Source of the DNA: a virus | Strand: one strand, 5' to 3' | DNA: 64,000 bases | Virus record (IMG/VR): IMGVR_UViG_3300018877_000004 | Span: 5,500-69,499 of that record | Shown here: positions 1 through 64,000 of the stretch, piece after piece | How positions within the stretch are numbered: position 1 is the stretch's first letter | Layout: every line of letters starts with the position of its first letter | Notes under the pieces: model-generated | What the model was told of the DNA's origin: nothing | Database searches by the model: none | What the model saw: the letters and a program-made list of their open reading frames with translations, nothing else | Translations under genes and position numbers: made by a program

Positions 1-2
1 CG

Positions 3-722
3 CAGATTAGCCCTTACTTCCAGACTGACGCCATTACGCTCTATCACGCTAACTGCATAGACGCAATGAAAGGCATGGACGATCGATCGGTCGATTTAGT
101 CCTCACCGATCCACCCTACTCAGAGAAAACTCATGCAGGCGCTCGATCGTGTGCAACGCAAACGGCGAACAGAAAACCACATGACGCTAAAAAAGCAATT
201 GACTTTTCATCAATTAGTGAGAGCGATTTTGCGACCTGTTTTGACGAAATAGGCCGAGTAGCAAAACGCTGGGTGATTGCAACGATCGACTGGCGATACA
301 TGCACCTGCTTGAAGAAGCTCCGCCTCAAAACCTGCGCTTTGTCCGCTTTGGCATTTTCGATAAACCCAATGGCGCACCCCAATTCACAGGCGATCGGCC
401 TGGTACAGGATGGGAAGCGATCGCAATGCTGCATCGCACCGACGCAAAACTGCGATGGAATGGCGGCGGCAAGAGAAGCGTGTACAGACACAACATCGAC
501 AGCAGCGGCATTCACCCCACCGCTAAGCCTCTATCGCTCTATAGCGAGTTAATTCAACTGTTCAGCGACCCCAATGACGTTGTATTCGATCCTTTTGCTG
601 GATCAGGTGCAAGTCTGCGGGCAGCGGCAGATTTAGGCCGCAGAGCGATCGGGGTTGAGTTGTCGCCTCAATACATCGAAGTGGCAGCAAGGCGCTGTCA
701 ACAGTTGGCGCTGTTTTCCTAG
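3..722 (+). CDS. Site-specific DNA methyltransferase (N6-A/N4-C, beta class), 5'-truncated by the window edge
   Basis: DLVLTDPPY, HPTAKP and VFDPFAGSG motifs. The frame is open back to base 3 (QISPYFQTDAITLYHANCIDAM), so the true start lies upstream of the window. Confidence 0.92.
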   Translation, partial: QISPYFQTDAITLYHANCIDAMKGMDDRSVDLVLTDPPYSEKTHAGARSCATQTANRKPHDAKKAIDFSSISESDFATCFDEIGRVAKRWVIATIDWRYMHLLEEAPPQNLRFVRFGIFDKPNGAPQFTGDRPGTGWEAIAMLHRTDAKLRWNGGGKRSVYRHNIDSSGIHPTAKPLSLYSELIQLFSDPNDVVFDPFAGSGASLRAAADLGRRAIGVELSPQYIEVAARRCQQLALFS

Positions 723-724
723 CC

Positions 725-750
725 AAAGAAAAAGCGGGCACTCAGCCCGC
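725..750 (-). terminator. Putative intrinsic terminator for the minus strand
   Basis: GCGGGC-actca-GCCCGC hairpin preceded on + by an A-rich tract, which is a U-tract on the minus strand. Confidence 0.4.
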
Positions 751-777
751 CCCATGTAATCGCAGAAAAAACTTGCA

Positions 778-1653
778 ATGCCAAACTATAACGCAAAATT
801 TACAGAACAACAGAAACCCGATCGATTACGGCATCGACTGCTGAGCAGATCAGAAGAGAGAGCCTTACTAAGGCTGGCACAAAAAGGCGATCGTCGTGCT
901 GTTGCCCTGCTTGTCGAATGCAATCAAAAGTTTGTTGCCCGTATCGCCAGTCGCTATCAGACCCAGGGCAAGCATCTGTCGTTCGATGATTTGATGCAAG
1001 AAGGATCGTTAGGGCTAATTCGTGCGATCGAAAAGTTCGATCTCAGCCAAAACACTCGCTTGCTTACCTACGCCAAGTTGTGGATAAACCAAAAGCTGCA
1101 ACGGGCGATCGCCAAGCAGCAGTACACCATCCGTCAACCTTTCGACACTCGCTACCTGCAATGGCAAATCCAGCAGTTAGCACCTCAACTGCAAGAACAG
1201 GGCTTGCCCGTCACAGTGCAGAACCTCGCAAAACGCTTGCAGGTGCAGGAGAAGCACGTTAAGCGGGCGATCGACCTAAAAGCAATTGATTGTTCGATCA
1301 GCATCGATTGCTTGGATGGCGGCATTCCTGGGCCTGCTCTGCCAGTTGAGGACGATTTCGATCGCGCTGTGATGATTGACCGGATTGAGCGGGCGATCGT
1401 GAATTGCTCCACTGATGACTGTGTGCGGCAAATGGTGCGGATGCGGATCGGACTCGCGACGGGTGAGCCGATGGGATTTCGTGAAATCGCTAGTCGCCTA
1501 AATCGCAGTGTGTCTTGGGCAAATGCCGCATACGTGCGGGCGCTGAAACGAATACAGCCCCAGATTGAGGATTTGCGCGAAGGACGAGAACACATCAAGG
1601 GGAGGCATTTGACGCCCTGCCGCGATCGTAGCCGTGTACAGGAGGTAGCTTAA
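778..1653 (+). CDS. RNA polymerase sigma-70 factor (RpoD/group 2-like)
   Basis: Region 1.2 LLSRSEERAL; region 2 DDLMQEGSLGLIRAIEKFD...TYAKLWINQ; region 4 HTH MGFREIASRLNRS. Confidence 0.92.
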   Translation: MPNYNAKFTEQQKPDRLRHRLLSRSEERALLRLAQKGDRRAVALLVECNQKFVARIASRYQTQGKHLSFDDLMQEGSLGLIRAIEKFDLSQNTRLLTYAKLWINQKLQRAIAKQQYTIRQPFDTRYLQWQIQQLAPQLQEQGLPVTVQNLAKRLQVQEKHVKRAIDLKAIDCSISIDCLDGGIPGPALPVEDDFDRAVMIDRIERAIVNCSTDDCVRQMVRMRIGLATGEPMGFREIASRLNRSVSWANAAYVRALKRIQPQIEDLREGREHIKGRHLTPCRDRSRVQEVA

Positions 1654-1655
1654 TC

Positions 1656-2603
1656 ATGCCAACTGCTGAAGACTTAAACCACGCTTGGAATCGTTGCCGC
1701 TTTGACTGCTCTACGTTCCATCCGCTTAGCACTGTTGTGCATGAGCCTTGCTGCTTGTGCCTAGCTTTTAGGCAGCAAAAGCAGCTATACATAGCTCACG
1801 CCATCGTCAAAACAACCACGCTAAACGGTAGCTGGAGCGATCGCTATCTGTGCCGCTCCTGCTATCTGTTGATCTGCGATCGGATAGGTCAAGACCCCGA
1901 CTTCAAGCAAGAACCCCGCGTTAAAGGCGAGGAAAAGAAACCCGTCAGACAGGGGACATGCCGCAGCCTAGTGATGGAATTGATCGCTATGGCTGACGGG
2001 GGAACGATCGATTCTCTAAAAGAAGAAGCGATGCGGCAAGACATTGAACTGCCGCCCAATTTCGATATTGTTGTTCGTCAGCTAGCAAATGAAGGCAGGC
2101 TTGCCCGTAGTCGATGCACCAGAACCAGGCGCGTCGTTTATTCACCAACTCCAGAGGGCTTGCAGTTTATTGAATTCAAGCTGCTGACTAAAACCGAGCA
2201 GGTACGGCGCTTAGTCGATCTATCAGGCGGTGGGTTGAATCTAAAAGAATTAACCGATCGCTTTGGTGCAGAGTTTGAGGAAGTAAAAAGCACTGTTTTT
2301 GACTGCACTCGCAGCGCCAGTTTGATCGCGGTCAAGAATCAAGGCACTTACCGCTTCTACACCAAAGAACAGTGGCAAGCGTTACTAACACCTGACGAAC
2401 AAAAGATTGAGCAGGCGTTGTTTGTGCTGCGCGCTAAGCGCCAACCCTTTACAGTTGCCGCTGTTGCTGATTTCGCTGGACTACCTGAAAGCATGATTAC
2501 TAACAATCCGCTGCTGCGATCGCGTGTTCAGCAGGTGGTCGATTGGGCTTACCGCAGAGAGTTAAGAGCTTTGAAACAGGAGAACAAACGCTATGCAAGC
2601 TGA
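1656..2603 (+). CDS. Hypothetical protein with Cys-rich N-terminus and probable winged-helix/HTH segments
   Basis: Long ORF starting 2 nt after the sigma gene; CxxC motifs; FTVAAVADFAGL HTH-like segment. Confidence 0.6.
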   Translation: MPTAEDLNHAWNRCRFDCSTFHPLSTVVHEPCCLCLAFRQQKQLYIAHAIVKTTTLNGSWSDRYLCRSCYLLICDRIGQDPDFKQEPRVKGEEKKPVRQGTCRSLVMELIAMADGGTIDSLKEEAMRQDIELPPNFDIVVRQLANEGRLARSRCTRTRRVVYSPTPEGLQFIEFKLLTKTEQVRRLVDLSGGGLNLKELTDRFGAEFEEVKSTVFDCTRSASLIAVKNQGTYRFYTKEQWQALLTPDEQKIEQALFVLRAKRQPFTVAAVADFAGLPESMITNNPLLRSRVQQVVDWAYRRELRALKQENKRYAS

Positions 2604-2889
2604 TTTTGTCGAAGAAGCGCAACGCCTAATCTGCGAGGCGATCGCCCAACTCGCAGTAGAACAAAACCCCGATCTACGTCAGCAGATGTCAGCAAAACTA
2701 CAGCCTGCGGTCAAATCTCTCTGTGGAAATCTGCTGGATGAGAACAGAGATTTACAAGCCAAAAATAACGATCTCCAGACCAGAAACAGGAGTTTAAGCG
2801 TTCAGTTGGGACAGCACCATGCGGCGATCGCTGCTGCTCAAAGCGTGAGCAAAGCCTATGGCAACGTCTTTTCTCTGGGAGGTAAATAG
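2593..2889 (+). CDS. Hypothetical coiled-coil protein
   Basis: Overlaps the upstream stop; operon context. Confidence 0.6.
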   Translation: MQADFVEEAQRLICEAIAQLAVEQNPDLRQQMSAKLQPAVKSLCGNLLDENRDLQAKNNDLQTRNRSLSVQLGQHHAAIAAAQSVSKAYGNVFSLGGK

Positions 2890-3141
2890 ATGGTGACCAA
2901 CCTTGCCGATGTCTATGACTTGCTAACTCAAGTTGTTGCGATCGAGCGCTCAGCCGAAACCTCAACCATTACGCCTGAGTGTCAATCCTATGTCGATGTT
3001 TTGAAGCGATGTCGCCAAGCAATGGGCTGGCTAACGCAGGAATTGGGCGAATCACATCGACAGGTTCACGCTTGGGAACGGGCAGGCGTTGCGGGTGCTG
3101 TTTCACCGCCTGAAGTGATGGAGGTCGATCGATGCTCTTAA
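2890..3141 (+). CDS. Hypothetical protein
   Basis: Abuts the previous stop; GGAGG RBS upstream. Confidence 0.6.
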   Translation: MVTNLADVYDLLTQVVAIERSAETSTITPECQSYVDVLKRCRQAMGWLTQELGESHRQVHAWERAGVAGAVSPPEVMEVDRCS

Positions 3142-3224
3142 CTTGGATTCCTTGGACTGTAATGCTCTTTCTCTGGGCGTTTCTTCTCGCTGCCCAAGTG
3201 CATGAAATCTGGTTCAAGGAGTAA
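3132..3224 (+). CDS. Small membrane peptide, 30 aa (MLLTWIPWTVMLFLWAFLLAAQVHEIWFKE); not in the ORF track
   Basis: GGAGG RBS 7 nt upstream; single hydrophobic helix; overlaps the end of the previous gene. Confidence 0.45.
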   Translation: MLLTWIPWTVMLFLWAFLLAAQVHEIWFKE

Positions 3225-3393
3225 ACAATCTGCTGCCGAAACAAACAGCAGACCAGGCGATCGCTTCAGGAAAGAGGGGCGATCGCCGCCCACAAAATCA
3301 CCACTTGAAACTATGCAAACTTCTATTGGCAAACCTTACACAAACTGCGATCGCTGTCCCTGTTCACGCGGCGATCGCTTTCCTCTTAGCTTT

Positions 3394-3594
3394 TTACTCG
3401 CGGTAGTCGTTGTAAATCTCCAGTTCTGGCAGTCTATCTTCGCCAGGTTTAGACGGCTTAATGATGACCTCGATCGAGCCACTTGGAAAGTGAGGCTCCT
3501 GTTTTAGACACCAATTCAAAAGATCGTCTAAAGACAAAAGTTCTATCTCTTCCTGGGTATCCCACGACCACGTTTTATAAGCAATGAATTTCAC
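3394..3594 (-). CDS. Small acidic hypothetical protein
   Basis: 66-aa ORF downstream of the repressor operon; AGGAG RBS. Confidence 0.6.
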   Translation of the reverse strand: MKFIAYKTWSWDTQEEIELLSLDDLLNWCLKQEPHFPSGSIEVIIKPSKPGEDRLPELEIYNDYRE

Positions 3595-3676
3595 AGCAAT
3601 CGCTCCTAATCGAATTTATACAAACGCCAACTACAGCGATCGCGTCCTTCTGGTGGTCGATTGGGTTTCTCTTGGT

Positions 3677-4228
3677 CTATCCAGCATTTGCTTGCTCGTC
3701 AGGCATGTAAGCCAAAAACTCACCTGGCTGAGCGTCGTATGTCTTGCAAATTTTCGCCACAGTGCTTTTTTGCTCAGGATAGGCAGTCCTTTCGGTCAAA
3801 AGCTTCCGCGCCGTTTGGATAGACAATCCCGTGTCTTTGTGAAATCTATAAGCGGTAAATACGCCCTTTTTAGCCAAAAACACATCCAATGTGTTAACCA
3901 ATCCGCTCAAACCGTCAATCGGTTGGATGGGGGCTGCTTGCCCGTTCAGCACAGGCTGAAAATAAGCGATCAAAGCTTCTTCAATTTGCCAAAGCAAGTC
4001 AACGTCGCACGATAAGTAAGCAATTCGGATGCCGCCTAAGACCTTCAACTGATTAAAACGATGATGTTGACTCCACCTTTGCCGCAAATTAATCGATTGT
4101 CCAATGTACTGCACAACCCCAGCAGCATCGATCGCAAAGTAAATGCTTGGATGCTCAGGCAGCAAGCGGTGATCAGGCAAGGGGACAAAAGGCAGCGCCA
4201 ACGGGTCAATGTTTTTGACTTCAATCAT
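3677..4228 (-). CDS. GIY-YIG domain fused to a Cro/C1-type HTH
   Basis: SIYFA...YIGQSINLRQRW...EEALI (GIY-YIG), followed by TAYRFHKDTGLS...KICKTYDAQPGE (HTH). Confidence 0.8.
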   Translation of the reverse strand: MIEVKNIDPLALPFVPLPDHRLLPEHPSIYFAIDAAGVVQYIGQSINLRQRWSQHHRFNQLKVLGGIRIAYLSCDVDLLWQIEEALIAYFQPVLNGQAAPIQPIDGLSGLVNTLDVFLAKKGVFTAYRFHKDTGLSIQTARKLLTERTAYPEQKSTVAKICKTYDAQPGEFLAYMPDEQANAG

Positions 4229-4458
4229 TACTCTTCAGCCTCAATTTTGAACAGTTCGCGGATGTCCACATCAAGTTCTTCACAAACTCTCAAAGCGCGA
4301 ACGATCGCCCCAAGGTTTCTGCCGTTTTCCCAGTTTTGGATTGTTGTTTTGGTTAAGCCAGAGCGTTTGGCTAAATCATCTTGGCTCAAACCCTTGCTCC
4401 GTCTGAATTCCGCAAGTTTAGATGTCACTTTAATTTCCTCACTATCACGCTTCGACAT
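4228..4458 (-). CDS. XRE-family HTH repressor (CI/Cro-like)
   Basis: LAEFRRSKGLSQDDLAKRSGLTKTTIQNWENG; ATG at 4458; divergent from the early operon. Confidence 0.88.
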   Translation of the reverse strand: MSKRDSEEIKVTSKLAEFRRSKGLSQDDLAKRSGLTKTTIQNWENGRNLGAIVRALRVCEELDVDIRELFKIEAEE

Positions 4459-4493
4459 AATTAGCTTAACCCAAAACACTTGGCTACGTCAAC

Positions 4494-4522
4494 TTGACAA
4501 GGCTAAGCAGATTTGGTTGAAT
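4494..4522 (+). promoter_or_regulatory. Putative sigma-70 early promoter in the immunity region
   Basis: TTGACA (4494-4499), 17-nt spacer, TTGAAT (4517-4522), facing the 4611 operon. Confidence 0.55.
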
Positions 4523-4610
4523 GGTAATTGTAAGGGCGATCGAATTCCCGCCAAGAAACACCGATCGCCCTACAAGTCCCAACTACTTAGCCAAGGAACT
4601 TTAGCTAATT

Positions 4611-4880
4611 ATGGCACTGACAGAACTTGCATTAAACGACTGTCGTCAAGATTCGATCGCAACTCAGCAGCAATACACCCTCGAAGGTCTGCCAGAGCGC
4701 ATCAACCCCAGTTACCAGGCAGAGTGCGAAAACTACTTTGCGATGGGTCGGCTTCACTTTCAGCAGGGATGGTCGCGCAAAGCTCATCTCAAGTTTGCCG
4801 CCAAAGTCCTAATGCCGCAGTGGAACATGCTGTATCGCGAAGGCTATCGCCAAGCCTCGACGCAGCAGGGAGTCGCATAG
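4611..4880 (+). CDS. Hypothetical protein, first gene of the divergent early operon
   Basis: ATG with AAGGA upstream; divergent from the repressor. Confidence 0.6.
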   Translation: MALTELALNDCRQDSIATQQQYTLEGLPERINPSYQAECENYFAMGRLHFQQGWSRKAHLKFAAKVLMPQWNMLYREGYRQASTQQGVA

Positions 4881-4882
4881 TC

Positions 4883-5098
4883 ATGACCCCTACCTACCTT
4901 GCCTCACTACAATCCCTCTCTTGCCGCAATCCGATCGCCTTCCGTGTGGAGTTCTGGCCGAATCCAGACGATCGCACGGCACAGGTTGCAGACATCCTCA
5001 TGCACAAAGATTCGCCGCTAGAGACAATCCTCGAGGTTTGGCGACAGATTCCCGGCGCGATCGTTCGCAGGGTCGATCGAGTTGGCACACCGTTTTAG
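4883..5098 (+). CDS. Hypothetical protein, 71 aa (MTPTYLASL...); the real part of track ORF 4061..5098
   Basis: ATG 2 nt after the upstream stop. The upstream part of the track ORF is antisense to the repressor. Confidence 0.55.
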   Translation: MTPTYLASLQSLSCRNPIAFRVEFWPNPDDRTAQVADILMHKDSPLETILEVWRQIPGAIVRRVDRVGTPF

Positions 5099-5152
5099 TT
5101 TGTGGGCGGTGTTCTGCCGCCCTTCACGACACATTTACTCAAGGGGAAGAGT

Positions 5153-5467
5153 ATGGACTTTTTGATTTTAGTGATTGGTTCGGTTGGGATTATTTCAGTG
5201 CTGCTTGCTGTTGGGGCCTTGCTCAACGGCTGGGCATTGACACTGCTGTGGTCTTGGTTTGTAGTGCCCACCTTTCCCGACTTACCTGTATTGAGCTTGG
5301 GGCAAGCAATCGGACTGGGGATGATCATCAGTTTCTTGACCTATCAATACATCGACGCCGAGCCAAGCAAGGAAGACAACGGTGCTTTTAAGGCAGTGGC
5401 GGCCACCATACTGCGCCCAATCATATATGTGCTGTTTGGCTACATCATTCACTCGATTTTCTTCTAA
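5153..5467 (+). CDS. Membrane protein, about 3 TM helices
   Basis: Hydrophobic segments; AAGGGGAAG RBS before ATG 5153. Confidence 0.7.
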   Translation: MDFLILVIGSVGIISVLLAVGALLNGWALTLLWSWFVVPTFPDLPVLSLGQAIGLGMIISFLTYQYIDAEPSKEDNGAFKAVAATILRPIIYVLFGYIIHSIFF

Positions 5468-5736
5468 CTCGATCGCTCTCCGCATCCTCTCACCACAAAA
5501 CATTATGCAAGCCAAAGTCTACAGCCTAGATCAGCATCGAAAGTTGCGCGATAGCATCCCACGCCAGCACCGCCCAGCGATCGCACCTCTGCCCCATCAT
5601 CAGCGGGGCGATCGAGTGGTAGCCCCGCTGATGATGGGGCAGCTTAGTTTATTCGCGCCACATCCCACAGCGCTAGGACGGGGAACGTTTACTCAGCCAA
5701 AACAACACCTACATCAAACACAAAAAGGTTCTAACA

Positions 5737-6738
5737 ATGGCTATCTACAGCTTCAACAAAGACATGTTTCCTTCGCTGCTGGCTCAAGATCTCGTCCCTG
5801 GCTACAACTCGATCGGATTTGCAGATCTCTCGTCTGTCGAATCTGAGGTTCTGGGTGGGTTCATCGGACTGCTAGGCGATCCGATCGGCAAAGAGCTTGA
5901 TGAGTCAAACGTGCTGCTAGTCAAAGCTGACAACGCAGGCATTGTGACTCAAGTTTATGGTGCTTCTATTTTCAAGGGTGAATCTGGTCTAGTTCTCAAG
6001 GTCGGCAACAATGAATTTCTTGTCAGCCAAGCCAACGGCGGTTTTGAAGTCGGGGCGCTGATCGGTGAGATCGCTTTTTCAGACAAACCAGTTGAAGCCG
6101 TTGTCAAAGATGAGGCAGGCGAAGAACGTCGAATCGATCTCTACCCTGCAACGGTCAACTTCTTGTTTGCTCCTGAAGGCGACGAAGACAACGCCATCGA
6201 ATATCAAGTTCGTTGCTCTTGGGATGCTTCTACAGAGCCGAAGCCTGCTGCAATCAAGGCCAAGATTCGCGCCAACAAAGACATCTCTGATTATTTTCGA
6301 GGTGTTCCAACTGGCACTGGATCGGGTGTTGAGACAGGCAAGATGCAGGACTTGGGAGTAGGCGAATTCGAGGTGATTGAGGCTCGATCGGTCAACACCG
6401 AGCTTTACGGCATTCGCTTCGTCCTCAAGCTGGCAAATGGGCAGGAAGTGTGGAGTCGTGGCAATGCCGACATTCAGCTTAAAGATCGCCACGACTACGG
6501 CCAGCCGTTGCTGCGATCGGGTGTACCAACCTTCTTAATCATCTCTGAAGCAAAACAGCGCAAAGACGGCAAATGGTCTGTTACCTGCACTCTGCGGGAA
6601 CGCAAGGCAATTGATGATGTTGAGCCTGCTAAGCGTCCTGTGAAGTTTCGACTGTCTACAGATGCCAATCCTCCTGCAACTCCTGTTGCTGCTGGTGTTG
6701 GCGCTGGAACTCCCGACTATGACGATATTCCCTTCTAA
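5737..6738 (+). CDS. Putative ssDNA-binding or recombination protein with an SSB-type acidic tail
   Basis: Beta-rich body, Pro/Ala/Gly linker and C-terminal DYDDIPF; lies directly upstream of the helicase and primase genes. Confidence 0.6.
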   Translation: MAIYSFNKDMFPSLLAQDLVPGYNSIGFADLSSVESEVLGGFIGLLGDPIGKELDESNVLLVKADNAGIVTQVYGASIFKGESGLVLKVGNNEFLVSQANGGFEVGALIGEIAFSDKPVEAVVKDEAGEERRIDLYPATVNFLFAPEGDEDNAIEYQVRCSWDASTEPKPAAIKAKIRANKDISDYFRGVPTGTGSGVETGKMQDLGVGEFEVIEARSVNTELYGIRFVLKLANGQEVWSRGNADIQLKDRHDYGQPLLRSGVPTFLIISEAKQRKDGKWSVTCTLRERKAIDDVEPAKRPVKFRLSTDANPPATPVAAGVGAGTPDYDDIPF

Positions 6739-6749
6739 CGACTAGGGAC

Positions 6750-6781
6750 GCTCTAGGACGGGTTGCAGCCTGTCCTAGAGC
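6750..6781 (+). terminator. Strong stem-loop (terminator or mRNA-stabilising)
   Basis: GCTCTAGGACGGG-ttgcag-CCTGTCCTAGAGC, a 13-bp stem with one GU pair. Confidence 0.55.
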
Positions 6782-6832
6782 TTGGAAAATCGCGCCTATT
6801 CATGAACACAACCTTCCAAGGTCGATCGAACC

Positions 6833-8452
6833 ATGCAGAACACCGCTCTAGCAAGTGACATATGTACCAGCAGAGTGCATCCGGCAATCGCTGCAGCATT
6901 GCAACATTTAGCAACTGTCTGTGATTACGCCGCCACTCATGATGGCAAAGGTTTTTCAGGGGGCGATGCTGATTTTGGGCATTCACTCGCAAGCCAAGTT
7001 GACAGACTGACAAAGCAGCAGCAGATTAAAGCGCTGGCAATGCTGCGCAAGTACCAAAACACCCAGCTACAAGCCGCTTCAATTGAACTGCCTACCGATC
7101 TAGAGCTAACGGCTTGGCTGCGCGACCTCAGGCCAGAACCGCCCGTCAAGCCCGATCGATCCATTCCTGAAGTGCTGCCTGGTCTAACTCCCAATGCTCA
7201 GCAATGGCAAGCATTGCAAGAGATGGAAGCATTTTTAGGTAACGACGAAAAACTGTATCTGCTAACTGGCTTCGCGGGCACTGGCAAAACCGCAATGATT
7301 CAGGCAATGGTGCAGCGGTTGCGCGATAAAGGCGACGGTCGATCGATTGTCTTTACTGCGCCTACAAACAAGGCGACCAAAGTCCTCGCAAAAATGGTCG
7401 ATCGCTGGGGTTTGGGCATTGACTGTATGACCTGTTGCAAGCTGCTAGGGCTAAAGCCAGTCCTGGATGAAGTGACAGGAAAACAGCATTTCAAGCCTGA
7501 TTACGACGCAGAGAATCAGGTTGAAAACTACAGCTTGATCGTGATTGACGAAGCTTCGATGGTAGGTGCAGAGCTTTGGTCATTGCTGGTTGAAGCGGTT
7601 TCCTTGCTCTACTGCAAAACCAAGCTGCTGTTTGTGGGTGACGTGGCACAGTTGCCGCCAGTGGGAGAGCGAGAATCGCTTTGCTTCACTGAGATCTATG
7701 CTCAGTCAAATCTGACAGAAGTTGTTCGCTACGGTGGCTCGATCGGAGTGCTGGCAGAAAAGATTCGCAACCGGATCGACTATGTGAAGTTGCCAGAACT
7801 TGAAACAGATGTCAACGAAGATCGCACAGTCGGCATTTTTGTTTCTAGCTTGAGTCAGTGGGAGCAAGTACTGATTCAAGCTTTCAAATCCGATCGCTAC
7901 AAGCAAGACCCCGACTACGTTCGAGCGCTGGCTTACACCAACAAACGAGTCAATGCTCTGAACGCCAAGATTCGCGCCGCAATCTATGGTCAGTCTGCGC
8001 CTCGATTTGTGATGGGTGAGCGCTTGATGGCATCCAGTCCGGTCATGATTCGCGAAACAGTCGTGCTAGCAAATTCGGCTGAATGCGAAGTGCTGGAAGT
8101 CAACGAAGGGCGATCGGGCGATTGGAATGTTTGGTTCTTAGGCATCAAGACAGACGAAGGGCGGCACAAGTTAATCGAGGTGCTGCATGGGTCTGATGAG
8201 CGCAAATTTCAAATCAAGCTGAAAGAGCTAGCCGAAGCAAAACGCTGGCGTGAGTATTGGGATCTCAAAAAACTGTTTGCTGACCTGAATTACGCCTACT
8301 CCTGCACGATTCACAAAGCGCAAGGCTCAACTTTTGCCAACGCCTTTGTAGATGTGGCGAACTGCATGGTGAATCAGAACATTCGTGAACGCAATCAGCT
8401 TCTCTATGTTGCGTTTACGAGAGCGTCTGATCGTTTGTTTTTGGGTCAATAG
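6833..8452 (+). CDS. Superfamily 1B helicase (Dda/RecD2-like)
   Basis: GFAGTGKT, APTNKA, IDEASM, GDVAQLPPV, TIHKAQGSTF and LYVAFTRA motifs. Confidence 0.92.
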   Translation: MQNTALASDICTSRVHPAIAAALQHLATVCDYAATHDGKGFSGGDADFGHSLASQVDRLTKQQQIKALAMLRKYQNTQLQAASIELPTDLELTAWLRDLRPEPPVKPDRSIPEVLPGLTPNAQQWQALQEMEAFLGNDEKLYLLTGFAGTGKTAMIQAMVQRLRDKGDGRSIVFTAPTNKATKVLAKMVDRWGLGIDCMTCCKLLGLKPVLDEVTGKQHFKPDYDAENQVENYSLIVIDEASMVGAELWSLLVEAVSLLYCKTKLLFVGDVAQLPPVGERESLCFTEIYAQSNLTEVVRYGGSIGVLAEKIRNRIDYVKLPELETDVNEDRTVGIFVSSLSQWEQVLIQAFKSDRYKQDPDYVRALAYTNKRVNALNAKIRAAIYGQSAPRFVMGERLMASSPVMIRETVVLANSAECEVLEVNEGRSGDWNVWFLGIKTDEGRHKLIEVLHGSDERKFQIKLKELAEAKRWREYWDLKKLFADLNYAYSCTIHKAQGSTFANAFVDVANCMVNQNIRERNQLLYVAFTRASDRLFLGQ

Positions 8453-8481
8453 AACACATTTGAAATTGAGCGGTCGTCACT

Positions 8482-11337
8482 ATGACTCAAGGATATCGAA
8501 GCGGCAAAAATAGCCCCTGTCCAATCTGCGACAGAACCAAAGATTTTGATTGTGCAGTTGATTACACGAAGGAAGGAGTTAAAAAGGTTCGCTGTCACAC
8601 CTTCATCGATCGCGATGCTGAGGTCGCTGGATTCATTTATCGAGGTGCAACAGACTGCGGCACATGGGGCCTGTATTTTGAAGCGACCGATCGCGATAAG
8701 AAGGAGGTTCGATCGCGTTCTAGAACTGAGTATATCTACACTGCACCCAATGAAAGCGGCGATCAAGTTCCAGTTGTCAAAGTCACCCGCAGTGATGACG
8801 GCGGCGGCAAGAAGAGTGTCTTTCAGTCGAGTCTTGTTGGCGGTGAGTGGAAGAACACGCTAACCGCAGGCACTTATCCACACATCCATCTGTATCGCAT
8901 CTTTGACCCCATCAACCAACGCGCCAAAGCTGAGGGAAGCCCGATCGTCATTGTCGAAGGTGAAGGCAAAGCCGATTTGCTGCTCTCAATGGGCATTGCT
9001 GCCACAACTTCGATCGGCGGTGCAGGCAAATGGCAGCGATACGGACATCAGAACTACCTACGAGATCTTGAAGGTGCAGAGATTGTCTTGTGTCCCGATC
9101 GCGACCTTCCCGGCGTCAAACATATGCGGGAAATTGCAGCAGAGACAGGCGCAACAAAGTGGATCTACTCCTATCCTGACTCGCCATTGTGGGCAAAGCT
9201 GCCAGAAAAAGGCGGGGTTGATATTGCCGACTGGGTGGCAGATTACAGGCTGAGTGCAGAACAGATTCTAGGGGCGATCGAGCTTGAACGGAAAACCGAG
9301 GCGCAGAAGGATAGCGCTGAAGTTAATGCTGCTGTTGACGATCAGCCGACGCTGCCACCTGAGCTTGATCCTGCCGACGAGGTGACGATCAGCACGATTG
9401 ACAATCACATCTATTGCCGACTCTTTGGAGCGGGTCGAGGCGATTACATCACAGTCAACGATACGTTCTACTGCTACACACAGCGCGGCTACTGGGTTAG
9501 ACAAGACGATCGCAAGGTTTATAAGCTAATTGGACATCAGTGCCGCAAAGCCTACAAAGTGCGGCGCGATGCGAAAGGCTTGGCTCGTGAGGTTACTTAC
9601 CCATTTGCCAAAGATGGCTCGATGAAATCGGCGTTCAATTTCAGCCGTAGCCTGCTCGATCACACGTCAGACTTGCCCTACAACAACCACTTGATGTGTT
9701 TTCAGAATGGTGTGGTAGACGCAAGAACGGGAGAATTGCAGCCACACGATCGGGCGCATTTTTTGACTAGTGCCATTACCACTTCCTACGTTAAGGGCGC
9801 ACAGTGTCCAGAGGTATTCCGATCGTTTGTTGCCTCAGCGTTTGGTGAGGACTTGCTAGAGGTTATTCAGGCTGTAACCTCAATGCTGCTTGATCCGACC
9901 GCCCATTATGGTCGTTTCATTCACCTGCTAGGTCAATCTGGCAGCGGCAAAGGAACGATGCTGAGATTGTGGCTCGAAATGTTCGGGACTGAAAACACCC
10001 GATCGATCAACTCATTTTCTGAGCTTGAAACGGCTGAAGGTAGACATCATCACCTAACTGGAGTGCGTGTCTGCGCTCTGCCTGATGTTGGCGGCTTCAT
10101 GAAAGGCTTAAAAGCTTTTTATGAGCTTGTGGATAACGGCCCGATGTCAGGCAGGGCGTTGTATTCACCGAATGCTTACCAGGCACAGTGGTACACCCGT
10201 TTTATTGTCGCCTCGGTTGATCACTTGCAGATTGAGAACTCTGGCGACGGATGGGATCGGCGTGTCATTTTGCTGCCAACCAAGCCGCGATCGGGTGCAA
10301 TCAATCCGCGCTTATCAGACGAACTTTCAGCGGTTAAAGGCGAAATTGTTTCGTGGGCGCTGTCAATGTCTCGTGAGCGGCGCGATCGAGTTCTTGCCAG
10401 TCTTGGCATGTATGAGCGCATTGAAACTGCGATGGCTGACGCCAGCATCAGCGGCGATCCGGTTCGTTATTTCGTTGACTTGTGCTTGAGGCCATCTGCT
10501 CCGTCAGAAACAAGCGCTCCGATTCAAAATCACATGCTGCACACCTGGTACGAAGCATTTTGCTTGGTGCATGGCTATCAGCGCATGAGCATGAGCCGCT
10601 TTGTGTCTCATCTCAAAACAATTTTGCCATCGCAATTTCAGCCTCGCAGACGCGCTGTAGTTGCTCATCATCCCGATCGCCCTTGGGTTCCTGCTCATTG
10701 GATTGGCTTGAAGCCTCTTGCAACAGTGTTTGAGTCAACAGAAGAAGGCATGGTGAGATGTATAAAAGCTGACTGCGTAGAAGGAGGCTTGGCGGCATTC
10801 GTTCACGCCAACAATCAAAACGGTATCACCGTGAACAGTACACAAAGTACAGGGTCAAATTCAGAAGTACACTTTTCACCGTCGCCTGAAACCCTTGCAC
10901 AGCAAGAGAGTACACGAAGTACAGGAAGTACAGGGTCTTTTGACTCTGTAGAAAAAAGTTGTGATTTTGAGGTTGTTTTGCTCGATCAGAGGCAAGACAA
11001 GCAAGAAATCATAAATATAAATAGAAATCTCCCAGAGAACCCTGTACATCCTGTACATCCTGTACCCGTAAGCCCAGAGCGGCTTTCAGGCGACAGCAAA
11101 AAGTGTACTTCTGAATTTGACCCTGTACTTTCCCAAAGTGCCTGTACTGTTCGCCATGAACATTTCCAAATTGGCGATCACGTTGGCGTGACGGGTGAGC
11201 AAACGCACGGCGAAATTACCACCTTTTATCCAGACGGACGTGCGTGTGTGGAATGGCTTGCAAATGGCAAGCGTCACACGCAGATACAGCCGATCGATCG
11301 TCTGCATCGATTGAGTAAACAGCAGGCAATTGAATAA
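8482..11337 (+). CDS. P4/D5-family primase-helicase (Zn finger, TOPRIM, D5_N, SF3 helicase)
   Basis: CPIC Zn finger; IVIVEGEGKA and CPDRD (TOPRIM); FQNGVVD...H (D5_N); GQSGSGKGT Walker A. Confidence 0.9.
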   Translation: MTQGYRSGKNSPCPICDRTKDFDCAVDYTKEGVKKVRCHTFIDRDAEVAGFIYRGATDCGTWGLYFEATDRDKKEVRSRSRTEYIYTAPNESGDQVPVVKVTRSDDGGGKKSVFQSSLVGGEWKNTLTAGTYPHIHLYRIFDPINQRAKAEGSPIVIVEGEGKADLLLSMGIAATTSIGGAGKWQRYGHQNYLRDLEGAEIVLCPDRDLPGVKHMREIAAETGATKWIYSYPDSPLWAKLPEKGGVDIADWVADYRLSAEQILGAIELERKTEAQKDSAEVNAAVDDQPTLPPELDPADEVTISTIDNHIYCRLFGAGRGDYITVNDTFYCYTQRGYWVRQDDRKVYKLIGHQCRKAYKVRRDAKGLAREVTYPFAKDGSMKSAFNFSRSLLDHTSDLPYNNHLMCFQNGVVDARTGELQPHDRAHFLTSAITTSYVKGAQCPEVFRSFVASAFGEDLLEVIQAVTSMLLDPTAHYGRFIHLLGQSGSGKGTMLRLWLEMFGTENTRSINSFSELETAEGRHHHLTGVRVCALPDVGGFMKGLKAFYELVDNGPMSGRALYSPNAYQAQWYTRFIVASVDHLQIENSGDGWDRRVILLPTKPRSGAINPRLSDELSAVKGEIVSWALSMSRERRDRVLASLGMYERIETAMADASISGDPVRYFVDLCLRPSAPSETSAPIQNHMLHTWYEAFCLVHGYQRMSMSRFVSHLKTILPSQFQPRRRAVVAHHPDRPWVPAHWIGLKPLATVFESTEEGMVRCIKADCVEGGLAAFVHANNQNGITVNSTQSTGSNSEVHFSPSPETLAQQESTRSTGSTGSFDSVEKSCDFEVVLLDQRQDKQEIININRNLPENPVHPVHPVPVSPERLSGDSKKCTSEFDPVLSQSACTVRHEHFQIGDHVGVTGEQTHGEITTFYPDGRACVEWLANGKRHTQIQPIDRLHRLSKQQAIE
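10844..11131. repeat. Putative replication origin inside the primase gene: long inverted repeat, GTACAGG iterons and AT-rich core
   Basis: Perfect 33-bp inverted repeat, 10844-10876 vs 11099-11131. Oppositely oriented AGTACAGG and CCTGTAC arrays flank ATAAATATAAATAGAAAT. Confidence 0.75.
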
Positions 11338-11348
11338 TTGATTCGAGA

Positions 11349-12200
11349 ATGTCAACCAAACAAGAGGACAACATCATGAATTTGCATTCTGCTTCCGTTC
11401 CAACCTGGCAAGAAATTAAAGAAAACCATTATTACTTTTCTCAAAAATTTCTTGACGAACATAAAAAGCGAAACGGTTTTGTCCCTGTAGAGCCTGGTTT
11501 TATTTATTTGATTGAAGCTGTTGGCTCTCAGTTTTACAAAATTGGCAAAAGCATTCATCCAGACAAGCGTATTTTGCAAATTTCTCCCAAAATGCCGTTT
11601 GAAACTCGTTTGCTTTGCGTTCGCAGATCGAATTTTATGAGCATCGCAGAAAAGATGCTTCATGCAAAGCTTCAAGATTGCCGAACTAACGGAGAGTGGT
11701 TTGAACTAGACGACACACTTTTGTGCTACTTGACAATGGATTCTACCTCGATGCAAATTCGATATGCCTATGTGGAATCTATTTTTCAGATGTTTTTTGA
11801 ATCGCAAGGTGTGAGCGGACTCCGTTCAATTTTCAAAAAATATCCATTATTTCTCGATTCAGAAGATCATGGGGATTTGTCAATTTTCATGATTGAATCC
11901 TGGATGCGTTCAATCGATGAAACAGTTAAAACGGCAACTACTTTTGACCTGAAAGGACTTGAATATTATTCGACCAATCCCGAATGGGACAAGGTGCTTA
12001 AGTGCATTGAAAACCGTTTGGCGTTTTGCGCTTTTCGATCATTCGGCCATTTGATTTCTCTTGATGATTCCGAATGTCGAGTGGGAACGCAAACAGAAGC
12101 AGATTTCCGGATGTTGCGATCGTATTTTCCCGATATTGAAAAAGCGTTGATTCGACTGAAAAGTAGACCAATCGCAGTCACTTTGGAGGTTGTTTCATGA
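11349..12200 (+). CDS. GIY-YIG-like T5orf172/MUG113-domain protein
   Basis: GFIYLI...YKIGKS..PDKRI...EKMLH...GEWFEL; noticeably AT-richer than its flanks. Confidence 0.8.
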   Translation: MSTKQEDNIMNLHSASVPTWQEIKENHYYFSQKFLDEHKKRNGFVPVEPGFIYLIEAVGSQFYKIGKSIHPDKRILQISPKMPFETRLLCVRRSNFMSIAEKMLHAKLQDCRTNGEWFELDDTLLCYLTMDSTSMQIRYAYVESIFQMFFESQGVSGLRSIFKKYPLFLDSEDHGDLSIFMIESWMRSIDETVKTATTFDLKGLEYYSTNPEWDKVLKCIENRLAFCAFRSFGHLISLDDSECRVGTQTEADFRMLRSYFPDIEKALIRLKSRPIAVTLEVVS

Positions 12201-12676
12201 CACAGCTACACCCCGGCGATCGCGTCACCGTCTACCAATACTCCGACCCCACCGTCACCCTGTCCGATCGCGCTCGTCTCCGCAGTGCCAGCGCTAATCC
12301 TTGGCATCTCCCACCTGATGGGCAGCAATGGCGCAAGCTTCAAATCTGGGGTGACTGGCCGATCGTTGTTCTCTCGATTGCAGGCGATCGCGCCATCGTC
12401 ACTAGTCCTCACTTCCCTTTCCCTCTGTGCAGTGAAGGCATCGAAGTTCCACTAACCCACATCGAGCTAAACCAGCGAGGTGCATATGCTTCCGTCCTTG
12501 AGCGAATCCGAAACGGCGAACCCATCACAGACCCATCGGCAATATCTGCTGACGCGGATTCTCAAAGTGCTGGCCCGTCTTTCCGACGGAAACCTCGCAA
12601 AGGTGGCGAACTTCACAGAGGCGATCGCCCTTCACCAGACCGAGAAGCGGCGATCGCGCAAACAGCGCTTTTTTAA
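12197..12676 (+). CDS. Hypothetical protein
   Basis: ATGA overlap with the upstream gene; GGAGG RBS. Confidence 0.65.
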   Translation: MTQLHPGDRVTVYQYSDPTVTLSDRARLRSASANPWHLPPDGQQWRKLQIWGDWPIVVLSIAGDRAIVTSPHFPFPLCSEGIEVPLTHIELNQRGAYASVLERIRNGEPITDPSAISADADSQSAGPSFRRKPRKGGELHRGDRPSPDREAAIAQTALF

Positions 12677-12691
12677 GTAGGAGATAACCCA

Positions 12692-12898
12692 ATGCCTGAA
12701 GATTTCAAACCACACGAAAACTACTACCTGATTTCGACGCATCACGCTTTTTTGATGTCACAAACTGCCGACGCGATCAACGCTTCCCGCATCGTTTGCC
12801 GCGAATTGATGGCAGAGCTTCGAGCGGAGCAAGTGAAGCCTGCAAGGGCAATCGAGCAGCCGCAGAAGTTGCCCACATTACGAAAAGGAGCAAGCTAA
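12692..12898 (+). CDS. Hypothetical protein
   Basis: AGGAG RBS; operon context. Confidence 0.6.
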   Translation: MPEDFKPHENYYLISTHHAFLMSQTADAINASRIVCRELMAELRAEQVKPARAIEQPQKLPTLRKGAS

Positions 12899-13219
12899 AT
12901 GAGCGGTTCAGATTATTTGGACTACGAACCTATGCCACCGCATCTCGCCTTCTATCAAGTGGCTAATGTTCATCAATTCTCAGCCGAACAAGCGCGATCG
13001 AAGGTTCTCGAATTGATGGCATACCTATCGGCTGAACGTGAGCGGGTTGGCTGCTGCCAGCGCACTATCCAGACTCAAGCGATGGCGCTGCGTGACGCTC
13101 GTGAGGAGATTACAGGACTGGCGCAATCGATCGGGCTTTTGGAGGGAGAAGTAAGGCAGTTGAAGCAGCAAAACCGAGAGTTAATTGCCGCATTGGCAGA
13201 CGCATTGGAGGGCGGTTGA
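12899..13219 (+). CDS. Hypothetical coiled-coil protein
   Basis: Abuts the upstream stop; AAGGAG RBS. Confidence 0.65.
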   Translation: MSGSDYLDYEPMPPHLAFYQVANVHQFSAEQARSKVLELMAYLSAERERVGCCQRTIQTQAMALRDAREEITGLAQSIGLLEGEVRQLKQQNRELIAALADALEGG

Positions 13220-13428
13220 TCATGGGCTTCAACGAATCCGATCTAGTCCAGCTAGTTTGCTGGCTCTCAAAATTTGTGGTTAATGGCAGCAAGGCTAGCC
13301 TTGTCGTTATCTCGCCAGAAATGCAAAACAAGCTCAAGTATCTAGCAGCGCAAGAGACGAGCGACGGGGCGATCAAAAGGGCGATCAATTTTGCTCTGAC
13401 ACATGAAAGAGATGGGGAGATCGATTAA
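13216..13428 (+). CDS. Hypothetical protein, possible ribbon-helix-helix
   Basis: Overlapping start; operon context. Confidence 0.5.
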   Translation: MIMGFNESDLVQLVCWLSKFVVNGSKASLVVISPEMQNKLKYLAAQETSDGAIKRAINFALTHERDGEID

Positions 13429-13605
13429 ATGGCCAACATTCCTGAAGATTGGGCAACGCACCCAATGTTTCGTCAAATGCTTGAGTTGATGCGCTCGGAT
13501 CTGGACAACGCGCTTACTACTTTCGATCTGCCGCCTGAAGTGCGATCGAGGTTCGAGAATTTTGCAGGATATATCGAAGGGATTTTAGGGAAGGAGGGCA
13601 ATTGA
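13429..13605 (+). CDS. Hypothetical protein, 58 aa (MANIPEDWATHPMF...); not in the ORF track
   Basis: ATG directly after the upstream TAA; fills the gap exactly. Confidence 0.6.
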   Translation: MANIPEDWATHPMFRQMLELMRSDLDNALTTFDLPPEVRSRFENFAGYIEGILGKEGN

Positions 13606-13606
13606 A

Positions 13607-13861
13607 GTGGGTGAAAGATTAATGCAAGAACGACTGGCTTTGATTTGCAGACTACCAGAACAGTATCCGTGGTCGCGTGTTTCTAATCCGGTATGGCAAG
13701 AGCCGCACAGTGAATTTTTTGCCGCTCGAATTTTCTCAAACACTTTCGCAACTTATGTCGAGTACGAGTCTAGCGGCGTCATTTATCGGGTTATCGAAAA
13801 GAAAATGCTAGCCAGCTACGGAATTCTTTTCTCTACGAAGGGCGATCGCAATGCAGGATAG
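13607..13861 (+). CDS. Hypothetical protein
   Basis: GGAGG RBS; operon context. Confidence 0.55.
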   Translation: MGERLMQERLALICRLPEQYPWSRVSNPVWQEPHSEFFAARIFSNTFATYVEYESSGVIYRVIEKKMLASYGILFSTKGDRNAG

Positions 13862-14072
13862 ACCCACCCCGCAGCCTGGCGACATCTGGCAGCACTGGCA
13901 GGGGAAGAAGTACAGAATTCTCTCGGTTGATGATGGGCGAGTTGAGTACAAATTGTTTAACAGCTTGAGCCTCGTTCCATTCACAACAAATGTTAGCCTT
14001 GACTATTTTTTGGGCGTGTCGCTAGTGAAGGGCGTAAATCGATTTGAGTTTGTAGAGGGCGATCGAGTTTAG
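13851..14072 (+). CDS. DUF1653-like SH3-fold small protein
   Basis: PQPGDIWQHWQGKKYRIL resembles the DUF1653 G.YrHfKG..Y.V motif. Confidence 0.6.
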   Translation: MQDRPTPQPGDIWQHWQGKKYRILSVDDGRVEYKLFNSLSLVPFTTNVSLDYFLGVSLVKGVNRFEFVEGDRV

Positions 14073-14092
14073 TTTGCAAATTTATAAGGAGA

Positions 14093-14284
14093 TTGATTGA
14101 AATGGCTAAACAAACAGAATCTGCGGCACAAATTTTTCTGCGCACTGCCAGCAATTATCAGCAGCATGGTACGTGCTACCCAGAGCGATTGCATTTACTC
14201 GACAAGCTCAAGAAGCACGTAGAAAACCAGTACCCAGAAGACGACAGACTGAAAGCGATCATTGATGAATTGAAGGCGTGTTAA
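14093..14284 (+). CDS. Small hypothetical protein, convergent with the integrase
   Basis: AAGGAGA RBS; last gene of the early operon. Confidence 0.5.
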   Translation: MIEMAKQTESAAQIFLRTASNYQQHGTCYPERLHLLDKLKKHVENQYPEDDRLKAIIDELKAC

Positions 14285-15693
14285 ACCCTCATATCGATCG
14301 ATTGGATCACCCCATCGATAATCACAACCTTGTTAATGAAGCGCCTAAAAAGCTGCTGCCTGTCTCTGGCATTTAAGTCAGTCCAGAATCCGGGGTCAGT
14401 TCCTACACTCGCGAACAGAGTTCTGACCCCTAAATCTATACTTCCATTTTGGTTGTTTAGTGCTTGCGCTTGAGCCTTAAGCCTGACAAGTTTTTGGTTT
14501 AACAATCCGTCCTCATCTCCCATTTCACCGATCATTGCCTCGATCTGCTGTATCTGCCGCAAAAGCTTTAATACTTGTGGATTGGGCGCAGCTTCTTCTG
14601 CATCTAAGTCGACTGCTGCTGCTTCTGCAATTTCTGCCGATCGCTGGCATAACGCCAAAATCACTGCCTGCTCAATGAGGTCGATCGATACTCCCTTTCC
14701 AGGTGCGTTGTAGCAGGGAAGGCTGGCAATTTTGCGACTGCGGCTGCGGCAATAAGCGTAATGATAATATTTGTCCTGCTTGACACTGTGACTGCGGGAG
14801 ATGCCCATTCGATAGCCACAGCGCCCACAGACCAGCAGAGACGAAAGAGCATAGACAAACCGCTGCTGATTGCTTCCCGTCCGGTATGCAGCCTTAGTGC
14901 TGCCCATCATGTGCCGAATCCCGTCTTGATCTGCGTCAGTCAGCAGGCGATCGTCTGGGTGGGTGTTGTAGGCAATGCGCCCCCATTCCCCATAGTTTTT
15001 GCTGCTGATGTTCTGGTATGGCGTATGACCGCACAGTACCGGACTCATGACCCATCGCCCCAAGCCAGCAGGTGTCCAGCGCTTGCCTAGTTCTGTATCG
15101 ATCTGGCGACACGCTTCTGCCATGTTTCCACCGCAGGAACGAATGATCTCGATCGCTCTAGCTGCTGGGATGCTCAAATCCAATCGATACCGCTCGTCTT
15201 GCCGCAAGTATCCCCACGGTGCGCCCGGATTTGCTTTTTGCTGATGGCGAAAATACTCAAAGCCGTCTCGAATTCGCTTCGAGAGCATTCTGACTTCGCC
15301 TTCTGACTGGACACCCGCAATCATGAATTGCTCCCATTCTGTCGGGTTGGCAAAGTCTACGGCGCGACCTTTGAGGATTTCCCACAGTTCGATCCCAGAC
15401 TGTTCAAACATCTTGGCAAGCCGTGCATTCATTTCTGCATGGCGCGTAATTCGATCGCAACGGTCAATCACCAAGCGATCAATTTGGCGTGGGCTGAACA
15501 GCGCCAACAGCTTCTCAAAGTCGGGACGATCGTCTTTGCGCCCGCTCTGGACATCAACAAACAGTAGGTTATTGTCTGGTTCGATGCCGAAGCTTCGCAC
15601 CTGCCGATCGAGCCGAAACAGTTGCCGCTCTAGGGCTGAGGAGTCGCGTGATTGCTCTTTTCTAGAAACTCTTGCGTATCGTGCAACACGCAT
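14281..15693 (-). CDS. Large serine recombinase / integrase (XisF-like architecture)
   Basis: YARVS catalytic Ser, SGRKDDRP, DRCDRITR, recombinase domain, CGRCG Zn ribbon and coiled coil. The ATG at 15693 is the likely start. Confidence 0.95.
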   Translation of the reverse strand: MRVARYARVSRKEQSRDSSALERQLFRLDRQVRSFGIEPDNNLLFVDVQSGRKDDRPDFEKLLALFSPRQIDRLVIDRCDRITRHAEMNARLAKMFEQSGIELWEILKGRAVDFANPTEWEQFMIAGVQSEGEVRMLSKRIRDGFEYFRHQQKANPGAPWGYLRQDERYRLDLSIPAARAIEIIRSCGGNMAEACRQIDTELGKRWTPAGLGRWVMSPVLCGHTPYQNISSKNYGEWGRIAYNTHPDDRLLTDADQDGIRHMMGSTKAAYRTGSNQQRFVYALSSLLVCGRCGYRMGISRSHSVKQDKYYHYAYCRSRSRKIASLPCYNAPGKGVSIDLIEQAVILALCQRSAEIAEAAAVDLDAEEAAPNPQVLKLLRQIQQIEAMIGEMGDEDGLLNQKLVRLKAQAQALNNQNGSIDLGVRTLFASVGTDPGFWTDLNARDRQQLFRRFINKVVIIDGVIQSIDMRV

Positions 15694-15709
15694 GATCACC
15701 ACCGATAAT

Positions 15710-15755
15710 TTTTAGCTAAATTATATTGCCTTTAGGCCAATTAATTAGGCTAAAA
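15710..15755. other. Putative intact attP site
   Basis: 22-bp imperfect inverted arms (17/22 match) around a central TT at 15732-15733, immediately 5' of the integrase. Confidence 0.65.
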
Positions 15756-15810
15756 TAAGGCATATCAAGGGTTTCAGTGATTGCTCTTAGTGTCGCAAGT
15801 AGCACCATCT

Positions 15811-16344
15811 ATGTCAAAGAAGCTCTCAATTGCACCCAAAGAAGAACGATCGAAGCGCAGCTACACCTTGCCGAATCAAGTGAAAAAGCGCGATCGAAAT
15901 ATCTGTCAGTGCTGCGGTTTTGTCTATGACCATATTGAGGCGCATCACATCCACTGGATAGAACAAGGTGGAGCAGATGACCTGTCAAACCTGGTGTCGC
16001 TGTGCAGGCAGTGTCACAAAAATGTGCCAATGGATGCTGACAAGTTTCTTCAGTATCAGCGGCAAGGCGGCATTATTTGGCAGAGGATGTTGCTAAATGC
16101 GATCGAGGTTTCTGGCGATCCTGACCAAGCGGCAAAGCTTATCAGCGGCATGAGATCTGACCTTTTTGGGGTGTATGCCGGGGTGAATGGTGAGGATGGA
16201 GAGCCGCCCGCATGGTACGACCCGATCGAAGCCGAAATCTTCGCCCTAAGCTGCGATCGCTCCACTTCCCGGCCCTCTACCCCACCTCAGGGCCGACGCA
16301 AGCGATCGAAGTCTGTTGCTGAAGGGCAGCTTGCCTTGTTTTAG
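15811..16344 (+). CDS. HNH endonuclease
   Basis: RDRNICQCCG...EAHHI...GGADDLSNLVSLCRQCHK; ATG at 15811. Confidence 0.9.
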   Translation: MSKKLSIAPKEERSKRSYTLPNQVKKRDRNICQCCGFVYDHIEAHHIHWIEQGGADDLSNLVSLCRQCHKNVPMDADKFLQYQRQGGIIWQRMLLNAIEVSGDPDQAAKLISGMRSDLFGVYAGVNGEDGEPPAWYDPIEAEIFALSCDRSTSRPSTPPQGRRKRSKSVAEGQLALF

Positions 16345-16383
16345 GACGATTATTCTGGTTCAACCGAATTTGAAACACTTCTC

Positions 16384-16668
16384 ATGAATGATCCTGATTT
16401 TTCAGACGGGACTGATTTGATCATTACCTTTGACGACGAAGTGCTTTATCAAGATGAGCTTTATATTGTGTGCGGATGGAGTGCGAAAGATTTAGACATT
16501 GGTTACTATTTGCAGTTGGTTCCTAAACATATTATTGAATGCAGTCTTGATTACACAGTTGAGTCATCTACTTACGCCAAGCCGCAGGAAGTCACTCTGG
16601 TAAAACGGGGCAAAACTTTTCAGAGTTTCATTAAAGAGTTGCAAGATGAGCACAATGCCCCCATCTAA
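16384..16668 (+). CDS. Hypothetical protein (AT-rich)
   Basis: 94-aa ORF co-oriented with the HNH gene. Confidence 0.55.
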   Translation: MNDPDFSDGTDLIITFDDEVLYQDELYIVCGWSAKDLDIGYYLQLVPKHIIECSLDYTVESSTYAKPQEVTLVKRGKTFQSFIKELQDEHNAPI

Positions 16669-16864
16669 CCCCTCACAACCATCACCAAAACCGCAGTACA
16701 GGCAAGAATCCCCACCGAAGCCCAGATACAAGCGCATAGCTGCCACTGGTGCGCTAAGGACTCTGCTTCTGAAGCTCGATCGCGCTAACTTTGGGTATGA
16801 TTTGACTACTCCTGTTGGCAATGCGAGTCAGCGCAAGTACAATCCCTATGTTGAAAAGTTTTGA
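16646..16864 (+). CDS. Hypothetical protein
   Basis: Overlaps the upstream gene; Pro-rich N-terminus. Confidence 0.45.
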   Translation: MSTMPPSNPSQPSPKPQYRQESPPKPRYKRIAATGALRTLLLKLDRANFGYDLTTPVGNASQRKYNPYVEKF

Positions 16865-17057
16865 TTTTAACTGGTTCAACCTTGCTCCTCCTTCTTTCAA
16901 AGTTTGGAAGTTCCGTGTAGTGCTTTTTAATGCCTTTAATCGAGTAAGTGATAGCGGGCATTTTTGGGGATTCGGATTGCTTCAAGTCGGAAGACGGCAT
17001 TTGTTTTATATCAGTTATAACAGTTGCAGTATTTTGTTTTTAGGTCGTTCACAATAA
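16848..17057 (+). CDS. Small aromatic-rich hypothetical protein
   Basis: ATG at 16848 (MLKSFDFNWF); overlaps the upstream gene. Confidence 0.45.
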   Translation: MLKSFDFNWFNLAPPSFKVWKFRVVLFNAFNRVSDSGHFWGFGLLQVGRRHLFYISYNSCSILFLGRSQ

Positions 17058-17082
17058 ACGAGTTTTGACGGCATAGTGTCTC

Positions 17083-17802
17083 CTATTTCTTCGGCGGCCA
17101 TTGCCCATCGAGCAGTACCCCGCTCACCTGATCTCTCTTCCCTACTCGATCGCGCAAATGCTCACACTGTAAGATTGCAAAGCCTGCCACATCCGTCCAA
17201 AAATCCATTTCAGCAGGGCTGTAGCTTTTCCAATAGCTTGCGGTTTCCAGTGCCAGCGCGATCGCGTCACAAGCCCGCCTAGCACACTGATCAATCTGCT
17301 TCTCCGTGTTTGCCAGTGCTTGACGATGTTTGCTCATTTCTTTCATGAGGCGATCGCGCACTCTTGCGCCTTCGCCCACATAGCTATCGTCATTCTTGCC
17401 CATGTTGTTATACCGAGTCATGGCAATAGAGTAGTCATCACGAGCGGTGTTCCACAGGTCGAACCCTAAATCGAGTTGCGCTCTCCAAACTAAGTGCTTT
17501 TCTCTGCCAGGAGGTTCTGTGAAGTACAGAAAGAATTCGTGGGTTACTCTGGCGTCGGCTCTGAAAGGAGTTCTTCGATCGCCATTGCGTCCACTGCCAG
17601 AAGTGATGTTGGCTCTGAAGTGTCGGCAGACCAAGAGGTGTCGCGTGGCAAGTCCACGGGGCGATATACCTTCCCAATGATCGACAAGCCCGCGATCGGC
17701 CTGATCTCGCACCACAGGGCGACGTTTGAAGGGATCGTCTGATCGGGTGGCAGGCTTGGTTCCGAAAAGTCGCTCATAAAAGGTTGGCACGATCGGCACC
17801 AA
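17083..17802 (-). CDS. Hypothetical protein (start uncertain)
   Basis: 239-aa ORF at the end of the minus-strand accessory operon. Confidence 0.55.
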   Translation of the reverse strand: MVPIVPTFYERLFGTKPATRSDDPFKRRPVVRDQADRGLVDHWEGISPRGLATRHLLVCRHFRANITSGSGRNGDRRTPFRADARVTHEFFLYFTEPPGREKHLVWRAQLDLGFDLWNTARDDYSIAMTRYNNMGKNDDSYVGEGARVRDRLMKEMSKHRQALANTEKQIDQCARRACDAIALALETASYWKSYSPAEMDFWTDVAGFAILQCEHLRDRVGKRDQVSGVLLDGQWPPKK

Positions 17803-17862
17803 ACAGAAGTTCCCTATATGTTAACCGCGCAAATGGCAAGGTACGTCTGTATTCTGACGCAA

Positions 17863-18093
17863 TCAAGCCGCTAGAGTTTCGCTGATTTCTTCGTCATCCT
17901 CAACCCAAGGATCAGCGCCTTCGACAAATCGATCGCACTGCTCATCCGCCCAGCGATACCGTTCGCAGGTTTGGCAGAAGGTTTGATTCTCTCCTGCCGC
18001 CAAGCGTCGATCGGCGTCCTGAGTGTCTGCGATATAGGGCAAGCGCGGTTGAGTTTGGCAGTTGAGCGGATCGTGATCTTGCATGGTACTCAC
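17863..18093 (-). CDS. Small Cys-containing hypothetical protein
   Basis: Overlap with the upstream gene; CQTC motif. Confidence 0.6.
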   Translation of the reverse strand: MSTMQDHDPLNCQTQPRLPYIADTQDADRRLAAGENQTFCQTCERYRWADEQCDRFVEGADPWVEDDEEISETLAA

Positions 18094-18296
18094 ATTGTTA
18101 ACATTCCGCGATGGCTAATAGTCAGCAATTCTGATTCTGGATATTTCTCTTTGACACGCGCGATCGCTGCTTCCATGTTTGGCGCTGTTAGCAACTCACT
18201 GCCGTTAATTACATGAAAGCTGCCGTCCGGCTTTTTATGCTTATCAGATAGTCGCTTCAGTTGAACGTGCCAAACGCTTAAATTTTCGCTATTCAT
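18090..18296 (-). CDS. Hypothetical protein
   Basis: Operon context; RBS. Confidence 0.6.
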   Translation of the reverse strand: MNSENLSVWHVQLKRLSDKHKKPDGSFHVINGSELLTAPNMEAAIARVKEKYPESELLTISHRGMLTM

Positions 18297-18323
18297 ATCG
18301 TCCCTGCAAAGCTCCCTCGCATT

Positions 18324-19103
18324 CTATCCAACCGTCTCCAGATCCTCCCAAGCCTTAGCGCGACTGAAGTAAAAGCCCTGCGCGTAATCAACCCCGATCG
18401 ACTTGCAGAGTTGGAGCTGAATATCATTCTCAATCCCCTCAGCAACCGTTTTTAGGCTGAAGACTTTCGCCAGCTTGACGAAGCATTCGTAAATCGCGAT
18501 CGCCCCTTCATCCTTTTGATCAGTCGGCATAAAGAAGCGATCGATTTTCAAAAAGCTAATAATGCCTTGCAAGCTGCTTAGCCGTAGCATTGAAGAATGT
18601 TGAGTGCCAAAGTCATCAATGCCCAATTCTGCCCATTCTGAGAGAGGCATAAGCGCCTGCTGAAGGATGGCTAGATCTCTCGTGGCAACCGCATCTTCCG
18701 TGACTTCAAACTTGATTTTTCCAACAATTTGCAGCCTTAAAAGTGACTCTTTAATCTTTAGGTAAAACTCAGGACTTATTAATTGATTGGGCGATAGATT
18801 TAGGGCGATATATCGATCGTTTTGCATCGCACTTGCCTTCTCGCAGGCTTCTTGGAATACCCACTCAAAAAGCGGTTGCTGCCACAAAAAATCGCTTGCC
18901 CGAAAATCGGCAATTCCTGGTAGAAACGCCGCAGGAAATAGCAAGCCTCGATCGGGGTGCTGCCACCTAATCAGCCCCTCGTAGCCGCTTACAGGTAAAT
19001 CTTCGGACTGTAGGGAAACGATCGGCTGATAGTGCAGCCGCAATTCGTTTTGCTCGATCGCTCTCAAGAGTTCGCGGGCACTGGGTTGCTGGGTTGCGGG
19101 CAT
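18324..19103 (-). CDS. Stand-alone EAL-domain c-di-GMP phosphodiesterase
   Basis: YQPIV, EGLIRW, NLSP, FEVTE, IDDFGT, LKIDR, VAEGIE and AQGFYFS: all canonical catalytic positions appear present. Confidence 0.93.
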   Translation of the reverse strand: MPATQQPSARELLRAIEQNELRLHYQPIVSLQSEDLPVSGYEGLIRWQHPDRGLLFPAAFLPGIADFRASDFLWQQPLFEWVFQEACEKASAMQNDRYIALNLSPNQLISPEFYLKIKESLLRLQIVGKIKFEVTEDAVATRDLAILQQALMPLSEWAELGIDDFGTQHSSMLRLSSLQGIISFLKIDRFFMPTDQKDEGAIAIYECFVKLAKVFSLKTVAEGIENDIQLQLCKSIGVDYAQGFYFSRAKAWEDLETVG

Positions 19104-19121
19104 GAGGGGCGATCGATTTCG

Positions 19122-19559
19122 TTATTTAGAATCTTGAGTGTCTATGACAATACGAGTTTTGCCATTGTGACCATGCAAGATTTTGACGGTTTCAAGATTT
19201 GGATACCAAAAGGTTGACTTGATTTCACTTGTCCACTGAAGCACGCAGCCAGCATGCAGAAAATCACAACCAACAGCAACCACACCTGTCCCACTTACAC
19301 CCGTTGCATCATCATCACGCACCAGTTGAAAAGTATAGGTGTGAAGGCCGAGGCAGATTTCTTGGTATGACGGCTCATATTCTTCAATTAATCGGTTTGG
19401 AATCTTCAATTGAATTGCTTCAAAAGATTCAAGACTGGGATAGGTTCCATGTGTTTTATGCTCACCACACCATGCGATCGCTACTTGCCCGTCAGGTAAA
19501 ACACATCCGTCTGCCAGTCTTAATCCTGATGCGCTGTCTACTAATTTAATTATTTTCAT
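19122..19559 (-). CDS. Phage hypothetical protein with an internally duplicated domain
   Basis: Both halves share L(V)..D...G...A.G......W......YP.LE. The second half has GVSGTGVVAVG...HGHNGKT. Confidence 0.7.
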   Translation of the reverse strand: MKIIKLVDSASGLRLADGCVLPDGQVAIAWCGEHKTHGTYPSLESFEAIQLKIPNRLIEEYEPSYQEICLGLHTYTFQLVRDDDATGVSGTGVVAVGCDFLHAGCVLQWTSEIKSTFWYPNLETVKILHGHNGKTRIVIDTQDSK

Positions 19560-19579
19560 TTTCGATCTCCAATTGTTTG

Positions 19580-20245
19580 CTATTTGCTGTTGGCATATCG
19601 ATTGGCTTTTTGTTCTTGCAGCCAGTCGTAGCGCATTTTCACAGTACGCGCCCCTAGCAAGGCGTTGTGGTTGCCGTCTGTTTCGAGGCTAGGAGGTAGG
19701 CGATCGGATGGGATGCCGAGTTCGTCTTCTGCGGTCTGGATGATGTCTCTAGTACGCATAGGAAAGCCTTGCGGCAAGTCCATCATGGTTCCAAAAATTT
19801 GACAAAAGGTGACGTGATCGTATGCGCTCCATTCGCCATAAAATTCAGGGAAATCAACAGTATTGTCTTTATTGGCGATGTACTTTGTTTGCTGCCTGCC
19901 AATAAATCGATCCCATTGTCCTATCCATCCCGATCGAATCCATTGCGCGGTGTAGCGTTCGTAGCCTACAAATCTTGCGATGCCGTCTCTAATTTGCGAT
20001 CGGCTTTTCCATGCTCTCGCTTCTTCCCGTTCACGAGGCGTCATCTCCATCGGGTTGCGCATTTTAGGCGGCAGGCAGGCGATCACATTGTCTTTCACCC
20101 ACTGACTAGCATGGCGTGGGTTGAACTCGGTAGAAACGGCATAGAACTCCCTGCCGTCTTCGCTCACGATTCCAATACTGATAAGTTCTATCGGGTGTTT
20201 GTGGCCACGCTCGATGAATTCCAGGTCTATATAAAATCTAGTCAC
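19580..20245 (-). CDS. Rv2179c-like (DUF5051) DEDDh 3'-5' exonuclease-family protein
   Basis: FYIDLEF, LISIGIV, WVKDNV, AYDHV and HNAL motifs; GTG start near 20245 is likely. Confidence 0.85.
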   Translation of the reverse strand: MTRFYIDLEFIERGHKHPIELISIGIVSEDGREFYAVSTEFNPRHASQWVKDNVIACLPPKMRNPMEMTPREREEARAWKSRSQIRDGIARFVGYERYTAQWIRSGWIGQWDRFIGRQQTKYIANKDNTVDFPEFYGEWSAYDHVTFCQIFGTMMDLPQGFPMRTRDIIQTAEDELGIPSDRLPPSLETDGNHNALLGARTVKMRYDWLQEQKANRYANSK

Positions 20246-20531
20246 TACTGCCCTCGCTACTTTGTTCTTTCGTTTCCAGAAACCCACTTAAGCCTAAACC
20301 AGACGCACCTGCTGCTATTACGCCGATCGCAATGCGTTCCAACATCTGTCGATTCTCAGGGCTTTGGATGGTTTGCTGGCTGAGCAAAAGCCCGATCGCC
20401 AAGCACCCAAACAGGGCAGAGTTGAGTTTTTGGATCAGCCGAATTTGCTTCACTTGCAGGCGATCGCTTACCTCTAGTTTTGCTACAGCGGCTTCTAATT
20501 CTGCAAGGCGTTCAAGGGGTGTATCTGGCAT
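20238..20531 (-). CDS. Small membrane protein (coiled coil + 2 TM); holin candidate
   Basis: Two hydrophobic helices and a charged C-tail; in the same operon as the endolysin. Confidence 0.5.
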   Translation of the reverse strand: MPDTPLERLAELEAAVAKLEVSDRLQVKQIRLIQKLNSALFGCLAIGLLLSQQTIQSPENRQMLERIAIGVIAAGASGLGLSGFLETKEQSSEGSSD

Positions 20532-20543
20532 GGCGATCGCCTC

Positions 20544-20846
20544 CTAAAGATTATCTTCCTGTTGGGAAAAGCTGTGCCAGTCGGGAAGTGCAATCGTTTG
20601 ATCTTTTAGCTCGTGCCAACAGTCGCCTAAAAATTGGATTTTGCCATCTGTCACGAAAGAATGGCAGCGATTGACTGCAAATTGCTCACCTTTTTCATTC
20701 GGATGCCCTGTAAGAACAGAAGGCGTAAAAGTCGGATTTTCAAGACTGCCATTCCAACCCCAAACGCCTTTAGCGATCGCGTGAGCGCATTTGCATCCAG
20801 GACACTGAAACCAAACACGAGCTGCGGTTTCATGAACCTTGTTCAT
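20544..20846 (-). CDS. DUF6527-like Cys/His-rich protein
   Basis: CPGC...H, WGWNG...PTFTPSVL, CHSFVTDGKIQFLGDC.H. Confidence 0.7.
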   Translation of the reverse strand: MNKVHETAARVWFQCPGCKCAHAIAKGVWGWNGSLENPTFTPSVLTGHPNEKGEQFAVNRCHSFVTDGKIQFLGDCWHELKDQTIALPDWHSFSQQEDNL

Positions 20847-20858
20847 AGCGATCGACTC

Positions 20859-21284
20859 CTATGCTAATAACTTGAACAACTGACTCCAATCCTCCCCCCA
20901 ACAAAGAGTTACGAGGTTGCAAACTTGGTGCTGCCACTGGTCGATCGCAATTGCAACCCAGAACGGTGCGGACGGTTTAGAGATGCGCCAATCTTCCCAA
21001 TCTTGATTGTAAAGACGCACCCAGAACGCGCCGAGATTCAGGCGATCGATTACAGTGTGAGTCCCAACAATTACCACTTCTTTCCACACATCCGCCCACT
21101 CTAGCGGGTTCCAAGGATTCCACAAATAGAACAGCACAAACGGGATGGAGTAGATCAGGCTATGCAGAAATGCGATCGCCCAACTTTGGCGCTTATTGTT
21201 AGCCAAGAAGCTGTTTTGCAGTGCGAAATCTCCTGCATTGTGGAGCAGTCTTTCAGTGGCAGCGATCGCGATGATTTTCAGCAT
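20859..21284 (-). CDS. DUF3307-family membrane protein
   Basis: H..GDF.LQ, HSLIY, THTVID and DQWQH motifs. Confidence 0.8.
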   Translation of the reverse strand: MLKIIAIAATERLLHNAGDFALQNSFLANNKRQSWAIAFLHSLIYSIPFVLFYLWNPWNPLEWADVWKEVVIVGTHTVIDRLNLGAFWVRLYNQDWEDWRISKPSAPFWVAIAIDQWQHQVCNLVTLCWGEDWSQLFKLLA

Positions 21285-21286
21285 GG

Positions 21287-21646
21287 TTACTCCGTCTTCT
21301 CGTCAATTCCAACCAAACGCCTGATTTCTGCCATATCTTCGCGCTTAACTGCTTCAGTCAGCATTTGATAGGTTGCTGCATCAAAAACATGCTCACGCTT
21401 TTCGATTTTATTCATGTGCGGAACTCCTACAATTGGCCCTTCGTTGTCAATCGCTTCTTGGCAGGTTTCGGCTTCTTCGATCGTGTCGTGCTGATGACTG
21501 CATAAGCCATGTATTCCACCTCCTTCGTCAGAAGTTGCAACTTTGCGATATTTGCCTGAACCAGTGCCTTCGTTGTTCGCAATTTCTAAAGTTTGTACCC
21601 ACCAAACCATGCTATTTACCTCACTTTGTTGTTGTGTCGCCGCCAT
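21287..21646 (-). CDS. Hypothetical protein
   Basis: Operon context; C.H.H motif. Confidence 0.6.
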   Translation of the reverse strand: MAATQQQSEVNSMVWWVQTLEIANNEGTGSGKYRKVATSDEGGGIHGLCSHQHDTIEEAETCQEAIDNEGPIVGVPHMNKIEKREHVFDAATYQMLTEAVKREDMAEIRRLVGIDEKTE

Positions 21647-21812
21647 ACAAACAGCGATCGTGTACCATCCCCACGTCTAATCCGTTCAGCCTATACGCTG
21701 ACCAATCTTCGCAATACGAACCAGGCGAGACGCATACACGCGATCGACAGAACAAACAGCGGTTGCCGGGAGACTTCGATCGGATGTCCTGCTGAGGCGA
21801 AAAATTAGCCAT
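21621..21812 (-). CDS. Small Zn-finger-like protein
   Basis: CLFC and HDRC motifs; operon context. Confidence 0.5.
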   Translation of the reverse strand: MANFSPQQDIRSKSPGNRCLFCRSRVCVSPGSYCEDWSAYRLNGLDVGMVHDRCLYGGDTTTK

Positions 21813-21817
21813 TGCTT

Positions 21818-22306
21818 CTATCTCATGATCTCCACATCATCGCCCTCACATCCTGCACCAATCGATCGATCGAGCGTCGGCAGAATCACGCTTCCACCTG
21901 TTTTTGTGGTCTGACAGGCAGCTACGGACGTTTGCCCGCTGTCTTGCATCACTACGACGCCACCTGAGTAGTCGCGCAGTTCAGGTGCTTCGGATTCAGC
22001 CGCGATCGTTGTGGTGGTTTCGCTGCTGGTTCCAAGTGTGTATGTGTAATCCTGATCCCGCTCTGGAATGCCGATCTCTAGGTCAGTCCAAGTGCCTGCA
22101 AAAGTAGGTTTCTCGACGCGATAGGCTTGCTGCGCTCGATTGACGCTTCCGACTGTCAATTTTGCAGATGTCTGCTTCGCTTTAGCAGCTTGATTGAGAA
22201 AAGATGGCAGCGCGATCGCTGAAAGGATGCCGATCACAACTATAACGACTAGCAGTTCAATCAAACTGAAGCCTGCTGTATTCTGACGGTTTTGCTGTAT
22301 GTTCAC
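21818..22306 (-). CDS. pilA: Type IV pilin, cyanobacterial PilA1-like
   Basis: Short leader then G|FSLIELLVVIVVIGILSAIALPSFLNQ (class III signal, Glu5), NRAQQAY, and two C-terminal Cys. Confidence 0.9.
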   Translation of the reverse strand: MNIQQNRQNTAGFSLIELLVVIVVIGILSAIALPSFLNQAAKAKQTSAKLTVGSVNRAQQAYRVEKPTFAGTWTDLEIGIPERDQDYTYTLGTSSETTTTIAAESEAPELRDYSGGVVVMQDSGQTSVAACQTTKTGGSVILPTLDRSIGAGCEGDDVEIMR

Positions 22307-23529
22307 GCAGAGACTCCTTGCTTATTGCGAGGTGGTGTTGAAATTGCTTTTTCAGGTGGTATTTTGCGGAAAATTCGCATTTTTAGCGCTTCCACCGAAG
22401 AAGCTTTGCATCGAGGATCTTGTAACCACTCTGCACCCGTTTTTGTTTCGCCCCATGCGGTGATCTTGAAAGCATTTCTTCGGGATTGAGGGCGATTAGG
22501 CTTGCGTTGATTTTTAGGTTGATCAGCTTTGGGAATGAAGCAGCAATTCTCAGGGCAATAATTCCCGTTGACATTTTTTCGCTCGATCGTCAAATCATCT
22601 TGATAGCCGTTTTGAAGTGCCCATTCTCGAAATACTTCAAAGTCTTGCCACTCTGTGCAAACGCCTATTCCCCTCCCTCCATAGTTTTTGTATGCAGGGT
22701 TTTTGGGGTTTTGACATCTCGCTGTCATGCCCTTCCAGGTTGAATAGATACGTTCGTGAGACTTTCCATGTTTGGTAACCAATTCTTTGTGAAAACACCC
22801 ACAAGATACGGTTGCACCTGATTTCAGTGCAGCAGCGCTAACGGTTTTGGTTTTTCCACACTCGCACTGGCAATTCCACTTTGCGCCCTGTCCTCTCCGC
22901 CGCTTGGCAACATCCGCCCGATCGATAACAGTCAAGCGACCAAACACCTGCCCAGTTAGGTCATGAGCCGCATTGGACACGATTTCTTTGTGCAGGCATC
23001 CACAAGACTTTGCATCGCCCTTTACAAGTGCCTGTCGTGACACCGATCGCACTGGAGAACCGCAATCGCATTGGCAAATGTAATTGGGCATCCGCCCGCC
23101 ATTCTTGACTGTCTCAGTGTCATGCCGCAGAACGGTATAGCGTCCAAACCTTTGACCTGACAAGTCCGATCGCCGTTCCTGTGTCTGTCTTTTGTTAAAT
23201 GCTGTCAGCAGGCATCCGCACGATCGCGAATCACCGGATCTAAGTGAAGATCCGAAAACCGATTTTTCCCTGCCGCACTCGCAACGGCAAATCCATTTTG
23301 CAGGCTTGCCCCTTTGGGCGATCTGGTTTGGATCGCGATGCAGAACCGTCCACAATCCAAAAACCTGACCAGACAGATCTACTGCTCTGCCGCAATCCGA
23401 TAAAGTATTCATTAGGCTAGTCCCTTGGTGTTGACAAGTGGCTTGCTTAGAAAGTTGTGGTGTTTCCAGCACCGCAGCTTTCGCCATTTCTACTATTTTA
23501 AACTTTTCCAGGGTTGCTGTCAGTGTCAT
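22303..23529 (-). CDS. HNH homing-endonuclease-like protein with three tandem Cys-rich repeats
   Basis: Three DL(S/T)GQ.FG..TV...C.C.CG......SCGC repeats, then W..M..RC...YGGRGI.VC..W...TIER.NVNGNY.PENC. Confidence 0.85.
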   Translation of the reverse strand: MTLTATLEKFKIVEMAKAAVLETPQLSKQATCQHQGTSLMNTLSDCGRAVDLSGQVFGLWTVLHRDPNQIAQRGKPAKWICRCECGREKSVFGSSLRSGDSRSCGCLLTAFNKRQTQERRSDLSGQRFGRYTVLRHDTETVKNGGRMPNYICQCDCGSPVRSVSRQALVKGDAKSCGCLHKEIVSNAAHDLTGQVFGRLTVIDRADVAKRRRGQGAKWNCQCECGKTKTVSAAALKSGATVSCGCFHKELVTKHGKSHERIYSTWKGMTARCQNPKNPAYKNYGGRGIGVCTEWQDFEVFREWALQNGYQDDLTIERKNVNGNYCPENCCFIPKADQPKNQRKPNRPQSRRNAFKITAWGETKTGAEWLQDPRCKASSVEALKMRIFRKIPPEKAISTPPRNKQGVSA

Positions 23530-23696
23530 TCTTCTGCCAACTCCCACCCTGCCTGCTCTAATCGTTCCTGCGTCCCGACAGAGATTCCCGGTGCATCTCG
23601 ATGGTGAACATGGACACTCTGCCCGTTGATCCGCGCGATCGTCCCTCTGTCACCCGTTCGCGAGTTTTTTAGGTGATCGCCCTTGCGCCAGTTCAT
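23526..23696 (-). CDS. Small beta-barrel-like protein, 56 aa (MNWRKGDHLKN...)
   Basis: ATGA-coupled to both neighbours; paralogue of 23693..23860. Confidence 0.65.
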   Translation of the reverse strand: MNWRKGDHLKNSRTGDRGTIARINGQSVHVHHRDAPGISVGTQERLEQAGWELAEE

Positions 23697-23860
23697 ACCC
23701 TTTGCCACCCCATCGACTGCAAGATTTCCTGCCGTCCCGACACTACGCCACCCTGATCAACTGCCAACACAGGCGATGACCCCAGCTCTAGCCGCACCGT
23801 TGCGAGTTGGTCGGTATTGGTGTTGCGGACGCGATCGCCGTCCTGCCAAAGCAGAGTCAT
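23693..23860 (-). CDS. Small protein, 55 aa (MTLLWQDGDRVRNTNT...GWQRV); not in the ORF track
   Basis: Starts 1 nt after the endolysin stop; ATGA overlap with the next gene; similar to that gene. Confidence 0.65.
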   Translation of the reverse strand: MTLLWQDGDRVRNTNTDQLATVRLELGSSPVLAVDQGGVVSGRQEILQSMGWQRV

Positions 23861-23861
23861 T

Positions 23862-24608
23862 TTACGCATATCGAAAAATCACCCGCTTCTTTTCTGGTCT
23901 GATATCGATGTGCAAGAAACTTGGCTGAGCTAGCCCGATCCCTTTAATGGCTGAGGTGCTTTTGACAACCTCCAGCAAGCGCTTAAAATCGCCATTTAGC
24001 GGGCGCAAATCCAAAGCGCGACCATATTTGTGCTGCGATCGAGATGCCCCAATGTCTAAGGTGTATGGCCTGTAGGCAGAGTTAATCGCGATCGGACTGC
24101 CGAACTTCTGCCGGATCGTCCGGTACGCCGCAGCGAGTGCCAGCATGTTTTTTACAAGCCGCTCTTCGCTGCCAAAAGTTGCAGACCCGATCGGCATTCG
24201 AGTAAAGCCGCGCAGCATCTCACCCCAGGTCAGGTAAGCGCCATCAGCGATCCACTCGTTCTCATAAATTTCGCCGACTACTGGGAGAATCGCCCGCTTG
24301 CCCGATCGAGTGCCCGCAATTGGATTGGCTTTAGCTGTCAACACCTGCTGCTGCTCACTGACCTTGTGAGGCGCGTCAAGCTGCTGCAATAGTGTGATCG
24401 ACGTGCCGCCAATTAGCCCAGGATCGGACAAAGAGGCGTCACGCTTGAAATTAGCAAAAGCGGTACGAGTACGGTTGCCGATCAAGCCGTCTGCATCGGT
24501 AGGGCGATCGAGGTAGCCCCCTCTTAGGAGTTGCTGCTGCACCCACAACAGATCGACATTGCTGAGGCGATCGATCGGGCAAGCCGTGTTTAGGGTTGGG
24601 GTGACCAT
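23862..24608 (-). CDS. Endolysin: peptidoglycan-binding domain + peptidase M15
   Basis: DGLIGNRTRTA (PG-binding); INSAYR, SQHKYGRALD and FLHIDIR (M15 Zn ligands). Confidence 0.88.
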   Translation of the reverse strand: MVTPTLNTACPIDRLSNVDLLWVQQQLLRGGYLDRPTDADGLIGNRTRTAFANFKRDASLSDPGLIGGTSITLLQQLDAPHKVSEQQQVLTAKANPIAGTRSGKRAILPVVGEIYENEWIADGAYLTWGEMLRGFTRMPIGSATFGSEERLVKNMLALAAAYRTIRQKFGSPIAINSAYRPYTLDIGASRSQHKYGRALDLRPLNGDFKRLLEVVKSTSAIKGIGLAQPSFLHIDIRPEKKRVIFRYA

Positions 24609-24634
24609 GTTGCCTCAGAATTCTTGCTGACAGA

Positions 24635-24642
24635 ATTCCCCC
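24635..24642 (-). promoter_or_regulatory. Late promoter motif variant GGGGGAAT before the endolysin operon
   Basis: 27 nt from the endolysin start at 24608. Confidence 0.5.
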
Positions 24643-24673
24643 TCGCTACACTGAAGCAAATCGAGGTTGACTT

Positions 24674-25687
24674 ATGGCTGTTTCGGGTCGCAATACAACA
24701 AGAGCGCTTCACTACATTCTGGATGGTCGCACACCCATTCCGTGCCCTACTAATGATTGGGGCGTTTACACGGTTGCAAAAACTCAGGTTGGCGATATTG
24801 AAGTATCGACCGCTTTTTTTGGCGTTGATCGTCAATTTTCGGATGAGTCGGACGCCGCGCCTCTATTGTTTGAAACAATGATTTTTGGTGGTGATAATGA
24901 TGGGGATATGTGGCTAGACTCCACATGGGAGCAAGCCGAATTGCGACACCGAGAGATTGTGGCGTCGATCGATCCTGCTGCAACGGTTGTAGTTGCGCCA
25001 CCAATGCCTCTTGCTGTTGATTTTCAGCCGCAACACTGGGAAATTTGGCGGCGTGAAAGACGGGCGAGTGTGCGATGTGGCGATCGAGTGATCAACTTTT
25101 ATTTTTCAACTTTTATTGTTAGTAGTGAAGTTCTCGATGTTGATGTGTCTGCTGGCTATGTCAGCCCCTATGATCATATTGAATTGACGATCTATACCCC
25201 GAATGGCTCTTGCTTCACGCCGCGAGGCTTGATAGTAGAGGGATTGGAGATTGCGTGTCAGCTCTCGTCCCAACGGTTTGAAGTAAATGATTTGGCTCGC
25301 ACAGAGATTCGCCTAACTCCCGATCGAGGATCGTTTGCATGGGAAGTTGAGCCGCGAGTCTGTCGCTTCACCGTTACGCCACAGACGCGAACCCCGCAGT
25401 TGGACTCTTGCTTTGTTGATACGATTTTTCACGCCTCTGAGGTTGCTACTTTTTCAGCCAATTGTCGCTGCTTTAATCCCGCCGATGCTCTCAGCCCTGC
25501 CGACATCGACGAAGTTCATTCGTTTCTCGCGTCCGAGTTCGGCCTAAGTGTTGTTGCATCCGATCGCCCCAAAGCCTGCCAAGGATGCCAGAACTATCAC
25601 GGCGAGATTTACAATGGCAATCGCCTAATCTGCGGCATTCATCCCTATGGCTGGAATGATGGCGACGAATGCCCCGATCGCGCCTAA
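24674..25687 (+). CDS. Multi-domain hypothetical protein (moron-like, opposite strand)
   Basis: N-terminal VSTAF.G.D...PLLFETMIFGG phage motif; C-terminal CQGCQNYHG...CGIHPYG...CPD Cys/His motif. Confidence 0.65.
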   Translation: MAVSGRNTTRALHYILDGRTPIPCPTNDWGVYTVAKTQVGDIEVSTAFFGVDRQFSDESDAAPLLFETMIFGGDNDGDMWLDSTWEQAELRHREIVASIDPAATVVVAPPMPLAVDFQPQHWEIWRRERRASVRCGDRVINFYFSTFIVSSEVLDVDVSAGYVSPYDHIELTIYTPNGSCFTPRGLIVEGLEIACQLSSQRFEVNDLARTEIRLTPDRGSFAWEVEPRVCRFTVTPQTRTPQLDSCFVDTIFHASEVATFSANCRCFNPADALSPADIDEVHSFLASEFGLSVVASDRPKACQGCQNYHGEIYNGNRLICGIHPYGWNDGDECPDRA

Positions 25688-25962
25688 CGTGGCATCCCGT
25701 CAACTGTTGCCTGACTGCTGCCCCTAGCCGTGTTCACCCGAACCCGATCGCCCCTCGCGATTGCGCCGTTCGATAAGCTTGCTGCTCGAATCACTCCCCC
25801 ACCTGGAATCTTGATTAGGTAGGCAGCAGCATCAGCATCGTAGCCCACACACTCGCCACTCAGAGGACGCCGATCGATTGCGGTAGCCTTGGCAAGATGG
25901 CGATCTCGCTGCTGCTGTTGGCGTCTTCTTCCGAGGTTTTTGGCGCTGTTTTCGTCGGGCAT
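25684..25962 (-). CDS. Small tail-tip-associated protein
   Basis: End of the tail operon; similar to the N-terminus of 25963..27303. Confidence 0.55.
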   Translation of the reverse strand: MPDENSAKNLGRRRQQQQRDRHLAKATAIDRRPLSGECVGYDADAAAYLIKIPGGGVIRAASLSNGAIARGDRVRVNTARGSSQATVDGMPR

Positions 25963-27303
25963 TTACGGCACTCCCAAAGCATTGAGCAAGCGAAAATATC
26001 GATAGGGCGATCGCCTTTCAATAAAGTCCACGCCACCCGGCAAGGCGACGTTGGCAAAAATCATATCTGTCCGTGCAGACTGAATTTGATCGGTTGGGGT
26101 AGCTGTTAGCAGTTGCCCGATCGTTCCCGGCGCGTTGAAAGTATTAAACGGATAGAACAAGTTGCTGAGGTAGGTTTCGAGCGTGAAACCCCAAACACCA
26201 AAAATTGGATGATCTGCAATTACATCTGTGCGCTGAGTCAGTTGCTTGCGCTGTCGAAAGATCGTATTGGGCTGACTCACTACCGTTTCGACGTTGGCAA
26301 CAGGTGCAGTTTCGATTGACAAGCTTGACCCGCCAAACAGACCCGATAACGCCGGCTGATAACCTGCGCCTTGATATATAACCCGTAGTCGCGTCAGTTG
26401 GTTTGATACTCCCACAGGATTGATAAACGGATAGAAGCCCGCCATATTTGCCCGCGCCCAACTCTGCGGCTGTACAGCCTCATGAGCCGTTAAAGTGCCG
26501 AAGGTTATAAGCGAACTTGTGATCAGGTGTTGACTCCAAGCGGCAAGAGCGGGAGGGTACTCGATCGCATTGGGAAACAGCCCTAATACGATTGCATTGC
26601 CCGCCTCGCGATTTATGTTTGAGTAATCGCCAAACGGCCATGTTCTGTTTTCCGTGAGGTTTCCTAAAAACTGAGTATGCGAGGCAATCGGCTGCCCGTT
26701 ACTCGCATTGAAAATCCACGTATGCAGGCGAACGGGTGTTGTAGTGGTTGTCTCGTCGCTTCCTAGTCCTAAAGGCACTATGGCAGCGGTCGTCACTTGC
26801 ACAATTACGGCGCGACGAGGATGATCGACAATTGAGAAAAATATCGGGATTCGCGTATTCAATCGGCTGTCAATATTCAGCAGTTCGATCGTTCGGTTGT
26901 TGATTCGCAGATATAAGATCGTCTGCGGCATCGTCGTCACTGGCGTACTTGTGCCACCAAACGACTCTTGCAGTGCTTCTAACAGATAAGCAACGGTTGA
27001 ACTCACGCGCTCTTGTGTCCTCCGTTCTTCTCTCACCACTCTGGGAGCGCCGTCCAATACTCCGCCCGTACTGATCACACTTGACCCCAACGCGATCGCT
27101 CCGTTGGTAATTGTTGGCACGTACACCATGCCGCCATCCATCGAAGCTCTCGCACCGCGATCGGCATCGTAGCTAACATATCGCAGTGGGGGCGATGTGC
27201 TGTCGATCTCTTCTTGACGGGCGATCGACGCCGCTAAGCTGCGGTGTCGGACTAGCTGCTGCCGAAAGATTCCGAGTTCTCTAGCGGTGTACTCCTCAGT
27301 CAT
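25963..27303 (-). CDS. Putative tail / receptor-binding protein
   Basis: Distal position in the tail operon; conserved N-terminal module and beta-rich C-terminus. Confidence 0.55.
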   Translation of the reverse strand: MTEEYTARELGIFRQQLVRHRSLAASIARQEEIDSTSPPLRYVSYDADRGARASMDGGMVYVPTITNGAIALGSSVISTGGVLDGAPRVVREERRTQERVSSTVAYLLEALQESFGGTSTPVTTMPQTILYLRINNRTIELLNIDSRLNTRIPIFFSIVDHPRRAVIVQVTTAAIVPLGLGSDETTTTTPVRLHTWIFNASNGQPIASHTQFLGNLTENRTWPFGDYSNINREAGNAIVLGLFPNAIEYPPALAAWSQHLITSSLITFGTLTAHEAVQPQSWARANMAGFYPFINPVGVSNQLTRLRVIYQGAGYQPALSGLFGGSSLSIETAPVANVETVVSQPNTIFRQRKQLTQRTDVIADHPIFGVWGFTLETYLSNLFYPFNTFNAPGTIGQLLTATPTDQIQSARTDMIFANVALPGGVDFIERRSPYRYFRLLNALGVP

Positions 27304-28001
27304 TAGATCCCGTTGCTGTTGCCACCGGATGCGTGACCGATATCGAAGCGAAGCGGTTGAGTTGCGCCATCTCCGATGATCTGAGAGGCAAAGTTAACGA
27401 AACATCGAGGCCTGCCGCCGCAAAGTCTCAGAGTGTGAGTGCCAGATCCGGCGCTGGTAATATCGACTTTTGTAGTTAGTCCGACATTACTGTAAAGCTC
27501 GATCGTGTTGGTGCTGATCGAGCTGAGGTAGTACAGCGTATCAGCAGTGATCCCCCCCGGTAGAGTTCCAGTTGTAGTGACGGCAACTTCAGTGGCGTTG
27601 CTCTGTCCGTGTCCAGTGATGGTAATACGATCGGTTGCCGTGTCTATCGCCCCCATTGTTAGGGCTGCTGTGTTGGTTGGGGAATTCGCCCACAAAAGCA
27701 TCGAACTCCACTGAATCGGCGCACCTGTTGCCGTGATGTTGGCGGTGACGCTTGCCAACTCCCAGCGAAGCTGTGTCGCATCCCAAACGCCGCTGCCTGG
27801 TGCCCAAGGTTGGCGACTGTAGCCGTTGACGGGTAAAAGTTCTGCTGAGGCGAGTTGCGCCTTGTTCATTGTCCGAGTGATTGTCAGTCCATTGGTCAGC
27901 ACAAAGCGATATTGACTGGCGTTGGGGACGGTTGCCGTACCCAGATCGACCACTTCACTGATGTACTGAATCCAGCTATCGAAATGGGTTACGTCCGCCA
28001 T
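27303..28001 (-). CDS. Tail structural protein
   Basis: GYSRQ.W motif and DRITITGHG...TGTLPGG...YY module, typical of virion proteins. Confidence 0.65.
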   Translation of the reverse strand: MADVTHFDSWIQYISEVVDLGTATVPNASQYRFVLTNGLTITRTMNKAQLASAELLPVNGYSRQPWAPGSGVWDATQLRWELASVTANITATGAPIQWSSMLLWANSPTNTAALTMGAIDTATDRITITGHGQSNATEVAVTTTGTLPGGITADTLYYLSSISTNTIELYSNVGLTTKVDITSAGSGTHTLRLCGGRPRCFVNFASQIIGDGATQPLRFDIGHASGGNSNGI

Positions 28002-28030
28002 GCGATCGAAGATTAAAGTTCGATCGCAGA

Positions 28031-28038
28031 ATTCCTAC
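28031..28038 (-). promoter_or_regulatory. Late promoter motif GTAGGAAT
   Basis: 30 nt from the 28001 start; same motif and spacing as the other copies. Confidence 0.7.
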
Positions 28039-28041
28039 AAG

Positions 28042-29370
28042 CTAGAAGATGGCGTATTCCGCATTTAGTTCATTGCGAATGGCGATCCGATCGTTGCTTC
28101 CCAACTCTTCGTTGTAGATCAATACCGCACTGATATCGCCTAAATATCCTGTGCCTGTGTAGCCATAGCCTAGCTGGAAAGTTCCGGTTAGGTTTGAGGT
28201 GTTGCCGCTCGCCGTTGTAGCGATTGTGCCATCGTTGACCTGCAAATTGATATTGCCGTTACCCCGCCAGTAGGTGGCGATCGCCGCTGCTGTTGCTCCC
28301 CCTGGCAGCGTCCTTTCTGCTAAATCTTCATTGCCGTCCCAGTTTTGACCCTGTAGCGTTGCTGGCGACTTGAGGAATAACCCCATGTAAGCGCCATTGT
28401 CTAGCAACATTCCGTGGTTTACGTATCCTGTTGAGCTGTTTGCCGTGATGCTGCTGGGTTGAAAAACGATAAAGATTGTGAACGCCTGTGCTGTGACCAA
28501 GCTATCCATTCTGCCGCCCGCCAAAATGTTTGCCAAGCTTGTAAACCGTACAGTTGGCTTACCGTTGATCCCATTTGACACAAATAGCGGCGGATTGCTA
28601 CTTGAGCTTATGCTCGTAGTTAGCGGAGCTTTGTCGCTCCACTGCGTTACTCGGTTAGATGTGTTTACGGTGATGCCACTGTTGGCGAACAGATGACGCT
28701 TTAAGCTCGATCGCTGAATAACGCTAACAACGAAATCTGCATCCCCGATCTGCTTGGTGATGCCCTCGCCACTAATCACGGTGATGCCATTGCCGATCGC
28801 CCATGTGATGCCTTGTCCGCCAAAGATAAGCGTGTCGTAGTCCCCAGACCCGATCGCTTGAGTGATGCCTTCGCCAGTTGCAGGCTCTAGCAGTAATGGC
28901 GCATCCCCTAAAGCGCGCGTAACTCCTGATCCAACCGCCGTTACTGTTGCATAGCCCGTCTGCCGTGTAACGCCTTGCGCTAAGAAGTAGGGCGTCTCAG
29001 TGCTGCCATCGCCTGTCGATCGCGTTACTCCTGATCCGATCTGCGTTGGCAAAATTAGAGGAGCATAGCCGATCTGCTTGGTAATCCCAGCCGCAACTGA
29101 AGTGGCAACAGCATTACCCACCTGCTTCGTGGCGCCCTGTCCGGCAAAATAAGACGGATCAAAGCTGGCATCCCCAATCGATCGAGTGACACCCGCCCCA
29201 TCCTGATAGACCAGTAGTTTAGGCGCATAGCCTACTATTTTGCTGATGCCTGCGCCTGCTGTTTCAGGCACATTCAAGGGATAGGGGTAAGTAATCCCGC
29301 TTCCGGTTGCCAGCGTCACGCCTGCTGCTGCGGCAACGATCGCAAAAGGCAGCTTTAAGTATCTAGCCAT
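28042..29370 (-). CDS. Tail fibre with Gly-rich repeats and a C-terminal LamG/ConA-like lectin domain
   Basis: Repeated G(I/V)T(K/R)xIG(D/Y)A units; V.QWSDK...NGINGKPTVRF...GDISAVLIYNEEL. Confidence 0.75.
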   Translation of the reverse strand: MARYLKLPFAIVAAAAGVTLATGSGITYPYPLNVPETAGAGISKIVGYAPKLLVYQDGAGVTRSIGDASFDPSYFAGQGATKQVGNAVATSVAAGITKQIGYAPLILPTQIGSGVTRSTGDGSTETPYFLAQGVTRQTGYATVTAVGSGVTRALGDAPLLLEPATGEGITQAIGSGDYDTLIFGGQGITWAIGNGITVISGEGITKQIGDADFVVSVIQRSSLKRHLFANSGITVNTSNRVTQWSDKAPLTTSISSSSNPPLFVSNGINGKPTVRFTSLANILAGGRMDSLVTAQAFTIFIVFQPSSITANSSTGYVNHGMLLDNGAYMGLFLKSPATLQGQNWDGNEDLAERTLPGGATAAAIATYWRGNGNINLQVNDGTIATTASGNTSNLTGTFQLGYGYTGTGYLGDISAVLIYNEELGSNDRIAIRNELNAEYAIF

Positions 29371-31210
29371 CTAAAATCTCTCCTAACCAGATGCCGTCGC
29401 CACCTAAAAAGCAATTGCGATTGTCAAAGGCGATCGCAATATTGTTTAGCAAGAATTTATACTCACGACCGTCAGGCTCAGCTACAGATATGGTTTGCAG
29501 CGGTGGTCGATCGTTCAGCCAATAATCACTCAGCGCAAACTCGATATTCTGCCCCAAGTGCCGCCCGATCAGCAATTTCCCCAAGCGTCTTGCAGCAGTA
29601 TTTAACTCCTCTTGATCTGCGTAAGGCACGTCATAGGTGCGCTCCCTCTCCTGGTACTCCGCACCTGCGTAAGAGCGGAATTCTGCCACACCTTCGATCG
29701 GCTTTTCTTCTGTGGTTGTTTTGGGCTTCCTTCGATCGGGCGCAGGCGGTTGCGCTTGCCCTGAGTTGCTGGTTACGGTTTGCTTATCGGTGAGCAAGAT
29801 CCCCAGCTTGGCGCTCGTTGGCGTATCCGGCAGCATCGCCTCGATCACCTCTGGAAATGCCCGCGCAACAGCTTCATAGGTCGATTTGGTGTATTTCCAC
29901 TCACCCTTGTAAACCTCTTTCCAGGTTTGATTTTCTGCGGCAGAGGGCACTAAAAAGGCAGGGTTGCCAAATGTCCAATCCTCGTTAGGCAAGATAGCGC
30001 CCTGCGGTTCTGATGTATCGCTAAAGATTCCGATCGTCTGCTCTAGGCTGTAGTCGTAAGTCGTGATTGTGCGCTCAGCCGCGACCATGTTCGATCGATT
30101 GTTCGCCTGCTCTTGCGCAGATTGTGTGGCGTAATATTCTCGTAGTGCCACCCCGTAGGGCTTGCGAACATGCCTCTCAATCCGTAGCAGTTTCCCTTCT
30201 AGCCCTGGTTCATAAACAAACGTTTCTTCTTGATCGAGGCTGGGCACTAAGGCGATTCGAGTGCTCTGCACATCCGGGAACACAAGCCCACGCGGTTCCA
30301 CTCGGTAGGTTCTGACGGTTCGCGAGTTTGGGCCCCAAGATTCCTCGATCGTTTCTCTAGAAAAGATTGTGATGCCGCCTGCGTTGGGAGAGACGATCGC
30401 CGCTGGCCCCCATGTTTCAACGGTGCTTTTGTTGTAATCGTCCGTGTACTTCGTGATGTGTTCAGTGCCCGTACAGCGGACAATTTCGGCAGGCGTTTCT
30501 TCACTGCTGATCGCCTCGTAGCCAAGTTCGTCTTGCCCGATCGCTATTACTCGATGTGCTGTCGCGTCCTCATCATCAGGAATTGCAGACGCCCTTACAT
30601 CCCCAGTGGCATCACACCAGAGATACCTGCCAGCCGCAAACGCAATCTGCCCTGCCTGCTGGATATAGCCTTCACTGCCTAACTTTTGCAATGGGCAATT
30701 TACATCACCAGGAATTGATCCGGTGAGATTGCCTGCACCTGCTGCCTGTAACAGCGATGCCACGACATCCGATCGAGTGCTGGTTGTACCGGGTGCAACG
30801 CCGCTTTCATCCCCCGGTGGTTGCCTAAAGTCAAGGAGTGAGAGCTTATCACCAATGTCTAGGGTGATAGTCGGGCGAACTCTTGGCGTGGGTGGTAGCG
30901 GCTCTTTGAGGATGTGAACCGTCTTATATCTAACCAGCGTCCCGACACTGTTTGCCAGCCAAATCACTACACGGTTGCCACGCGCCCAGCGAACGCGATC
31001 GCGCCTGGGATTGCACTCGATCGTGATTCCTGGAGAATAGGCATTCAGGACGATATCGCCTGTCCAGGATTGAATACCACTTTGATCGAGTAGGTTGCAG
31101 CTACCACTGAAGGAGGCAACGATCACGGTTACGTCTAGTCCTTGCGCGATCGACTCACCAGGCGCAGCAACGACGATTTTGAAAGGGCGGGAACTGCGAT
31201 CGACGGTCAT
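29363..31210 (-). CDS. Tail tip / baseplate hub protein
   Basis: 615 aa, downstream of the tape measure and Dit-like genes. Confidence 0.6.
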   Translation of the reverse strand: MTVDRSSRPFKIVVAAPGESIAQGLDVTVIVASFSGSCNLLDQSGIQSWTGDIVLNAYSPGITIECNPRRDRVRWARGNRVVIWLANSVGTLVRYKTVHILKEPLPPTPRVRPTITLDIGDKLSLLDFRQPPGDESGVAPGTTSTRSDVVASLLQAAGAGNLTGSIPGDVNCPLQKLGSEGYIQQAGQIAFAAGRYLWCDATGDVRASAIPDDEDATAHRVIAIGQDELGYEAISSEETPAEIVRCTGTEHITKYTDDYNKSTVETWGPAAIVSPNAGGITIFSRETIEESWGPNSRTVRTYRVEPRGLVFPDVQSTRIALVPSLDQEETFVYEPGLEGKLLRIERHVRKPYGVALREYYATQSAQEQANNRSNMVAAERTITTYDYSLEQTIGIFSDTSEPQGAILPNEDWTFGNPAFLVPSAAENQTWKEVYKGEWKYTKSTYEAVARAFPEVIEAMLPDTPTSAKLGILLTDKQTVTSNSGQAQPPAPDRRKPKTTTEEKPIEGVAEFRSYAGAEYQERERTYDVPYADQEELNTAARRLGKLLIGRHLGQNIEFALSDYWLNDRPPLQTISVAEPDGREYKFLLNNIAIAFDNRNCFLGGDGIWLGEILDG

Positions 31211-31239
31211 TAGGCAGCGCTAGATAAGCTGCCGTGAGA

Positions 31240-31247
31240 ATTCCTAC
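31240..31247 (-). promoter_or_regulatory. Late promoter motif GTAGGAAT
   Basis: 30 nt from the 31210 start. Confidence 0.7.
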
Positions 31248-31251
31248 TGAT

Positions 31252-31491
31252 TCAATTTCCAAGCTTGGTGGTTGTCTGTCTGACTGCAAGGGCGATCGTG
31301 CTGGCAATCCCGACATACTTAAGGCGACCGCTCACATTGCGGACAACGCCAATTTTAAGATCTAACTGTTCTGATACAGACTCACCATTTGCATTGACAA
31401 GCTGACCGCAAACCCATTGCCCACGCTGACGAAGCAGAATCAAATCCAGTTGCTCTATTAACTCGATCGCTTTTTCAAGATCTTCGTTCAT
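31252..31491 (-). CDS. Small hypothetical protein (paralogue of 31488..31730)
   Basis: MNEDL...EQLDL.L.RQRGQWVCG. Confidence 0.6.
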   Translation of the reverse strand: MNEDLEKAIELIEQLDLILLRQRGQWVCGQLVNANGESVSEQLDLKIGVVRNVSGRLKYVGIASTIALAVRQTTTKLGN

Positions 31492-31730
31492 ATATTTCTA
31501 TGTTTGCGGTTGTTCTTTTGATGAACGACAGCAGCAAGCGCGATCGCTTCAGAAATAGTGTCTGCTACTCCATCGTCACGCAGGACACCATCAACACAGC
31601 GGTTGTACTTGTCGCCTATATAACCTTCGTCGCCGTCATAGTCGCCACCAAAGCGCCCGCAATACCATCGCCCTTGGTGGCGTACTAGCGACAAGCCTAA
31701 TTGCTCTAGTAGTTGCAGATCTTCGCTCAT
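31488..31730 (-). CDS. Small hypothetical protein
   Basis: MSEDLQLLEQLGLSLVRHQGRWYCG; ATGA overlap at 31727-31730. Confidence 0.6.
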   Translation of the reverse strand: MSEDLQLLEQLGLSLVRHQGRWYCGRFGGDYDGDEGYIGDKYNRCVDGVLRDDGVADTISEAIALAAVVHQKNNRKHRNI

Positions 31731-32029
31731 GCTTCTTCTCTGCCAATTCGGATTTCTGTGCCGCACACCTGAACCTCGTACCCTAGCGGTTTAGGCAAGA
31801 TTGGCTGATTGCAGTGATAGCACTTTTTGGTCGCCTTATCTTTGATGACCTGCTGCATGATGTCTGCCGCTTCGATCGCCCCAACATACCGTAGCCATTC
31901 TTCTAGTACAGGTTCAATCTCTTCTTTGCCAAGTCGAGGGTAGAAGTCCTCAAGGTACTCGCGATCGAGCCGTTCCTTCTCTTCAGGAGTTAAGCCGAGA
32001 TCAACAGTTTCGTAGTTTGTTCTGCTCAT
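31727..32029 (-). CDS. Hypothetical protein
   Basis: ATGA-coupled; CYHC motif. Confidence 0.6.
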   Translation of the reverse strand: MSRTNYETVDLGLTPEEKERLDREYLEDFYPRLGKEEIEPVLEEWLRYVGAIEAADIMQQVIKDKATKKCYHCNQPILPKPLGYEVQVCGTEIRIGREEA

Positions 32030-32478
32030 GCGATCGGCACTTTGTCGGTTTCCGTCAATTGTAATTGTATCGCCCGCATTCTACCTTCTTTGTTCTGCTT
32101 GATCGCCTGAGTGATTCGCCCATAAAACTGAGCAAAGTAACCTGTCATTCCGTCTTCTACGACTGCCACGTCTCCAGGCGCGATCGCTCTGGTTTGTGTG
32201 GGTTCCCAATAGCGATCGGTGCGATCGACGATCAAAATATTTTGACTTTTGCTGATCCGATACATTCTTGCTAACTTTTCGGCATCTTTTTCAGTTAGCA
32301 ATACCGTCAAGTTCCAAATGCTCACCTGATAGTTTGTGCCATCTGTGGCAGGCGTTCCATAGGCGGAAAAAGAGACGCTTGGAACTTCAAGATCTTCGCG
32401 TGGAAAAGTCCCCTCAGTGAATAGTTCCAAGAGAAGCATCATGCCGCCTGCGTAGAGTTCGATCGTTCCTGGCTTCAT
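32026..32478 (-). CDS. Distal tail (Dit-like) protein
   Basis: 150 aa, directly after the tape measure gene. Confidence 0.55.
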   Translation of the reverse strand: MKPGTIELYAGGMMLLLELFTEGTFPREDLEVPSVSFSAYGTPATDGTNYQVSIWNLTVLLTEKDAEKLARMYRISKSQNILIVDRTDRYWEPTQTRAIAPGDVAVVEDGMTGYFAQFYGRITQAIKQNKEGRMRAIQLQLTETDKVPIA

Positions 32479-35400
32479 ATTCCTGCTGCCCTAGCGCGAG
32501 AAGACATTAAATCGCTGGAGATTCGCTGATAATCACGAACGGGTTCGGGTGTTTGGAGTGTTACCGCTCTTGGCGCATTCGCAAGCTGAACGATCCTTTG
32601 CGATAGCTGATTAATTCCGCTATTGAATTGGCTAGCTGTTAACGTTCCTGTAGTCTGTGGCTGAGCTGCGCGATTTGCTTGCGCATTGCGCTGTAAGCCC
32701 ACCTGTGATAGCCCTTGCAGTTGCAAAGGACTTAACTGCCTAGATGCAGCCATTGTTGAGGCAGCAGAAGGGCTTTGTACTGGTGTCGATCGTCCGTCGC
32801 TCCATTCTGGTGTGCGCCATTCTGCCTGTTGCGTTCGACTGCCACCGATCCCCCCATAGCTGAAGTTAGCTGGCATACTTCCCGCACCCATTGCAGCGAC
32901 CAGCGACTCTCGACTGACAAGCGATCGGCTGGGTGCAAGTCCAGATCTTGATCCAAAGCTTGATCCAGAACTTCTTGAGCCTCCAGAAGATCCCGATCCC
33001 GATCCTGGTTGATCACCCGAACCACTGCCGCTGCCTGAGTTTCTATTATTTGACTGTGCCCGCTGCCGTGCTTGCTGTTCTCGCGTTTGTTGCTGCTGAG
33101 TGGTGAGCGTTTGTTGTTCGAGTTCAAGCGATCGCTCTTGCGCTCTGTTCTGGTCATTGACTGCCTTTCGCTGCTGCCGTCTTAGGTCTAAAATTCGCTC
33201 TAATCCTGCGATCACCTGTTGATTTTCACCATTGATTGCTGCTGTAGAGAGTGCAACTTCTGCCTCTGTAATTGCAATATCAGCTTGGATTTGCCGCTGC
33301 TGCGATTCCAGTGCGACCTGTTCGCGCTTGAGTTCAAGCTGCTGTCGAGCGATCGCAAACTGCTTTTCTTGAGCAACGGTTTGCTGGCTGAGAATTTGCT
33401 GTCTGATCTGATCGGCTTGAGCGCTATTGCCTGCCGTTTCAGCGTCTTCTAATGCGTATTGAAGTCGCTGCTCTGCTAGCCCTGATTGAGCTTCAAGCAG
33501 ACTGCTTTGAGCAGACAGAAGATTGTTTTCATTTTTAATAGAATCGATCGCAATTTGATTGAGTCCCTGATCTGCTTCTGCTGATTTGCGTTTGAAGTCT
33601 AGCTCCTCATTAAGGGATTTTATTCGCGACTCTCTTAGCCTCTCTTGAGAGTCAATTTCTGCATCGATCCGTTCCTCGTTAAGATCGCCTAATTCTCCAT
33701 TTAGGTCGATTAATCTGTCAGTAGCTTCTTCTTCGCTGAGAATGCCTTCAGATCGAAGCTGCTGAATTTCTGCAATTTGCTCTTGAGTTTGGGCAATCTG
33801 CTGATCGAGTGCTTCTTGCTGTAGCGCTGCGATTTCTTCGGTGGCTTCTTCCTCTGAAATTATTCGCTGCGCCTGCAAGCTCTTGATTGCAGTAACCCCT
33901 GTGGTTTGTGACTGATCGATCGCCGCTTCTGCTTGGCGATTGGCGCTTTCCATTGCGTCCAGTCGAGCCTGTTTCAATCGCTCCTGTGCGTCGATTTCAT
34001 TTTCAACTCGCTGTTGATTTAGTTCGCCAAGTTCGCCACTTAGGTCTGACAGACGCTCGATCGCTTCTTCTTCACTGAGAACGCCTTCTGCTCGAAGCTG
34101 TCGGACTTGTTCGATTTCGCTCTCGGTAAGAGCAATTTGAAGGGCTACAGTACGCTGCCTCATAGCAGCAATTCTTGTCTCTGCCTCTTCAGCACTGATC
34201 ACCCGCTGGGCTTGCAGTTCACGAATAGCTGTAATTTCAGCGGTTTCTCCCTGATCGATCGCTGCTTCTGCCTGTTGGTTGGCACGTTCGATCGCCTCCA
34301 ATCGCGCCTGTTTCACCTGCTCTTGACGGGCTATCTCCTGCTCTGCGGACTGCTGCTGTAAGTCAGCAAGTTCTCTGGTTAAATCTTTTTCCTCATCACT
34401 GCCACGCCGCACCACTCCCAAGCGCTGCTCTACCAGTTCGATCTGCCGTGCAGTGGCATTGGCGGTAATTTCTGCGATCTCTGCTGCGGCTTCTGCCTCA
34501 TTAATTTCGCCGCCCGCCTGCCGCACTCGCACCTGTGTGGTTTCGCGAGTCGCATCGATGTTTACTGAATCCCGCAGTTCTTTCGCCTCGTCTGCCGCCT
34601 TGCGTTCTGCTTCTAGACGGGCATCGAGTTCAGCTTCAATCTGCTGCAAGCTGAGGTCACTAATTTCGCTTTGAATGTCTAGTCGACGCTTGGCGGCTTC
34701 TTCTGCTGGAATTGTGCCAGCCGCTTCCAGTTCTGCAAGCTGAGCGAGTTTGTCGCGCTCAAGATCGATTTGCTCAGCGATCGAGTCGCGTTGAATTTCG
34801 GCAATCTTGGCGGCAGCTTCCTCCTCTCCCACCGTGCCTGCTAACTGTTGCTGACGGATAGCGGCTGTGCGTTCGCTCTGACTTTGGCGTACTGCCGCCT
34901 CAGCCTCACTGTTGGCTTGCTCGATGCCTTTCAATTCATCCTCTAGCGCTTGCTGCTTGCCCTCGCGAGTGTTCTGAGCGATCTGAATGCGGGTCTGTGC
35001 GGTTTCGAGTTCAAGCTGCTTTACCTGCTCTGCGTATTGCTTCTCTTGGTCTGCCGTCAGGATTGCGTCGTCTGGGTCACGCAATTTTAACTGCTGATTT
35101 TTCTCTAGCTCGGTGCGCAGCTTTTCGAGTAAAGACTGGTTTAGCTCCAGTCTCTTCTGTAGGTATTCTTGCTCGGCTTGTAATGACTGTTCGCGGGATT
35201 GCTCCTCAGTGATTTCGTTTTTAGCAAGTGATTCAGCGATTGCTGCTTGCCGCTGGTTATAGGACGCCTCGATCTCGTGATTTGACTTCTGAAAATCGGT
35301 AACAGCGTTTTCAGCGACCTTGGTTGTGGTGCTGGCGAGTCCGTCTAGAGCGGCTTTTTCTTGCTCTGCTTGAGTTAGGGCTGCTTCAAACTGCTGTTTG

Positions 35401-37664
35401 AGACGGGTATATCGTTCTTCGTCTATACCTTTGTCCTGTGCTAAAGCTTCTAAGGCTGCTAGCTGCTGCTTGGCCTGCGTCACGGCATTATCATTAGCTG
35501 CCTGAGTCTGCTGCACCTGTCTTTGAGCAGCAGCACGGCGATCGAGCAATGCTTCTTCTTCTTTGCGAATTGCAGCGAGTGCGTCAGCATCTTTAGGATC
35601 GACGGCAAGTTTGCGTTTTTCAATTTGAGCAAGCATTGCATCAATTTGCTTTAGCTCATTGATCGCCCCGCCGCCCGCCTGGGTTTGTGTTCGTAAATCC
35701 AGCGATTGCTTTAGAACATCTTGAACTCGCTGCCCAAACTCTGCGGCGGCTTGCAATTGATCTTCTATTTGCTTCTCTGAGTTGGTTGGCAGTGCCAAGA
35801 AATCATCAGGCAAGCCTACACTGGTATTCAAAAAAGTATTGAAATCATTAAAGCGATGCTTTAGGCCATCAATCCAGCTTGTTGGCGGCGGCTTGTCCGG
35901 GAAGATTCGCGCCATGTCGGGAACGTTCCGAGTGGTTTCGCTCAGCTTGAGCAAAGAATGATCAAGTGAGTCGATCGATTCCCGTACCTCTGCCCCGCCG
36001 TCCTTTGTAATGTCTAGAATTTCGTAGAACAGCGTCAACGCAACATAGGCAAGTCCGGCTTGTGCAGCGAGTTTGCCTATTTGTCCAACCGTCACAGAAA
36101 TTTGCTTGCCAAACAACTCCATCGCGATCGAACCTTTGCCCCCTTGTGAGATAAATCCTGCAAGCACGGTTCCCATTTTTCCGACAGCACCCGCACCGCG
36201 AAGCGCGGATGCGACTAAAATCGCGTCGATCGCGGTTCCGAATAAAGCTGCATTGTTTGCACCAAATTCAAGGGCTTTTGCAAGCGCTTCAATTGCAGGC
36301 GTACCGATGTCTAGAAGGTCTTTTCCTAATGCAACTGATACTTCACCCAAAGCATTGTTAAAGCGATTGACTGCTGCTGTACCTGAAGTCATTGCATCAG
36401 TTACACCTGACTGCGTGACTGATGCTAGGGCAGCAGCAAATTTAGGAATAAAGTCGGCTGAAGCAACGTCGCCTGCCGAAATTAATCCTTTAACTTCCCC
36501 CGATGTGACGCCAAGTGCTTGCGCTGCGGCATCTAGCGCACCGGGAATTCTTTCCGATAGCTGATTGAGTTCTTCGAGTTGAACCGTGCCACCCGATAAA
36601 CTTTGCCGCAGCGCCAAGAATAGGCCGGATGTTTCTTCGGCAGACAAGCCCATCACGGAGGCTGCTTGCGCAACATCGGTAAAAGTTTGACTGGTTTTGT
36701 CAGCATCAAACCCTGCTAAAGTCGCCGCTGCCGAAAACTGAGCAAAACCTTCACTAAGCGCCTTAAAATCCAGTCCGAGATCGTCGGCTGTTTGCCTGAG
36801 AAAATCAAGATCTTCTTTTGCTCCCCCTGCTGAGGTTGAGGTAAGTTCAAGACGATTGTTTAGGGATTCAAATTGCCGCGCTGCATTAAAGTTCTCTTCA
36901 ATTCCGCCGAACACTCCGTCAACAATATCGGAGATGTTCTTCCATTGATTGAAGAGGATCGCGGCGTCGCCCAGATCTTCCATTGCCGACTGAAAGGTTT
37001 CAGCTGCCCCAATGTATTTTTGAAGCTGCTGCCCAAACTGCCCAACTGAAACCCAAGCAGAGTCAATGCCCTTCTTGGCATCGCCTGCACCATTCGACAA
37101 TCGATCGAACGCCCTGCCCGCTCCTTCTGCAAGACTGGCGAATGGTGCGAATGCTGCACCTGCTGCTCTCAGAGAGCTAGCAATATCTTCAAGAAAATAG
37201 CTGACTAACTTGAGGTTGACTCTCAGTGTTTCGAGCGCACCGCTAAAAGCTACAATCGCACCTTGAGCGATCCCTTGAGCGATCGCCAGCGTCTTTAACC
37301 CTGTAGAGGCAAGACTCAAAACCTCTAGACTGCTAGAAACCTGTCCTAGCCCCAGCGAGGATAAAGCCTCTGCCTGAAAATCAGGGATCGGGAGTGCGGC
37401 AAGACCACCAATCCCGTTTTTTAGGTTTTCAACTAGCGAGGTGGTGAGCTTGAATTCATTGCCTAGCCGATGGGTATCGTCAACTAGTCCAATGATGGTT
37501 GAGCTTAGAACCTGTAACCCTGCACCGCTAAAGCTTTCGCCTGTAGAGATACCTTGGATTGCTTTGGCGACAAATTGGGCTTCTCGCGTTACTCCGCTTA
37601 GCTCTTTGCGTAGCGGGCTGGAGTCTGCGGATAAAACAAGATTGAGGGTTCCGAGACTTGCCAC
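32475..37664 (-). CDS. Tail tape measure protein (1729 aa)
   Basis: LGTLNLVLSAD start; ALRQSLSGGTVQLEELNQLSERIPG tape-measure domain; long helical repeats; follows the G/GT chaperones. Confidence 0.93.
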   Translation of the reverse strand: MASLGTLNLVLSADSSPLRKELSGVTREAQFVAKAIQGISTGESFSGAGLQVLSSTIIGLVDDTHRLGNEFKLTTSLVENLKNGIGGLAALPIPDFQAEALSSLGLGQVSSSLEVLSLASTGLKTLAIAQGIAQGAIVAFSGALETLRVNLKLVSYFLEDIASSLRAAGAAFAPFASLAEGAGRAFDRLSNGAGDAKKGIDSAWVSVGQFGQQLQKYIGAAETFQSAMEDLGDAAILFNQWKNISDIVDGVFGGIEENFNAARQFESLNNRLELTSTSAGGAKEDLDFLRQTADDLGLDFKALSEGFAQFSAAATLAGFDADKTSQTFTDVAQAASVMGLSAEETSGLFLALRQSLSGGTVQLEELNQLSERIPGALDAAAQALGVTSGEVKGLISAGDVASADFIPKFAAALASVTQSGVTDAMTSGTAAVNRFNNALGEVSVALGKDLLDIGTPAIEALAKALEFGANNAALFGTAIDAILVASALRGAGAVGKMGTVLAGFISQGGKGSIAMELFGKQISVTVGQIGKLAAQAGLAYVALTLFYEILDITKDGGAEVRESIDSLDHSLLKLSETTRNVPDMARIFPDKPPPTSWIDGLKHRFNDFNTFLNTSVGLPDDFLALPTNSEKQIEDQLQAAAEFGQRVQDVLKQSLDLRTQTQAGGGAINELKQIDAMLAQIEKRKLAVDPKDADALAAIRKEEEALLDRRAAAQRQVQQTQAANDNAVTQAKQQLAALEALAQDKGIDEERYTRLKQQFEAALTQAEQEKAALDGLASTTTKVAENAVTDFQKSNHEIEASYNQRQAAIAESLAKNEITEEQSREQSLQAEQEYLQKRLELNQSLLEKLRTELEKNQQLKLRDPDDAILTADQEKQYAEQVKQLELETAQTRIQIAQNTREGKQQALEDELKGIEQANSEAEAAVRQSQSERTAAIRQQQLAGTVGEEEAAAKIAEIQRDSIAEQIDLERDKLAQLAELEAAGTIPAEEAAKRRLDIQSEISDLSLQQIEAELDARLEAERKAADEAKELRDSVNIDATRETTQVRVRQAGGEINEAEAAAEIAEITANATARQIELVEQRLGVVRRGSDEEKDLTRELADLQQQSAEQEIARQEQVKQARLEAIERANQQAEAAIDQGETAEITAIRELQAQRVISAEEAETRIAAMRQRTVALQIALTESEIEQVRQLRAEGVLSEEEAIERLSDLSGELGELNQQRVENEIDAQERLKQARLDAMESANRQAEAAIDQSQTTGVTAIKSLQAQRIISEEEATEEIAALQQEALDQQIAQTQEQIAEIQQLRSEGILSEEEATDRLIDLNGELGDLNEERIDAEIDSQERLRESRIKSLNEELDFKRKSAEADQGLNQIAIDSIKNENNLLSAQSSLLEAQSGLAEQRLQYALEDAETAGNSAQADQIRQQILSQQTVAQEKQFAIARQQLELKREQVALESQQRQIQADIAITEAEVALSTAAINGENQQVIAGLERILDLRRQQRKAVNDQNRAQERSLELEQQTLTTQQQQTREQQARQRAQSNNRNSGSGSGSGDQPGSGSGSSGGSRSSGSSFGSRSGLAPSRSLVSRESLVAAMGAGSMPANFSYGGIGGSRTQQAEWRTPEWSDGRSTPVQSPSAASTMAASRQLSPLQLQGLSQVGLQRNAQANRAAQPQTTGTLTASQFNSGINQLSQRIVQLANAPRAVTLQTPEPVRDYQRISSDLMSSRARAAGI

Positions 37665-37693
37665 AAAGTTTGCTTAAAGACTTCGTGGCTAGA

Positions 37694-37701
37694 ATTCCTA
37701 C
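37694..37701 (-). promoter_or_regulatory. Late promoter motif GTAGGAAT
   Basis: 30 nt from the tape measure start at 37664. Confidence 0.7.
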
Positions 37702-37716
37702 CTAAAAGCGATCGAG

Positions 37717-38187
37717 CTAGGGCGCATCACCCAGCGTTAAGACAACCTTCCAATCCTGCTGCTCAAGCTCGTCAAACTTAAACGTTAGAGAACCGCGATC
37801 GCCACTTCCAATCTGAACGGTGTAAAAGTCTGATTTTGGTATGCCTTCAACCTCAAAAGGGAAGCTACAGGTAATTGGCACTCTGCCAGCTAGATGTGCT
37901 GCTACTTGCGGATCTTGCAATCCTCTTTGCTGTTCTTCGCTCAAGGTTTTCGCGGTCGCACTGCTTTCCTGAAGCGTTCCACTGCCTACGATTTCGCCCG
38001 ATGCATTTTTGACGACGACCTGCAATCCCACTTCGATATCGTCATAACCTGTTGGCGCAGTGCAGGGCTGTCCATCGTACCCCGGTGCAGCGCTAGGAAA
38101 GAATACCTGTCCACTCAGATGCTTAGATTGAGCAGCGCAGCCAGCCAAAAGAACCAAGGCAGCGATCGCAGATGCTTGAGCTTTCAT
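37717..38187 (-). CDS. Lipoprotein inserted in the tail operon
   Basis: MKAQASAIAALVLLAG|C lipobox. Confidence 0.75.
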   Translation of the reverse strand: MKAQASAIAALVLLAGCAAQSKHLSGQVFFPSAAPGYDGQPCTAPTGYDDIEVGLQVVVKNASGEIVGSGTLQESSATAKTLSEEQQRGLQDPQVAAHLAGRVPITCSFPFEVEGIPKSDFYTVQIGSGDRGSLTFKFDELEQQDWKVVLTLGDAP

Positions 38188-38276
38188 GAGGAAGATAGGA
38201 TCGACCCCTTTAGTATGCTTGTCGCCAGATAAAATTCTGCAATCTTTGGCTGTGAAATTTTGATGAAAACAAGAGG

Positions 38277-38651
38277 CTACGAATTTATATACTTCTGATA
38301 CGCCGCAGCATACACCTCTTGGATGTCAAATTCTTGTTGCGCTACAACCGTCCAAGGCCGTCCTGCCACTCGCGTTCCGTCGCGACGTGTAAAACCTTCG
38401 TGGACGTAGGCGGTGTATGCGACATTCCAACTATACGCAGCTTCAAAAGGATTATTGAAGACCATCAGTTGACTCGATCGCAGTTGTCCCGTGTCCACAA
38501 TGTCTCGCGTGTCATCCCATCCCGCCCACGATCGAGGCTCTGAGATTACGCGAGTCATAGCAGCGCCAAACTGAAAAGCAGTCTCAACAAATGCCTGCTC
38601 TGCCGCTCTATTGATCTCGGTGATATTTAGGCTGAGTTTATAGCTGCTCAT
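38277..38651 (-). CDS. HK97 gp10-like tail completion protein
   Basis: VDTGQLRSS...YTAYVHEG...RPW motif. Confidence 0.8.
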   Translation of the reverse strand: MSSYKLSLNITEINRAAEQAFVETAFQFGAAMTRVISEPRSWAGWDDTRDIVDTGQLRSSQLMVFNNPFEAAYSWNVAYTAYVHEGFTRRDGTRVAGRPWTVVAQQEFDIQEVYAAAYQKYINS

Positions 38652-39033
38652 GGTGCTGCGGCTCGAATTAGTTTCATATCGATTTCAGCGATCGCCCAAC
38701 TCGGAATGCGTTGTTCATTGGCTAAATCCAGCCAAATTTGAGCAACTTTGGGATCAATGATCGATCGGGCTTCTTCGCTGTAAAGAACGGCGGCGTAGGG
38801 GTTGAACATTTCTGAGTCAATGTCTTTGACACCCTTACTAGCAGCAACCATTTGCCCAACAGAAGCGATCGGAATGGCGGCACGGTTGGCAGCTTCAAAG
38901 TCACGACGATCGAGTACATTCAAAGCATCCTCAACCTCAATCAGCGAACAATCCCCAAACCTCTCTTCGCCAAAGCGTTTCTCACTGGGATATGCCAGCT
39001 TCAACCGCCAATAAATCTCTGTCCAATCTATTT
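38648..39033 (-). CDS. Tail assembly chaperone, T part, reached by -1 frameshift
   Basis: The -1 frame after A AAA AAG reads EIDWTEIYWRLKLAYP, continuous with track ORF 38648..39004. Confidence 0.75.
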
Positions 39034-39432
39034 CTTTTTTTTAGCAGGCTGATTTTCGGCTTCTAGTTCTTCAGGTGATTTGTGCCGTCTGTGTTCAGCC
39101 ATAAAAAACTCGTATAGAGAATCCAGCATTTCCATATCTGGTTCAATTTCTACCGCTTCTCCGTCCACTACTACAGGCCAAACGGAGGCTTGAGTTTTTG
39201 CGAGATCCCAGTTGCGATCGAGTCTGGACTGAAACAGGATCGTGACTACACGCTGCTTTAGTACCAAATCTGCTTGCAATTGTGTCAGGTCTTTAAATTC
39301 GGCCTCAGATTCAGCAGCAAAATCGCGCATGGCGTGTTCTTCGGCTACGGTCAAACTGCCTCGCTTCCGAATTGTGAACCCACCCACCTCGACAGTTTCA
39401 ACGGGCTTAAGCGTTTTGTAGGGCAGGGGCAT
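39028..39432 (-). CDS. Tail assembly chaperone G
   Basis: Between the tail tube and tape measure genes; ends in a slippery AAAAAAAAG. Confidence 0.8.
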   Translation of the reverse strand: MPLPYKTLKPVETVEVGGFTIRKRGSLTVAEEHAMRDFAAESEAEFKDLTQLQADLVLKQRVVTILFQSRLDRNWDLAKTQASVWPVVVDGEAVEIEPDMEMLDSLYEFFMAEHRRHKSPEELEAENQPAKKKK

Positions 39433-39631
39433 AGGGGAGAAAAATCTTGTAAGTTGGGCTTTCTGTGACGCGAGGAAGCTGTACGGTGTAGCGATCGTTG
39501 GTGTCGAGGTCTACCAGGTCACGATTTCCTGTTTGACTGCTATCAGTCATATAGATCGCGACCTGGATACCATCGGGCTGCAACGTACACCCACAGCAAA
39601 AAACACCACGCGACTGCAATGAGCGAATCAT
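39407..39631 (-). CDS. Small hypothetical protein
   Basis: ATG 2 nt after the tail tube stop. Confidence 0.5.
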   Translation of the reverse strand: MIRSLQSRGVFCCGCTLQPDGIQVAIYMTDSSQTGNRDLVDLDTNDRYTVQLPRVTESPTYKIFLPYAPALQNA

Positions 39632-39633
39632 CC

Positions 39634-40332
39634 TTAGACGATCGCCGTTGGGTTAACCATTGACGGCTTACCGTTGAAGGCGGCGTCAATATTTCCGGTG
39701 ATGATGCCATCTGCCGGGGCGGATAGCGGCATTGAGGTAATCGACCCTGTACCCTTGTAGACTTTGCCCTTGCTGTAAACAGTCGGGCGAGGATTGGGCA
39801 ACTGCATCCAGAAATAAAGTTGCTGGTAGCCCTCATTAAACCAATGCTCAGCGGTGGCGTAGCCTGCATCGAGAGGCGACCAGTTGCCTTGCATGTTTAA
39901 CCCGATCGAAATCGTTGTGGTGCGCCCGGACTCGTAGGCATCGTCATCAAACGTCACGGTTGTTACTCGGTTACCAGAACGATCAAGGTCGGCAGTGGTA
40001 CGAGCGCGAAGCTTGAGCGGATATTCGACCGTCGAACCTGCCACGATCGCTTCTGGTAGCGGCTTGACTGATAGTGATGTATCTCCGGCATCAGCATCCG
40101 CGTCAAGCTGTACTAGAACCTCATAACCCAGCGCACTAACGGCGTTAATGTAGCTGTCTTTGGGTACAAAGCTGTCCGCAGGCAGTGCAGGCGTAACCGT
40201 GATGGTGGTTGCCCCTTTTGCCGCTGCCGATGCCGTTGCAGTAAATTCAGTCGGCTCTGTTTCGATACCATCGGGAAGCGCAGCGAGCCACAGTTCTACG
40301 CCTTTACCTGTGAAGAAAGGGGTCTTTGCCAT
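39634..40332 (-). CDS. Major tail tube protein with an inserted beta-sandwich segment
   Basis: Position in the operon; C-terminal YKGTGSITS...ADGII...F.GKP tube motif. Confidence 0.75.
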   Translation of the reverse strand: MAKTPFFTGKGVELWLAALPDGIETEPTEFTATASAAAKGATTITVTPALPADSFVPKDSYINAVSALGYEVLVQLDADADAGDTSLSVKPLPEAIVAGSTVEYPLKLRARTTADLDRSGNRVTTVTFDDDAYESGRTTTISIGLNMQGNWSPLDAGYATAEHWFNEGYQQLYFWMQLPNPRPTVYSKGKVYKGTGSITSMPLSAPADGIITGNIDAAFNGKPSMVNPTAIV

Positions 40333-40365
40333 TGCAGAGTCTTTAGAATTAGTTCTGCGGGCAGT

Positions 40366-40373
40366 GTTCCTAT
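40366..40373 (-). promoter_or_regulatory. Late promoter motif ATAGGAAC
   Basis: 34 nt from the tail tube start. Confidence 0.55.
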
Positions 40374-40810
40374 GCTTCTCTCAGCAGAGTTTGAGTAAGA
40401 ACCATCGATAAAATTTCGATATTGCCAAGCTCTACGATCGGGATCTGACGCCGAACGCTGCCACCTTGCAGTGACCATCCAGGCAGCGTGATCATCGTCT
40501 CCAGGATTTTTGATAATGCGCCCAGCGTGTTCTGCTCAGCACTCCACTGTTTCAACAAAATCTGAACCGTGTAAGTTTCCTCGAAAGCATTGCCCATCAA
40601 GGGACGCAGCGGCACATCAGGGCGGAACACAAGCACACACTCTAACCCCTCTGCTTTAGTTCCAACGATTGGGCTGGTGTCGGTTCCCATGCTCAGCACG
40701 ATCGCAGGCGTGGTCTGCCCGTTTGGGAAAACATAGATCCCCAGTTCATCACTCAGCGCTGTCTCGATCGCTGTCCTCAGTCCGATCAGATCCACCTCTT
40801 CCATCACCAA
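40370..40810 (-). CDS. Tail terminator-like protein
   Basis: 146 aa, directly upstream of the tail tube gene. Confidence 0.6.
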   Translation of the reverse strand: MVMEEVDLIGLRTAIETALSDELGIYVFPNGQTTPAIVLSMGTDTSPIVGTKAEGLECVLVFRPDVPLRPLMGNAFEETYTVQILLKQWSAEQNTLGALSKILETMITLPGWSLQGGSVRRQIPIVELGNIEILSMVLTQTLLREA

Positions 40811-40994
40811 GCCTCATAATAATTAGGGATATTGGGCGATCGTCCGCACTGTACTCGATGATTTCTGCTCTGGTTGCCGTCGCCTTGGTAGCAGGTAGCC
40901 CGTCTGCGCCTTCATACCGGACGATCGCATACTTCCCGCCATTGGGTAGCGGATCTTTTTCGGTTGCTTCAATCCGTTCGGTGGTGTCATCCAT
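40749..40994 (-). CDS. Small acidic protein directly after MuF; candidate immunity protein
   Basis: Overlaps the MuF stop; 81 aa; PNGGKYAIVRY...ATRAEIIEY. Confidence 0.55.
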   Translation of the reverse strand: MDDTTERIEATEKDPLPNGGKYAIVRYEGADGLPATKATATRAEIIEYSADDRPISLIIMRLGDGRGGSDRTEDSDRDSAE

Positions 40995-43900
40995 TCGGGT
41001 TGCCTGCGTTCTCGATGTCTTTCAGAATTCGTCTGCGTCTTGCTTCCAGTCGATCGACTGCAATCCCTCGCTTTTGTCCGCGTTCTCTTGCTTCAATTCG
41101 CTTTTGAATTTCTAAATTAACTTCTGATAGTTCACCCTGAAGTGCTGCTAATCGTGCGATTTGGGCTTGCGCCCGATCGACCTCACCCTGTCGTCTGCGC
41201 AGGCGATCGTCTTCTTCTGCCGTCACTCTTGCCGCAACGTCAATCTGAGGGATCTGCAAGAATTCTCGCAACTGCTGATTGTATTGCTCTAGCTGCGATC
41301 GCAAGTCTGTCACGCTCAGGGCGCGACCATCCACCTCATAAATTAGCGCTGCCCCTTGATCGCGTTCACTACGCTGCTGGAGTGCCGTGGCAATGGCAAG
41401 CGCATCTTCAATCTCACGAGCGATCGCTGCTTTGGTCTGTGCTGTTTCCTCAGCAAAGCCATCACGAGCGCGTCGGTACAGTTCAGACTGATCAATGATT
41501 TGGCGCGGGTCAACATTCTCATCAGTTAGAAGCAGGTTGGCAAAGTCTTGGTTGAACTCTGCCAAATCTTCGATCAACTGATTGCCCGATCGCGCTACAT
41601 CGATCGCTCGAATCCGCTCTGGCGTCTTCAAAAGCTGTTGAATCTGGCGATCGCTTAACCTGCCCTCATCCGCCAACTCATCGCGCAACTGCTGCCACTG
41701 AGCGATTTGGGCAGCGGCTTGAGCGGTCGTAGCCTGTGCAAGCTGATCCGGGTAGTCAAGCTGCTTTTGAATCGACTGGATGCGCCCGTTTACCTGTCCG
41801 ACTAGCTTTGCTACTTCGTTGGCGGCAGACTGTAAGCGCTCGTTTGGCGTCTTCCCCGGCTGGCGCTCCAAGACGATCGCCAAATCTGAAGGCATCGCCC
41901 CTTCTTCCCAGTTGCGACTATCCAGCAGCCACGCGACTGATCCGGGACGGAGAGAGGCAAGGATCTGTAGGTTGGTGCGAACGGTTTCGACATCGCGGCT
42001 AACGATCGCTTGCAGGTTGTTAATCGCTGATTGCCGCTGAGTGCTGTAGTTGTCGGATAGCTGCTGTGTGGTGTTAGCACGAACCGCAAGCTGTGAACTC
42101 AATTCAGCGCGTAACTGTCGATACTGCTCAACCCGTTGCGGTAGCTTGCCTTGAGCGTTGCGGGTGCGCCTAATTGCACTGTATCGATCGCGCTGTTCTG
42201 TGGTTAAATCCTGAGTTTTGGTAGGCAGTCCATTCAGGCGTTGCAGCAGATCGTCTAGTTTGTCACGACTAGAATCGAGTCGCGCTGTCAAAATCTCCAG
42301 TGATTCTGCCGCCTGCGATACTTGTCGAATGCGCGGTTCTAAATCTTGGCGGTGCAAGTCTGTCACGCCCACGCCTGTAGACTGTGAGTTCACTGCTGCC
42401 CGCAATCGCTGCAAATCTCGCAACGCCTGCGATTTTTCACTCGATCGCGGCAAGTCCAGTAACTCTTTTTCTGCGGCTTCTAAATCCTGCTTTAAGCCTG
42501 TGATCGATCGTTCTACATCCCGCCGTTCTCCCTCTGTCTGCAAGGATTCGCGGCGAGTGCTGAGGTCGTTTAATGTCCGCTGTAATTCTGCGCTGTTGGT
42601 TCGCAGCTTCATTGCGGTCTGCTCAATGTTCTCGATCGCCTGTAGCTGCTTTGACGCTTGCTTGAGTTGCGCCTTAGCCGCTCGAATCTGCTGCGGTACG
42701 GTCGAGAAGTAGGGCGGATTGAGTGGATTAAGTAGCTGTGCCGCCCGCTGCTCGATCGCTTCGATTTGCGCTTCGACTCGGTTGATCGCCTCCTCTTGGA
42801 TGCGAATTTCCTGAGACGCTTGTTCCTGCTGCACCGCTGTGCGTGGCAAATCCACTCGATCGAGTGCCTGCTGAATTTTCTTGGTGCTGCGTTGCGCTGT
42901 CGCGAGTTCGTTAGCCTGCTCTCGCTGGGTGCGAATACGATCGGCAAGTGTGGCGTTGGCACTGCGCAAGTTTTCAACAATTTGCGGGCTGCGTGTATCC
43001 GGTTGTTGTGGCTCAGCGGATTGAGGTTGAAGGACACCTTTGCGAGGATGGCGATAGTCAAAGATGCGGGCGATCGCTTCGTAGCGGGCGGGCGCAAATT
43101 TCTTTAGATAGTCAGGATTTAAGAAGAACTCTTTCACCGATTCAGCAAAGTCGCGATCGGGTCGGTTCTGATACGCCATGCGCGTCTCTTGCATGGCACG
43201 GGCGTATTCAGAGCGCTCAGGTGGCGTCAGTTGTCCAAACTGCTGATACGCCCTCAGATAGCCAGCTTGCAGCAGCAGATCGTCAATCTTGGCACGTCCT
43301 CCGTAGAGCACGATCGCCCCTTCGTCGAAGGTGACCATGCCATTGACTTTAGGCGTGTTCAGCTTCAGCTTTTTGCGCCAATACTGCTCTGAAGCGTTGC
43401 GCTGTCGAGTGATATAAATGTCGCCACTGCCAAGCGCATTCTCAGGCAAGTCAAGTTCTGCCACCTTGCGCAATAGGTCAAGGGTGGGGCTGTTTTCTCC
43501 TAGTTTGGGGACGTACCAATCGACGCCCTTAAATCGAAAACGATCGAACTGTTCAGCGTCTTTTGCGCCTGGCGGTGTTGCTTCTGCTGTCTCGATCGTG
43601 CCTTGCAACTGCTCGAAAACTGCCTTGCGATAGGCTGCACCTTTCGCCTGTGCAGGCATATCCTGTCGCTTGATTTCATCGATCGCTTGCCGCAGTCGAA
43701 ACTCTGCCAGTCGTGAGGCTCCCCGATCAATCGATCGGGCTTGTTTGTAGAGGTTCCGGGCGATCTTCGTCTCTAGTGCCTGTCGTTCAACGGGTGTCAA
43801 TGGCGCAAGCTCTACGCCTGCTGGCAGCGCCAATCGCGGTAGCTCACCCCGCAGTAGTCCTTTAACGGGTTGTGCTTCAGGTAGTGCCAGCAATGGCTCA

Positions 43901-45939
43901 TATCCTGGTAGTGCTTTTGGTTCTGCTAGCCCCGGCAAGGCTTTCGGATCAGCGCGTCCGGGCAGTAATCCGGCAGCGTTACGGGCAGCAAGAACCTTTT
44001 GCGCGATCGCAGGGGGAAGCAATCGAATCTCGTCAGCACTCAGCAACAGCAGTTGCGGGATCAGTTCGTCAATCTGCCGTGCTAGTACATCGTCGTCAAT
44101 GGTTCGCTCGGTCTTGACAGGTTCAGCCGCTTCGCTCGATCGTTCTTTGCGTGGAATGTCTGTCTTCAGAAATTCTTTGATCGTGGCGACGAATTCCTCA
44201 TCAGGCAAGTACTGCTCTAATGAGTGGTTTTTGACATTGGCAAGTGGAACGCGATTGAGGGCGCTAAGCTGTGCCCACGGATCACCTGTGCCAGCGATCG
44301 TGATGCCCTGCTCTGGCGACATTTCATTGAAGCCGAAATAAGGCGACCCGATCGCAATCACCTTGGCAGTGATGCCCATCTCCTTAAGGATCTCTGCTGC
44401 CTCGAATGCCGTTGCACCGCCCGCGCTGTAGCCGATGATGTTGATCGGCTTGTCAGGATACTTTTGATGAAAAGCATAGGCTTGCGCTGCAACCCTCACG
44501 GATGCCATGTTGCGCCCTTCAACGATCGCAGTCGAAAGGAACTTCGAGAAGATCTGGCTTACCTTGCGAGGTGTGGGCGCACCGCCCGGATCTTCTACAT
44601 CGAATTCGGGAGTGCGTACCCCAATGACGCGATGCTTGGGCAATACGACTTTTTGAAAGTAGTTCGCTAGATAAATGCCTTGCCCGCCCTGCTCACCTGA
44701 AAAACCACCCACGACAAACGTCACCTGCTCATCGTTTTCGCTGGGGTCAGCTTCTACCCCTTTGCGAAACTTTTGCGACAGTTCTTGCGCCATTGTTGCC
44801 GATCGCTTAAACCCTTTGCGATAGCGCGATCGGGCGAGATAGTAGCTGCCGACTGTCGTACCTGCGACCGCTGCCCCAACCGTGAGCGCAATTAGTAGAT
44901 CGTTGTTGACCTGCTCTTGTGGAGTCTGCCGACGCGATCGATCTGTGAGCAGTTGCGCTGCTAGTTTTCCGACTGCCCATTGTTCGCCCTTAACCTGCAC
45001 TGAGCGATCGAGGTAGCCATCGACAGGCGTCCAAACTGGCTTAGGTGGCGAGATATTTGCAGCACGTTCAAAGGGCGCAACATTGCCAGCGGATTGATCT
45101 GTTGTTGTCGCTTTGACTTTTTCAGCGTGTTGCTTAACCCACTCGTTCGCTTTAGGGTCAGACGCCTCCTGTTCAAGGAAGTATGGCGAATTAAAACAAC
45201 GATCGCGCGGATGAATTACAGCAGGCGCAGCATCCACTGGGTAAACGTTGCCAGCACGATCGGCGCAGAATTTGCAGACCCTACGATCTTGCGTGGCGAT
45301 TCTTTGGACATATTGAATCCCGTATTCCTTGTATCTCGATCGAGTGGCTGAGTCTTGCGCCGAAATGATCTCAGTTCGTGCGATCGTCTCTGCTTTGCCT
45401 TTTGTTACACCTAGTCGCTGCCGCAGAAATCCAGCAACTTTTTGCGCCCCCTGCCCTTGAATTAGACCCTGAGTGATAATTACTGACGCTTCTTCACGGA
45501 AGGTCTGATCGTGCTTCTTGAGGCGATCTACTGCATCCCTAGCCGCAAATGCAGCAGCTTCGATCGGTACAGTTGCAGTTGCCTTGATAAAGCTGTCGCC
45601 CTGCTCAAGTGCTACCAACTCATCGCCTAGCGTCGTCCCCTCTTTCGAGGCAGTTGATAGCAACTTTTCATAGCGATCGCGCAACTCCTGCTCACGATCG
45701 GGGTCAATTAATATCAGTTGCGCTTGCAGATCGTTGACCAGAAGAACGCCTCGCTGAGTCGCTAGCAAGTCTGGTTTTGATTTTGCGGTGTAGTTCGGAT
45801 ACCTGCGCAATAAATCAGCTTCGAGCCGTCGATAGGAAGCGTCTAGGGCTGCATAAAGTCGATCGACTTCCGCATCTTCCATGTCTTGAAGAGTGCGATC
45901 GGTTCTTTCGATTAATTGTGCTGCCGCTTCGCCGCTCAC
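40987..45939 (-). CDS. Giant MuF / SPP1 gp7-like minor head protein with alpha/beta-hydrolase, zincin-like and coiled-coil extensions
   Basis: AETIARTE...D.RVCKFC...HPRDRC (MuF); TM segment; INIIGYSAGG nucleophile elbow; DFAESV; long coiled coil. Confidence 0.85.
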   Translation of the reverse strand: MSGEAAAQLIERTDRTLQDMEDAEVDRLYAALDASYRRLEADLLRRYPNYTAKSKPDLLATQRGVLLVNDLQAQLILIDPDREQELRDRYEKLLSTASKEGTTLGDELVALEQGDSFIKATATVPIEAAAFAARDAVDRLKKHDQTFREEASVIITQGLIQGQGAQKVAGFLRQRLGVTKGKAETIARTEIISAQDSATRSRYKEYGIQYVQRIATQDRRVCKFCADRAGNVYPVDAAPAVIHPRDRCFNSPYFLEQEASDPKANEWVKQHAEKVKATTTDQSAGNVAPFERAANISPPKPVWTPVDGYLDRSVQVKGEQWAVGKLAAQLLTDRSRRQTPQEQVNNDLLIALTVGAAVAGTTVGSYYLARSRYRKGFKRSATMAQELSQKFRKGVEADPSENDEQVTFVVGGFSGEQGGQGIYLANYFQKVVLPKHRVIGVRTPEFDVEDPGGAPTPRKVSQIFSKFLSTAIVEGRNMASVRVAAQAYAFHQKYPDKPINIIGYSAGGATAFEAAEILKEMGITAKVIAIGSPYFGFNEMSPEQGITIAGTGDPWAQLSALNRVPLANVKNHSLEQYLPDEEFVATIKEFLKTDIPRKERSSEAAEPVKTERTIDDDVLARQIDELIPQLLLLSADEIRLLPPAIAQKVLAARNAAGLLPGRADPKALPGLAEPKALPGYEPLLALPEAQPVKGLLRGELPRLALPAGVELAPLTPVERQALETKIARNLYKQARSIDRGASRLAEFRLRQAIDEIKRQDMPAQAKGAAYRKAVFEQLQGTIETAEATPPGAKDAEQFDRFRFKGVDWYVPKLGENSPTLDLLRKVAELDLPENALGSGDIYITRQRNASEQYWRKKLKLNTPKVNGMVTFDEGAIVLYGGRAKIDDLLLQAGYLRAYQQFGQLTPPERSEYARAMQETRMAYQNRPDRDFAESVKEFFLNPDYLKKFAPARYEAIARIFDYRHPRKGVLQPQSAEPQQPDTRSPQIVENLRSANATLADRIRTQREQANELATAQRSTKKIQQALDRVDLPRTAVQQEQASQEIRIQEEAINRVEAQIEAIEQRAAQLLNPLNPPYFSTVPQQIRAAKAQLKQASKQLQAIENIEQTAMKLRTNSAELQRTLNDLSTRRESLQTEGERRDVERSITGLKQDLEAAEKELLDLPRSSEKSQALRDLQRLRAAVNSQSTGVGVTDLHRQDLEPRIRQVSQAAESLEILTARLDSSRDKLDDLLQRLNGLPTKTQDLTTEQRDRYSAIRRTRNAQGKLPQRVEQYRQLRAELSSQLAVRANTTQQLSDNYSTQRQSAINNLQAIVSRDVETVRTNLQILASLRPGSVAWLLDSRNWEEGAMPSDLAIVLERQPGKTPNERLQSAANEVAKLVGQVNGRIQSIQKQLDYPDQLAQATTAQAAAQIAQWQQLRDELADEGRLSDRQIQQLLKTPERIRAIDVARSGNQLIEDLAEFNQDFANLLLTDENVDPRQIIDQSELYRRARDGFAEETAQTKAAIAREIEDALAIATALQQRSERDQGAALIYEVDGRALSVTDLRSQLEQYNQQLREFLQIPQIDVAARVTAEEDDRLRRRQGEVDRAQAQIARLAALQGELSEVNLEIQKRIEARERGQKRGIAVDRLEARRRRILKDIENAGNPNG

Positions 45940-46015
45940 TCTTTACCCTAAAAACGCTAAACGAATGGACATCTTGAGTACAAAACGCTACATTTAGCGA
46001 AACTCATTAGTACTT

Positions 46016-46723
46016 TTGATCGTGCCCTCAGTCGCAATTGCCGCCGCTTCGATGCGATCTGCTTCCTCTGTTCGGTCAAGCATTCCTATTGCAAAACTGC
46101 TGAATCGTCACCGCCCGCTTGCATTGAAAATTGCGAGGCGAATGCAGTCGCTTTGTGGTGAACCACTAGAAGACCTAGAGCAACTTGCACTAGTTGGATT
46201 GACCAAAGCCCTTAAGGGATACGATCCGACTTTAGGGCTTAAATTTAGTTCGTTTGCTGTGCCCAGCATTCGCGGAGAAATCATGCATTTTCTGCGCGAT
46301 CATGGGGAGTTAATGAAAGTGCCGCGCCGTGCCCGTGAAACTGCGGCAAGCGTAAAAAAACAGCATCGCCAACTTGTTTCGCAGGGGCTTGATTTTCCGA
46401 TCGTTAAAGTTGCGGCGGCGATGGGGATTAAAGAGGAAGTGTGGAAGTGGCTAGAGGAGGCAACCGCTAGCAAGTCGATCGCCCCACTTGATGAGGAGTG
46501 GCAGCAGTCCGCAGAACCGCAATTTTCAGAAGATCCTGAGCATCAACCCTTGCAAGAAGCGATCGCACGCCTTCCTTTTTTGCAGTACGAAGTCACGATC
46601 GATCGCTATTACTTGGGAATGTCTGATCAGCAGATAGCAACCCACCATGACTTGAGCTTGTCCGAATTAAAGTGCTGTGAGTCTGCCGCCCTAAACGCCC
46701 TCAGAACTGCCCTGGAGTCCTAA
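46016..46723 (+). CDS. Alternative sigma factor, SigF/SigB/FliA-like (cyanobacterial group 3); start may be ATG 46052
   Basis: EPLEDLEQLALVGL.KA...YDP..G.KFSSFAVPSIRGEIMHFLRDH...KVPRR; region 4 HTH. Confidence 0.9.
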   Translation: MIVPSVAIAAASMRSASSVRSSIPIAKLLNRHRPLALKIARRMQSLCGEPLEDLEQLALVGLTKALKGYDPTLGLKFSSFAVPSIRGEIMHFLRDHGELMKVPRRARETAASVKKQHRQLVSQGLDFPIVKVAAAMGIKEEVWKWLEEATASKSIAPLDEEWQQSAEPQFSEDPEHQPLQEAIARLPFLQYEVTIDRYYLGMSDQQIATHHDLSLSELKCCESAALNALRTALES

Positions 46724-46725
46724 CT

Positions 46726-47580
46726 GTGATAGAAGTTGTCGAAACATCGGTACTCAAATCTGAATTGACTGATGAAGAAAAAATCAAGCTCTGGCATTAC
46801 GAGGTTGCAATCGAGGCGGGTTTTGATGAAGCCGATCGCGGGTTGAGCAAAGCTTGGCGGGCATTTCAGATGATTCGAGACAACCGACTCTACCGGGAAA
46901 ATTACGCCACATTTGAGGAGTACTGCCAAGAGCGGTGGGACAAAGGCAGGCGCTATGTCAATCAGCTTATTAACGCTGGAGAAACCCAAGACTATCTTCG
47001 CAGTTTGGGAGCCACGGCTCCCAGAAATGAGCGGCAATTGCGCCCGCTCACCTCTCTAACTCGTGACCAACAACAGGCAGCAGTTGAAGCAGTTGATGCG
47101 CTGGTTGAAGGTGGGACACTCAACACGCCGATCGCTGAGGACTATAAGCGGGCAGCAGAAGCAGCGCGATCGCCTCAGCGGGAATTTGCAGCAGGCCAGA
47201 CGCTCTATGTAATCGATCGATCTCATCTGCTGTTTAATCGGGCAGGTCAAGTGGTCGAGCGATCGGGCTTGGCGATTCAGCTTGCCTTTGATAATCCGGA
47301 GTCGAAAGCGTGGCTACTGATCAATCAGGTGGGGACGCAGCTACAGGCTCAAAACCTCAACCCGATCGAGAGCAAGACGGTTGAACCTCCGACAAAGCAG
47401 CAGACAGTCGATCGAGTGGAAGGTCTGGAATCTGCAAATCGTGTAGCACAAATGCGAACTCGACTACTTACTGATTACTTAAGGGAGGGCGTTGAGCTTG
47501 CTCAAGGGTTCGTTGCTGGAGAGTGCGACTATGATCGGGCGCGATCGTTTATTACTGAAGCTAGTAAGGTGCTGGGGTAA
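46726..47580 (+). CDS. Conserved cyanobacterial/phage HTH-like protein with a KOW-like C-terminal part
   Basis: IRDNRLYRENYATFEEYCQERW...NERQLRPL motif. Confidence 0.65.
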   Translation: MIEVVETSVLKSELTDEEKIKLWHYEVAIEAGFDEADRGLSKAWRAFQMIRDNRLYRENYATFEEYCQERWDKGRRYVNQLINAGETQDYLRSLGATAPRNERQLRPLTSLTRDQQQAAVEAVDALVEGGTLNTPIAEDYKRAAEAARSPQREFAAGQTLYVIDRSHLLFNRAGQVVERSGLAIQLAFDNPESKAWLLINQVGTQLQAQNLNPIESKTVEPPTKQQTVDRVEGLESANRVAQMRTRLLTDYLREGVELAQGFVAGECDYDRARSFITEASKVLG

Positions 47581-47582
47581 AT

Positions 47583-47909
47583 ATGACAGACCCGATCGAT
47601 TCCCTGAGTACCGAAAAATGGTTCATGGCTAAGACAACCTGCCAAGCCTGCCAGAATCGGCAGGTAATGTTTTACCCCCTTGATTTTGACATTTTGCTTG
47701 AATGCAGCGCTTGCGGTGAGCAACAGGCTTTACCCGATGTCAATTGGCGTGTTTTGGTCTCATTCCATCAGTTGGGCGATTCGTTTTGGTTCTCCTTGCC
47801 GCCCGATGAAAGCGACCCTATAGGCGAAGTGATAGGTCCAACGGCCAATGACATTCATGAGGCGGCAGGTTTATTTATACAGCGGGTGAGGGATTTGAAG
47901 AAATCATGA
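47583..47909 (+). CDS. Zn-ribbon protein, paralogue A
   Basis: CQAC...CSACG. Confidence 0.7.
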   Translation: MTDPIDSLSTEKWFMAKTTCQACQNRQVMFYPLDFDILLECSACGEQQALPDVNWRVLVSFHQLGDSFWFSLPPDESDPIGEVIGPTANDIHEAAGLFIQRVRDLKKS

Positions 47910-48235
47910 CGGAATCGATCGCCCCTCTAAACACCGAAAAATGGCTGATGGGTGAAACGGCTTGTCAGGCTTGCCAGCACGTCGAGTTGGCATTCTACCC
48001 TTTCGATTTACACAATCCCATTATTGGTTTACTTGAGTGCGGTGCTTGTGGTCAGCGTCAAGCAGTCCCCGACATCGATCGCCGTGTTCTAGTTCTGCTG
48101 TATCGATCGGGCGATTCCTTTTGGTTTTCTATGCCGCGTGACGAAGGCGACGATATTGACGAAGTGGTAGGCACAGCGGCAAGTGATATTAATGCCGCAG
48201 CGGGTCTGTTTTTAGCTCAGATGAGGAAGTCGTGA
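47906..48235 (+). CDS. Zn-ribbon protein, paralogue B
   Basis: CQAC...CGACG; highly similar to paralogue A. Confidence 0.7.
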   Translation: MTESIAPLNTEKWLMGETACQACQHVELAFYPFDLHNPIIGLLECGACGQRQAVPDIDRRVLVLLYRSGDSFWFSMPRDEGDDIDEVVGTAASDINAAAGLFLAQMRKS

Positions 48236-48238
48236 CGC

Positions 48239-48673
48239 ATGATTAATCTTGTGCTTGATCACGATCAAGGCTACAAGCCGAACAAGGCAATTTATTTTCA
48301 AGAGTATCGAGACTTTATGCTGCCGATGCTGCCAGAGGGCAGGTGGCATCTAATGCGCCATGTCGGAAGCAGCAAGGATCGATCGTTTTGGGGTACGCCT
48401 GAAGGCAAAGCATTTCCGCGCTGGATGACCTACGAAATTCTGCTCTATCACACTTGGAAAGATTTTGATTTGAATTTTAACCCTGTACACAACCGTGCTT
48501 TTACATGGGCGGGCGATTGGGATGAGACTGATCCGCCTGGGTGGTTGCAGTGGCGCGATCGAGAGGGTTTGCCAATTCTGCTATTTGATCCTGAGCATCC
48601 ACAGAAGGAAGCCTACAGGCAATGGGAACCGATCTGGAGACGACGCAAGCAACGTGCAATGGCAGCGAGTTAG
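48239..48673 (+). CDS. Trp-rich hypothetical protein
   Basis: 144-aa ORF in the operon. Confidence 0.6.
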   Translation: MINLVLDHDQGYKPNKAIYFQEYRDFMLPMLPEGRWHLMRHVGSSKDRSFWGTPEGKAFPRWMTYEILLYHTWKDFDLNFNPVHNRAFTWAGDWDETDPPGWLQWRDREGLPILLFDPEHPQKEAYRQWEPIWRRRKQRAMAAS

Positions 48674-48681
48674 CGGGGCGA

Positions 48682-48689
48682 TCGGGAAT
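48682..48689 (+). promoter_or_regulatory. Late promoter motif TCGGGAAT
   Basis: 31 nt before terS. Confidence 0.5.
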
Positions 48690-48719
48690 CTTCACAACAG
48701 ATAGCACCTGTTTGGACGA

Positions 48720-49229
48720 ATGGCACGAACTGCGATCGATTGGGAGTATTTGCGGCATAAGTACGTGAGTGGTGATGATTCGGTGACGTTTGCGTATCTT
48801 GCAAGTCAACCAAATGCACCAAAGGTCAACACTATCAAAAAGCGCTCTATGGTTGAGTCCTGGGTTGAGCAGCGCAAAGTTTTTAGGAACCAATCAGCAA
48901 CCAGAGTTGCCGAAAGTGCAGTTGCTCAAAGTGCGATCGCGCAAACCCAGCAATTGATCGATGCTGCTGAGGTGATTACCCGTCACTTGCAGATGGCTAA
49001 AGCATTGCACTCCCTTGCCGCCCGTCGCCTGCGTGACTTTAGACCGGAAGAACTAAACGCGAAAGATCTAGTCTCTTGGGTGAACGCTGCAACTAACATC
49101 GAGCGCTTGGCAATGGGGCTTAGCACCGATCGCAAAGAAGTAAACGTCAGCATTGACCTTGCCACGCTCAGCGATGAAGAACTCGAAGCGATCGCCAGTG
49201 GCGTCGAACCCGGCAACATCCTTAACTAG
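48720..49229 (+). CDS. terS: Terminase small subunit
   Basis: IDWEYLRHKYV HTH start; DLATLSDEELEAI tail; directly upstream of terL. Confidence 0.8.
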   Translation: MARTAIDWEYLRHKYVSGDDSVTFAYLASQPNAPKVNTIKKRSMVESWVEQRKVFRNQSATRVAESAVAQSAIAQTQQLIDAAEVITRHLQMAKALHSLAARRLRDFRPEELNAKDLVSWVNAATNIERLAMGLSTDRKEVNVSIDLATLSDEELEAIASGVEPGNILN

Positions 49230-50541
49230 CCTGCAACTGAGGGCAAAGGCTGAGCAGGAGAGAAGAAGGCGATCGCTCGTTCGCAACCTTGATCAAATTG
49301 CTGCCGTTCCTGACTGGGCAAAGCCTCTACTTGAAAAGTCACGTTACAAAGGTGCATACGGTGGGCGATCGGGCGGCAAGTCTCATTTCTTTGGCGAGCA
49401 GATTGTCAAACGGTTTATCGAAAACCCTGATCTACGGATTGTCTGCATTCGGGAGATTCAGAAGTCTCTCAAGTATTCTGCCAAAAGCCTGATTGAAGAC
49501 AAGATCAGATCCTTTGGCGTCAAGCATCTAGTCCGCGAAATGGTGGGAGAGGTGCGATCGACGCAGGGCGACGGCTTCATCATCTTCCAGGGGATGCAAG
49601 ACCACACCGCAGACTCTGTGAAGGGTCTAGAAGGGATTGATATCGTTTGGGCGGAAGAAGCGCAGAACCTCAGTCAGCGATCGATCGATCTACTGCTGCC
49701 AACTATCCGCAAACCCGGATCTGAAATCTGGTTTAGCTGGAACCCTGATCAGCCTGAGAACCCTGTCGATCGCTTCTTCAGGGGTGAGTCAGGGCTTCCC
49801 GATGGGGCGATTCTGGTCAATGTCAACTATACCGATAATCCATTTATCAGCGAGGAAGCGATCGCGCTTGCCAACACCGCCCGCAAACAGGATATGCAGG
49901 CGTATTTGCATATCTGGATGGGGCATTACAACGTTAAGTCAGACGCTCAGATTCTTAACGGCAAATGGTTCGTTGATGAATTCAGTCCCTATGAGATTAT
50001 TGGCGAAACTGTACAGGTTAAGGCGGGTTGGGATGGCCCTTACCTTGGCGCAGACTTTGGATTTGCTCAAGATCCGACCGTACTGATCAAAATGTGGATA
50101 CACGATCGCTGTCTCTACATTGAGCGCGAATCGTATGCCGTGGGTTTGGAGCTTGACCACACAGCCGATCGCTGGAAGCTGGACATTCCCGACTGTCATC
50201 TCTACACAGTTAGAGCAGATAGCGCCCGCCCTGAATCCATCTCTTATCTGAAGCGGCACGGCATCCCCAAGATTACTGGTGTTAGCAAAGGTGCGGGGTC
50301 TGTTGAGGATGGAATCGCCCATCTACGCAGCTACAACAAAATAATTATCCATCCTCGCTGCAAGCACACAATCGAAGAAGCGCGACTCTATTCCTACAAG
50401 GTCGATCGACTGACAGGCGACGTGCTGCCGATCGTTGTCGACGCTCACAATCATTTGATCGACTCCGCTCGCTATGGGCTAGAACCCTTGATTCGCAACA
50501 CTTCTACCGCTATACGCAGATCAGGAATTCAACTCTACTAA
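49198..50541 (+). CDS. terL: Terminase large subunit, PBSX family
   Basis: YGGRSGGKSH, WAEEAQ, SWNP, GADFGFAQDP and NHLIDSARY motifs; GTG at 49198 is the likely start. Confidence 0.95.
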   Translation: MASNPATSLTSLQLRAKAEQERRRRSLVRNLDQIAAVPDWAKPLLEKSRYKGAYGGRSGGKSHFFGEQIVKRFIENPDLRIVCIREIQKSLKYSAKSLIEDKIRSFGVKHLVREMVGEVRSTQGDGFIIFQGMQDHTADSVKGLEGIDIVWAEEAQNLSQRSIDLLLPTIRKPGSEIWFSWNPDQPENPVDRFFRGESGLPDGAILVNVNYTDNPFISEEAIALANTARKQDMQAYLHIWMGHYNVKSDAQILNGKWFVDEFSPYEIIGETVQVKAGWDGPYLGADFGFAQDPTVLIKMWIHDRCLYIERESYAVGLELDHTADRWKLDIPDCHLYTVRADSARPESISYLKRHGIPKITGVSKGAGSVEDGIAHLRSYNKIIIHPRCKHTIEEARLYSYKVDRLTGDVLPIVVDAHNHLIDSARYGLEPLIRNTSTAIRRSGIQLY

Positions 50542-50545
50542 CTCA

Positions 50546-50553
50546 GTAGGAAC
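50546..50553 (+). promoter_or_regulatory. Late promoter motif GTAGGAAC
   Basis: 27 nt before the portal gene. Confidence 0.65.
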
Positions 50554-50579
50554 GCTCACAACAGCGATCGCCCCTGCTG

Positions 50580-52157
50580 ATGACCTATAGCTATATTGAC
50601 GAGCGAACAAAGCGGACTCCGCTACCTGACGCCAAGACAGCGCCTTTGCCCTCGACGCATGGGGTAGGTGCGCCTTGCAATGCTTATGAGCAGATGCAGG
50701 GTTGGTGGGATGTAATCGAATCGGTAAAAGCTGGCACTCCTGGTATTCGCAAGGGCGGCAAATCATTTCTACCGATCGAGCCTTTTGAGCGAGAAGACGC
50801 CTACGGACGCAGGCTAGGGCGATCGTGCTTTGCGCCTTGGTACGTGCGCTTAGTTCGTGGCGTGGTCGGCATGGTGCTACGCAAGCCGATCGCACTCCAG
50901 GACGTTGTTCCTGCGATCGAGTCTCACCTCGACAACATTAACCTGCTAGGAGACGACCTCAACTCATTTGCGCGTGAGGTATTTGAGGCAGCGATCGATT
51001 TTGGTTATACCGGGATCTTTGTGAATTATCCCAAGGTTGAAGAGGGAGACGTTCGCACTCGTGCCGATGAGGTGGAAAGAGGCTATCGCCCTTACTGGGT
51101 GCATTACACTGCACCTGAGATTATTGGATGGCGTTACAGCACGATCGGCAATCGACGCGTATTTACTCAGCTACGCATCCGCGAAAACTCGATCGAGCCT
51201 ATGGGTGAGTTTGGAGAAGCAGAAGTCGAGCGGATTAAAGTCTATGACCTGTATGAGGGTCGCTGTCGTTATCGACTCTTTCAGGAGATCGACGGCAACT
51301 GGATGCAGGTGGGGGACGATGGTTTTCTATCACTGCCTTATATTCCATTTACCTTTATCTATACGGACAAGAAGCGAGAATCAGTCACCCGTCCGCCGAT
51401 GCTGGAGGTCGCCTATCTCAACATCAACCATTTTCAATTGTCGTCTGATCTCAACCATAGTTTGCACATCACTGCTCATCCTAAGCTTGTTCTGTACGGC
51501 TACAACACCGATCAAGGTGATGTGGTTGTGGGTGCAGATGAGGCACTGGTATTTGACAACCCAGATGGACGCGCAGAGTGGATTGCACCGCCCCCAACCT
51601 CGTTTGATGGCCTCAACAGCCGCATTGACAAGCTAGAGCAGCAGATGGCAATGCTAGGACTGTCTACGCTGGTTGGTCAGAAGAATGTAGGTGAGTCGGC
51701 AGAGGCGAAAAAGCTCGATCGAGTGCAGGGTGACAGCATCATGAGCGTTATTGCTCAAGGGTTGCAAGATGCGTTCGATCTTTGTCTAGAGTTCCACGCT
51801 GCCTACATGAACCAGCCAGCAGGCACTTGTCAGGTCAATCGCGACTTTGACGTGGCAGAGTTGACGCCACAAGCGATCGATGCCTTTAGCCGTTTGCACA
51901 GCGCCAGTCAGATCAGCCTAGAAACACTGCTAACGCTGCTGAAAAAAGGCGAAATATTTGACGATGAGTTTGACATTGAAGAAGAGATCGCCAAGTTGGA
52001 GTCTGAATTCAAACGACAGGCTGCGCCCGTGCCAAGTGACACTAATACGGTCGATGTGAATGCGATTCCACTTAGCCAACGGCAGTTGATTCAGCAAGAG
52101 GATTCGATCGCAAATCTGGAGCAAATGAATGGTAGGAACCCTGCGGGCGAAGTATAA
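50580..52157 (+). CDS. Portal protein (DUF4055-like)
   Basis: After terL; YGRRL, NINHFQLSSD and ESAEAK motifs. Confidence 0.88.
   Translation: MTYSYIDERTKRTPLPDAKTAPLPSTHGVGAPCNAYEQMQGWWDVIESVKAGTPGIRKGGKSFLPIEPFEREDAYGRRLGRSCFAPWYVRLVRGVVGMVLRKPIALQDVVPAIESHLDNINLLGDDLNSFAREVFEAAIDFGYTGIFVNYPKVEEGDVRTRADEVERGYRPYWVHYTAPEIIGWRYSTIGNRRVFTQLRIRENSIEPMGEFGEAEVERIKVYDLYEGRCRYRLFQEIDGNWMQVGDDGFLSLPYIPFTFIYTDKKRESVTRPPMLEVAYLNINHFQLSSDLNHSLHITAHPKLVLYGYNTDQGDVVVGADEALVFDNPDGRAEWIAPPPTSFDGLNSRIDKLEQQMAMLGLSTLVGQKNVGESAEAKKLDRVQGDSIMSVIAQGLQDAFDLCLEFHAAYMNQPAGTCQVNRDFDVAELTPQAIDAFSRLHSASQISLETLLTLLKKGEIFDDEFDIEEEIAKLESEFKRQAAPVPSDTNTVDVNAIPLSQRQLIQQEDSIANLEQMNGRNPAGEV
52132..52139 (+). promoter_or_regulatory. 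Late promoter motif GTAGGAAC
   Basis: 35 nt before the scaffold ATG at 52174. Confidence 0.6.
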
Positions 52158-52173
52158 GGGCTATGCCCGCCCA

Positions 52174-52911
52174 ATGGGACTCATGGAATTAGAGCAAGCG
52201 TTAGCGAAGATTAAAGAGCAGGAAACCACGATCGAGGGATTGAGCGCTGAAGTTACTGGATTGAAAGACGAAAAGAACCGCCTCCTTGCCAAGCGCGATG
52301 AACTCCTTGGTAAAGTTGCAAAGTTCAAGAAATTTGAAGCTCACGCCGATCTTGACATTGACGAACTGCTGCAAATCAAACAGCGCTATGAAGAATTGGA
52401 AACCTCAGAGAAAAGCAAATACGCTGATCTCTACCAGAAGGACAAGTCCAAGCTAGAGCAGCGCTTGGAAGCGATCGAGCAAGAGCGGGCAGCAGAAAAA
52501 GAAGAACGCGCTCGTGAAAAAATTGCGCTCGAAGCTGCTCAGCTCAGAACCGAAGCGATCGGAGAGTTCGCTAAGCCAGAGCATGGCGTGTTTGACCCTG
52601 AGCAACTATTCACCCTGGTTGGACACAAGATTCGTCGCAACGAGGAAGGCAAAATCATTGCGGGTGACGAGTACAAAAGCTTTGAGCTTGGTGAGTTCGT
52701 CAAAGAACTGAAAGAGCAGCCTCGCTACTTGAATCAGTTCAAGCCGAATGGAGCATCGGGTAGTGGTGCGCTGCCGAGCCCTGGAGGTGGGCGATCGCCG
52801 ATCGTGAATCCGTTCAAAAAAGAAACGTTCAACCTCACAGAACAGACTCGAATCTACAAGGAGAACCCTGCCGAGTACGAACGGTTGAAAGCAGCGGCGG
52901 GCGTTAAGTAG
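52174..52911 (+). CDS. Capsid scaffolding protein
   Basis: Coiled coil; GSGA...NPFKKETFNLTEQ C-terminus; precedes the capsid gene. Confidence 0.85.
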   Translation: MGLMELEQALAKIKEQETTIEGLSAEVTGLKDEKNRLLAKRDELLGKVAKFKKFEAHADLDIDELLQIKQRYEELETSEKSKYADLYQKDKSKLEQRLEAIEQERAAEKEERAREKIALEAAQLRTEAIGEFAKPEHGVFDPEQLFTLVGHKIRRNEEGKIIAGDEYKSFELGEFVKELKEQPRYLNQFKPNGASGSGALPSPGGGRSPIVNPFKKETFNLTEQTRIYKENPAEYERLKAAAGVK

Positions 52912-52924
52912 GTGCGGGAATTCT

Positions 52925-52946
52925 GCCATTGAGCTAATGGCTTTTT
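52925..52946 (+). terminator. Short intrinsic terminator after the scaffold gene
   Basis: GCCATT-gagct-AATGGC followed by TTTTT. Confidence 0.5.
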
Positions 52947-53006
52947 CACCTCGTAGGTAATGCCGAAGAGGGGACTGCACACCTATCTAATTGCCTACGA
53001 GGAACT

Positions 53007-53978
53007 ATGGCAGCCGTTAAATTGGCCGATATCATTGTGCCGCAAACTTGGATGCCCTACGTGCAAGTGCGCACACGGGAAGTCTCACAGCTATTTCAGT
53101 CTGGAATTGTTGCATTCAATGAAGATTTGAACGAAGCAGCGCAAGGCCCAGGCACAAGCGCGAATATTCCATTCTTCAACGATCTGTCGGGTGTATCTGA
53201 AGTTCTATCAGATACCGTGCCTCTGACAGTAAATAAAGTGACGACCGGATCGCAGATTTCCGCCAAGCACTTTCGCGGTAAAGCCTGGGGTAGTCACGAC
53301 TTGGTAGCGGCAATAGCAGGTGTTGACCCAGTTGCCGCGATCGGTGACTTGGTTGCTGATTGGTGGGCAAGGGATATGCAGAAGACTTTGCTGTCCTCGC
53401 TCAAGGGCTTCTTCGCCGCTGCCTCGATGAGCGATGCCACTGTGGATATCTCTATCACCGATGCTGCTGCCGCTACTGCTGCTAACAAAATCAGCGCAGA
53501 AGCGACGATCGATGCGGCGGATATCTTGGGCGATGCATCCGGCGACATTACCGCGATCGCTGTTCACTCCAAGCAATATCACAGCTTGCTAAAGCAGGAC
53601 TTGATTCAGTTTGAGCAGCGATCGGAGCAGGGTACACCCATCCGCACCTATCTAGGCAAGCGGGTGATTGTCGATGACTCTCTACCTCGCGTTGCTACCA
53701 CCAACGGCTTCAAATACACCTCCTACTTGTTCGGTGATGGTGCTGTTGCATTTGGTGAAGCTGATGCCAAAGCCCCAGTAGAAATGGATCGTGACATTTT
53801 ATTGGGGGAAGAGTACCTCGTTAACCGTCGCCAATTCGTTCTGCACCCAACGGGCGCGAAGTGGATCGGCACGCCTGCGGGTGTCTCTCCCACGAATGCC
53901 GAACTGGAGACGGGTACGAACTGGCAAGCTGTCCTCAGCCGCAAGAATATCCCGATCGTTCAACTCATCACCAACTAG
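53007..53978 (+). CDS. Major capsid protein
   Basis: KLADIIVP, IPFFNDL, GKRVIVDD, LFGDGA, EMDRD and HPTG motifs. Confidence 0.92.
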   Translation: MAAVKLADIIVPQTWMPYVQVRTREVSQLFQSGIVAFNEDLNEAAQGPGTSANIPFFNDLSGVSEVLSDTVPLTVNKVTTGSQISAKHFRGKAWGSHDLVAAIAGVDPVAAIGDLVADWWARDMQKTLLSSLKGFFAAASMSDATVDISITDAAAATAANKISAEATIDAADILGDASGDITAIAVHSKQYHSLLKQDLIQFEQRSEQGTPIRTYLGKRVIVDDSLPRVATTNGFKYTSYLFGDGAVAFGEADAKAPVEMDRDILLGEEYLVNRRQFVLHPTGAKWIGTPAGVSPTNAELETGTNWQAVLSRKNIPIVQLITN

Positions 53979-53987
53979 GAGGACGAC

Positions 53988-54452
53988 ATGGGATTAACAG
54001 GATTTGAGCGGGCACGACGATTAGCGAATGAAAACGTCTCATACCCAGAGGCGACCGATCATTACCTTGGCGTTGGCGAAACTGCCGACGCTGAGGTGAA
54101 GACCAAAACCAAGGCAGAGGCAGACATCGTGAAGGACTACGACGAGCGCAAACCTGCCTCGATCGGAGAGGGAGAAGGCGACAACAACAAAGGAGTGGAT
54201 ACAGAACCGGACTATACCGGACTGCCCTACTCTGCTGCAACCAAGCCAGGGGACAACCAAAAGAACCACCCTGAAAACTTGGAAGCTTTGAAGACTGACG
54301 CTCCGCTAAAAACGGTTGACGAGACTCAGAAACTACTAGAGGGCCAACCCAGTGAAACACCCGTCATTGCCTCGGATCCAATCGATCGCGCCCGTAAATC
54401 GCGCAAGTCAGCCAGCCCGATCGCCCCAAGTGACGAAAGTGTCGATGGGTAA
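53988..54452 (+). CDS. Acidic, probably disordered head-associated protein
   Basis: MGLTGFERARR start directly after the capsid gene. Confidence 0.65.
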   Translation: MGLTGFERARRLANENVSYPEATDHYLGVGETADAEVKTKTKAEADIVKDYDERKPASIGEGEGDNNKGVDTEPDYTGLPYSAATKPGDNQKNHPENLEALKTDAPLKTVDETQKLLEGQPSETPVIASDPIDRARKSRKSASPIAPSDESVDG

Positions 54453-54524
54453 CGGTCGGATCGTTGCCCTTAACAAAGTTCGCGCCACAATGCCGCCTGC
54501 TTCTGGGCTGAGGGTGATGTAGCC

Positions 54525-54875
54525 ATGCCGTTTGCCGCCACGACACGCGATCGGGTTATGGGCTGCTTAGAGCTGCCTGTAACCGTCTATTACTGCCAGA
54601 ACGTGCAAGATGCCCTCAATCACGCGGAAGCCTATGGCGGCGAGCCTGCGGTGACGCGAATTGAGGGCTATCTGACCCAATACGAAGCGCAAGAGACGGC
54701 GCTAAGTGAAGGGACGGAGAATGCCGGATTGGTCAAGGCAGACGTGCTTGAGTGGGCGCTGGGCGGCAAGACGGCGGGTATTAAGTCAGAAATGAACCGA
54801 CTACGCCGTGCTGTCGCTCGATCGCTGCTGTTGGATCACTTGACTAGTCGTGGAGGTGTTCGGCTAGTTCGTTAA
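54525..54875 (+). CDS. Putative head-tail adaptor
   Basis: Position; LVKADVLEW motif. Confidence 0.65.
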   Translation: MPFAATTRDRVMGCLELPVTVYYCQNVQDALNHAEAYGGEPAVTRIEGYLTQYEAQETALSEGTENAGLVKADVLEWALGGKTAGIKSEMNRLRRAVARSLLLDHLTSRGGVRLVR

Positions 54876-54878
54876 AGG

Positions 54879-55097
54879 GTGGAAATGGAAATATCTACAC
54901 AAATAGAGCGCTGGCAGCAGAACGGATTGTATTTTGCTGCGAAGAAAACAGCAGAAAATCGCTGGCTAGTGTGGTGTTCGTTTGAGCCTGTTGTGGCTAA
55001 TAGCCCAGTGCATGAAAATCCAGCGCAATGCGTATGGTTTGAGCCTGAAGTGACTAAACAAGCTGCGATCGATCGACTACTGGCAGAAATAGGGTAG
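54879..55097 (+). CDS. Small hypothetical protein
   Basis: Operon context. Confidence 0.5.
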   Translation: MEMEISTQIERWQQNGLYFAAKKTAENRWLVWCSFEPVVANSPVHENPAQCVWFEPEVTKQAAIDRLLAEIG

Positions 55098-55101
55098 GAA
55101 T
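55094..55101 (+). promoter_or_regulatory. Late promoter motif GTAGGAAT
   Basis: 31 nt before 55132. Confidence 0.7.
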
Positions 55102-55131
55102 CCTCACAGCGAATCGCAGCGCTAACAACGC

Positions 55132-55512
55132 ATGACCACATCGCCCTTCGCCCCTTACGCCAATGCTCAACTGCGCTTCGTTGTCTCGACGGGCGCTTTG
55201 GTTGCAGGTGCCTTGGGCAATGTTGCACCAAGCGAGCAGCAAGAGATCGAAGTGGTCGCACTGCTACAGCAACAGAGTAACCCCAACCGCGATCGATCGC
55301 CTGGGGTAGATGCACAGGCAATCTGGTTTGAAGGCTATCTCGTTGCACCTCGACCCCTGCCCAGTGCGATCGCTCCTCATCAGCAATGTATTGCTGTGAT
55401 CGACGGGCAGAGCGGGCGATTTTGGCTAGAGCAAACACAACGCAACCCTTTTGTAGCGTCACAAGGTATTGATTTGGTGGATAAGATTCGTGGCTACTTT
55501 GCGCCGACATAG
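55132..55512 (+). CDS. Putative head closure protein
   Basis: 126 aa, beta-rich; preceded by the late promoter motif. Confidence 0.6.
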   Translation: MTTSPFAPYANAQLRFVVSTGALVAGALGNVAPSEQQEIEVVALLQQQSNPNRDRSPGVDAQAIWFEGYLVAPRPLPSAIAPHQQCIAVIDGQSGRFWLEQTQRNPFVASQGIDLVDKIRGYFAPT

Positions 55513-55523
55513 GGAGCGATCGA

Positions 55524-58500
55524 ATGGTTTGGACTGTCACAAGAAGCCCTACAACCGGAAACGGCACAATCACACTGCAAGCAGACGGCACGACCAGCGA
55601 GAACCTGTCCGTCTTGCTAGCTCAGGGCGTGACAGCAGGACTAGTAGGGCTATCAAACCCTACACCGGGAGTCTATCAAACCGAACCAGGAACCATCCTT
55701 GAAGTTCGTGGTGCTACAGGCGACACCACAACTTGGCTTTATCAAGACTGCGATCTAATTTGCCTGCATTATTTCTATCTGAGAAATAATGCAAGATTTC
55801 GCCCAGAAACCAAGAACAAGGCAGGCTTAAAAGTTAAGCGGCCTAGCTTTGTCCTCTCCGCCCAACCCTACAACTATTTTGATGGTGCTGGAATTTTCTC
55901 CAGGACTCAAGGCGGCGTGATGCTAGCCGAGAACTGGGATTTTATGATGCGAGCGCCGGGGGGATTAGATAGTTACATGGATGGGGGCGCGATTTTTGAT
56001 GAAGGATTAAGCCCTGATTGTTTGGCGTCCTACAAGGGCTGTACTTTTACGTGTGACGCTAATCAATATTCTGGCGGAATCTACTATCTTGGCTTTCCGA
56101 TCGTCGCCGGAGGTGCAACGTTTTCAGATTGCCGATTCCTTGGGTTTCCTTCACTCGAAACTGCAAACACTGCACCACTTCTCAATATCTTGCTAGAGCT
56201 GTGTGCTGGAATCAAAAATCGAGATCCGGGCAATTACGTGATCGATCGATTTCGATTTATTGATTGTGGGACTGAGATTACTGCAAGAAATGGCGGGCAA
56301 TGGCGAGCGATCGATTGCTTGGTGACTCCTACTCAGCACGTTATTGAAAATGATTGCTCTATTGTTTTATCGAACTCGGTCGAGTTTTTAGGGTCACCCG
56401 CAGAAGCAAACGGCATTATTTATCTTCAGAATCCTACAACCAACGTCGATCGCCGCAGAATTACAAGTAGCAGTGGTAAAGTATCTGGCGGAAACTCCAC
56501 TGGTGCTAGCGTTGCGGTCAACAGCGATCGGATTTGTGTCGATGTTTTTAGCCGCAGCCGTGGAGCTAGCAATGGAGGAGGAGACACTAGCGGTACTCTA
56601 ACCTCGATCGACCTGCGATCGGGCGAATTCAAAGCGGTGTTTGCAAAATACGGTAGAGAACCGCAGGCTTTTAGCTTCATCCTTTCAGGACAGATAGAAT
56701 CGGCGCAGGTTGTGCCGTTCATCTCTGCCATTGACACCCAAATCACGCAAACCAATGCTGCAACAGTAGCCGCCTACACTGGGTTTGTCGTCAATTACAG
56801 CACTCAATTAGTCACGCGATCGAGTGGCACAGAGGCGCAGCTTTACGACTGGTTGGCACTAGAAAAAGCCAGCCTTGACAGTAGCGGGGTTGTCGTGAAC
56901 GGGCTGACTCTGCCCAAGTGCGCCCTTCCAACCTTGGCTACGACCATTTACGATCGCGTCTCTGGCGCTTTTGCCTACAACCTGAGAATTGTAGGATCAG
57001 ACTTCTTAACAGGTGGTCGCACGATCGCGATGGCATCAGGGCGAACATTGACCTTTGCCACAGCCGCCAATCATTCTGCTGTCAAGATTGCCATTCCTGC
57101 TACGGGAATCGTGCATTTTGAGCAGGGCGGAGTCGCAACGCTGAACGGTACATTTGCCGCAGGTGCAACGATTAACAATGGCTCTGCTTCTGCCCTCACT
57201 GTTCTTGTGGATGAATCGCAAAAAGCCAACATCACTACCACATCGACCGGGGGCGGATCGATCACGGTAATCAGTCAAACAACGCTGAACTTCACAGGGA
57301 TTATTGCCGGATCTACGATCGGAATCCTCAACAATTCAGGCGTGTTGATTGATTCTGCGATCGTCCCTGGAACGACCTACAGCTTGACACTGACCTACCC
57401 AGGAGCGCTGCTGTATTCGGTGCGAGTTCGTAAGTACGGGAGCAACGTATTTGCAAACTCGTTCACACTTGCACCAGGAACGCTTTCAATCAATATCAAC
57501 CAAGCAGTCGATCCTTTTGTAGTGCTGTCTGAGTCGGCAGCAGGAGCGCTAACGGGGATTGCTATCAACTACGGTTCAAGCCTGACTACAGTTTCAGCCA
57601 ATCGAACTCTTAGCCAACTCTACGACTATGCTCGTTGGAGTATTTCGCAGTTAAGCAACATTGACAAGACAAACCCCGCAATTGCCACAACTGACGGGGT
57701 GATTCGATCGCTTAACTACAATTTATCTCTAACAGGAACTTCGACCATTACCGGAACTGGAACGCTAGCAGTTGGAAGTAGAACACTGTTTCTGGGTGCG
57801 GCGCAGACCTACAGCTTTGATGCAACGGTTGGCGCGACAGGCAAAGTTTCTGTAGTCAATGGAACCACGACCCTATCGATCGCTTCCTACGCGAGTGGGG
57901 CGAAATTCGACAACTCTACAGCAACAGCCGCGATCGTCCAAGTCCCCTATGCTGAGTTGGCGAACGCTACAGCATTAACGCCAACAGCGGGCGGAGGAAG
58001 CGTTACACCGCGATCGATCCCTGTGACCTTTACCGGATTCCCCACCGCAGCGAATGCTAACGGGCGATCGGCTGATGCGACATTTGGCGTACAGGACGTG
58101 AGTTCTGATGTTTGGCATACTTACGATGCTTCTAGCGGGTCTGTCGTCATTTCCCTGAGTGAGTTGGCGACTGCACCTGACTATCAGTTAGTCGTGATGG
58201 CAGATGCGATGGGATGGGTTCGGACACCGGATACCACGATCGCTGCTGACTACTCAGGGACATTCGATTTCTCGAATTTGTTCAGAGAAATTGTTGACGA
58301 GAATGGCGATCCAATGGTTGGCCTGGGCACTCAATCAGCGATCGATAAAATCACCTATGACCAAGCATCAGGGCGCTTTGAAGCCGACGAAGGGGCGATC
58401 GACTTCTACTCGGTGCTAGACAAGAAAGAAATCCTAACCAGTTCACAGCTTGGCTTGACAATTTTCAATTCCGCACTTGTGCGACAACTGAATTTCATTA

Positions 58501-58913
58501 AAAATGCCTACGCCAATTTGATTCAAATTCCCAGCCCGCTAACCGTTGCAGCGTCCACAACTGCGACCGCATCGCCTATCTTGACTGATTTTGTGGTGAT
58601 GCGGACGGGCGATCCGACTGCGGATGTGTTTGTGCATGGACTGCCAAGCACAGCGCCCGGACTGAGCGATCGACCTGAGATTCGCATGGGTACAACCAAA
58701 TTCATCTCGTCTTCTGCCAGCGGTGGATCGGGTGGGTCAGGCCCAACAGCCGCTCAGATTCGGCAGGAGATGGATGCCAACAGCAAGCTTGCGACAGTCG
58801 CGACCCAGACAGCAAGAGTGGATGCCCTGATTGAAAACAGCGGCGGCGATCGATTTAAAGCGAAGACGCTCGAAGCTGTTATCGAGCAAGCAAATAAACC
58901 AGTTATCAAGTAA
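55524..58913 (+). CDS. Large virion fibre/spike protein (1129 aa)
   Basis: Thr/Gly/Ser-rich beta protein; beta-helix-like N-terminus; internally duplicated module; GPTAAQIRQEMD C-terminal motif. Confidence 0.7.
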   Translation: MVWTVTRSPTTGNGTITLQADGTTSENLSVLLAQGVTAGLVGLSNPTPGVYQTEPGTILEVRGATGDTTTWLYQDCDLICLHYFYLRNNARFRPETKNKAGLKVKRPSFVLSAQPYNYFDGAGIFSRTQGGVMLAENWDFMMRAPGGLDSYMDGGAIFDEGLSPDCLASYKGCTFTCDANQYSGGIYYLGFPIVAGGATFSDCRFLGFPSLETANTAPLLNILLELCAGIKNRDPGNYVIDRFRFIDCGTEITARNGGQWRAIDCLVTPTQHVIENDCSIVLSNSVEFLGSPAEANGIIYLQNPTTNVDRRRITSSSGKVSGGNSTGASVAVNSDRICVDVFSRSRGASNGGGDTSGTLTSIDLRSGEFKAVFAKYGREPQAFSFILSGQIESAQVVPFISAIDTQITQTNAATVAAYTGFVVNYSTQLVTRSSGTEAQLYDWLALEKASLDSSGVVVNGLTLPKCALPTLATTIYDRVSGAFAYNLRIVGSDFLTGGRTIAMASGRTLTFATAANHSAVKIAIPATGIVHFEQGGVATLNGTFAAGATINNGSASALTVLVDESQKANITTTSTGGGSITVISQTTLNFTGIIAGSTIGILNNSGVLIDSAIVPGTTYSLTLTYPGALLYSVRVRKYGSNVFANSFTLAPGTLSININQAVDPFVVLSESAAGALTGIAINYGSSLTTVSANRTLSQLYDYARWSISQLSNIDKTNPAIATTDGVIRSLNYNLSLTGTSTITGTGTLAVGSRTLFLGAAQTYSFDATVGATGKVSVVNGTTTLSIASYASGAKFDNSTATAAIVQVPYAELANATALTPTAGGGSVTPRSIPVTFTGFPTAANANGRSADATFGVQDVSSDVWHTYDASSGSVVISLSELATAPDYQLVVMADAMGWVRTPDTTIAADYSGTFDFSNLFREIVDENGDPMVGLGTQSAIDKITYDQASGRFEADEGAIDFYSVLDKKEILTSSQLGLTIFNSALVRQLNFIKNAYANLIQIPSPLTVAASTTATASPILTDFVVMRTGDPTADVFVHGLPSTAPGLSDRPEIRMGTTKFISSSASGGSGGSGPTAAQIRQEMDANSKLATVATQTARVDALIENSGGDRFKAKTLEAVIEQANKPVIK

Positions 58914-58924
58914 AGGAGTTCAAG

Positions 58925-59272
58925 ATGATCACTAGCGTTCAACAAGGCACAACTGCAATTCGCGTGTTTGAAACTCTCACAAGAGTAGATGGCGAGAGAG
59001 CCGCCCCGTCTGCCACGCCAACTGTTGTATCGATTCATGTTGATGGTGTGTTTAACAGCGCTTTAGCTGCCGCAGCTACCATTACGCAGATGCAAGACGG
59101 AACACCTGCAAATATTCCTGGATACTATCGCCTTGAGTTTCCTACAACATCTCTTGCGGTCAATAACGATATTCACGTCACTTTAGCAGCGACTATAAAT
59201 GGTTTTCCACGGCAGACCGTTTATAGCTTCGTAATCATCGATCAGCCTTCAATGCTGCCTGTAATCCGATAA
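58925..59272 (+). CDS. Ig-like virion protein
   Basis: AAGGAG RBS; PGYYRLEF beta-strand pattern. Confidence 0.6.
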   Translation: MITSVQQGTTAIRVFETLTRVDGERAAPSATPTVVSIHVDGVFNSALAAAATITQMQDGTPANIPGYYRLEFPTTSLAVNNDIHVTLAATINGFPRQTVYSFVIIDQPSMLPVIR

Positions 59273-59282
59273 GGAGTCGCTA

Positions 59283-59768
59283 ATGCTTTTTGCTCCGGGT
59301 GGATTGGCGATCGCACAGTTTCAGGTAGAGCTATTAGGCAATCTGGTAGCTCTAGTCAATCCTGTTGCTGTGATTTACCGGGGCACGATCGCGACCTCAA
59401 TTGTGCCGACGATTTCCAGTCCAGCGACAGGGTTGTACAGCGTGTCCTTTATAGTTCCGAATAACTGGCAGAACTATGATGCGATCGCCTGCAATCTCTC
59501 AGGCAGTGTCAATGGCAGGGCGGCATCTTTGTTTAAACCAACAGGCGTTGTATTGACCCTGCCTGCTGCCGCGCCTGACAATGCGGCGATCGCAGACATT
59601 CTCGCCAAGGTTGAGAAACTTTACGAACTCGAAGGTGTTGATGGCGCGGTCAGAGCCAAAGATCCGATCGCGGGCGTTCCCGGCTATCGACGGTCAGCCA
59701 CAATTCGGCAGGTCATTACGCAAAATGACGATGGCAGCTACACGATCGCACCGGAGCCGACGCCATGA
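59283..59768 (+). CDS. Ig-like virion protein
   Basis: AAGGAG RBS; TGLYSVSF beta-strand pattern. Confidence 0.6.
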   Translation: MLFAPGGLAIAQFQVELLGNLVALVNPVAVIYRGTIATSIVPTISSPATGLYSVSFIVPNNWQNYDAIACNLSGSVNGRAASLFKPTGVVLTLPAAAPDNAAIADILAKVEKLYELEGVDGAVRAKDPIAGVPGYRRSATIRQVITQNDDGSYTIAPEPTP

Positions 59769-60067
59769 GGCTATTAACCAAAGGGCTGAGCAGTGGCAGC
59801 GCGATCGGACTCCTCACCAATGGTCTGCTACTCGGTGGGCTGAGTGTTCCAGTCGAGCAGTTTCAATACCCCGCAGGCATTGCCTACCTGCTGCCCTATC
59901 CGATCGCTGGCGATGTAGTGCTGCTGCCGTACTCGATCGCGGGTGAGGGCTATTTGCTGCCCTATCCAGTCAGTGGTGAGGCGTTCTTGTTGCCCTATCC
60001 GGTAACGGGCACGGCGTATTTATTGCCCTATCCAGTAGGAGGTGAGGCTTGGCTGAGAAACGTCTAA
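59765..60067 (+). CDS. Small protein with five 11-aa GxxxLLPY(P/S)(I/V)x repeats
   Basis: 33-bp periodic repeats at about 59875-60045; ATGA-coupled. Confidence 0.65.
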   Translation: MRLLTKGLSSGSAIGLLTNGLLLGGLSVPVEQFQYPAGIAYLLPYPIAGDVVLLPYSIAGEGYLLPYPVSGEAFLLPYPVTGTAYLLPYPVGGEAWLRNV

Positions 60068-60438
60068 AGGGATCGGCGGTTAAACAGGGCGACACACCTT
60101 CGTTTGGATATCGGTTGAACCCAGGCTCAAATCCGCACTTTAATAGCCCTGGTCACACGGTTCGATTTGTCACCAAAACCAATCTTGATAGCGAGGATGG
60201 CGCGACGGGAACTGGTTTTGTTAAGACGGTTGGGAACGGAATTGTAATCGAATCCGATCTTGTCTGTCGCATTGACCTAACGCCATCTGATACCCGATCG
60301 CTCACGGTTGGCGCAAGCGGCTTGCGACTCTACTACGAATTGCAGATCGCCAAAAACGACAACACAAAGGTTTATACGATCGAGCAAGAACCGCAATGGT
60401 TTATGGTGAGTCAGGATGTAGCGAGAACTGCGCCTTAG
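60049..60438 (+). CDS. BppU-like / Ig-like virion protein
   Basis: VKQGDT...IDLTPSDT...YYELQI...V.TI pattern. Confidence 0.6.
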   Translation: MAEKRLKGSAVKQGDTPSFGYRLNPGSNPHFNSPGHTVRFVTKTNLDSEDGATGTGFVKTVGNGIVIESDLVCRIDLTPSDTRSLTVGASGLRLYYELQIAKNDNTKVYTIEQEPQWFMVSQDVARTAP

Positions 60439-60493
60439 TGGGAGCATTGGGAGAGGTTTCGTCATAAGGGGCGATCGGGCTATAGCGAGATCC

Positions 60494-60883
60494 CTAACGG
60501 ATCGCACTGCTCAGCAGTTGATAGCCAAACTTAAGCTTTTTAATGAATGCTGAGGTGTTGTGATTCCCAAGAAGCTGATCTGCCTTGCATTTAATCCAAT
60601 TCTCTTTAGAATGTGCCACTTCGTTGTGACAGGTTGTACAAAGATTAAAAACGTCGCGCCCAGCTACTTCACGGCCCGCGATCGCCCCTCTTTTGTCCCT
60701 GTATCGAACGTGATGCACGACCTCCGATCGAGCCACTAAACAGCAGCAGCAAATACCACCCGTCGCCCGATGCGCAATCGCGCAGATCTTTCGCCAGTTG
60801 TCGGCGTAGCGGCTATCCCAGTCGGGTTGCCCTGCTTTCCGGCGACGTTTAACCGACGTCCTACGCCGCCTCTTCACCACCAT
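60494..60883 (-). CDS. HNH-like endonuclease
   Basis: RYADNW...CCCC...EVVHHVRY...NLCTTCH; ATG at 60883 is likely. Confidence 0.75.
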   Translation of the reverse strand: MVVKRRRRTSVKRRRKAGQPDWDSRYADNWRKICAIAHRATGGICCCCLVARSEVVHHVRYRDKRGAIAGREVAGRDVFNLCTTCHNEVAHSKENWIKCKADQLLGNHNTSAFIKKLKFGYQLLSSAIR

Positions 60884-60900
60884 CGATCGCGCTCCTGATA

Positions 60901-61326
60901 CTAGTTGAGCATCGGCCAAACATACCAAACTGCAATTGCAAGCAGCAGGGCAAGGCAGACGTTCTGCTGTACATCGTCCCAAAAGTCGATCGCTCGGTTT
61001 CGAGATTCGCGCCTAGAGTTAAGCGGTGGGTTGTGGCAATGGATTGCGATCGCTTCCTCATGGGCAAGCCGATCGGGATTCCTAATGACTCGATAAACAA
61101 TATGAGTACATTTTTCCCTACAAAGCGCTTCTTCTTTGTGGTGTGCGCCATACCCAAAGTTATCAGTCCACCGCTCTCGCAAGCTTTTAGACCTGCCTAT
61201 ATAAAGCACTTTGAACCATCTACAGCAGTAGTACAATCCAGGATCAGTAGGTAGGCTTTGTCGTGCAAACCAAAACGCTAGACCAACAGGTAGTCGCCAT
61301 TGCTTTTTTCTTCTTCTGGATGCCAT
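60901..61326 (-). CDS. GIY-YIG domain protein with a C-terminal TM helix
   Basis: PGLY...LYIGRSKSLRERW...E..AI...NPPLN, then a hydrophobic tail. Confidence 0.75.
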   Translation of the reverse strand: MASRRRKKQWRLPVGLAFWFARQSLPTDPGLYYCCRWFKVLYIGRSKSLRERWTDNFGYGAHHKEEALCREKCTHIVYRVIRNPDRLAHEEAIAIHCHNPPLNSRRESRNRAIDFWDDVQQNVCLALLLAIAVWYVWPMLN

Positions 61327-62549
61327 TAAAACCCCTTGCACACTTGCTCGGTATAGCTGCGAATTGACGGATAACCGCTCTGCGGTACGGTTGAATTTTT
61401 CAGGCTTGCATCCCCTGAGTACCAGATCGCAGCGGTACTGCGGCAGGCTTCAAAGTCACTTTCGCCTGATTCCTTTGCTTGAGTGAAAGCCTGTCCTAAC
61501 TTGCAATCTGCAATCTGATCTTGCAGTGCAGGTTGCGCCATAAATTCAGCCTGAGAAATCGATCGCCCTAAGCATTCTTGACTCCAGGGCGCGACATTCT
61601 CCGGCATCACCTGATATTTGCCCAACGCTCCGCTATCAACGTTCACCGCCTGAGCATCGCCGCCTGACTCTTGCCGCAGAATTCGCAGACGCAAGTCATC
61701 TCGATCGCCAATGCCGCTGTCACCATCCCCTAGCACGTTGTTTCCGGTTAGCGACCAAATCAGCCAGCCTTTGGTCGGTGGCACTGGTTGCCCGCTCTTC
61801 CACTCTTCCCAGTGCAAGTGGGCAGCGGTGCTATTGCCAGTGTTGCCAGTCTTGGCGTAGATTTGTCCACCCTTGTAGTTGCCGGATTGACAGCGCGATA
61901 GGTGCGCTGCCAAGAACTCATGAACTCCACCACCAAACTCCACCCGAATCACGGCATAAGTGCCAAACCCGTTGGGATCTGACTTGCATTCTACGGTTCC
62001 TCGATCGCCCACCATGTAAAGCGTTGTCCCCACTGGCGTAGCAGCATCAACCCCTTTGTGGTTGGTTGACGCTCCCGGCAATGGTGCTTCACGGTGTCCA
62101 AACCCGCTTGTGATTTCATAGCCTGCGATCGAGTCTCCCTCTTCAATCTGCGCCTGAAAGTCAGTCCCCAACATTTTGTTGATCACCGATTCAGAAGGAT
62201 CAGACAGATTGGCATAGAGGCAGACCGCTATCGTCGCAACCAACGCGATCGCCATCTCGTAAGAGTTGAGAGACGATCGCAGACTGCGGCTAGAGCGGGC
62301 AATATTTGCCAAAACCGATCGCTGTGCCTTCTGCTGCTCTACCTGTGCCTTGGTGGTACGGTTGAGCGCTTTGATTTGCGCTTCAATCGATCGCAGCACA
62401 GAAATAGTTGCAGCGTCAGAAGAATTAACCGGACGATCCACACGATCGAAGCCATCCCGAATTGCTTCGGCTACGGTGTCGGTTGAGGCAAACTGTCCGT
62501 TGGCATCATCTCGATATCGCTTGATGTTGGGGTCGAAGTAGACTGCCAT
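61326..62549 (-). CDS. Membrane-anchored peptidoglycan hydrolase: M23 peptidase + lysozyme-like/transglycosylase domain
   Basis: TM helix; ITSGFG.R...HKGVD and HLHWE (M23); QESGGD...ALGKYQ (lysozyme-like). Confidence 0.88.
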   Translation of the reverse strand: MAVYFDPNIKRYRDDANGQFASTDTVAEAIRDGFDRVDRPVNSSDAATISVLRSIEAQIKALNRTTKAQVEQQKAQRSVLANIARSSRSLRSSLNSYEMAIALVATIAVCLYANLSDPSESVINKMLGTDFQAQIEEGDSIAGYEITSGFGHREAPLPGASTNHKGVDAATPVGTTLYMVGDRGTVECKSDPNGFGTYAVIRVEFGGGVHEFLAAHLSRCQSGNYKGGQIYAKTGNTGNSTAAHLHWEEWKSGQPVPPTKGWLIWSLTGNNVLGDGDSGIGDRDDLRLRILRQESGGDAQAVNVDSGALGKYQVMPENVAPWSQECLGRSISQAEFMAQPALQDQIADCKLGQAFTQAKESGESDFEACRSTAAIWYSGDASLKNSTVPQSGYPSIRSYTEQVCKGF

Positions 62550-62704
62550 CTCTGCATCACTTGTTCAACGGGCTGACCACTGGCGATCGCATTGGCACTA
62601 TCGGCAGCTTTCCAGGAAAACTGGACGACATCGACTTTGAAAACTACCTGTGCGATCGCCGCAGTTAGCACTAGATAAAAGACTGATTTGAATGTGTCTA
62701 CCAT
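62471..62704 (-). CDS. Small membrane protein
   Basis: MVDTFKSVFYLVLTAAIAQVVF; ATG at 62704 is likely. Confidence 0.5.
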   Translation of the reverse strand: MVDTFKSVFYLVLTAAIAQVVFKVDVVQFSWKAADSANAIASGQPVEQVMQRWQSTSTPTSSDIEMMPTDSLPQPTP

Positions 62705-62709
62705 TGCTA

Positions 62710-62898
62710 TTAAGGGGCGGGTGGGTTGTACTGTGGTACGGGCTGCGTCCACTCTGATGTCTCGCTGGACTCATCGCCACCCAGTCCGACAGCAACGACA
62801 TCGCGCAAAAATTGCGCCATTGGACGGGGCACGATCGCCCCACGAGTGATAGAACCAATCAACAGAATCACAAGGGTAATTGCTCCAAGTGTCTTCAC
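62710..62898 (-). CDS. Small membrane protein
   Basis: GTGA overlap with the ATPase stop; N-terminal TM helix. Confidence 0.6.
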   Translation of the reverse strand: MKTLGAITLVILLIGSITRGAIVPRPMAQFLRDVVAVGLGGDESSETSEWTQPVPQYNPPAP

Positions 62899-63998
62899 GG
62901 TGTTTCTCCTTTTGCTTTGGTTTGTGCGTCTTCCCAGGCTTGCTTGACCAGAGAATATTTAGGGTCGCTCAGTCGTGTCTCACACCCGAAGCGCGGGCAG
63001 ATCTCACCTTTGAGCGGACTTTTGATCTCGCCTTTAACGAAGCGGCAGGCGAGATCAAATAGCCATTTTTGAGCTTGCTCATCAAAAACTTGTTGCCACC
63101 ATTGCTCGATCGCAGATTGGGGTGATTCGGGAACTTGCAATTCAAACTGCGAGATATCGAGGTGGGGCACTACCTTAATGCAGGGTTCTTCGCTGCCAAT
63201 CTTGGCGATCGCTGCATACTGACACCCTGACAGCTTACGAATGCGCTTCACCTCTTCCACTAGGCCGGCACTGTCGCGCACTCCAGGCAGACGGGCAGCG
63301 TTGTCTACGTTGATGGCACTTGCACCCAGAATCAGCACGTTAAGCTGCTCTTGCATTGCCAAATTAAAGCCCGTTTCACCCACGGCAAGGTTGTGCAGTC
63401 CAAAGGTGCATTCCATCTGGTAGCCAAGCCCTTGATAGAGAAGATCGCAAATCCAGCGCTGTAGCTGGGGTAAATCTTTTGGCGCTCCAGTGGACTTGAG
63501 TTTGTCGCGTCCCTTCGCTTCGTTGATTACCCCGATTGTCTCGTCTACCAGCAGCTTGCGTCGCTGTAGCTTCACCTGTCCGGTAGATTCCATGCAAAGC
63601 TTGCGCCGCCGCTGTAACTCATCCCACTCGGTCTGGATAGACTCGAAAATCTCCTCATACTCCACCCGGATAAAGCGATCGCGCGGCAGTCGAAACCAGT
63701 CGTTCACGTTGCCGTCTGCATCGGGCTTCTTGTAGTTGAGGTCGCAGATTGTCAGATGTCCATCAGGGTAGTCCTGATAGAAAACTGCCACTTCATAGAG
63801 CAGGTAGGTAGTCTTGCCGCTGCGAGTTACCCCAACAACCAGCTTCGATCGCTTGACGAACTCTCTCACCCAGTCCTCATGCAACAGCTTCTCAGCCAGC
63901 ACTGACACAAGCGATCGATAGCGCTCTGGTAGGCAGTTGATCGGGATGGCTTGCCGAATCACCGTGCGATTGTTGTGACCGAGTGCAGAGACAGAATC
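62895..63998 (-). CDS. FtsK/HerA/VirD4-like P-loop ATPase, 5'-truncated by the window edge
   Basis: VVGVTRSGKT Walker A and LLVDE Walker B; the frame is open to the window end. Confidence 0.75.
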   Translation of the reverse strand, partial: DSVSALGHNNRTVIRQAIPINCLPERYRSLVSVLAEKLLHEDWVREFVKRSKLVVGVTRSGKTTYLLYEVAVFYQDYPDGHLTICDLNYKKPDADGNVNDWFRLPRDRFIRVEYEEIFESIQTEWDELQRRRKLCMESTGQVKLQRRKLLVDETIGVINEAKGRDKLKSTGAPKDLPQLQRWICDLLYQGLGYQMECTFGLHNLAVGETGFNLAMQEQLNVLILGASAINVDNAARLPGVRDSAGLVEEVKRIRKLSGCQYAAIAKIGSEEPCIKVVPHLDISQFELQVPESPQSAIEQWWQQVFDEQAQKWLFDLACRFVKGEIKSPLKGEICPRFGCETRLSDPKYSLVKQAWEDAQTKAKGETP

Positions 63999-64000
63999 GA

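Follow-up and report, generated by a model that had tools for sequence, protein, structure and literature searches.

A type IV pilin and a stand-alone EAL protein as a candidate accessory cassette of a temperate cyanophage, with a separate sigma factor and late promoter-like motif

Genes and features of the window

The window, the whole 64,000-nt stretch of DNA that was analysed, makes up most of a virus record of 69,499 bp. Phage structural genes are found in it, and the 8-base repeat HIP1 (GCGATCGC), which is typical of cyanobacteria, is present in 69 copies against 2.16 expected, a count reached in 0 of 100 shuffles. The phage is a siphovirus with a temperate lifestyle, and its host is a filamentous, HIP1-rich cyanobacterium, in line with the first-pass annotation, which had called it a cyanophage. 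It is marked as temperate by a large serine recombinase (Table 1). The genes for this recombinase and for a second sigma factor were both missing from the first-pass annotation. The GC content of the window, about 51%, resembles that of the Phormidium tenue loci (51–54%). Nostoc was considered as the host and rejected, since pilin identity peaks there but the pilin tree cannot separate Nostocales from P. tenue, Elainellales and Drouetiella. A megablast search with 22 kb against 50,697 phage records gave zero matches. The major capsid protein was found in none of 389 genomes from the family of a Nostoc genome, a weak negative as the query was of unproven match there.

The pilin and EAL genes belong to a run of minus-strand ORFs from 24608 to 18324 which overlap or lie at most 20 nt apart. 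The gap-free operon starting at the endolysin, as it was first described, is therefore present, with the gene of an HNH endonuclease included in it. This HNH gene had gone unmentioned; it has 82% identity in the related contig G001 and is absent from the same place in G002, and loose ends occur at 23526 in three runs. The distal tail and tail-fibre genes end about 3.6 kb from the pilin, and their homologues lie on both sides of the pilin in G393 and before it in G397. Metagenome contigs bridge variants without 19122-19559, without 21287-21646, or without 20546-21694, which makes the interval between pilin and EAL mosaic. G001, G002 and G003 share a common prefix in their public names and are probably not independent samples.

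Table 1. Coordinates of the features in the window
Feature	Position	Strand	Length	Basis or remark
Second sigma, group 1/2-like, early region	778..1653	+	291 aa	Sigma70_r2 1.3e-16
Large serine recombinase (integrase)	14281..15702	-		Resolvase 8.5e-19 and Zn_ribbon_recom
Stand-alone EAL protein, predicted c-di-GMP phosphodiesterase	18324..19103	-	259 aa	Pfam EAL 3.4e-47
Six small accessory ORFs between pilin and EAL	19122..21646	-		ORF list, Pfam, phrog
phrog_7499 ORF	19122-19559	-		
RNase H / Rv2179c-like exonuclease ORF	19580-20287	-		
Accessory ORF	20238-20531	-		
phrog_3362 ORF	20544-20846	-		
DUF3307 membrane protein	20859-21284	-		
Accessory ORF	21287-21646	-		
Type IV pilin	21818..22306	-	162 aa	Pilin_GH 1.9e-22 and N_methyl; leader 11-12 residues; cleavage motif G↓FSLIE
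HNH homing-endonuclease-like gene between lysis genes and pilin	22303..23547	-		phrog_374 3.1e-92
Lysis region: M15 endolysin (23862-24608) and two small ORFs	23526..24608	-		Peptidase_M15_3 3.6e-12
Distal tail / tail-fibre genes	25963..31210	-		phrog tail-fibre and baseplate matches for 27303-28001
Late promoter-like motif GTAGGAATTCT	28028..28038	-	11 bases	26 nt before start of 27303-28001
Identical copies of GTAGGAATTCT	31237-31247, 37691-37701			
Variants of GTAGGAATTCT	50546-50556, 52914-52924, 55094-55104	+		
Group-3-like sigma	46016..46723	+	235 aa	Sigma70_r2 50 bits, cut-off 24
Sigma partner gene, without known family	46726..47580	+	284 aa	Directly after the sigma in relatives

The pilin, the EAL protein and their recurrence

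The three ORFs singled out at the start (pilin, EAL protein and sigma factor) are real and intact, and the pilin is complete, as had been claimed. It reaches 80.2 bits with Pilin_GH (curated Pfam cut-off 28.9) and 32.8 bits with N_methyl (cut-off 21.2), and it falls far under every cut-off of the NCBIfam PilA equivalogs of other phyla. A class III signal peptide can be recognized from the short leader, G-1, F+1 and E+5 in the reading ...NTAG↓FSLIELLVV. The corresponding residues G12, F13 and E17 are invariant in alignment A1, and all 29 invariant columns of A1 are retained by the phage pilin, including G-1, F1, E5 and the C131/C153 pair. This C-terminal cysteine pair, which bounds the disulphide loop, is invariant in 13/13 A1 sequences. 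The AlphaFold2 model (pLDDT 91.1) predicts a helix at residues 15–65 followed by strands, that is, a long N-terminal helix with an antiparallel beta-sheet head, and the best Foldseek matches of the model are major pilins, namely Thermus PilA4 (9e-4) and the Neisseria pilin. A role as a virion part was considered and rejected in view of the membrane-targeting class III leader and of E5, which is needed for filament assembly. The dN/dS between the window phage (G000) and its close relative G002 is 0.15, and the phage pilin is under purifying selection.

The nearest cellular homologues of the pilin are found at 41 cyanobacterial loci with 50–60% identity. These host genes occupy a conserved chromosomal locus, with a GT41 glycosyltransferase cluster in 32 of the 41, and tandem pilins are common. 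By sequence comparison, the phage pilin is homologous to the major pilin encoded on the host chromosome and has diverged from it. In the pilin tree, the clade of G000 and G002 has a support of 100/100 and a stem of 1.08 substitutions per site, whereas the end branches of the whole tree have a median of 0.22, and the G393 pilin is on a separate branch in 200/200 bootstrap trees. The prepilin leader MKxExKAKFL, which is typical of the host orthologues and not of pilins generally, occurs in 35/41 host pilins and in 0/8 phage pilins. A tblastn search with the pilin against the 50,697 phage records returned nothing at 1e-3.

The EAL protein likewise proved to be intact. Its Pfam EAL match (161.2 bits, cut-off 31.3) covers 234/236 profile positions and spans residues 10–248, which leaves a protein without a sensor domain and upholds the stand-alone description. 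It aligns to the solved phosphodiesterases MucR (5m1t, 3.7e-30), RocR and DosP, and retains 22/22 invariant columns of alignment A2. All metal- and substrate-binding residues (E42, R46, N102, E133, E136, D163, D164, K186, E222, E225 and Q242) are in place and do not vary across A2, and this set (EXL E, R, N, E-x-x-E, DD, K, E-x-x-E, Q) aligns with MucR and CC3396-type phosphodiesterases. Based on these residues, the enzyme looks catalytically competent. The loop 6 motif DFG(T/A)GYSS matters in active EAL phosphodiesterases; here it reads DFGTQHSS in place of the usual DFGTGYSS (A2 consensus DDFGTGYSS), and one cellular member has GHSS. Other phage copies also deviate, with KIN for KID in L354 and EYVE for EGxE in G396. 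Among G000, G001 and G002, only G000 has an open EAL frame: the G001 gene contains an in-frame stop and a frameshift, and the G002 gene a frameshift and a detached N-terminal piece. The breaks in G001 may be assembly errors, as its pilin and one lysis ORF are also broken, or the EAL gene may be decaying.

No cellular homologue of the EAL protein exceeds 38% identity, and the best 80 include no cyanobacterium. A metagenome scan produced 203 relatives, the best 80 of which are all at or below 37% identity, and no new members of the cassette. Of the 50,697 phage records, 61 were matched by tblastn with the EAL protein; most of these are short fragments, or contigs of bacteria that are catalogued as phage.

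Three unrelated cyanophage backbones carry a pilin gene no more than about 3 kb from a stand-alone EAL gene, and tail-fibre genes are usually next to the pair. The first includes G001 and G002, in which the EAL lies near the pilin with the same synteny as in G000. In G396, a distance of 0.9 kb separates the two genes, and collagen-like tail genes adjoin them. In L354 (identical to L355), tail protein J is directly followed by the EAL gene, with a pilin-like gene 1.4 kb beyond. The EALs of the three backbones have a mutual identity of only 22–29%, and the G396 and L354 loci have no other gene in common. An EAL gene is present at 4/7 HIP1-rich pilin loci and at 0/73 other pilin loci. It was found in 0/80 terminase-anchored viral control loci (884 kb in total), and a collection of 2.9 million contigs held 197 pattern-positive ones. 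Eight HIP1-rich viral contigs from at least five lineages carry a pilin, and a ninth pilin contig is not HIP1-rich. G393 has its pilin between tail-fibre genes and G397 has it 2 kb after a homologue of 29363-31210; both are classed as proviruses. The EAL is missing in 3/6 pilin-bearing lineages (G393/G397, G394, G395), and three HIP1-rich viral loci carry an EAL without a pilin within 10 kb. The recurrence of the pair in cyanophages fits a pilus/c-di-GMP module, and the adjacency could also simply mean that both genes use one cargo hot spot close to the tail genes. No description of a phage pilin paired with a stand-alone EAL phosphodiesterase was found in the literature searched. Phage-borne pilins themselves have been published, and it is the EAL pairing which appears to be new.

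The sigma factor and the late promoter-like motif

The sigma factor encoded at 46016-46723 had been described as SigF-like and group 3. Its closest cellular relatives, in three Nostocales genomes, agree with the group-3 assignment: they are two PRK07408-positive group-3 paralogues with 40% identity (over residues 27–158) and 30–38% identity. The SigF label, however, does not hold by family score, as the protein reaches 107.6 bits with NCBIfam SigB/F/G (cut-off 234.35) and 103.2 bits with the cyanobacterial SigF model PRK07408 (cut-off 261), with which the host paralogues score 380–421. Among the Pfam regions, region 2 matches with 50 bits, region 4 remains low at 16.2 (cut-off 24.1), and region 3 has no match. 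PF04539 is absent in the phage-type relatives P0004-P0022 and present in the cellular-type relatives P0023-P0030. Translation may in fact begin at the ATG at 46052, since relatives of 223–241 aa suggest a later start. SigF/SigG-like sigmas were detected by tblastn in 195 phage records, among them those of Bacillus, Microcystis and Cylindrospermopsis phages, and a pattern search of the genome contigs for the sigma gave no confirmed matches. The second sigma (778-1653) is RpoD/RpoS/MzaA-like at about 1e-28, under the cut-offs, and is absent from G002 and G003.

Directly 3' of the sigma lies a partner gene, which is found at the same place in G002 (98%), G003 (40%), G393 (28%) and a P. tenue prophage (32%). 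Neither Pfam nor NCBIfam assigns it to a family, and a protein atlas returned only unnamed cyanobacterial clusters. In G393, which has no EAL, the sigma and its partner are by the packaging genes, beside or near the terminase gene. The two genes are also together near packaging genes in the P. tenue prophage, with neither pilin nor EAL in the 80 kb examined, and an Oculatella prophage has a sigma homologue about 3 kb from the terminase gene. Conversely, no sigma was found in the contigs G001, G396 and G399, which carry pilin and EAL. All three genes occur together only in G000 and its close relative G002, so the co-occurrence across related phages that was proposed as a check on a three-gene kit is largely lacking. 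The sigma and its partner are a core regulator outside the pilin/EAL cassette.

The three exact copies of GTAGGAATTCT in the window are all intergenic and all 26 nt before a start codon. G002 has five exact copies (four at 26 nt and one at 23 nt), although the second sigma is absent from it, and G003 has two, both intergenic. Two copies with 2 mismatches precede the endolysin start by 8 and 23 nt. The form AGGAANNCT is located 18–31 nt before ORF starts in 6/6 sigma-bearing relatives and in 0/4 sigma-less contigs. The sigma most likely steers RNA polymerase to extended -10-type late promoters of this kind, the link between the sigma and the motif being correlative. The motif precedes phage structural genes and is found upstream of neither the pilin, the EAL gene nor the 33 host pilA genes. 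Upstream of host pilA there is a different, conserved element, GGGTAAGTTA, with its core GGTAAGTT in 25/33 loci; this element is not enriched in the phage (19 matches, 24.3 expected), and GGAATTC occurs in 0/33 of the host pilA upstream regions.

Interpretation and known systems

With our confidence about evenly divided, we favour the explanation that pilin and EAL form an accessory cassette which remodels the host pilus and c-di-GMP signalling, apart from the core late-gene sigma. The pair would be accessory cargo in the variable stretch after the tail-fibre and lysis genes. The pilin would have been captured from a host chromosomal pilA-type locus and would then have diverged, with its processing and polymerisation features retained. 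The host prepilin peptidase would process it, and it would be built into the host type IV pilus. Phages which use the pilus as a receptor would no longer bind the altered surface, and the blocked binding would exclude superinfection and keep progeny off infected filaments. The purpose of the cassette is probably to mask the phage receptor. It is reported that cyanophages bind pili (10.1101/2025.09.20.677514, excerpt) and that c-di-GMP controls cyanobacterial pilus functions (10.64898/2026.03.27.713163, excerpt). The EAL protein would lower c-di-GMP, and because pilus-dependent behaviour and the selection of minor pilins are under the control of c-di-GMP in cyanobacteria, pilin and EAL would share one target organelle. 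Lower c-di-GMP is generally expected to favour piliation and motility, which on its face would provide more of the pilus receptor instead of hiding it and argues against masking. A scan of 16500-25500 gave sigma-70 promoters and terminators at chance counts (8 vs 8.5 and 9 vs 9.6, respectively) and none that sets the cassette apart from the late genes, so that its expression in the lysogen is doubtful. The initial suggestion that the phage swaps or jams the pilus fits the recurrence of pilin and EAL; the sigma would have no part in it.

Alternatively, the cassette could serve lysogenic conversion to the benefit of the host, an explanation which we consider unlikely. The phage pilin would then form or dominate the pili, the EAL would lower c-di-GMP, and lysogens would be more motile or dispersive, with no role in exclusion. 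The effect of low c-di-GMP on motility and the temperate nature of the phage agree with this, and the sequencing run that best holds the locus is labelled as a biocrust metagenome, a habitat in which gliding matters. Moreover, the pilins of the archaeal provirus SNJ2 form the prevailing filaments and enhance motility and biofilm (PMC12426801, excerpt). Lysogenic conversion does not explain why the pilin lies inside or beside tail-fibre genes in G393, G397, G396 and L354, nor the long branches of the phage pilins. It also assumes expression in the lysogen.

There is only a slim chance that pilin, EAL and sigma are one coordinated kit, in which a SigF/SigJ-like sigma activates host pilus and motility genes and reprograms gliding or piliation. 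The relationship to the Nostocales group-3 paralogues and the presence of all three genes in G000 and G002 favour it. In addition, Nostoc punctiforme SigJ directly regulates about 100 promoters, and the phage late motif AGGAATTCT agrees with its J-Box GGGaAtacT at 7/9 positions, two of which are the A and T of the -10 hexamer, in an alignment by eye (PMC6495340, excerpt). A phage sigma acting on J-Box-like late promoters would also fire host J-Box promoters. In a G000-type kit, the sigma would thereby fire host motility promoters, the phage pilin would be assembled and the EAL would lift the c-di-GMP brake, so that the filament would be re-dressed and mobilised late in infection or when the prophage is induced. 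More broadly, pilin and EAL would then be a "receptor-remodelling" cassette co-inherited with tail fibres; this fuller version is equally doubtful. Against the kit stand the core position of the sigma by the packaging genes in relatives without the EAL, the pilin and EAL contigs without a sigma, the low SigF scores with region 3 unmatched, and a motif that precedes structural genes while the host pilA element is not enriched in the phage.

It is similarly improbable that pilin and EAL are uncoupled passengers in a cargo hot spot after the tail and lysis genes, with an EAL that may be decaying. The high mosaicism of the stretch, with its variants lacking single ORFs, is consistent with this, as are the broken EAL frames of G001 and G002, the loss of the EAL from half of the pilin-bearing lineages, and the identity of only 33–48% for DUF3307 and EAL between relatives whose flanking genes are 82–97% identical. 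Passengers without any connection would not be expected within about 3 kb of each other in three unrelated backbones with such divergent EALs, given how rare the EAL otherwise is in viral loci, and the purifying selection on the pilin also argues against them. Phages encode enzymes that degrade cyclic-nucleotide immune signals, and the distance of the EAL from its cellular homologues fits a long residence in phages, but an EAL that destroys a cyclic-dinucleotide immune signal independently of the pilin is highly implausible, as the specificity of EAL domains is for c-di-GMP, a molecule that does not typically serve as a defence signal, and the repeated pilin adjacency would be left unexplained.

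If pilin and EAL cooperate in the remodelling cassette favoured here, they would be a compact case of a virus that rewrites its own receptor organelle in structure as well as in signalling, in host organisms which depend ecologically on pilus-driven gliding. The stand-alone c-di-GMP phosphodiesterase is the added partner of the pilin in the three unrelated backbones. The sigma and the late motif are a candidate pairing for a cyanobacterial prophage lineage, and one that is bench-testable, as a member of the lineage resides in the culturable P. tenue FACHB-886.

In T5, llp lies beside pb5, and in phi80 and N15, cor is found in the tail-fibre region, so that receptor-blocking genes are next to receptor-binding genes. 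The cassette can be likened to these, with an exclusion gene co-inherited with the tail gene for the same receptor. Their products are lipoproteins or small proteins which block FhuA and, unlike the phage pilin, are not homologues of a receptor subunit.

That phage-encoded pilus subunits can provide defence against phages was demonstrated only very recently, in Pseudomonas; there, a prophage FimU enters the pilus and prevents adsorption (Sztanko et al., Cell Rep 2026, PMC12952977, excerpt). Xylella prophages encode PilA-like proteins about 50% identical to host PilA; for PilA-like phage proteins, pilus incorporation and adsorption block were proposed, and shown for FimU (PMC12952977, excerpt). 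As in those systems, a temperate phage here carries a host-type pilus subunit (50–60% identical to that of the host), and the same paper also ties the protein to tail-protein diversity. The window phage differs in its cyanobacterial host, in the major-pilin type with Pilin_GH and in the recurrent EAL partner, and some of its relatives have the pilin inside the tail-fibre cluster. The word cyanobacterium is absent from the available part of that paper. Phage pilins are thus extended to cyanobacterial phages, unless the list of PilA-like proteins in its Table S3, which lies outside that part, already includes a cyanophage, as it might.

The SNJ2 provirus pilins of Natrinema (Xiang et al., Cell Rep 2025, PMC12426801, excerpt) are similar in that pilins of a temperate virus use host machinery and change motility and biofilm formation, with the viral pili also playing a role in infection by a different virus. 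In contrast to the window phage, SNJ2 is archaeal, has tandem pilins whose pili create a receptor instead of masking one, and has, in the part available, no second-messenger enzyme. Bacillus phage SigF/SigG-like sigmas are likewise related to host group-3 developmental sigmas, and among them only a 62%-identical sigF homologue reproduced the host regulon, while those with 24–32% identity had little effect (Schwartz et al., mSphere 2022, PMC9429907). Compared to these, the window sigma is about 40% identical, over regions 2-3 only, and tracks a phage-specific motif. Like the SigJ J-Box promoters of N. punctiforme (Gonzalez et al., mSphere 2019, PMC6495340, excerpt), the phage late motif has a G-rich extension and an A-N3-T hexamer of the extended -10 type, lacks a conserved -35 and lies close to the gene. 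AGGAATTCT differs from the J-Box in missing the invariant first G and in being a putative promoter that precedes phage structural genes. Finally, phage peptides that bind the cyclase YfiN in Pseudomonas also represent phage products acting on the host c-di-GMP network (PMC8085984, excerpt); there the product is a peptide inhibitor or modulator of a cyclase, and in the window phage it would be a complete EAL enzyme.

Genome of the phage and its mosaic cargo zone

The record is linear, 69,499 bp in length and estimated to be 88% complete; the window covers its bases 5500-69499. Judged from its structural, replication, lysis and recombinase gene content, the phage is a temperate siphovirus. Besides the genes in the table, the window encodes a major tail protein, a 1729-aa tape measure protein, an M15 endolysin, a helicase, a primase and a large serine recombinase. 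The window has 69 copies of the octamer GCGATCGC against 2.16 expected, and 0/100 shuffles attained 69; we take this enrichment to be the HIP1 signature of many cyanobacteria. The single run holding most of the stretch is a biocrust metagenome by label.

Features of the window phage, with the exact copies of the late motif
Feature	Position	Strand	Remarks
Second sigma factor	778-1653	+	291 aa, RpoD/RpoS/MzaA-like, early region
EAL protein	18324-19103	-	
Pilin	21818-22306	-	
HNH endonuclease	22303-23547	-	Between lysis genes and pilin; overlaps pilin start by 4 nt
ORF	24674-25687	+	337 aa; between endolysin and tail genes, opposite strand to both
Late motif, three copies	28028-28038, 31237-31247, 37691-37701	-	Intergenic, on the coding strand
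Giant protein	40987-45939	-	1650 aa; Mu F-like head domain, thioesterase / alpha-beta hydrolase region
Probable late sigma factor	46016-46723	+	
Partner of late sigma	46726-47580	+	284 aa, no known family
Terminase large subunit	49153-50541		
Portal	50580-52157		
Major capsid protein	53007-53978		

The first-pass annotation had proposed that the pilin, the EAL protein and the SigF-like sigma at 46016-46723 may form one pilus and motility control kit. The three genes lie where it placed them with all frames open, and the minus-strand run from endolysin to EAL gene is gap-free as described, neighbouring ORFs overlapping or lying at most 20 nt apart. An HNH endonuclease, the second sigma and an integrase had been overlooked. 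The HNH gene is found in the window phage and its close relative G001. Since a second close relative, G002, lacks it and contigs from three runs depart from the window at 23526, the gene is a recent insertion.

Four biocrust runs from two studies yielded contigs that cover the stretch with a likeness of 80-100%. Many of them part from the window sequence exactly at 23526, the HNH gene start, and the second study contributed fragments 83-86% alike to the EAL gene. Bridging contigs revealed variants without 19122-19559, without 21287-21646, without 20546-21694, or without the plus-strand ORF at 24674-25687. Because these contigs bridge variants lacking single ORFs, the accessory stretch is shown to be a mosaic cargo zone; the contig data carry no expression information. 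A family search with the plus-strand ORF gave no match. In runs X2 and X4, contigs connect 24654 directly to 25685, and the skipped ORF thus behaves as an insertion.

Recurrent pairing of pilin and EAL genes

The phage pilin contains the cleavage/methylation motif G|FSLIE and a Pilin_GH head. It retains 29/29 invariant columns of a 13-pilin alignment, including G-1, F1 and E5 around the cleavage site and the C-terminal cysteine pair. Its predicted structure (pLDDT 91) gave major pilins of Thermus and Neisseria as best fold matches. When compared with the G002 allele, pilin dN/dS was 0.15 (162 codons), similar to the 0.09-0.17 of neighbouring genes. The dS value of 1.09 is more than twice that of the neighbours (0.41-0.47), suggesting that the allele is older or has been exchanged.

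The nearest cellular relatives of the pilin, with identity up to 60%, come from 41 cyanobacterial loci. A glycosyltransferase-41 cluster is found in 32/41 of these, a methyltransferase in 17 and a thioredoxin-reductase-like gene in 11; a second pilin in tandem is common. Given the conserved chromosomal neighbours (glycosyltransferase-41 cluster, methyltransferase, tandem pilin), the layout is that of a housekeeping major-pilin locus, not that of a prophage. The leader MKxExKAKFL is present in 35/41 host pilins versus 0/8 phage pilins. A pilin tree was built from 44 rows, after five host ORFs without the trimming motif had been dropped and the frame-broken G001 copy left out. The window and G002 pilins formed a 100/100 clade with a stem of 1.08 substitutions per site, nested in an unresolved group of Nostocales, Phormidium tenue, Elainellales and Drouetiella. 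The pilin of G393, a provirus from a Lyngbya-like genome, was placed elsewhere on a very long branch, and 0/200 bootstrap trees united the three phage pilins. Therefore, the phage lineage took up pilins on two or more occasions, or a single time in the distant past.

The EAL protein consists of an EAL domain alone and aligned full-length to solved phosphodiesterases (MucR, 3.7e-30; RocR; DosP; others). All invariant catalytic columns of a 12-sequence alignment are present, and loop 6 reads DFGTQHSS, which is unusual. Since no cellular relative exceeds 38% identity and the best 80 include no cyanobacteria, the gene is, by sequence comparison, not a recent host capture.

The public names of the close relatives G001, G002 and G003 have a common prefix, and these three are probably not independent samples. 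In G002 (94.7 kb) the structural genes are 59-99% identical to those of the window phage; the pilin (80-82%) is intact, the sigma (97-99%) is present, and the EAL gene (44-53%) is split between frames. Tail-gene homologues were also noted at both ends of this contig, at about 2-15 kb and 81-93 kb (L134-L138); it is possibly concatemeric, permuted in assembly or chimeric between two related phages. G001 (50 kb, 70% complete) has another tail module, yet the order HNH-pilin-DUF3307-EAL is identical; several genes, including pilin and EAL, have frame breaks, and no sigma was found on this partial contig. G003 contains the sigma, and its contig stops short of the expected pilin position.

Pilins also occur in two distant relatives, G393 and G397, and on two unrelated backbones, G396 and L354. 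In G393 (terminase 57% identical) the pilin is embedded among tail-fibre genes, the sigma and its partner lie directly upstream of the terminase region, and no EAL was found. The pilin of G397 resembles it by eye and lies 2 kb past the same tail gene; neither an EAL nor a sigma match was obtained in G397. G396 has its Pilin_GH pilin 0.9 kb from a stand-alone EAL gene on the opposite strand, and the two adjoin collagen-like tail genes. In L354, which is identical over 20,114 bp to a second public contig (L355), the EAL gene starts at the end of tail protein J and a pilin-like gene follows 1.4 kb on, on the same strand. Pairwise identity among the EALs of these two backbones and the window phage is 22-29%; G396 and L354 have no other gene in common at these loci. 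The G396 pair is adjoined by a TnpB transposase of IS605 type and by a small resolvase (L348:2372-4984), a hint that the two genes may be mobilised together.

Among the best 80 of 107 pilin-bearing viral loci, an EAL gene was found in 4/7 that are HIP1-rich and in 0/73 others; it was found in 0/80 terminase-anchored control loci (884 kb). Counted by lineage, the pilin is accompanied by an EAL in 3/6 (the window phage group, G396 and L354) and not in G393/G397, G394 or G395. In the reverse direction, none of the best 80 of 197 EAL-bearing viral loci contained a pilin, and three of these 80 were HIP1-rich. The pairing is real and recurrent and, as far as our literature searches reach, apparently undescribed.

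The probable late sigma factor and the late motif

In the late sigma, region 2 is clear and region 4 falls below threshold. The protein matches the SigB/F/G and cyanobacterial SigF models best, but with scores under half of their cut-offs. Compared with three Nostocales genomes, it matched the two group-3 paralogues best (identity over regions 2-3, 40% and 30-38%); each of these paralogues passes the SigF model. In a large protein collection it grouped with 223-258-aa proteins without a region 3 match, including those of Crinalium and Phormidium tenue. A Phormidium tenue FACHB-886 prophage encodes the sigma (49%) and its partner (32%) alongside homologues of the portal, tape-measure and tail genes, and both pilin and EAL are absent from the 80 kb examined. 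In an Oculatella prophage, a homologue of the sigma lies 3 kb away from the terminase gene. The partner always follows the late sigma directly (G002, G003, G393 and the P. tenue prophage) and is a candidate co-factor or anti-sigma.

The 11-base motif GTAGGAATTCT occurs three times in the window, each copy exactly 26 nt before a tail-gene start. Variants with 1-2 mismatches precede the portal gene, the major tail gene, the endolysin gene and the gene at 55132 by 23-30 nt, and a further variant lies ~80 nt ahead of the capsid gene; window variants include positions 50546, 52914 and 55094 (+). Of five exact copies in G002, one precedes a start by 23 nt and the other four do so by 26 nt. G003 has two exact intergenic copies, with spacing unreadable from its ORF calls. 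One variant was found in G393 (25 nt before the giant MuF-like gene), two in the P. tenue prophage (23 and 25 nt) and two in the Oculatella prophage. AGGAANNCT, 18-31 nt before an ORF start, was present in 6/6 sigma-bearing versus 0/4 sigma-less sequences, three of these four having been scanned over only ~20 kb. Because G002 has the motif but lacks the second sigma, the motif goes with the late sigma and not the second one. The simplest reading is that the late sigma is a phage late-gene specificity factor. The second sigma was not found in G002 or G003; the two sigmas together suggest a transcription cascade in two steps. Homologues of the giant MuF-like protein have 1884 and 2825 aa in G393 and the P. 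tenue prophage, with the late motif ahead of each.

The late motif is built like the SigJ J-Box of Nostoc punctiforme, GGGaAtacT, an extended -10 promoter in which the -35 is reported to be dispensable (PMC6495340). By eye, 7/9 positions agree; however, the first of the three Gs described there as absolutely conserved is A in the phage motif. A different, strongly conserved element is common to host pilA genes: within 250 nt upstream (L003-L043), an A/T-rich part followed by GGTGATA-N17-GGGTAAGTTA lies about 50 nt before the start, and its core GGTAAGTT is found in 25/33 regions. This is probably the SigF-type pilA promoter. It is unenriched in the phage (19 matches versus 24.3 expected) and missing upstream of the phage pilin, and GGAATTC is found in 0/33 host pilA upstream regions. 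A kit of three parts is unsupported, as pilin, EAL and sigma occur together in the window phage and G002 only. The sigma and late-motif pair is a useful by-product of the analysis.

Possible role of the pilin and EAL pair

In Pseudomonas, FimU proteins encoded by prophages were shown to enter the pilus and block adsorption, and PilA-like proteins ~50% identical to host PilA are reported from Xylella prophages and four phage groups (PMC12952977). Cyanobacterial pili are described as bound along their length by cyanophages (10.1101/2025.09.20.677514), and in Synechocystis pilus-dependent functions and minor-pilin expression are reported to be under c-di-GMP control (10.64898/2026.03.27.713163). 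From the FimU precedent, cyanophage binding to pili and this c-di-GMP control, it was hypothesized that pilin and EAL form a cassette remodelling the pilus and its control, most likely for exclusion, a reading whose chances we would put at about even. The pilin would alter the pilus itself, and the EAL would alter its control via c-di-GMP. A real difficulty for exclusion is that lower c-di-GMP should give more pili, not fewer. It is also credible that the pair makes lysogens more motile, with no role in exclusion.

Phages keep a receptor-blocking gene beside the matching receptor-binding gene, as with T5 llp and cor. The phage pilin is repeatedly adjacent to host-recognition genes, an arrangement that resembles that of llp and cor.

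Follow-up and report, generated by a model that had tools for sequence, protein, structure and literature searches.

A phage record carries a PilA-family prepilin gene most likely derived from cyanobacterial pilins

The window analysed here, a stretch of 64,000 nucleotides that corresponds to bases 5500–69499 of a 69,499-bp linear IMG/VR virus record with a CheckV completeness of 88%, carries a gene for a type IV prepilin of 162 amino acids, 150 of which would form the mature protein. Our reading, which we consider an even call, is that this protein is a full-length, host-derived prepilin of the PilA family, encoded by an accessory gene and assembled by the host, and that the resulting phage-specified pilus surface excludes pilus-binding phages or protects the progeny. 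According to this proposal, the host PilD would cleave the short leader of 12 residues, after which the host PilB/PilC/PilMNOQ machinery would insert the phage subunit into pili, either beside the host PilA or in its place. The surface of the filament would then become phage-specified, and phages that bind pili, among them the phage's own kin or progeny, would cease to adsorb productively, which would amount to superinfection exclusion or receptor masking. A previous sequence-only reading of this DNA had proposed that the subunit either co-polymerises and so alters the receptor surface or has a dominant-negative effect, and on our analysis both would be plausible.

The pilin reading frame starts with a GTG codon at position 22306, which overlaps the TGA stop codon of the upstream HNH endonuclease gene by 4 nt. 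In two relatives, an ATG codon occupies the same start position. The leader of the window pilin, MNIQQNRQNTAG, carries a net charge of +1 and is followed by FSLIELLVV, which gives the residues G-1, F+1 and E+5. In an alignment of 120 homologues, the corresponding G12, F13 and E17 were nearly invariant, while Cys131 and Cys153, a candidate C-terminal disulfide of the D-region, were invariant in all 120. The window pilin keeps all residues that prepilin processing and assembly require, namely G-1, F+1, E+5, the mature P22 and the Cys pair. The features that had been noticed from the letters of the sequence were thereby substantiated: a class III signal peptide with Glu5 (cleavage before F, with matches to N_methyl and TIGR02532), a host-like ALPSFLNQ...NRAQQAY helix, which matches the conserved helix of the cyanobacterial homologues, and the C-terminal Cys pair.

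The profile searches identified the window protein as a prepilin of the Pilin_GH family. In Pfam it matched N_methyl (PF07963, E 4.4e-8) and Pilin_GH (PF16734, E 1.9e-22; 80.2 bits versus a gathering threshold of 28.9), and a six-frame search gave 80.9 bits for Pilin_GH. The NCBIfam prepilin domain TIGR02532 scored 29.7 bits against a cut-off of 16.3. The best NCBIfam whole-family scores, all of them below cut-off, were obtained with PilA of Myxococcus (61.3 bits), GspG (49.6 bits), ComGC and PpdD. These four, which are shaft-type subunits, outscored the minor-pilin profiles GspH (32.5 bits versus a cut-off of 80) and PilV (17 versus 52.2), which failed on the window pilin and matched its N-terminus only. 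Membership of Pilin_GH is not to be equated with being a major pilin, because this family had no match in the control genome of S. elongatus.

An AlphaFold (AF2) model, built on the alignment of 120 homologues, had a mean pLDDT of 90.7 and comprised a helix at residues 15–65 and a sheet of four main strands. Thermus PilA4 and gonococcal PilE took the top ranks in Foldseek (probability 1.00, E ~1e-3). A search of representative PDB structures that was independent of Foldseek returned Thermus PilA4 (6xxd) as the best match, with Z 10.4 and an rmsd of 3.1 over 122 residues, and 1ay2 at Z 8.4 with an rmsd of 4.2 over 134 residues. Pilins or pseudopilins occupied 20 of the 21 top rows in this search, the remaining one being GspK-GspI-GspJ, a minor-pseudopilin complex of the T2SS. 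The BFVD library of viral structures yielded no clear match to the pilin model, its best E-value being 0.034. The window protein is thus predicted to fold as a type IV pilin. The fold itself cannot settle the distinction between major and minor pilins, since the structural matches include both major pilins and PilA-like minor pilins. The size of the window pilin (162/150 residues) agrees with the prepilin/mature sizes given for Synechocystis PilA1 (168/147) and PilA2 (170/147) in PMC13759059.

The genes around the pilin are those of a tailed phage. Searches of the record with Pfam and PHROGs identified a large terminase (TerL), a portal protein (DUF4055), a Gp13-like capsid protein, a tail tube protein, a tape measure protein of 1,729 aa, an M15 endolysin, a D5 primase and an SF1 helicase, while the left 5.5 kb of the record encode an HTH regulator, an SNF2 helicase and a methylase. 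The record is probably that of a temperate, siphovirus-like tailed phage. Two other IMG/VR records from a single metagenome, L025 and L003, carry a pilin gene at the same site. With phage genes on both sides, and with the same location in three phage records, the pilin is indeed phage-encoded, as had been claimed. It belongs to a same-strand block placed between the tail genes and the integrase, which reads endolysin, two small ORFs, HNH endonuclease, pilin, a 119-aa ORF, DUF3307 and DUF6527, and which continues with a small membrane protein, an RNase H-like exonuclease, a 145-aa ORF and the EAL gene. Coordinates of the principal features are listed in the table below.

Table. Features of the window that bear on the phage pilin (positions in the window)
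Feature	Position	Strand	Basis
Phage prepilin gene, PilA-like, Pilin_GH family	21818..22306	(-)	ORF, Pfam, NCBIfam, AF2 model
Shine-Dalgarno sequence AAGGAG	22314..22319	(-)	7 nt before the pilin GTG; read from sequence
Class III leader codons, 12 residues, ending in G-1	22271..22306	(-)	Alignments
HNH (homing-type) endonuclease with three Cys-rich repeats	22303..23547	(-)	phrog_374, E 3.1e-92
Peptidase M15 endolysin	23862..24608	(-)	PF08291, E 3.6e-12; phrog_894 endolysin
DUF3307 membrane protein	20859..21284	(-)	PF11750; phrog_2470 'membrane protein'
Large serine recombinase (XisF-like), probable integrase	14281..15702	(-)	Resolvase + Zn_ribbon_recom; phrog_95, E 3.2e-45
Stand-alone EAL protein, putative c-di-GMP phosphodiesterase	18324..19103	(-)	PF00563, E 3.4e-47, full-length
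Group-3, SigF-like sigma factor at the head/tail divergence point	46016..46723	(+)	NCBIfam, below cut-offs

The L025 record (94.7 kb, 94% complete) shows the gene order endolysin, pilin, DUF3307 and EAL, so that the endolysin gene, which in the window lies upstream of the pilin in the same orientation, precedes the pilin there as well. A DUF3307 gene comes after the pilin gene in each of the three phage records. The HNH endonuclease gene, whose three repeats have the form CxCxCG...SCGC, lies between the endolysin and pilin genes in the window; a homologue lies upstream of the pilin in L003 and is absent from that place in L025, which fits a mobile homing element. PADLOC, applied to the pilin and 13 neighbouring proteins, returned only weak HNH matches for a neighbouring endonuclease. 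The serine recombinase scored 275.5 bits against NF041201 (XisF), for which the cut-off is 375. L003 has a recombinase in this position that shares only 22% identity with that of the window, so the integrase module has been swapped.

Several further observations concern this neighbourhood. The 119-aa ORF between the pilin and DUF3307 (21287–21646, minus strand) is missing from both L003 and L025, and a contig from sequencing run X4 joins directly across it (21284 to 21640). Two overlapping ORFs of ~60 aa (23526–23708 and 23693–23869, minus strand) resemble paralogues and have a common pattern, consisting of an N-terminal W..GD...N..T and a C-terminal GW. Elsewhere in the window, the interval 40987–45939 (minus strand) encodes a 1,650-aa fusion of a Mu-F-like head-morphogenesis domain and a region resembling thioesterases or alpha-beta hydrolases. 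A scan for promoters and terminators over positions 18000–25000 gave counts at or below chance, with nothing specific to the pilin. Because the pilin gene stands after the tail and lysis genes in a block on one strand, and because no promoter-like site of its own rises above chance, it may be a late lytic gene rather than a gene for lysogenic conversion.

The HIP1 octamer GCGATCGC, which is a cyanobacterial signature, occurs 69 times. HIP1 sites number 1 and then 0 per 4 kb between positions 4001 and 12000 of the window, versus 2 to 11 per 4 kb elsewhere, and this HIP1-poor part, which contains the helicase and the D5 primase, may be of different origin. Sequencing run X1, a biocrust metagenome, contains 94% of the sampled sequence words, and the record may have come from this sample. 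Small shares of the words, and pieces that are 80–95% alike, occur in three more biocrust runs, which belong to the study of X1 and to one other; there was no RNA run among the sequencing runs found to contain the stretch. The capsid protein, used to look for lysogens, had only three distant matches (37–46% identity) across the 401 cyanobacterial genomes sampled and no match in three named cyanobacterial genomes. The phage probably infects filamentous soil-crust cyanobacteria.

In runs X1–X3 the summed contig depth over the pilin segment 21724–22151 exceeded that of the flanks, which fits the presence in those samples of many variants that are at least 80% alike; contig depth cannot rank genes. 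Many short contigs, 80–99% alike, pile up on the same segment in three biocrust runs, and the assemblies break there. This suggests that several pilin variants co-exist in biocrust samples.

The phage does not seem to bring machinery for assembling a pilus. Six-frame searches of the whole 69.5-kb record, which is ~88% complete, detected neither Peptidase_A24 (PilD) nor T2SSF (PilC), and the only match to T2SSE (PilB) was one of 11.7 bits to a P-loop inside the helicase gene. These negative searches agree with the view in the sequence-only reading that assembly genes are absent, and this lack supports the dependence on host PilD, PilB and PilC that had been proposed along with it. The prepilin motif was found once in the whole six-frame translation, with no second prepilin.

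With regard to its origin, the pilin most likely derives from cyanobacterial host pilins, as judged from its sequence relatives. The protein search retrieved 5,334 homologues, and all named ones are cyanobacterial. The same holds true for 76 of 76 loci from species-representative genomes, whose pilins are at most 60% identical to that of the window. A quick maximum-likelihood tree was computed from 111 mature sequences, namely the window pilin, P0002–P0030 and the pilin ORFs of L004 and L025–L101; P0031–P0120 were left out, and duplicates and rows with fewer than 120 or more than 200 residues were excluded. The window pilin fell into a 14-row clade of 162-aa short-leader proteins (SH-aLRT 97), in which the window and L025 are the only rows verified as phage-borne. 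This clade is sister to long-leader proteins, and the whole set lies inside the cellular radiation. The clade of the window is thus nested among cellular cyanobacterial pilins.

The nearest readable cellular locus, L004, carries two tandem pilin genes (their products equal P0026 and P0030), followed by two GT41 glycosyltransferase genes and by methyltransferase genes. The contig of L004 also encodes an M16 peptidase, for which the identity to other matches does not exceed 74%; the nearest named match, from Oculatella sp. FACHB-28, is 72% identical, and other named filamentous cyanobacteria follow among the matches. On the basis of these similarities, L004 is assigned to a filamentous cyanobacterial lineage. 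A GT41 gene was located directly after the pilin gene or genes in six of six cellular loci examined (L004, three Nostoc loci, Phormidium tenue and Sphaerospermopsis), which were picked from 98. In S. elongatus the major-pilin locus is reported to consist of pilA (Synpcc7942_0048/0049) and ogt (0051), the Ogt enzyme glycosylating PilA (PMC9306852). The match between the pilin-GT41 layout and this pilA-ogt locus argues for kinship with the major-pilin locus. Since the cellular relatives reside in such pilA-GT41 loci, the earlier assignment to the major, PilA-like type, as opposed to FimT, PilV, PilW or PilX, was upheld; judged by sequence, this assignment would span either a canonical major pilin or a member of the structurally similar 'auxiliary' family of the PilA4 type, as defined in PMC13759059.

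The phage pilin agrees with the cellular pilA-ogt locus, as represented by S. elongatus and by pilA/ogtA of N. punctiforme, in family, helix motif, Cys pair and size. The cellular locus differs in having a basic leader of 21–22 aa, an adjacent GT41 gene and an N-terminal helix that does not vary, and in many cases a paralogue in tandem; the phage copy retains none of these. The longer leader occurs in 102 of the 118 homologues with the motif, and the cellular leaders that we inspected begin with MKTELKAKFLQH and carry a net charge of +2 to +4. In contrast, 11 of 12 phage-clade proteins have the leader of 12 aa, with a net charge between 0 and +2. No GT41 was detected in Pfam scans of the window ORFs of at least 100 aa and of the left 5.5 kb of the record.

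A further difference concerns the pattern of conservation, for which we compared 106 cellular with 12 phage-clade proteins, omitting P0013 and P0015, which are truncated or garbled. Over residues 13–40, which cover the assembly helix, the identity is 0.98 among the cellular proteins versus 0.72 in the phage clade, and only 1 of the 28 columns varies in the former group versus 16 of 28 in the latter. For the head domain (residues 67–162) this relation is reversed, the identity being 0.48 for the cellular proteins as against 0.83 for the phage clade; compared with cellular relatives, the phage head domain is only ~36–50% identical. Judged from the aligned sequences, such helix variation could mean that the protein does not assemble as a normal subunit.

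Conceivably, the phage protein could be a subunit that poisons the pilus by entering the assembly pathway and jamming it, so that functional pili are lost. It might terminate chains, compete for PilD or the platform, or, being an unglycosylated prepilin, clog the translocon-rich membrane, and the consequence would be both the exclusion of pilus-dependent phages and a block of DNA uptake. Such an effect is in line with the loosened helix and reversed head-domain conservation, with the cut of the leader to 12 less basic residues and with the lack of a GT41 partner, and Sztanko et al. suggest the same for truncated phage PilA-like proteins (PMC12952977). The missing glycosyltransferase would also count against our own reading, since loss of ogtA is reported to prevent PilA accumulation in N. 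punctiforme (PMC9306852) and non-glycosylated prepilin is described as harmful in Synechocystis (PMC8546353). However, G-1, F+1, E+5 and P22 stay the same throughout the 13 phage-clade rows, and the helix substitutions in this clade are conservative swaps of hydrophobic or small residues. Moreover, a conserved and well-folded head domain would be superfluous for a mere poison. In the comparison of the window with L025, the 5′ half of the pilin gene is saturated at synonymous sites, as opposed to a dS of 0.70 for the head domain, and the contrast between helix and head may therefore in part reflect mosaic history rather than relaxed selection. On balance, we regard poisoning as unlikely.

A different possibility is raised by the other genes of the phage. 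The EAL gene, located 2.7 kb downstream of the pilin gene in the same block, occurs together with it in each of the three related records. Its product matched NCBIfam phosphodiesterase families below their cut-offs. Inspection of the EAL protein by eye showed EGL in place of EAL, together with the motifs DDFGT, K-x-D and EGIE. A link between c-di-GMP and motility is established in model cyanobacteria. The sigma factor at the head/tail divergence point scored 107.6 bits with TIGR02980 (SigB/F/G) and 103.2 bits with NF005644 (SigF; cut-off 261), both below cut-off. It is present in two of the three related phage records, and the copy in G001 is 94–96% identical. A second sigma factor, RpoD/MzaA-like, is encoded in the early region of the window (778–1653, plus strand). 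Transcription of pilA, the gene for the host major pilin, is described as strictly SigF-dependent in Nostoc punctiforme and Synechocystis, and in motile filaments pilA is reported to be among the most highly expressed genes (PMC6495340; PMC2532724).

The pilin, the EAL protein, which would lower c-di-GMP, and the SigF-like sigma factor could accordingly be thought of as a set that switches on or sustains pilus-driven gliding or dispersal of the infected or lysogenic filament and thereby spreads the phage through the crust. In a further version of this idea, which would go beyond receptor masking, the phage controls when, and with which subunit, the filament builds gliding pili. The joint presence of pilin and EAL in one gene block of the three records would be expected from such a set, as would the sigma factor in the window and G001, the dependence of the host pilin on SigF, and the fact that biocrust metagenomes contain most of the sampled words or similar pieces. 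Against it, the connection between c-di-GMP and motility is background knowledge carried over from model cyanobacteria, and the sigma factor, placed where head and tail genes diverge and scoring below the SigF cut-off, may simply drive late genes. In addition, the SigF promoter TAGGC-N12-18-GGTAA, a consensus from Synechocystis only, had 0 matches in the window, where 0.25 were expected and where coding sequence precedes the pilin. No GGTAA was present within ~800 nt upstream of the L025 pilin, and GGTAA alone occurred at chance level in L025. As the Synechocystis SigF promoter words were not found in the window, a regulatory link from the sigma factor to the pilin is put forward as a hypothesis only. 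We therefore consider the dispersal set to be improbable, and take an equally sceptical view of the version in which the phage controls the building of gliding pili.

We also compared the pilin genes of the related records. L025 encodes an intact 162-aa pilin that is 80% identical to that of the window, and the two genes show a dN/dS of 0.147 at a dS of 1.10 (Nei-Gojobori), which implies that the pilin is under purifying selection across a substantial phage divergence. The pilin copy of L003 is broken by several frame changes. We set aside the idea that it is a pseudogene, since the TerL, tape measure, sigma factor and EAL genes in the two records of that metagenome are likewise frame-broken; these breaks probably stem from an indel-prone assembly rather than from decay. 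A tblastn search of 50,697 GenBank phage records, at E 1e-3 and at E 10, returned only three chance-level Listeria fragments. That the pilin gene was captured from a host only recently and does nothing for the phage, as its mosaic accessory region beside a homing endonuclease, the coming and going of the neighbouring 119-aa ORF between relatives and the frame-broken L003 copy might suggest, is very unlikely in view of its intact reading frame and low dN/dS at this divergence, the existence of at least 12 distinct clusters of 162-aa sequences with a common derived leader in the phage clade, and the conserved gene position in three records.

Returning to our preferred reading, in which a host-assembled phage pilin alters the pilus surface, the supply of a pilin by a virus is a published principle. 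The sequence-only reading had stated that known phage anti-pilus proteins usually inhibit PilB rather than supply a pilin, a view that is outdated by what PMC12952977 and PMC12426801 report. In the former, the prophage protein P-FimU is described as being incorporated into pili and blocking phages, and PilA-like genes (P-PilA) are listed for Xylella prophages and for four groups of NCBI phage genomes. In the latter, pilins of the archaeal provirus SNJ2 are described as hijacking the host machinery (Xiang et al., Cell Rep 2025). PHROGs, too, already holds a family named 'pilin' (phrog_3433).

The listed P-PilA proteins are a close parallel to the present gene in type. As here, a phage genome encodes a homologue of a host major-type pilin, ~50% identical to cellular pilins and with a matching predicted fold, the phage lacks assembly genes, and a block of adsorption is the function suggested (PMC12952977). 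The P-PilA cases are proteobacterial and are listed there without testing, with the four NCBI groups belonging to non-temperate phages. The present gene differs in being a cyanobacterial Pilin_GH member with a shortened leader, a diversifying assembly helix and an EAL companion. P-FimU, from F10-like prophages of Pseudomonas aeruginosa, likewise uses the host machinery and replaces a host component, and PMC12952977 presents it as an experimentally shown, surface-changing defence against phages. FimU is a minor pilin located at the tip, whereas the present protein resembles a shaft subunit, so that stoichiometry and mechanism would differ. The SNJ2 pilins PilA1 and PilA2 are virus pilins acquired from the host; according to PMC12426801, they can become the dominant filament and have effects on motility, on biofilm formation and on how a second virus infects. 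That system differs from ours in involving an archaeal type IV pilus and a pleolipovirus, and the pili serve there as the receptor for the second virus instead of excluding it. In the literature on cyanophages and pilins, judged mostly by titles and the openings of abstracts, we found no description of a cyanophage pilin. The cyanophage case is thus new as far as we found, and has unusual derived features.

Cyanophages have been reported to bind along type IV pili (bioRxiv 10.1101/2025.09.20.677514), and it is these pili on which cyanobacteria rely for gliding, phototaxis, aggregation and DNA uptake. The idea of a phage-supplied pilin being already in print, the present case will not surprise specialists, and its practical value is modest, as a marker of a group of soil-crust cyanobacterial phages and as a testable candidate for superinfection exclusion. 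If our reading is true, the principle of replacing the receptor with a phage version, demonstrated to date for a Pseudomonas tip pilin and archaeal pilins, would reach the cyanobacteria, a major ecological group. The phage gene also represents a natural experiment in pilin design, in which the leader was shortened, the linked glycosyltransferase was lost and an otherwise invariant helix was loosened.

Follow-up and report, generated by a model that had tools for sequence, protein, structure and literature searches.

Tape-measure proteins of tailed phages may contain wall-degrading domains of the M23 or lysozyme-like type, as in Pb2 of T5. To our knowledge, virion-borne wall hydrolases are well known, whereas lipid hydrolases in tailed-phage virions are not, and it is poorly understood how the DNA of tailed phages passes membranes of the Gram-negative type, especially those of cyanobacteria. 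Another described group is formed by the MuF polymorphic toxins (Jamet et al. 2017, PMC5576092; Zhang et al. 2012, PMC3482391). The protein considered here resembles them in its MuF N-terminus, its enzymatic cargo, the small gene adjacent to the giant one and the temperate phage context.

The giant gene and its genomic place

The window (the whole stretch of 64,000 nucleotides that was analysed) contains a single uninterrupted frame of 1650 codons at 40987..45939, with a GTG start and a TGA stop. It is on the minus strand, as are all features given below unless stated otherwise. The gene encodes a minor head protein of the SPP1-gp7/MuF type, with a mass of 184 kDa, and belongs to a siphophage of filamentous cyanobacteria. 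Seven full-length relatives were found (36-97% identity), and conserved blocks run throughout the protein in the alignment of the eight sequences. Relatives are named 'SPP1 gp7 family head morphogenesis protein' or 'minor capsid protein' in the databases. The order of domains is MuF, a hydrophobic helix, a lid-less Ser-Asp-His alpha/beta hydrolase, a linker, a zincin fold lacking HExxH, and a segmented coiled coil. An earlier note, made from the sequence alone, had described a 1650-aa MuF protein with a lipase-like serine hydrolase and a small adjacent gene; the open frame, the motifs and the models agree with this. The note had also considered the architecture undescribed, and indeed no account of it was found in the literature searched.

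The MuF, or SPP1-gp7-like, head domain suspected in the note comprises residues 1-300 (45040..45939). Residues 155-248 match the Pfam family PF04233 at 39.0 bits (cut-off 29.6), and this core contains the motif C222-C225-H243-C248. The same part matches phrog_115 'minor head protein' (E 7.6e-26), and 14 of the 17 PHROG matches of the giant protein belong to the category 'head and packaging'. The alignment of the eight sequences shows conservation of the MuF block. In related (pro)phages of cyanobacteria the MuF N-terminus is found in proteins of 318, 502 and 871 aa, versus 1645-2572 aa for the long ones.

The portal gene is at 50580-52157 on the plus strand. The giant gene is on the opposite strand, ahead of the tail genes and not beside the portal. 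At L004/L006, the orthologous locus of a prophage, the gene lies between a 485-aa ORF and the genes for a scaffold-like protein and a Phage_cap_E capsid protein; no family match was found for the 485-aa ORF, which is in the portal position. The window encodes a serine recombinase, which points to a temperate context, and the relative L006 is situated within a 218-kb cyanobacterial contig. Genes for a separate endolysin and for an M23 peptidase are also present in the window, in which neither a prohead protease nor a spanin was recognised.

The hydrophobic helix and the alpha/beta hydrolase

Residues 348-369 (44833..44898) form a Gly/Ala-rich hydrophobic helix, to which a conserved linker (YYLARSRYRKGFKRSATMA) is attached downstream, delineated by hydropathy and family conservation, where a transmembrane helix had been expected at about 44840-44900. 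The top Kyte-Doolittle window of 19 residues in the giant protein falls in this helix, although its value, 1.59, is borderline hydrophobic only. The helix is conserved in the family, as seen in the 8-sequence alignment.

The helix is followed by a lid-less alpha/beta hydrolase, residues 396-600 (44140..44754), delineated by an AlphaFold2 model (pLDDT 84.3, pTM 0.80), structural neighbours and the catalytic triad. An oxyanion-type GGF is at residues 411-413, within GGFSG 411-415 (44695-44709). The nucleophile Ser505 (44425-44427) is in GYSAGG, of which GYSAG 503-507 occupies 44419-44433; Asp553 (44281-44283) is in GDPW 552-555 (44275-44286), and His572 (44224-44226) in NHSL 571-574 (44218-44229). 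In the model, strands 499-504, 545-550 and 563-566 precede GYSAGG, Asp553 and His572, respectively, which is the canonical order of the triad. All three residues are invariant in the eight aligned giant proteins; of 272 aligned copies of the module, 219 have the Ser, 249 the Asp and 235 the His.

Foldseek matches the model to B. subtilis LipA and Lip_vut1 with E about 1e-6. In the VIA comparison, Z is 14.9-13.5 over 154-185 residues for lipases, cutinases, TesA, acyl-protein thioesterases and other thioesterases; the lipase 6nkc has Z 14.9 (rmsd 2.7 over 155 residues) and TesA 14.8, and Z is at least 13.5 for all 50 structural neighbours listed. These range over lipases, cutinases, thioesterases including those of type II, and dienelactone hydrolases. 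Thus the hydrolase that had been placed at about 44170-44730 is borne out both by its motifs and by its predicted fold, and the models indicate that, behind its hydrophobic helix, the giant protein carries a genuine alpha/beta hydrolase with a Ser-Asp-His triad.

None of the Pfam alpha/beta families (Thioesterase, Lipase_3, Abhydrolase_1, DUF676 and others) exceeds its gathering score in the giant protein. The best is Thioesterase with 25.3 versus 26.4; further pairs are 17.9 versus 22 and 20.7 versus 25.8, and there is a weak match to Hydrolase_4 (E 0.16). Relatives attain DUF676, Palm_thioest and Lipase_3, chiefly through summed scores of several copies. Since no Pfam family reaches its cut-off and the structural neighbours span several enzyme classes, a lipid substrate can be inferred only from the tether and the names of the families.

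The zincin-fold domain and its predicted small partner

An acidic, Pro/Leu-rich linker, residues 601-714 (43798..44139), joins the hydrolase to the next domain. It contains the (A/L)LP-type spacer repeats reported before, as LLPP, ALPG and ALP at residues 640-706. In relatives the linker is variable in length and contains other repeats (KGLL-type) or extra domains instead.

Residues 715-975 (43015..43797) have a zincin fold with the active-site helix beside an edge strand. The AlphaFold2 model (pLDDT 87.6) matches anthrax LF and PPEP-1/2/3 in Foldseek (E 3e-4 to 4e-3, probability 1.00). In the VIA comparison, Z is 10.3 for PPEP-3 (rmsd 3.4, 166 residues), 9.8 for the catalytic domain of anthrax LF and 8.4 for the MtfA-like 3dl1. 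However, the would-be active-site helix 885-901 reads RQxGYLxAY where HExxH is expected, and none of the 13 family members has HExxH in this domain. Thus, of the zincin-like segment proposed earlier, the fold stands and the motif does not; with the motif missing, the domain is a pseudo-enzyme and no peptidase.

The fold agrees with that of the clade of anthrax LF, PPEP-1 and MtfA (Z 10.3-8.3), but the phage domain has no HExxH and its predicted ligand is a phage-encoded protein of 81 aa. The N-terminal domain of LF (1jky, Z 8.3), which is metal-free and serves in binding only, likewise has no metal site. The C-terminal part of Peptidase_M90 resembles the DFA[DE]SV..FF helix at residues 930-939, and weak C-terminal matches to this family are found in relatives.

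The gene of the 81-aa acidic protein (40749..40994) is translationally coupled: its start overlaps the end of the giant gene, at the TGA, by 8 nt (ATGGATGA). The product has a pI of 4.43, so that the overlapping acidic ORF appears just as first described. Its conserved core is residues 1-64; the acidic tail, whose coding sequence overlaps the following gene, is absent from distant homologues. The family includes 26 proteins. Homologues directly follow the giant gene at every locus for which DNA is available (L002, L003, L005, L004/L006), despite differing genes downstream.

In the predicted complex of the 81-aa protein with residues 335-975, the only part of the giant protein offered to it, ipSAE is 0.83, 0.84 and 0.84, whereas the best of three controls gives 0.00. 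The pLDDT of the partner is 76-77, and the contacts agree between runs by at least 83%. The alignments used are shallow, 8 and 5 rows. Of 157 solved complexes 116 reach this ipSAE mark, as do 2 of 215 mismatched pairs, a calibration that is rough only, own alignments being used. The predicted contacts are with residues 848-872, 887-904 and 922-929, all in the zincin-fold domain and not in the hydrolase. According to this model, the 81-aa protein docks into the dead zincin cleft rather than onto the enzyme.

The next gene, of about 144-146 aa (40370..40810), has candidate starts TTG 40810, GTG 40807 and ATG 40804. It is conserved beside the major tail protein gene and has homologues in L002-L006; no Pfam or PHROG match was found for it.

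The C-terminal coiled coil

Residues 985-1650 (40990..42987), where about 650 aa of coiled coil had been proposed, form a conserved region that heptad analysis shows to be segmented. Proline-free windows of 28 residues with strong heptads cover 43% of it; in 100 shuffles the coverage averages 2% and does not exceed 10%. The windows fall into eight separate stretches with prolines between them, so that the proposal holds for the heptads but not for the continuity of the coil. The region is conserved in 13-14 MuF-bearing relatives. Searches of the PDB with it gave coiled-coil noise only, as did PHROGs (SbcC-like, 3e-4), and a search of the protein atlas gave no usable match.

Hydrolase modules in other phage proteins

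Within the 69.5-kb virus record the hydrolase module occurs once, in the giant gene; the 1729-aa tape measure of the same virus has none. Elsewhere, 308 representative clusters contain the module. The carriers are mostly giant phage proteins, often with two to four copies, and include fusions to MuF or to tape-measure proteins. MuF was found in 17 of 158 module proteins by a custom HMM scan. Tape measures account for 13 of the 38 carriers scanned for them (TMP_3 in 2 of 26 and 11 of 12), and in all 13 the hydrolase copies are N-terminal to TMP_3; three of these also contain Peptidase_M23 and one GH19. Some copies of the module in other proteins weakly match Pfam Tle3, below or near the cut-off. 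A hydrophobic segment precedes 107 of 250 hydrolase copies, compared to 72 of 741 control windows; no upstream segment above the threshold was found for the other 143 of the 250. As a further insert, the relative P0013 has a weak ART-PolyVal (E 0.0017, below the cut-off); other carriers contain LRAT and DnaJ.

The same helix-plus-linker-plus-hydrolase unit is present in gp048 of Aphanizomenon phage vB_AphaS-CL131 (1811 aa, annotated as hypothetical), in three copies with 29-32% identity, the third of which has Gly at the nucleophile position. The product of CL131 ORF048 was detected by mass spectrometry in virions purified on CsCl, where 105 peptides covered 54.6% of it (PMC6293099 Table S5). 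Unlike the giant protein, gp048 has no MuF, zincin-fold domain or matching C-terminus; its gene adjoins the tape-measure gene, and the carrier is unrelated to the giant MuF protein. No homologue of the 81-aa gene was found in the 16.8-kb stretch of CL131 around gp048 (L001).

Proposed function

Most likely, though with little better than even confidence, the giant protein is packaged in the virion, ejected, and acts as a membrane-tethered esterase. A virion-carried, membrane-directed esterase was also the idea of the earlier note, in which thylakoid membranes were one possible target; such an esterase is the best reading of the data, as the module occurs in tape measures too (13 of 38) and CL131 gp048 is found in virions. 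By analogy with these relatives, the giant protein itself would be a virion component and would be ejected.

The MuF part may take a few copies of the protein into the capsid, at the portal. On infection, the protein would leave through the tail with the DNA or just before it. The Gly/Ala-rich helix could then enter the host membrane, and the tethered esterase would cleave esters of envelope lipids or lipid anchors, easing the passage of DNA or perturbing the membrane early. The dead zincin domain may act as a binding module and the coiled coil as an extended spacer. The 81-aa protein, lying in the former substrate cleft, could be a strand-pairing pseudo-substrate; it is probably an assembly chaperone or a latch and not an anti-lipase immunity protein. 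Counting against the ejected, tethered esterase, a protein of 184 kDa would need to go through the tail tube unfolded, the MuF gene is away from the portal here, the helix is borderline (1.59), and 143 of 250 module copies have no upstream segment above the threshold.

A different target is conceivable, if unlikely: the protein may be an early effector of host takeover in the cytoplasm, similar to the polyvalent proteins, with a thioesterase or deacylase whose substrate would be an acyl carrier, an acylated protein or a defence-related ester and not membrane lipid, the other domains binding host factors. Type II thioesterases, TesA and acyl-protein thioesterases are indeed among the structural neighbours, Thioesterase is the top alpha/beta match in Pfam (below its cut-off), there are effector-like inserts in relatives and other carriers (the weak ART-PolyVal of P0013, LRAT, DnaJ), and MuF fusions are presented as injected effectors by Iyer et al. 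2017. However, the module has a hydrophobic helix directly in front of it, here as in many other carriers, it accompanies envelope-degrading domains in tape measures, and we can name no known cytoplasmic target.

We regard as improbable the frame in which the earlier note had set the locus, that of a MuF polymorphic toxin whose esterase kills competitors via phage particles while the 81-aa protein provides cognate immunity to the lysogen. A conserved small gene is indeed always adjacent, with a predicted contact to the giant protein, which would agree with this frame; the very different C-terminal extensions of the MuF N-terminus (318, 502 and 871 versus 1645-2572 aa) and the temperate context (serine recombinase; L006 in its cyanobacterial contig) are also in its favour. 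Nevertheless, it is poorly supported, because in the giant protein, unlike in the known toxins, the enzyme is internal (396-600 of 1650) and the C-terminal part that follows it, about 1000 residues long, is conserved in 13-14 clusters and not polymorphic. The small partner is predicted to dock on another domain than the cargo enzyme, the zincin-fold domain (848-929), and no homologue of it was seen in the CL131 stretch. Alpha/beta hydrolase, lipase or esterase cargo does not appear in the toxin lists in the main text and one supplement of Jamet 2017 (PMC5576092). Finally, the building of the module into tape measures beside wall-degrading domains suggests entry rather than competition.

The alpha/beta fold also includes S9/S33 peptidases, and the giant protein has the weak Hydrolase_4 match. 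The mycobacteriophage protein LysB is an esterase aiding lysis, and the cutinase-like neighbours of the hydrolase presumably resemble enzymes of this type. A late role in the producing cell, as a LysB-like lysis esterase acting on outer membrane or lipid or as a serine peptidase of head maturation with an incidental MuF fusion, is nonetheless very improbable: the absence of a recognised prohead protease and spanin would leave room for it, but the match to phrog_595 'head maturation protease' is limited to residues 121-283 of the MuF region, the best neighbours are esterases and not peptidases, a separate endolysin and M23 peptidase are present, and fusions to two different ejected virion proteins, together with the virion detection, are hard to reconcile with a soluble lysis enzyme.

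Returning to the ejected, membrane-tethered esterase, the data suggest that on infection the host membrane receives a fat-cutting enzyme from the virus. With a module of conserved triad in 308 clusters, two kinds of ejected carriers and one detection in virions, there is a testable candidate for a membrane-breaching enzyme, and the annotation of relatives filed just as 'minor capsid protein' is corrected. The predicted pairing of a dead protease with a small partner offers a hypothesis for how large membrane-active cargo is restrained during assembly. More tentatively, and with less than even confidence, esterase cassettes of this helix-tethered, lid-less kind may form a general, unrecognised class of membrane-attacking modules that can reside in any ejected cyanophage protein (MuF, tape measure or gp048-like), a lipid counterpart of the peptidoglycan hydrolases of tape measures; in MuF carriers, the dead LF/PPEP-like domain would hold the 81-aa protein as a latch or chaperone controlling packaging or release.

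Comparison with known systems

The N-terminal 300 residues match SPP1 gp7 / Mu gpF (PF04233) above the cut-off, and the L004/L006 orthologue has the classical position, ahead of the scaffold and capsid genes and behind a 485-aa ORF without a family match. On the other hand, the giant protein is five times longer and has four extra modules, and its gene is detached from the portal and on the other strand.

The T6SS Tle lipases with Tli immunity and Tox-ABhydrolase-1 (Zhang 2012) are similar as GxSxG alpha/beta hydrolases that attack membranes and are injected by machinery resembling a phage tail. However, the hydrolase described here is no member of these families, a genuine virion would deliver it, and no lipase immunity protein is evident. 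Compared with the polyvalent proteins of Iyer et al. 2017, the giant protein is multi-domain and its gene lies among virion genes, but it has one likely active enzyme, with MuF as the sole hub domain detected.

The wall-degrading tape measures are likewise ejected virion proteins with enzymes that attack the envelope. The differences are that here the carrier is a MuF head protein and that the predicted chemistry is hydrolysis of esters and not of peptidoglycan.

Genomic setting and domain structure of the giant gene

The giant gene (window 40987-45939, minus strand) is an open frame of 1650 codons with a GTG start, preceded at 8 nt by AGGG. The encoded protein consists of a MuF domain (residues 1-300), a hydrophobic helix (348-369), a hydrolase domain (396-600) with the motifs GGFSG (411-415), GYSAG (503-507, at 44419-44433), GDPW (552-555) and NHSL (571-574), a linker with (A/L)LP repeats (640-706), a zincin-fold middle domain (715-975) and a candidate coiled coil (985-1650). 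The motif positions reported in the earlier note were all correct. The giant gene's final codons contain the start of an 81-aa frame (40749-40994, minus strand), as ATGGATGA.

The source record, from IMG/VR, is linear, 69,499 bp long and an estimated 88% complete, and the genome is siphophage-like. The plus-strand genes encode a sigma factor, the large terminase, portal, scaffold and major capsid proteins. The minus strand carries the giant and small genes, one for a 146-aa product, those for the major tail protein and a tape measure of 1729 aa, and tail genes, together with an endolysin, an HNH endonuclease, an RNase H and an EAL protein; leftward of these are a serine recombinase, a D5-type primase and a helicase. 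The MuF gene, starting at 45939, lies apart from the portal gene (50580-52157) and leads the minus-strand tail module. The DNA of positions 40000-46500 had no similarity match among 50,697 phage records.

Several other genes of the window deserve mention. Two sigma-70-like factors are encoded on the plus strand, one at 778-1653 (Sigma70_r2, E 1.3e-16) and the other at 46016-46723 (phrog_351, E 1.6e-24), the latter divergent from the giant gene across a 76-bp gap. The EAL domain protein (18324-19103, minus strand; Pfam EAL, E 3.4e-47) is encoded at the end of the late/lysis region and is likely a c-di-GMP phosphodiesterase. Following the head genes, an ORF of 1129 aa (55524-58913, plus strand) has no Pfam or PHROG match.

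MuF domain and relatives

The MuF family PF04233 matches residues 155-248 with 39.0 bits, above its cut-off of 29.6. Fourteen of the 17 PHROG families matched by the giant protein belong to the category 'head and packaging', the top one being phrog_115 'minor head protein' (E 7.6e-26). Seven full-length relatives (1650-2572 aa, 36-97% identity) were found by full-length search, all seven with the MuF domain; their database names are 'SPP1 gp7 family putative phage head morphogenesis protein' or 'minor capsid protein'.

DNA was available for the loci L002 to L006. L002 and L005 (10001-15446 and 10001-14949; 96% and 90% identical, from one metagenome) are close relatives in which the giant gene is broken into 2 to 7 frames; these could be sequencing indels or decaying copies. 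L003 has a version of 2159 aa. L004 and L006 have an identical ORF table and lie within a contig of 218 kb from a MAG of Kastovskya adunca, and thus represent a prophage. Here a 1645-aa gene follows a 485-aa ORF in the portal position and precedes scaffold-like and Phage_cap_E capsid genes, which is the classical place of MuF genes.

In other cyanobacterial phages and prophages the same MuF domain has short or different extensions (proteins of 318, 502, 871 and at least 403 aa), and the hydrolase, middle and C-terminal blocks are absent from these proteins. In the protein P0015 (2434 aa) an intein-like insertion at about 250-626 splits the MuF domain directly after the HP.DRC motif; the Intein_splicing match (E 1.5e-5) is below the cut-off, and the MuF HMM matches as two pieces.

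Hydrolase domain

No Pfam alpha/beta family matches the giant protein at the cut-off, the Thioesterase family scoring 25.3 against 26.4, and a sequence search of the PDB with the hydrolase domain yielded weak matches at the elbow only. The top match there, cysteine synthase (E 0.0014), was judged spurious. The AlphaFold2 model of residues 395-640 (28 sequences) has pLDDT 84.3 and pTM 0.80, and its structural neighbours are all small, lid-less esterases. Foldseek retrieved the minimal lipases Lip_vut1 and B. subtilis LipA, TesA, type II thioesterases and cutinases (E 1e-6 to 1e-4). VIA-align Z scores range from 14.9 to 13.5 across all 50 entries listed, e.g. 6nkc (rmsd 2.7 over 155 residues), TesA (14.8), cutinases (about 14.4) and acyl-protein thioesterases (about 14).

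The catalytic positions are canonical in the model: GGF follows the first strand, Ser505 lies in the elbow following strand 499-504, Asp553 after strand 545-550, and His572 after strand 563-566. These three residues are invariant in the family alignment of eight sequences.

A cytoplasmic takeover effector of thioesterase type would be in keeping with the thioesterases among the neighbours of the model. Lipases and cutinases stand beside them, and the modelled fold gives no indication of the substrate; we consider such an effector unlikely.

The hydrolase module in other proteins

Residues 395-640, searched against all 1.84 billion representatives, matched 308 clusters at E of 1e-3 or lower, 158 at 1e-10 and 34 at 1e-30. 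Most of the 150 carriers listed are 800-6800 aa long and match in 2-4 stretches. Among 272 aligned copies from 157 proteins, the nucleophile is Ser in 219 (Gly in 29), and the Asp and His are kept in 249 and 235, respectively.

The module recurs in MuF and tape-measure proteins. A Pfam scan of 26 carriers found MuF in three, TMP_3 in two (one with GH19, the other with Peptidase_M23), LRAT in two and DnaJ in one; the closest models for the hydrolase copies themselves were DUF676, Palm_thioest, Lipase_3, PGAP1, Tle3 and Cutinase. In a further Pfam scan, of 12 carriers longer than 2900 aa, 11 proved to be tape measures with TMP_3, and two of these also have M23. In all 13 tape measures every hydrolase copy lies N-terminal to TMP_3. 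With custom HMMs, MuF was found in 17 of the 158 proteins. LRAT (an NlpC/P60-type acyltransferase/phospholipase domain) or DnaJ domains occur in the carriers P0025, P0032, P0023, P0048 and P0028, with one weak PI3_PI4_kinase match. The relative P0007 (2572 aa) has three copies of the hydrolase and two of the zincin-fold domain.

The only match in an isolated phage at E of 1e-5 or lower is gp048 of Aphanizomenon phage CL131, an 1811-aa 'hypothetical protein' whose gene adjoins the tape-measure gene. By BLASTP it consists of three units, each with a hydrophobic helix, a linker Y..R..YR.GF..SA.MA and a hydrolase, the third having Gly at the nucleophile. The paper on this phage describes LC-MS/MS of CsCl-purified virions, and its Table S5 gives 105 peptides, 175 PSMs and 54.6% coverage for ORF_048 (PMC6293099). 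Thus, in one cyanosiphophage, the module is an experimentally detected virion component.

Of 250 hydrolase copies, 107 are preceded within 75 residues by a hydrophobic segment, defined by a Kyte-Doolittle 19-residue mean of at least 1.4, compared with 72 of 741 random windows from the same proteins. By this hydropathy measure the segment is over-represented upstream of the module, though not present throughout. A regular expression written strictly for the linker motif proved too narrow, matching only 12 of the 250 copies, and was abandoned. Four of 301 sampled genomes of the cyanobacterial phylum contain a module match at E of 1e-6 or lower, each in an open frame of 1647-2790 aa. The record analysed here has a single copy, in the MuF protein, and none in its tape measure.

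Zincin-fold domain and coiled coil

The AlphaFold2 model of residues 715-975 (13 sequences) has pLDDT 87.6. The top Foldseek matches are the catalytic domain of anthrax lethal factor (LF) and the Pro-Pro endopeptidases PPEP-1/2/3 (E 3e-4 to 4e-3, probability 1.00). VIA-align gave PPEP-3 (Z 10.3, rmsd 3.4 over 166 residues), LF (9.8), the MtfA-like 3dl1 (8.4), the metal-free N-terminal domain of LF (8.3) and Certhrax (7.8). For this model a Z of about 10 is moderate, but the first 45 rows form one clade. The relatives have weak Peptidase_M90 matches to the last 65 profile positions, P0007 scoring 27.1 bits against 26.2, and P0004 and P0005 below the cut-off.

The helix expected to bear HExxH reads RQxGYLxAY, and HExxH is absent from the domain in all 13 members, so that it cannot be a zinc peptidase. 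The next helix, DFA[DE]SV..FF, is kept. Thus the 'zincin-like segment' of the earlier note holds as a description of the fold, supported by AlphaFold2, Foldseek and VIA-align.

The best BFVD matches are phage 'minor capsid protein' entries (E 8.8e-8 and 2.3e-6; the output does not specify the aligned part of those proteins). A second MuF-like domain, prompted by these names, was rejected, as the MuF and middle blocks aligned in hhalign with a probability of 0.24%. An ADP-ribosyltransferase was also rejected, since the weak ART-PolyVal match sits in an insertion of about 185 aa seen in P0013 only. This protein (L003 9998-16477) has the insertion at residues 1113-1298, inside the zincin-fold domain, with ART-PolyVal at E 0.0017, below the cut-off; in this one relative it may add an ADP-ribosyltransferase to the cargo.

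The middle domain occurs in 14 and the C-terminal blocks in 13-14 of the 158 module proteins, exclusively in MuF-bearing members. A search with the middle region among proteins of 907-2888 aa gave five proteins, all family members, and no carriers beyond the family.

Heptad periodicity covers 43% of residues 985-1650, whereas shuffled sequences average 2% and never exceed 10%. Conserved motifs containing proline divide the heptad regions into eight stretches of 28-65 residues, and from this pattern the region is taken for an extended, segmented coiled coil. The whole-family profile matched only coiled-coil noise in the PDB (sigma-1, syntaxin), and neither this profile search nor the protein atlas, which gave no usable match, yielded a solved or named relative of the C-terminus.

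The small gene and its predicted complex

Homologues of the 81-aa gene lie directly 3' of the giant gene in L002 (94% identity), L005 (86%), L003 (44%) and L004/L006 (46%). In L004/L006 the genes that follow are scaffold and capsid, not tail. Since adjacency is kept where the downstream genes differ, the small gene travels with the giant one. By profile search the family counts 26 small proteins, 55-81 aa long and free of Pfam domains; the protein atlas returned unnamed clusters at 0.90 for the 81-aa protein. Equal lengths of the longest contig (93060, 10568, 67419, 35277, 22729), the sole basis of the pairing, suggest that five of the 26 are on the same contigs as five of the seven giant relatives; by this matching no counterpart was seen for P0007 or P0003. 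No homologue of the small gene was found in the 16.8-kb CL131 stretch around gp048. The conserved core comprises residues 1-64. L003 and L004 lack the acidic tail, whose coding stretch (40749-40810, minus strand) is shared, in another frame, with the beginning of the next gene.

The complex was predicted from residues 335-975 of the giant protein, i.e. helix, hydrolase, linker and zincin fold (8-row alignment), and the small protein (5-row alignment). The ipSAE values are 0.83, 0.84 and 0.84, and 0.00 for the best of three controls. In the calibration, which holds only roughly here as custom alignments were used, 116 of 157 solved complexes attained this mark, as did 2 of 215 mismatched pairs. 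The partner pLDDT is 76-77, and contacts agree between runs by at least 83%. The model supports, but does not show, binding of the 81-aa protein among residues 335-975.

All confident predicted contacts are on the zincin-fold domain, at 848-872, which includes strand 865-871, on helix 887-904, where the active site would be, and at 922-929. Strand 52-64 of the small protein is predicted to pair with the edge strand of this domain, and by analogy the groove holding it would be the substrate-holding site of zincins. The domain is basic (pI 9.5), and its partner is acidic (pI 4.4).

The earlier note took the pair for a polymorphic toxin with lipase-like cargo and a candidate immunity gene. Such a toxin with its immunity protein would fit the linkage of the two genes. 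The predicted contacts lie on the zincin fold, outside the hydrolase, and we regard this explanation as distinctly improbable.

Possible function

In the best-supported reading, which we hold to be slightly better than an even bet, a MuF-anchored head protein plants a helix-tethered esterase on the host membrane during genome delivery. The giant protein would be packaged and then ejected at infection; its hydrophobic helix would insert into the host membrane, and the esterase tethered there may act on a lipid substrate. The dead zincin domain and its 81-aa ligand could serve as an assembly or release device. A late role of the protein in lysis or maturation is very improbable.

Comparison with known systems

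In the main text of Iyer 2017 (PMC5512222) the words lipase, esterase and 'hydrolase fold' do not occur, and the domain tables in its supplements could still list an alpha/beta hydrolase. They are likewise absent from the main text of Jamet 2017 (PMC5576092), one supplement of which has no lipase, esterase or abhydrolase and one unrelated 'hydrolase'. Literature listings on tape measures or minor head proteins with lipase, esterase, cutinase or phospholipase showed nothing on this module. The lipase-like Tox-ABhydrolase-1 is tied, in the portion of Zhang 2012 that treats it (PMC3482391), to T6SS baseplate modules and not to MuF. Lipid-directed Lipocone toxins with MuF domains are mentioned in the Lipocone paper, and thus lipid-targeting MuF cargo has a precedent; judging from that mention, its fold differs from that of the hydrolase described here. 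Given this precedent of another fold, and the absence of this module from the texts and listings above, we rate the giant protein as MuF-fused virion cargo, a known kind, in a new form.
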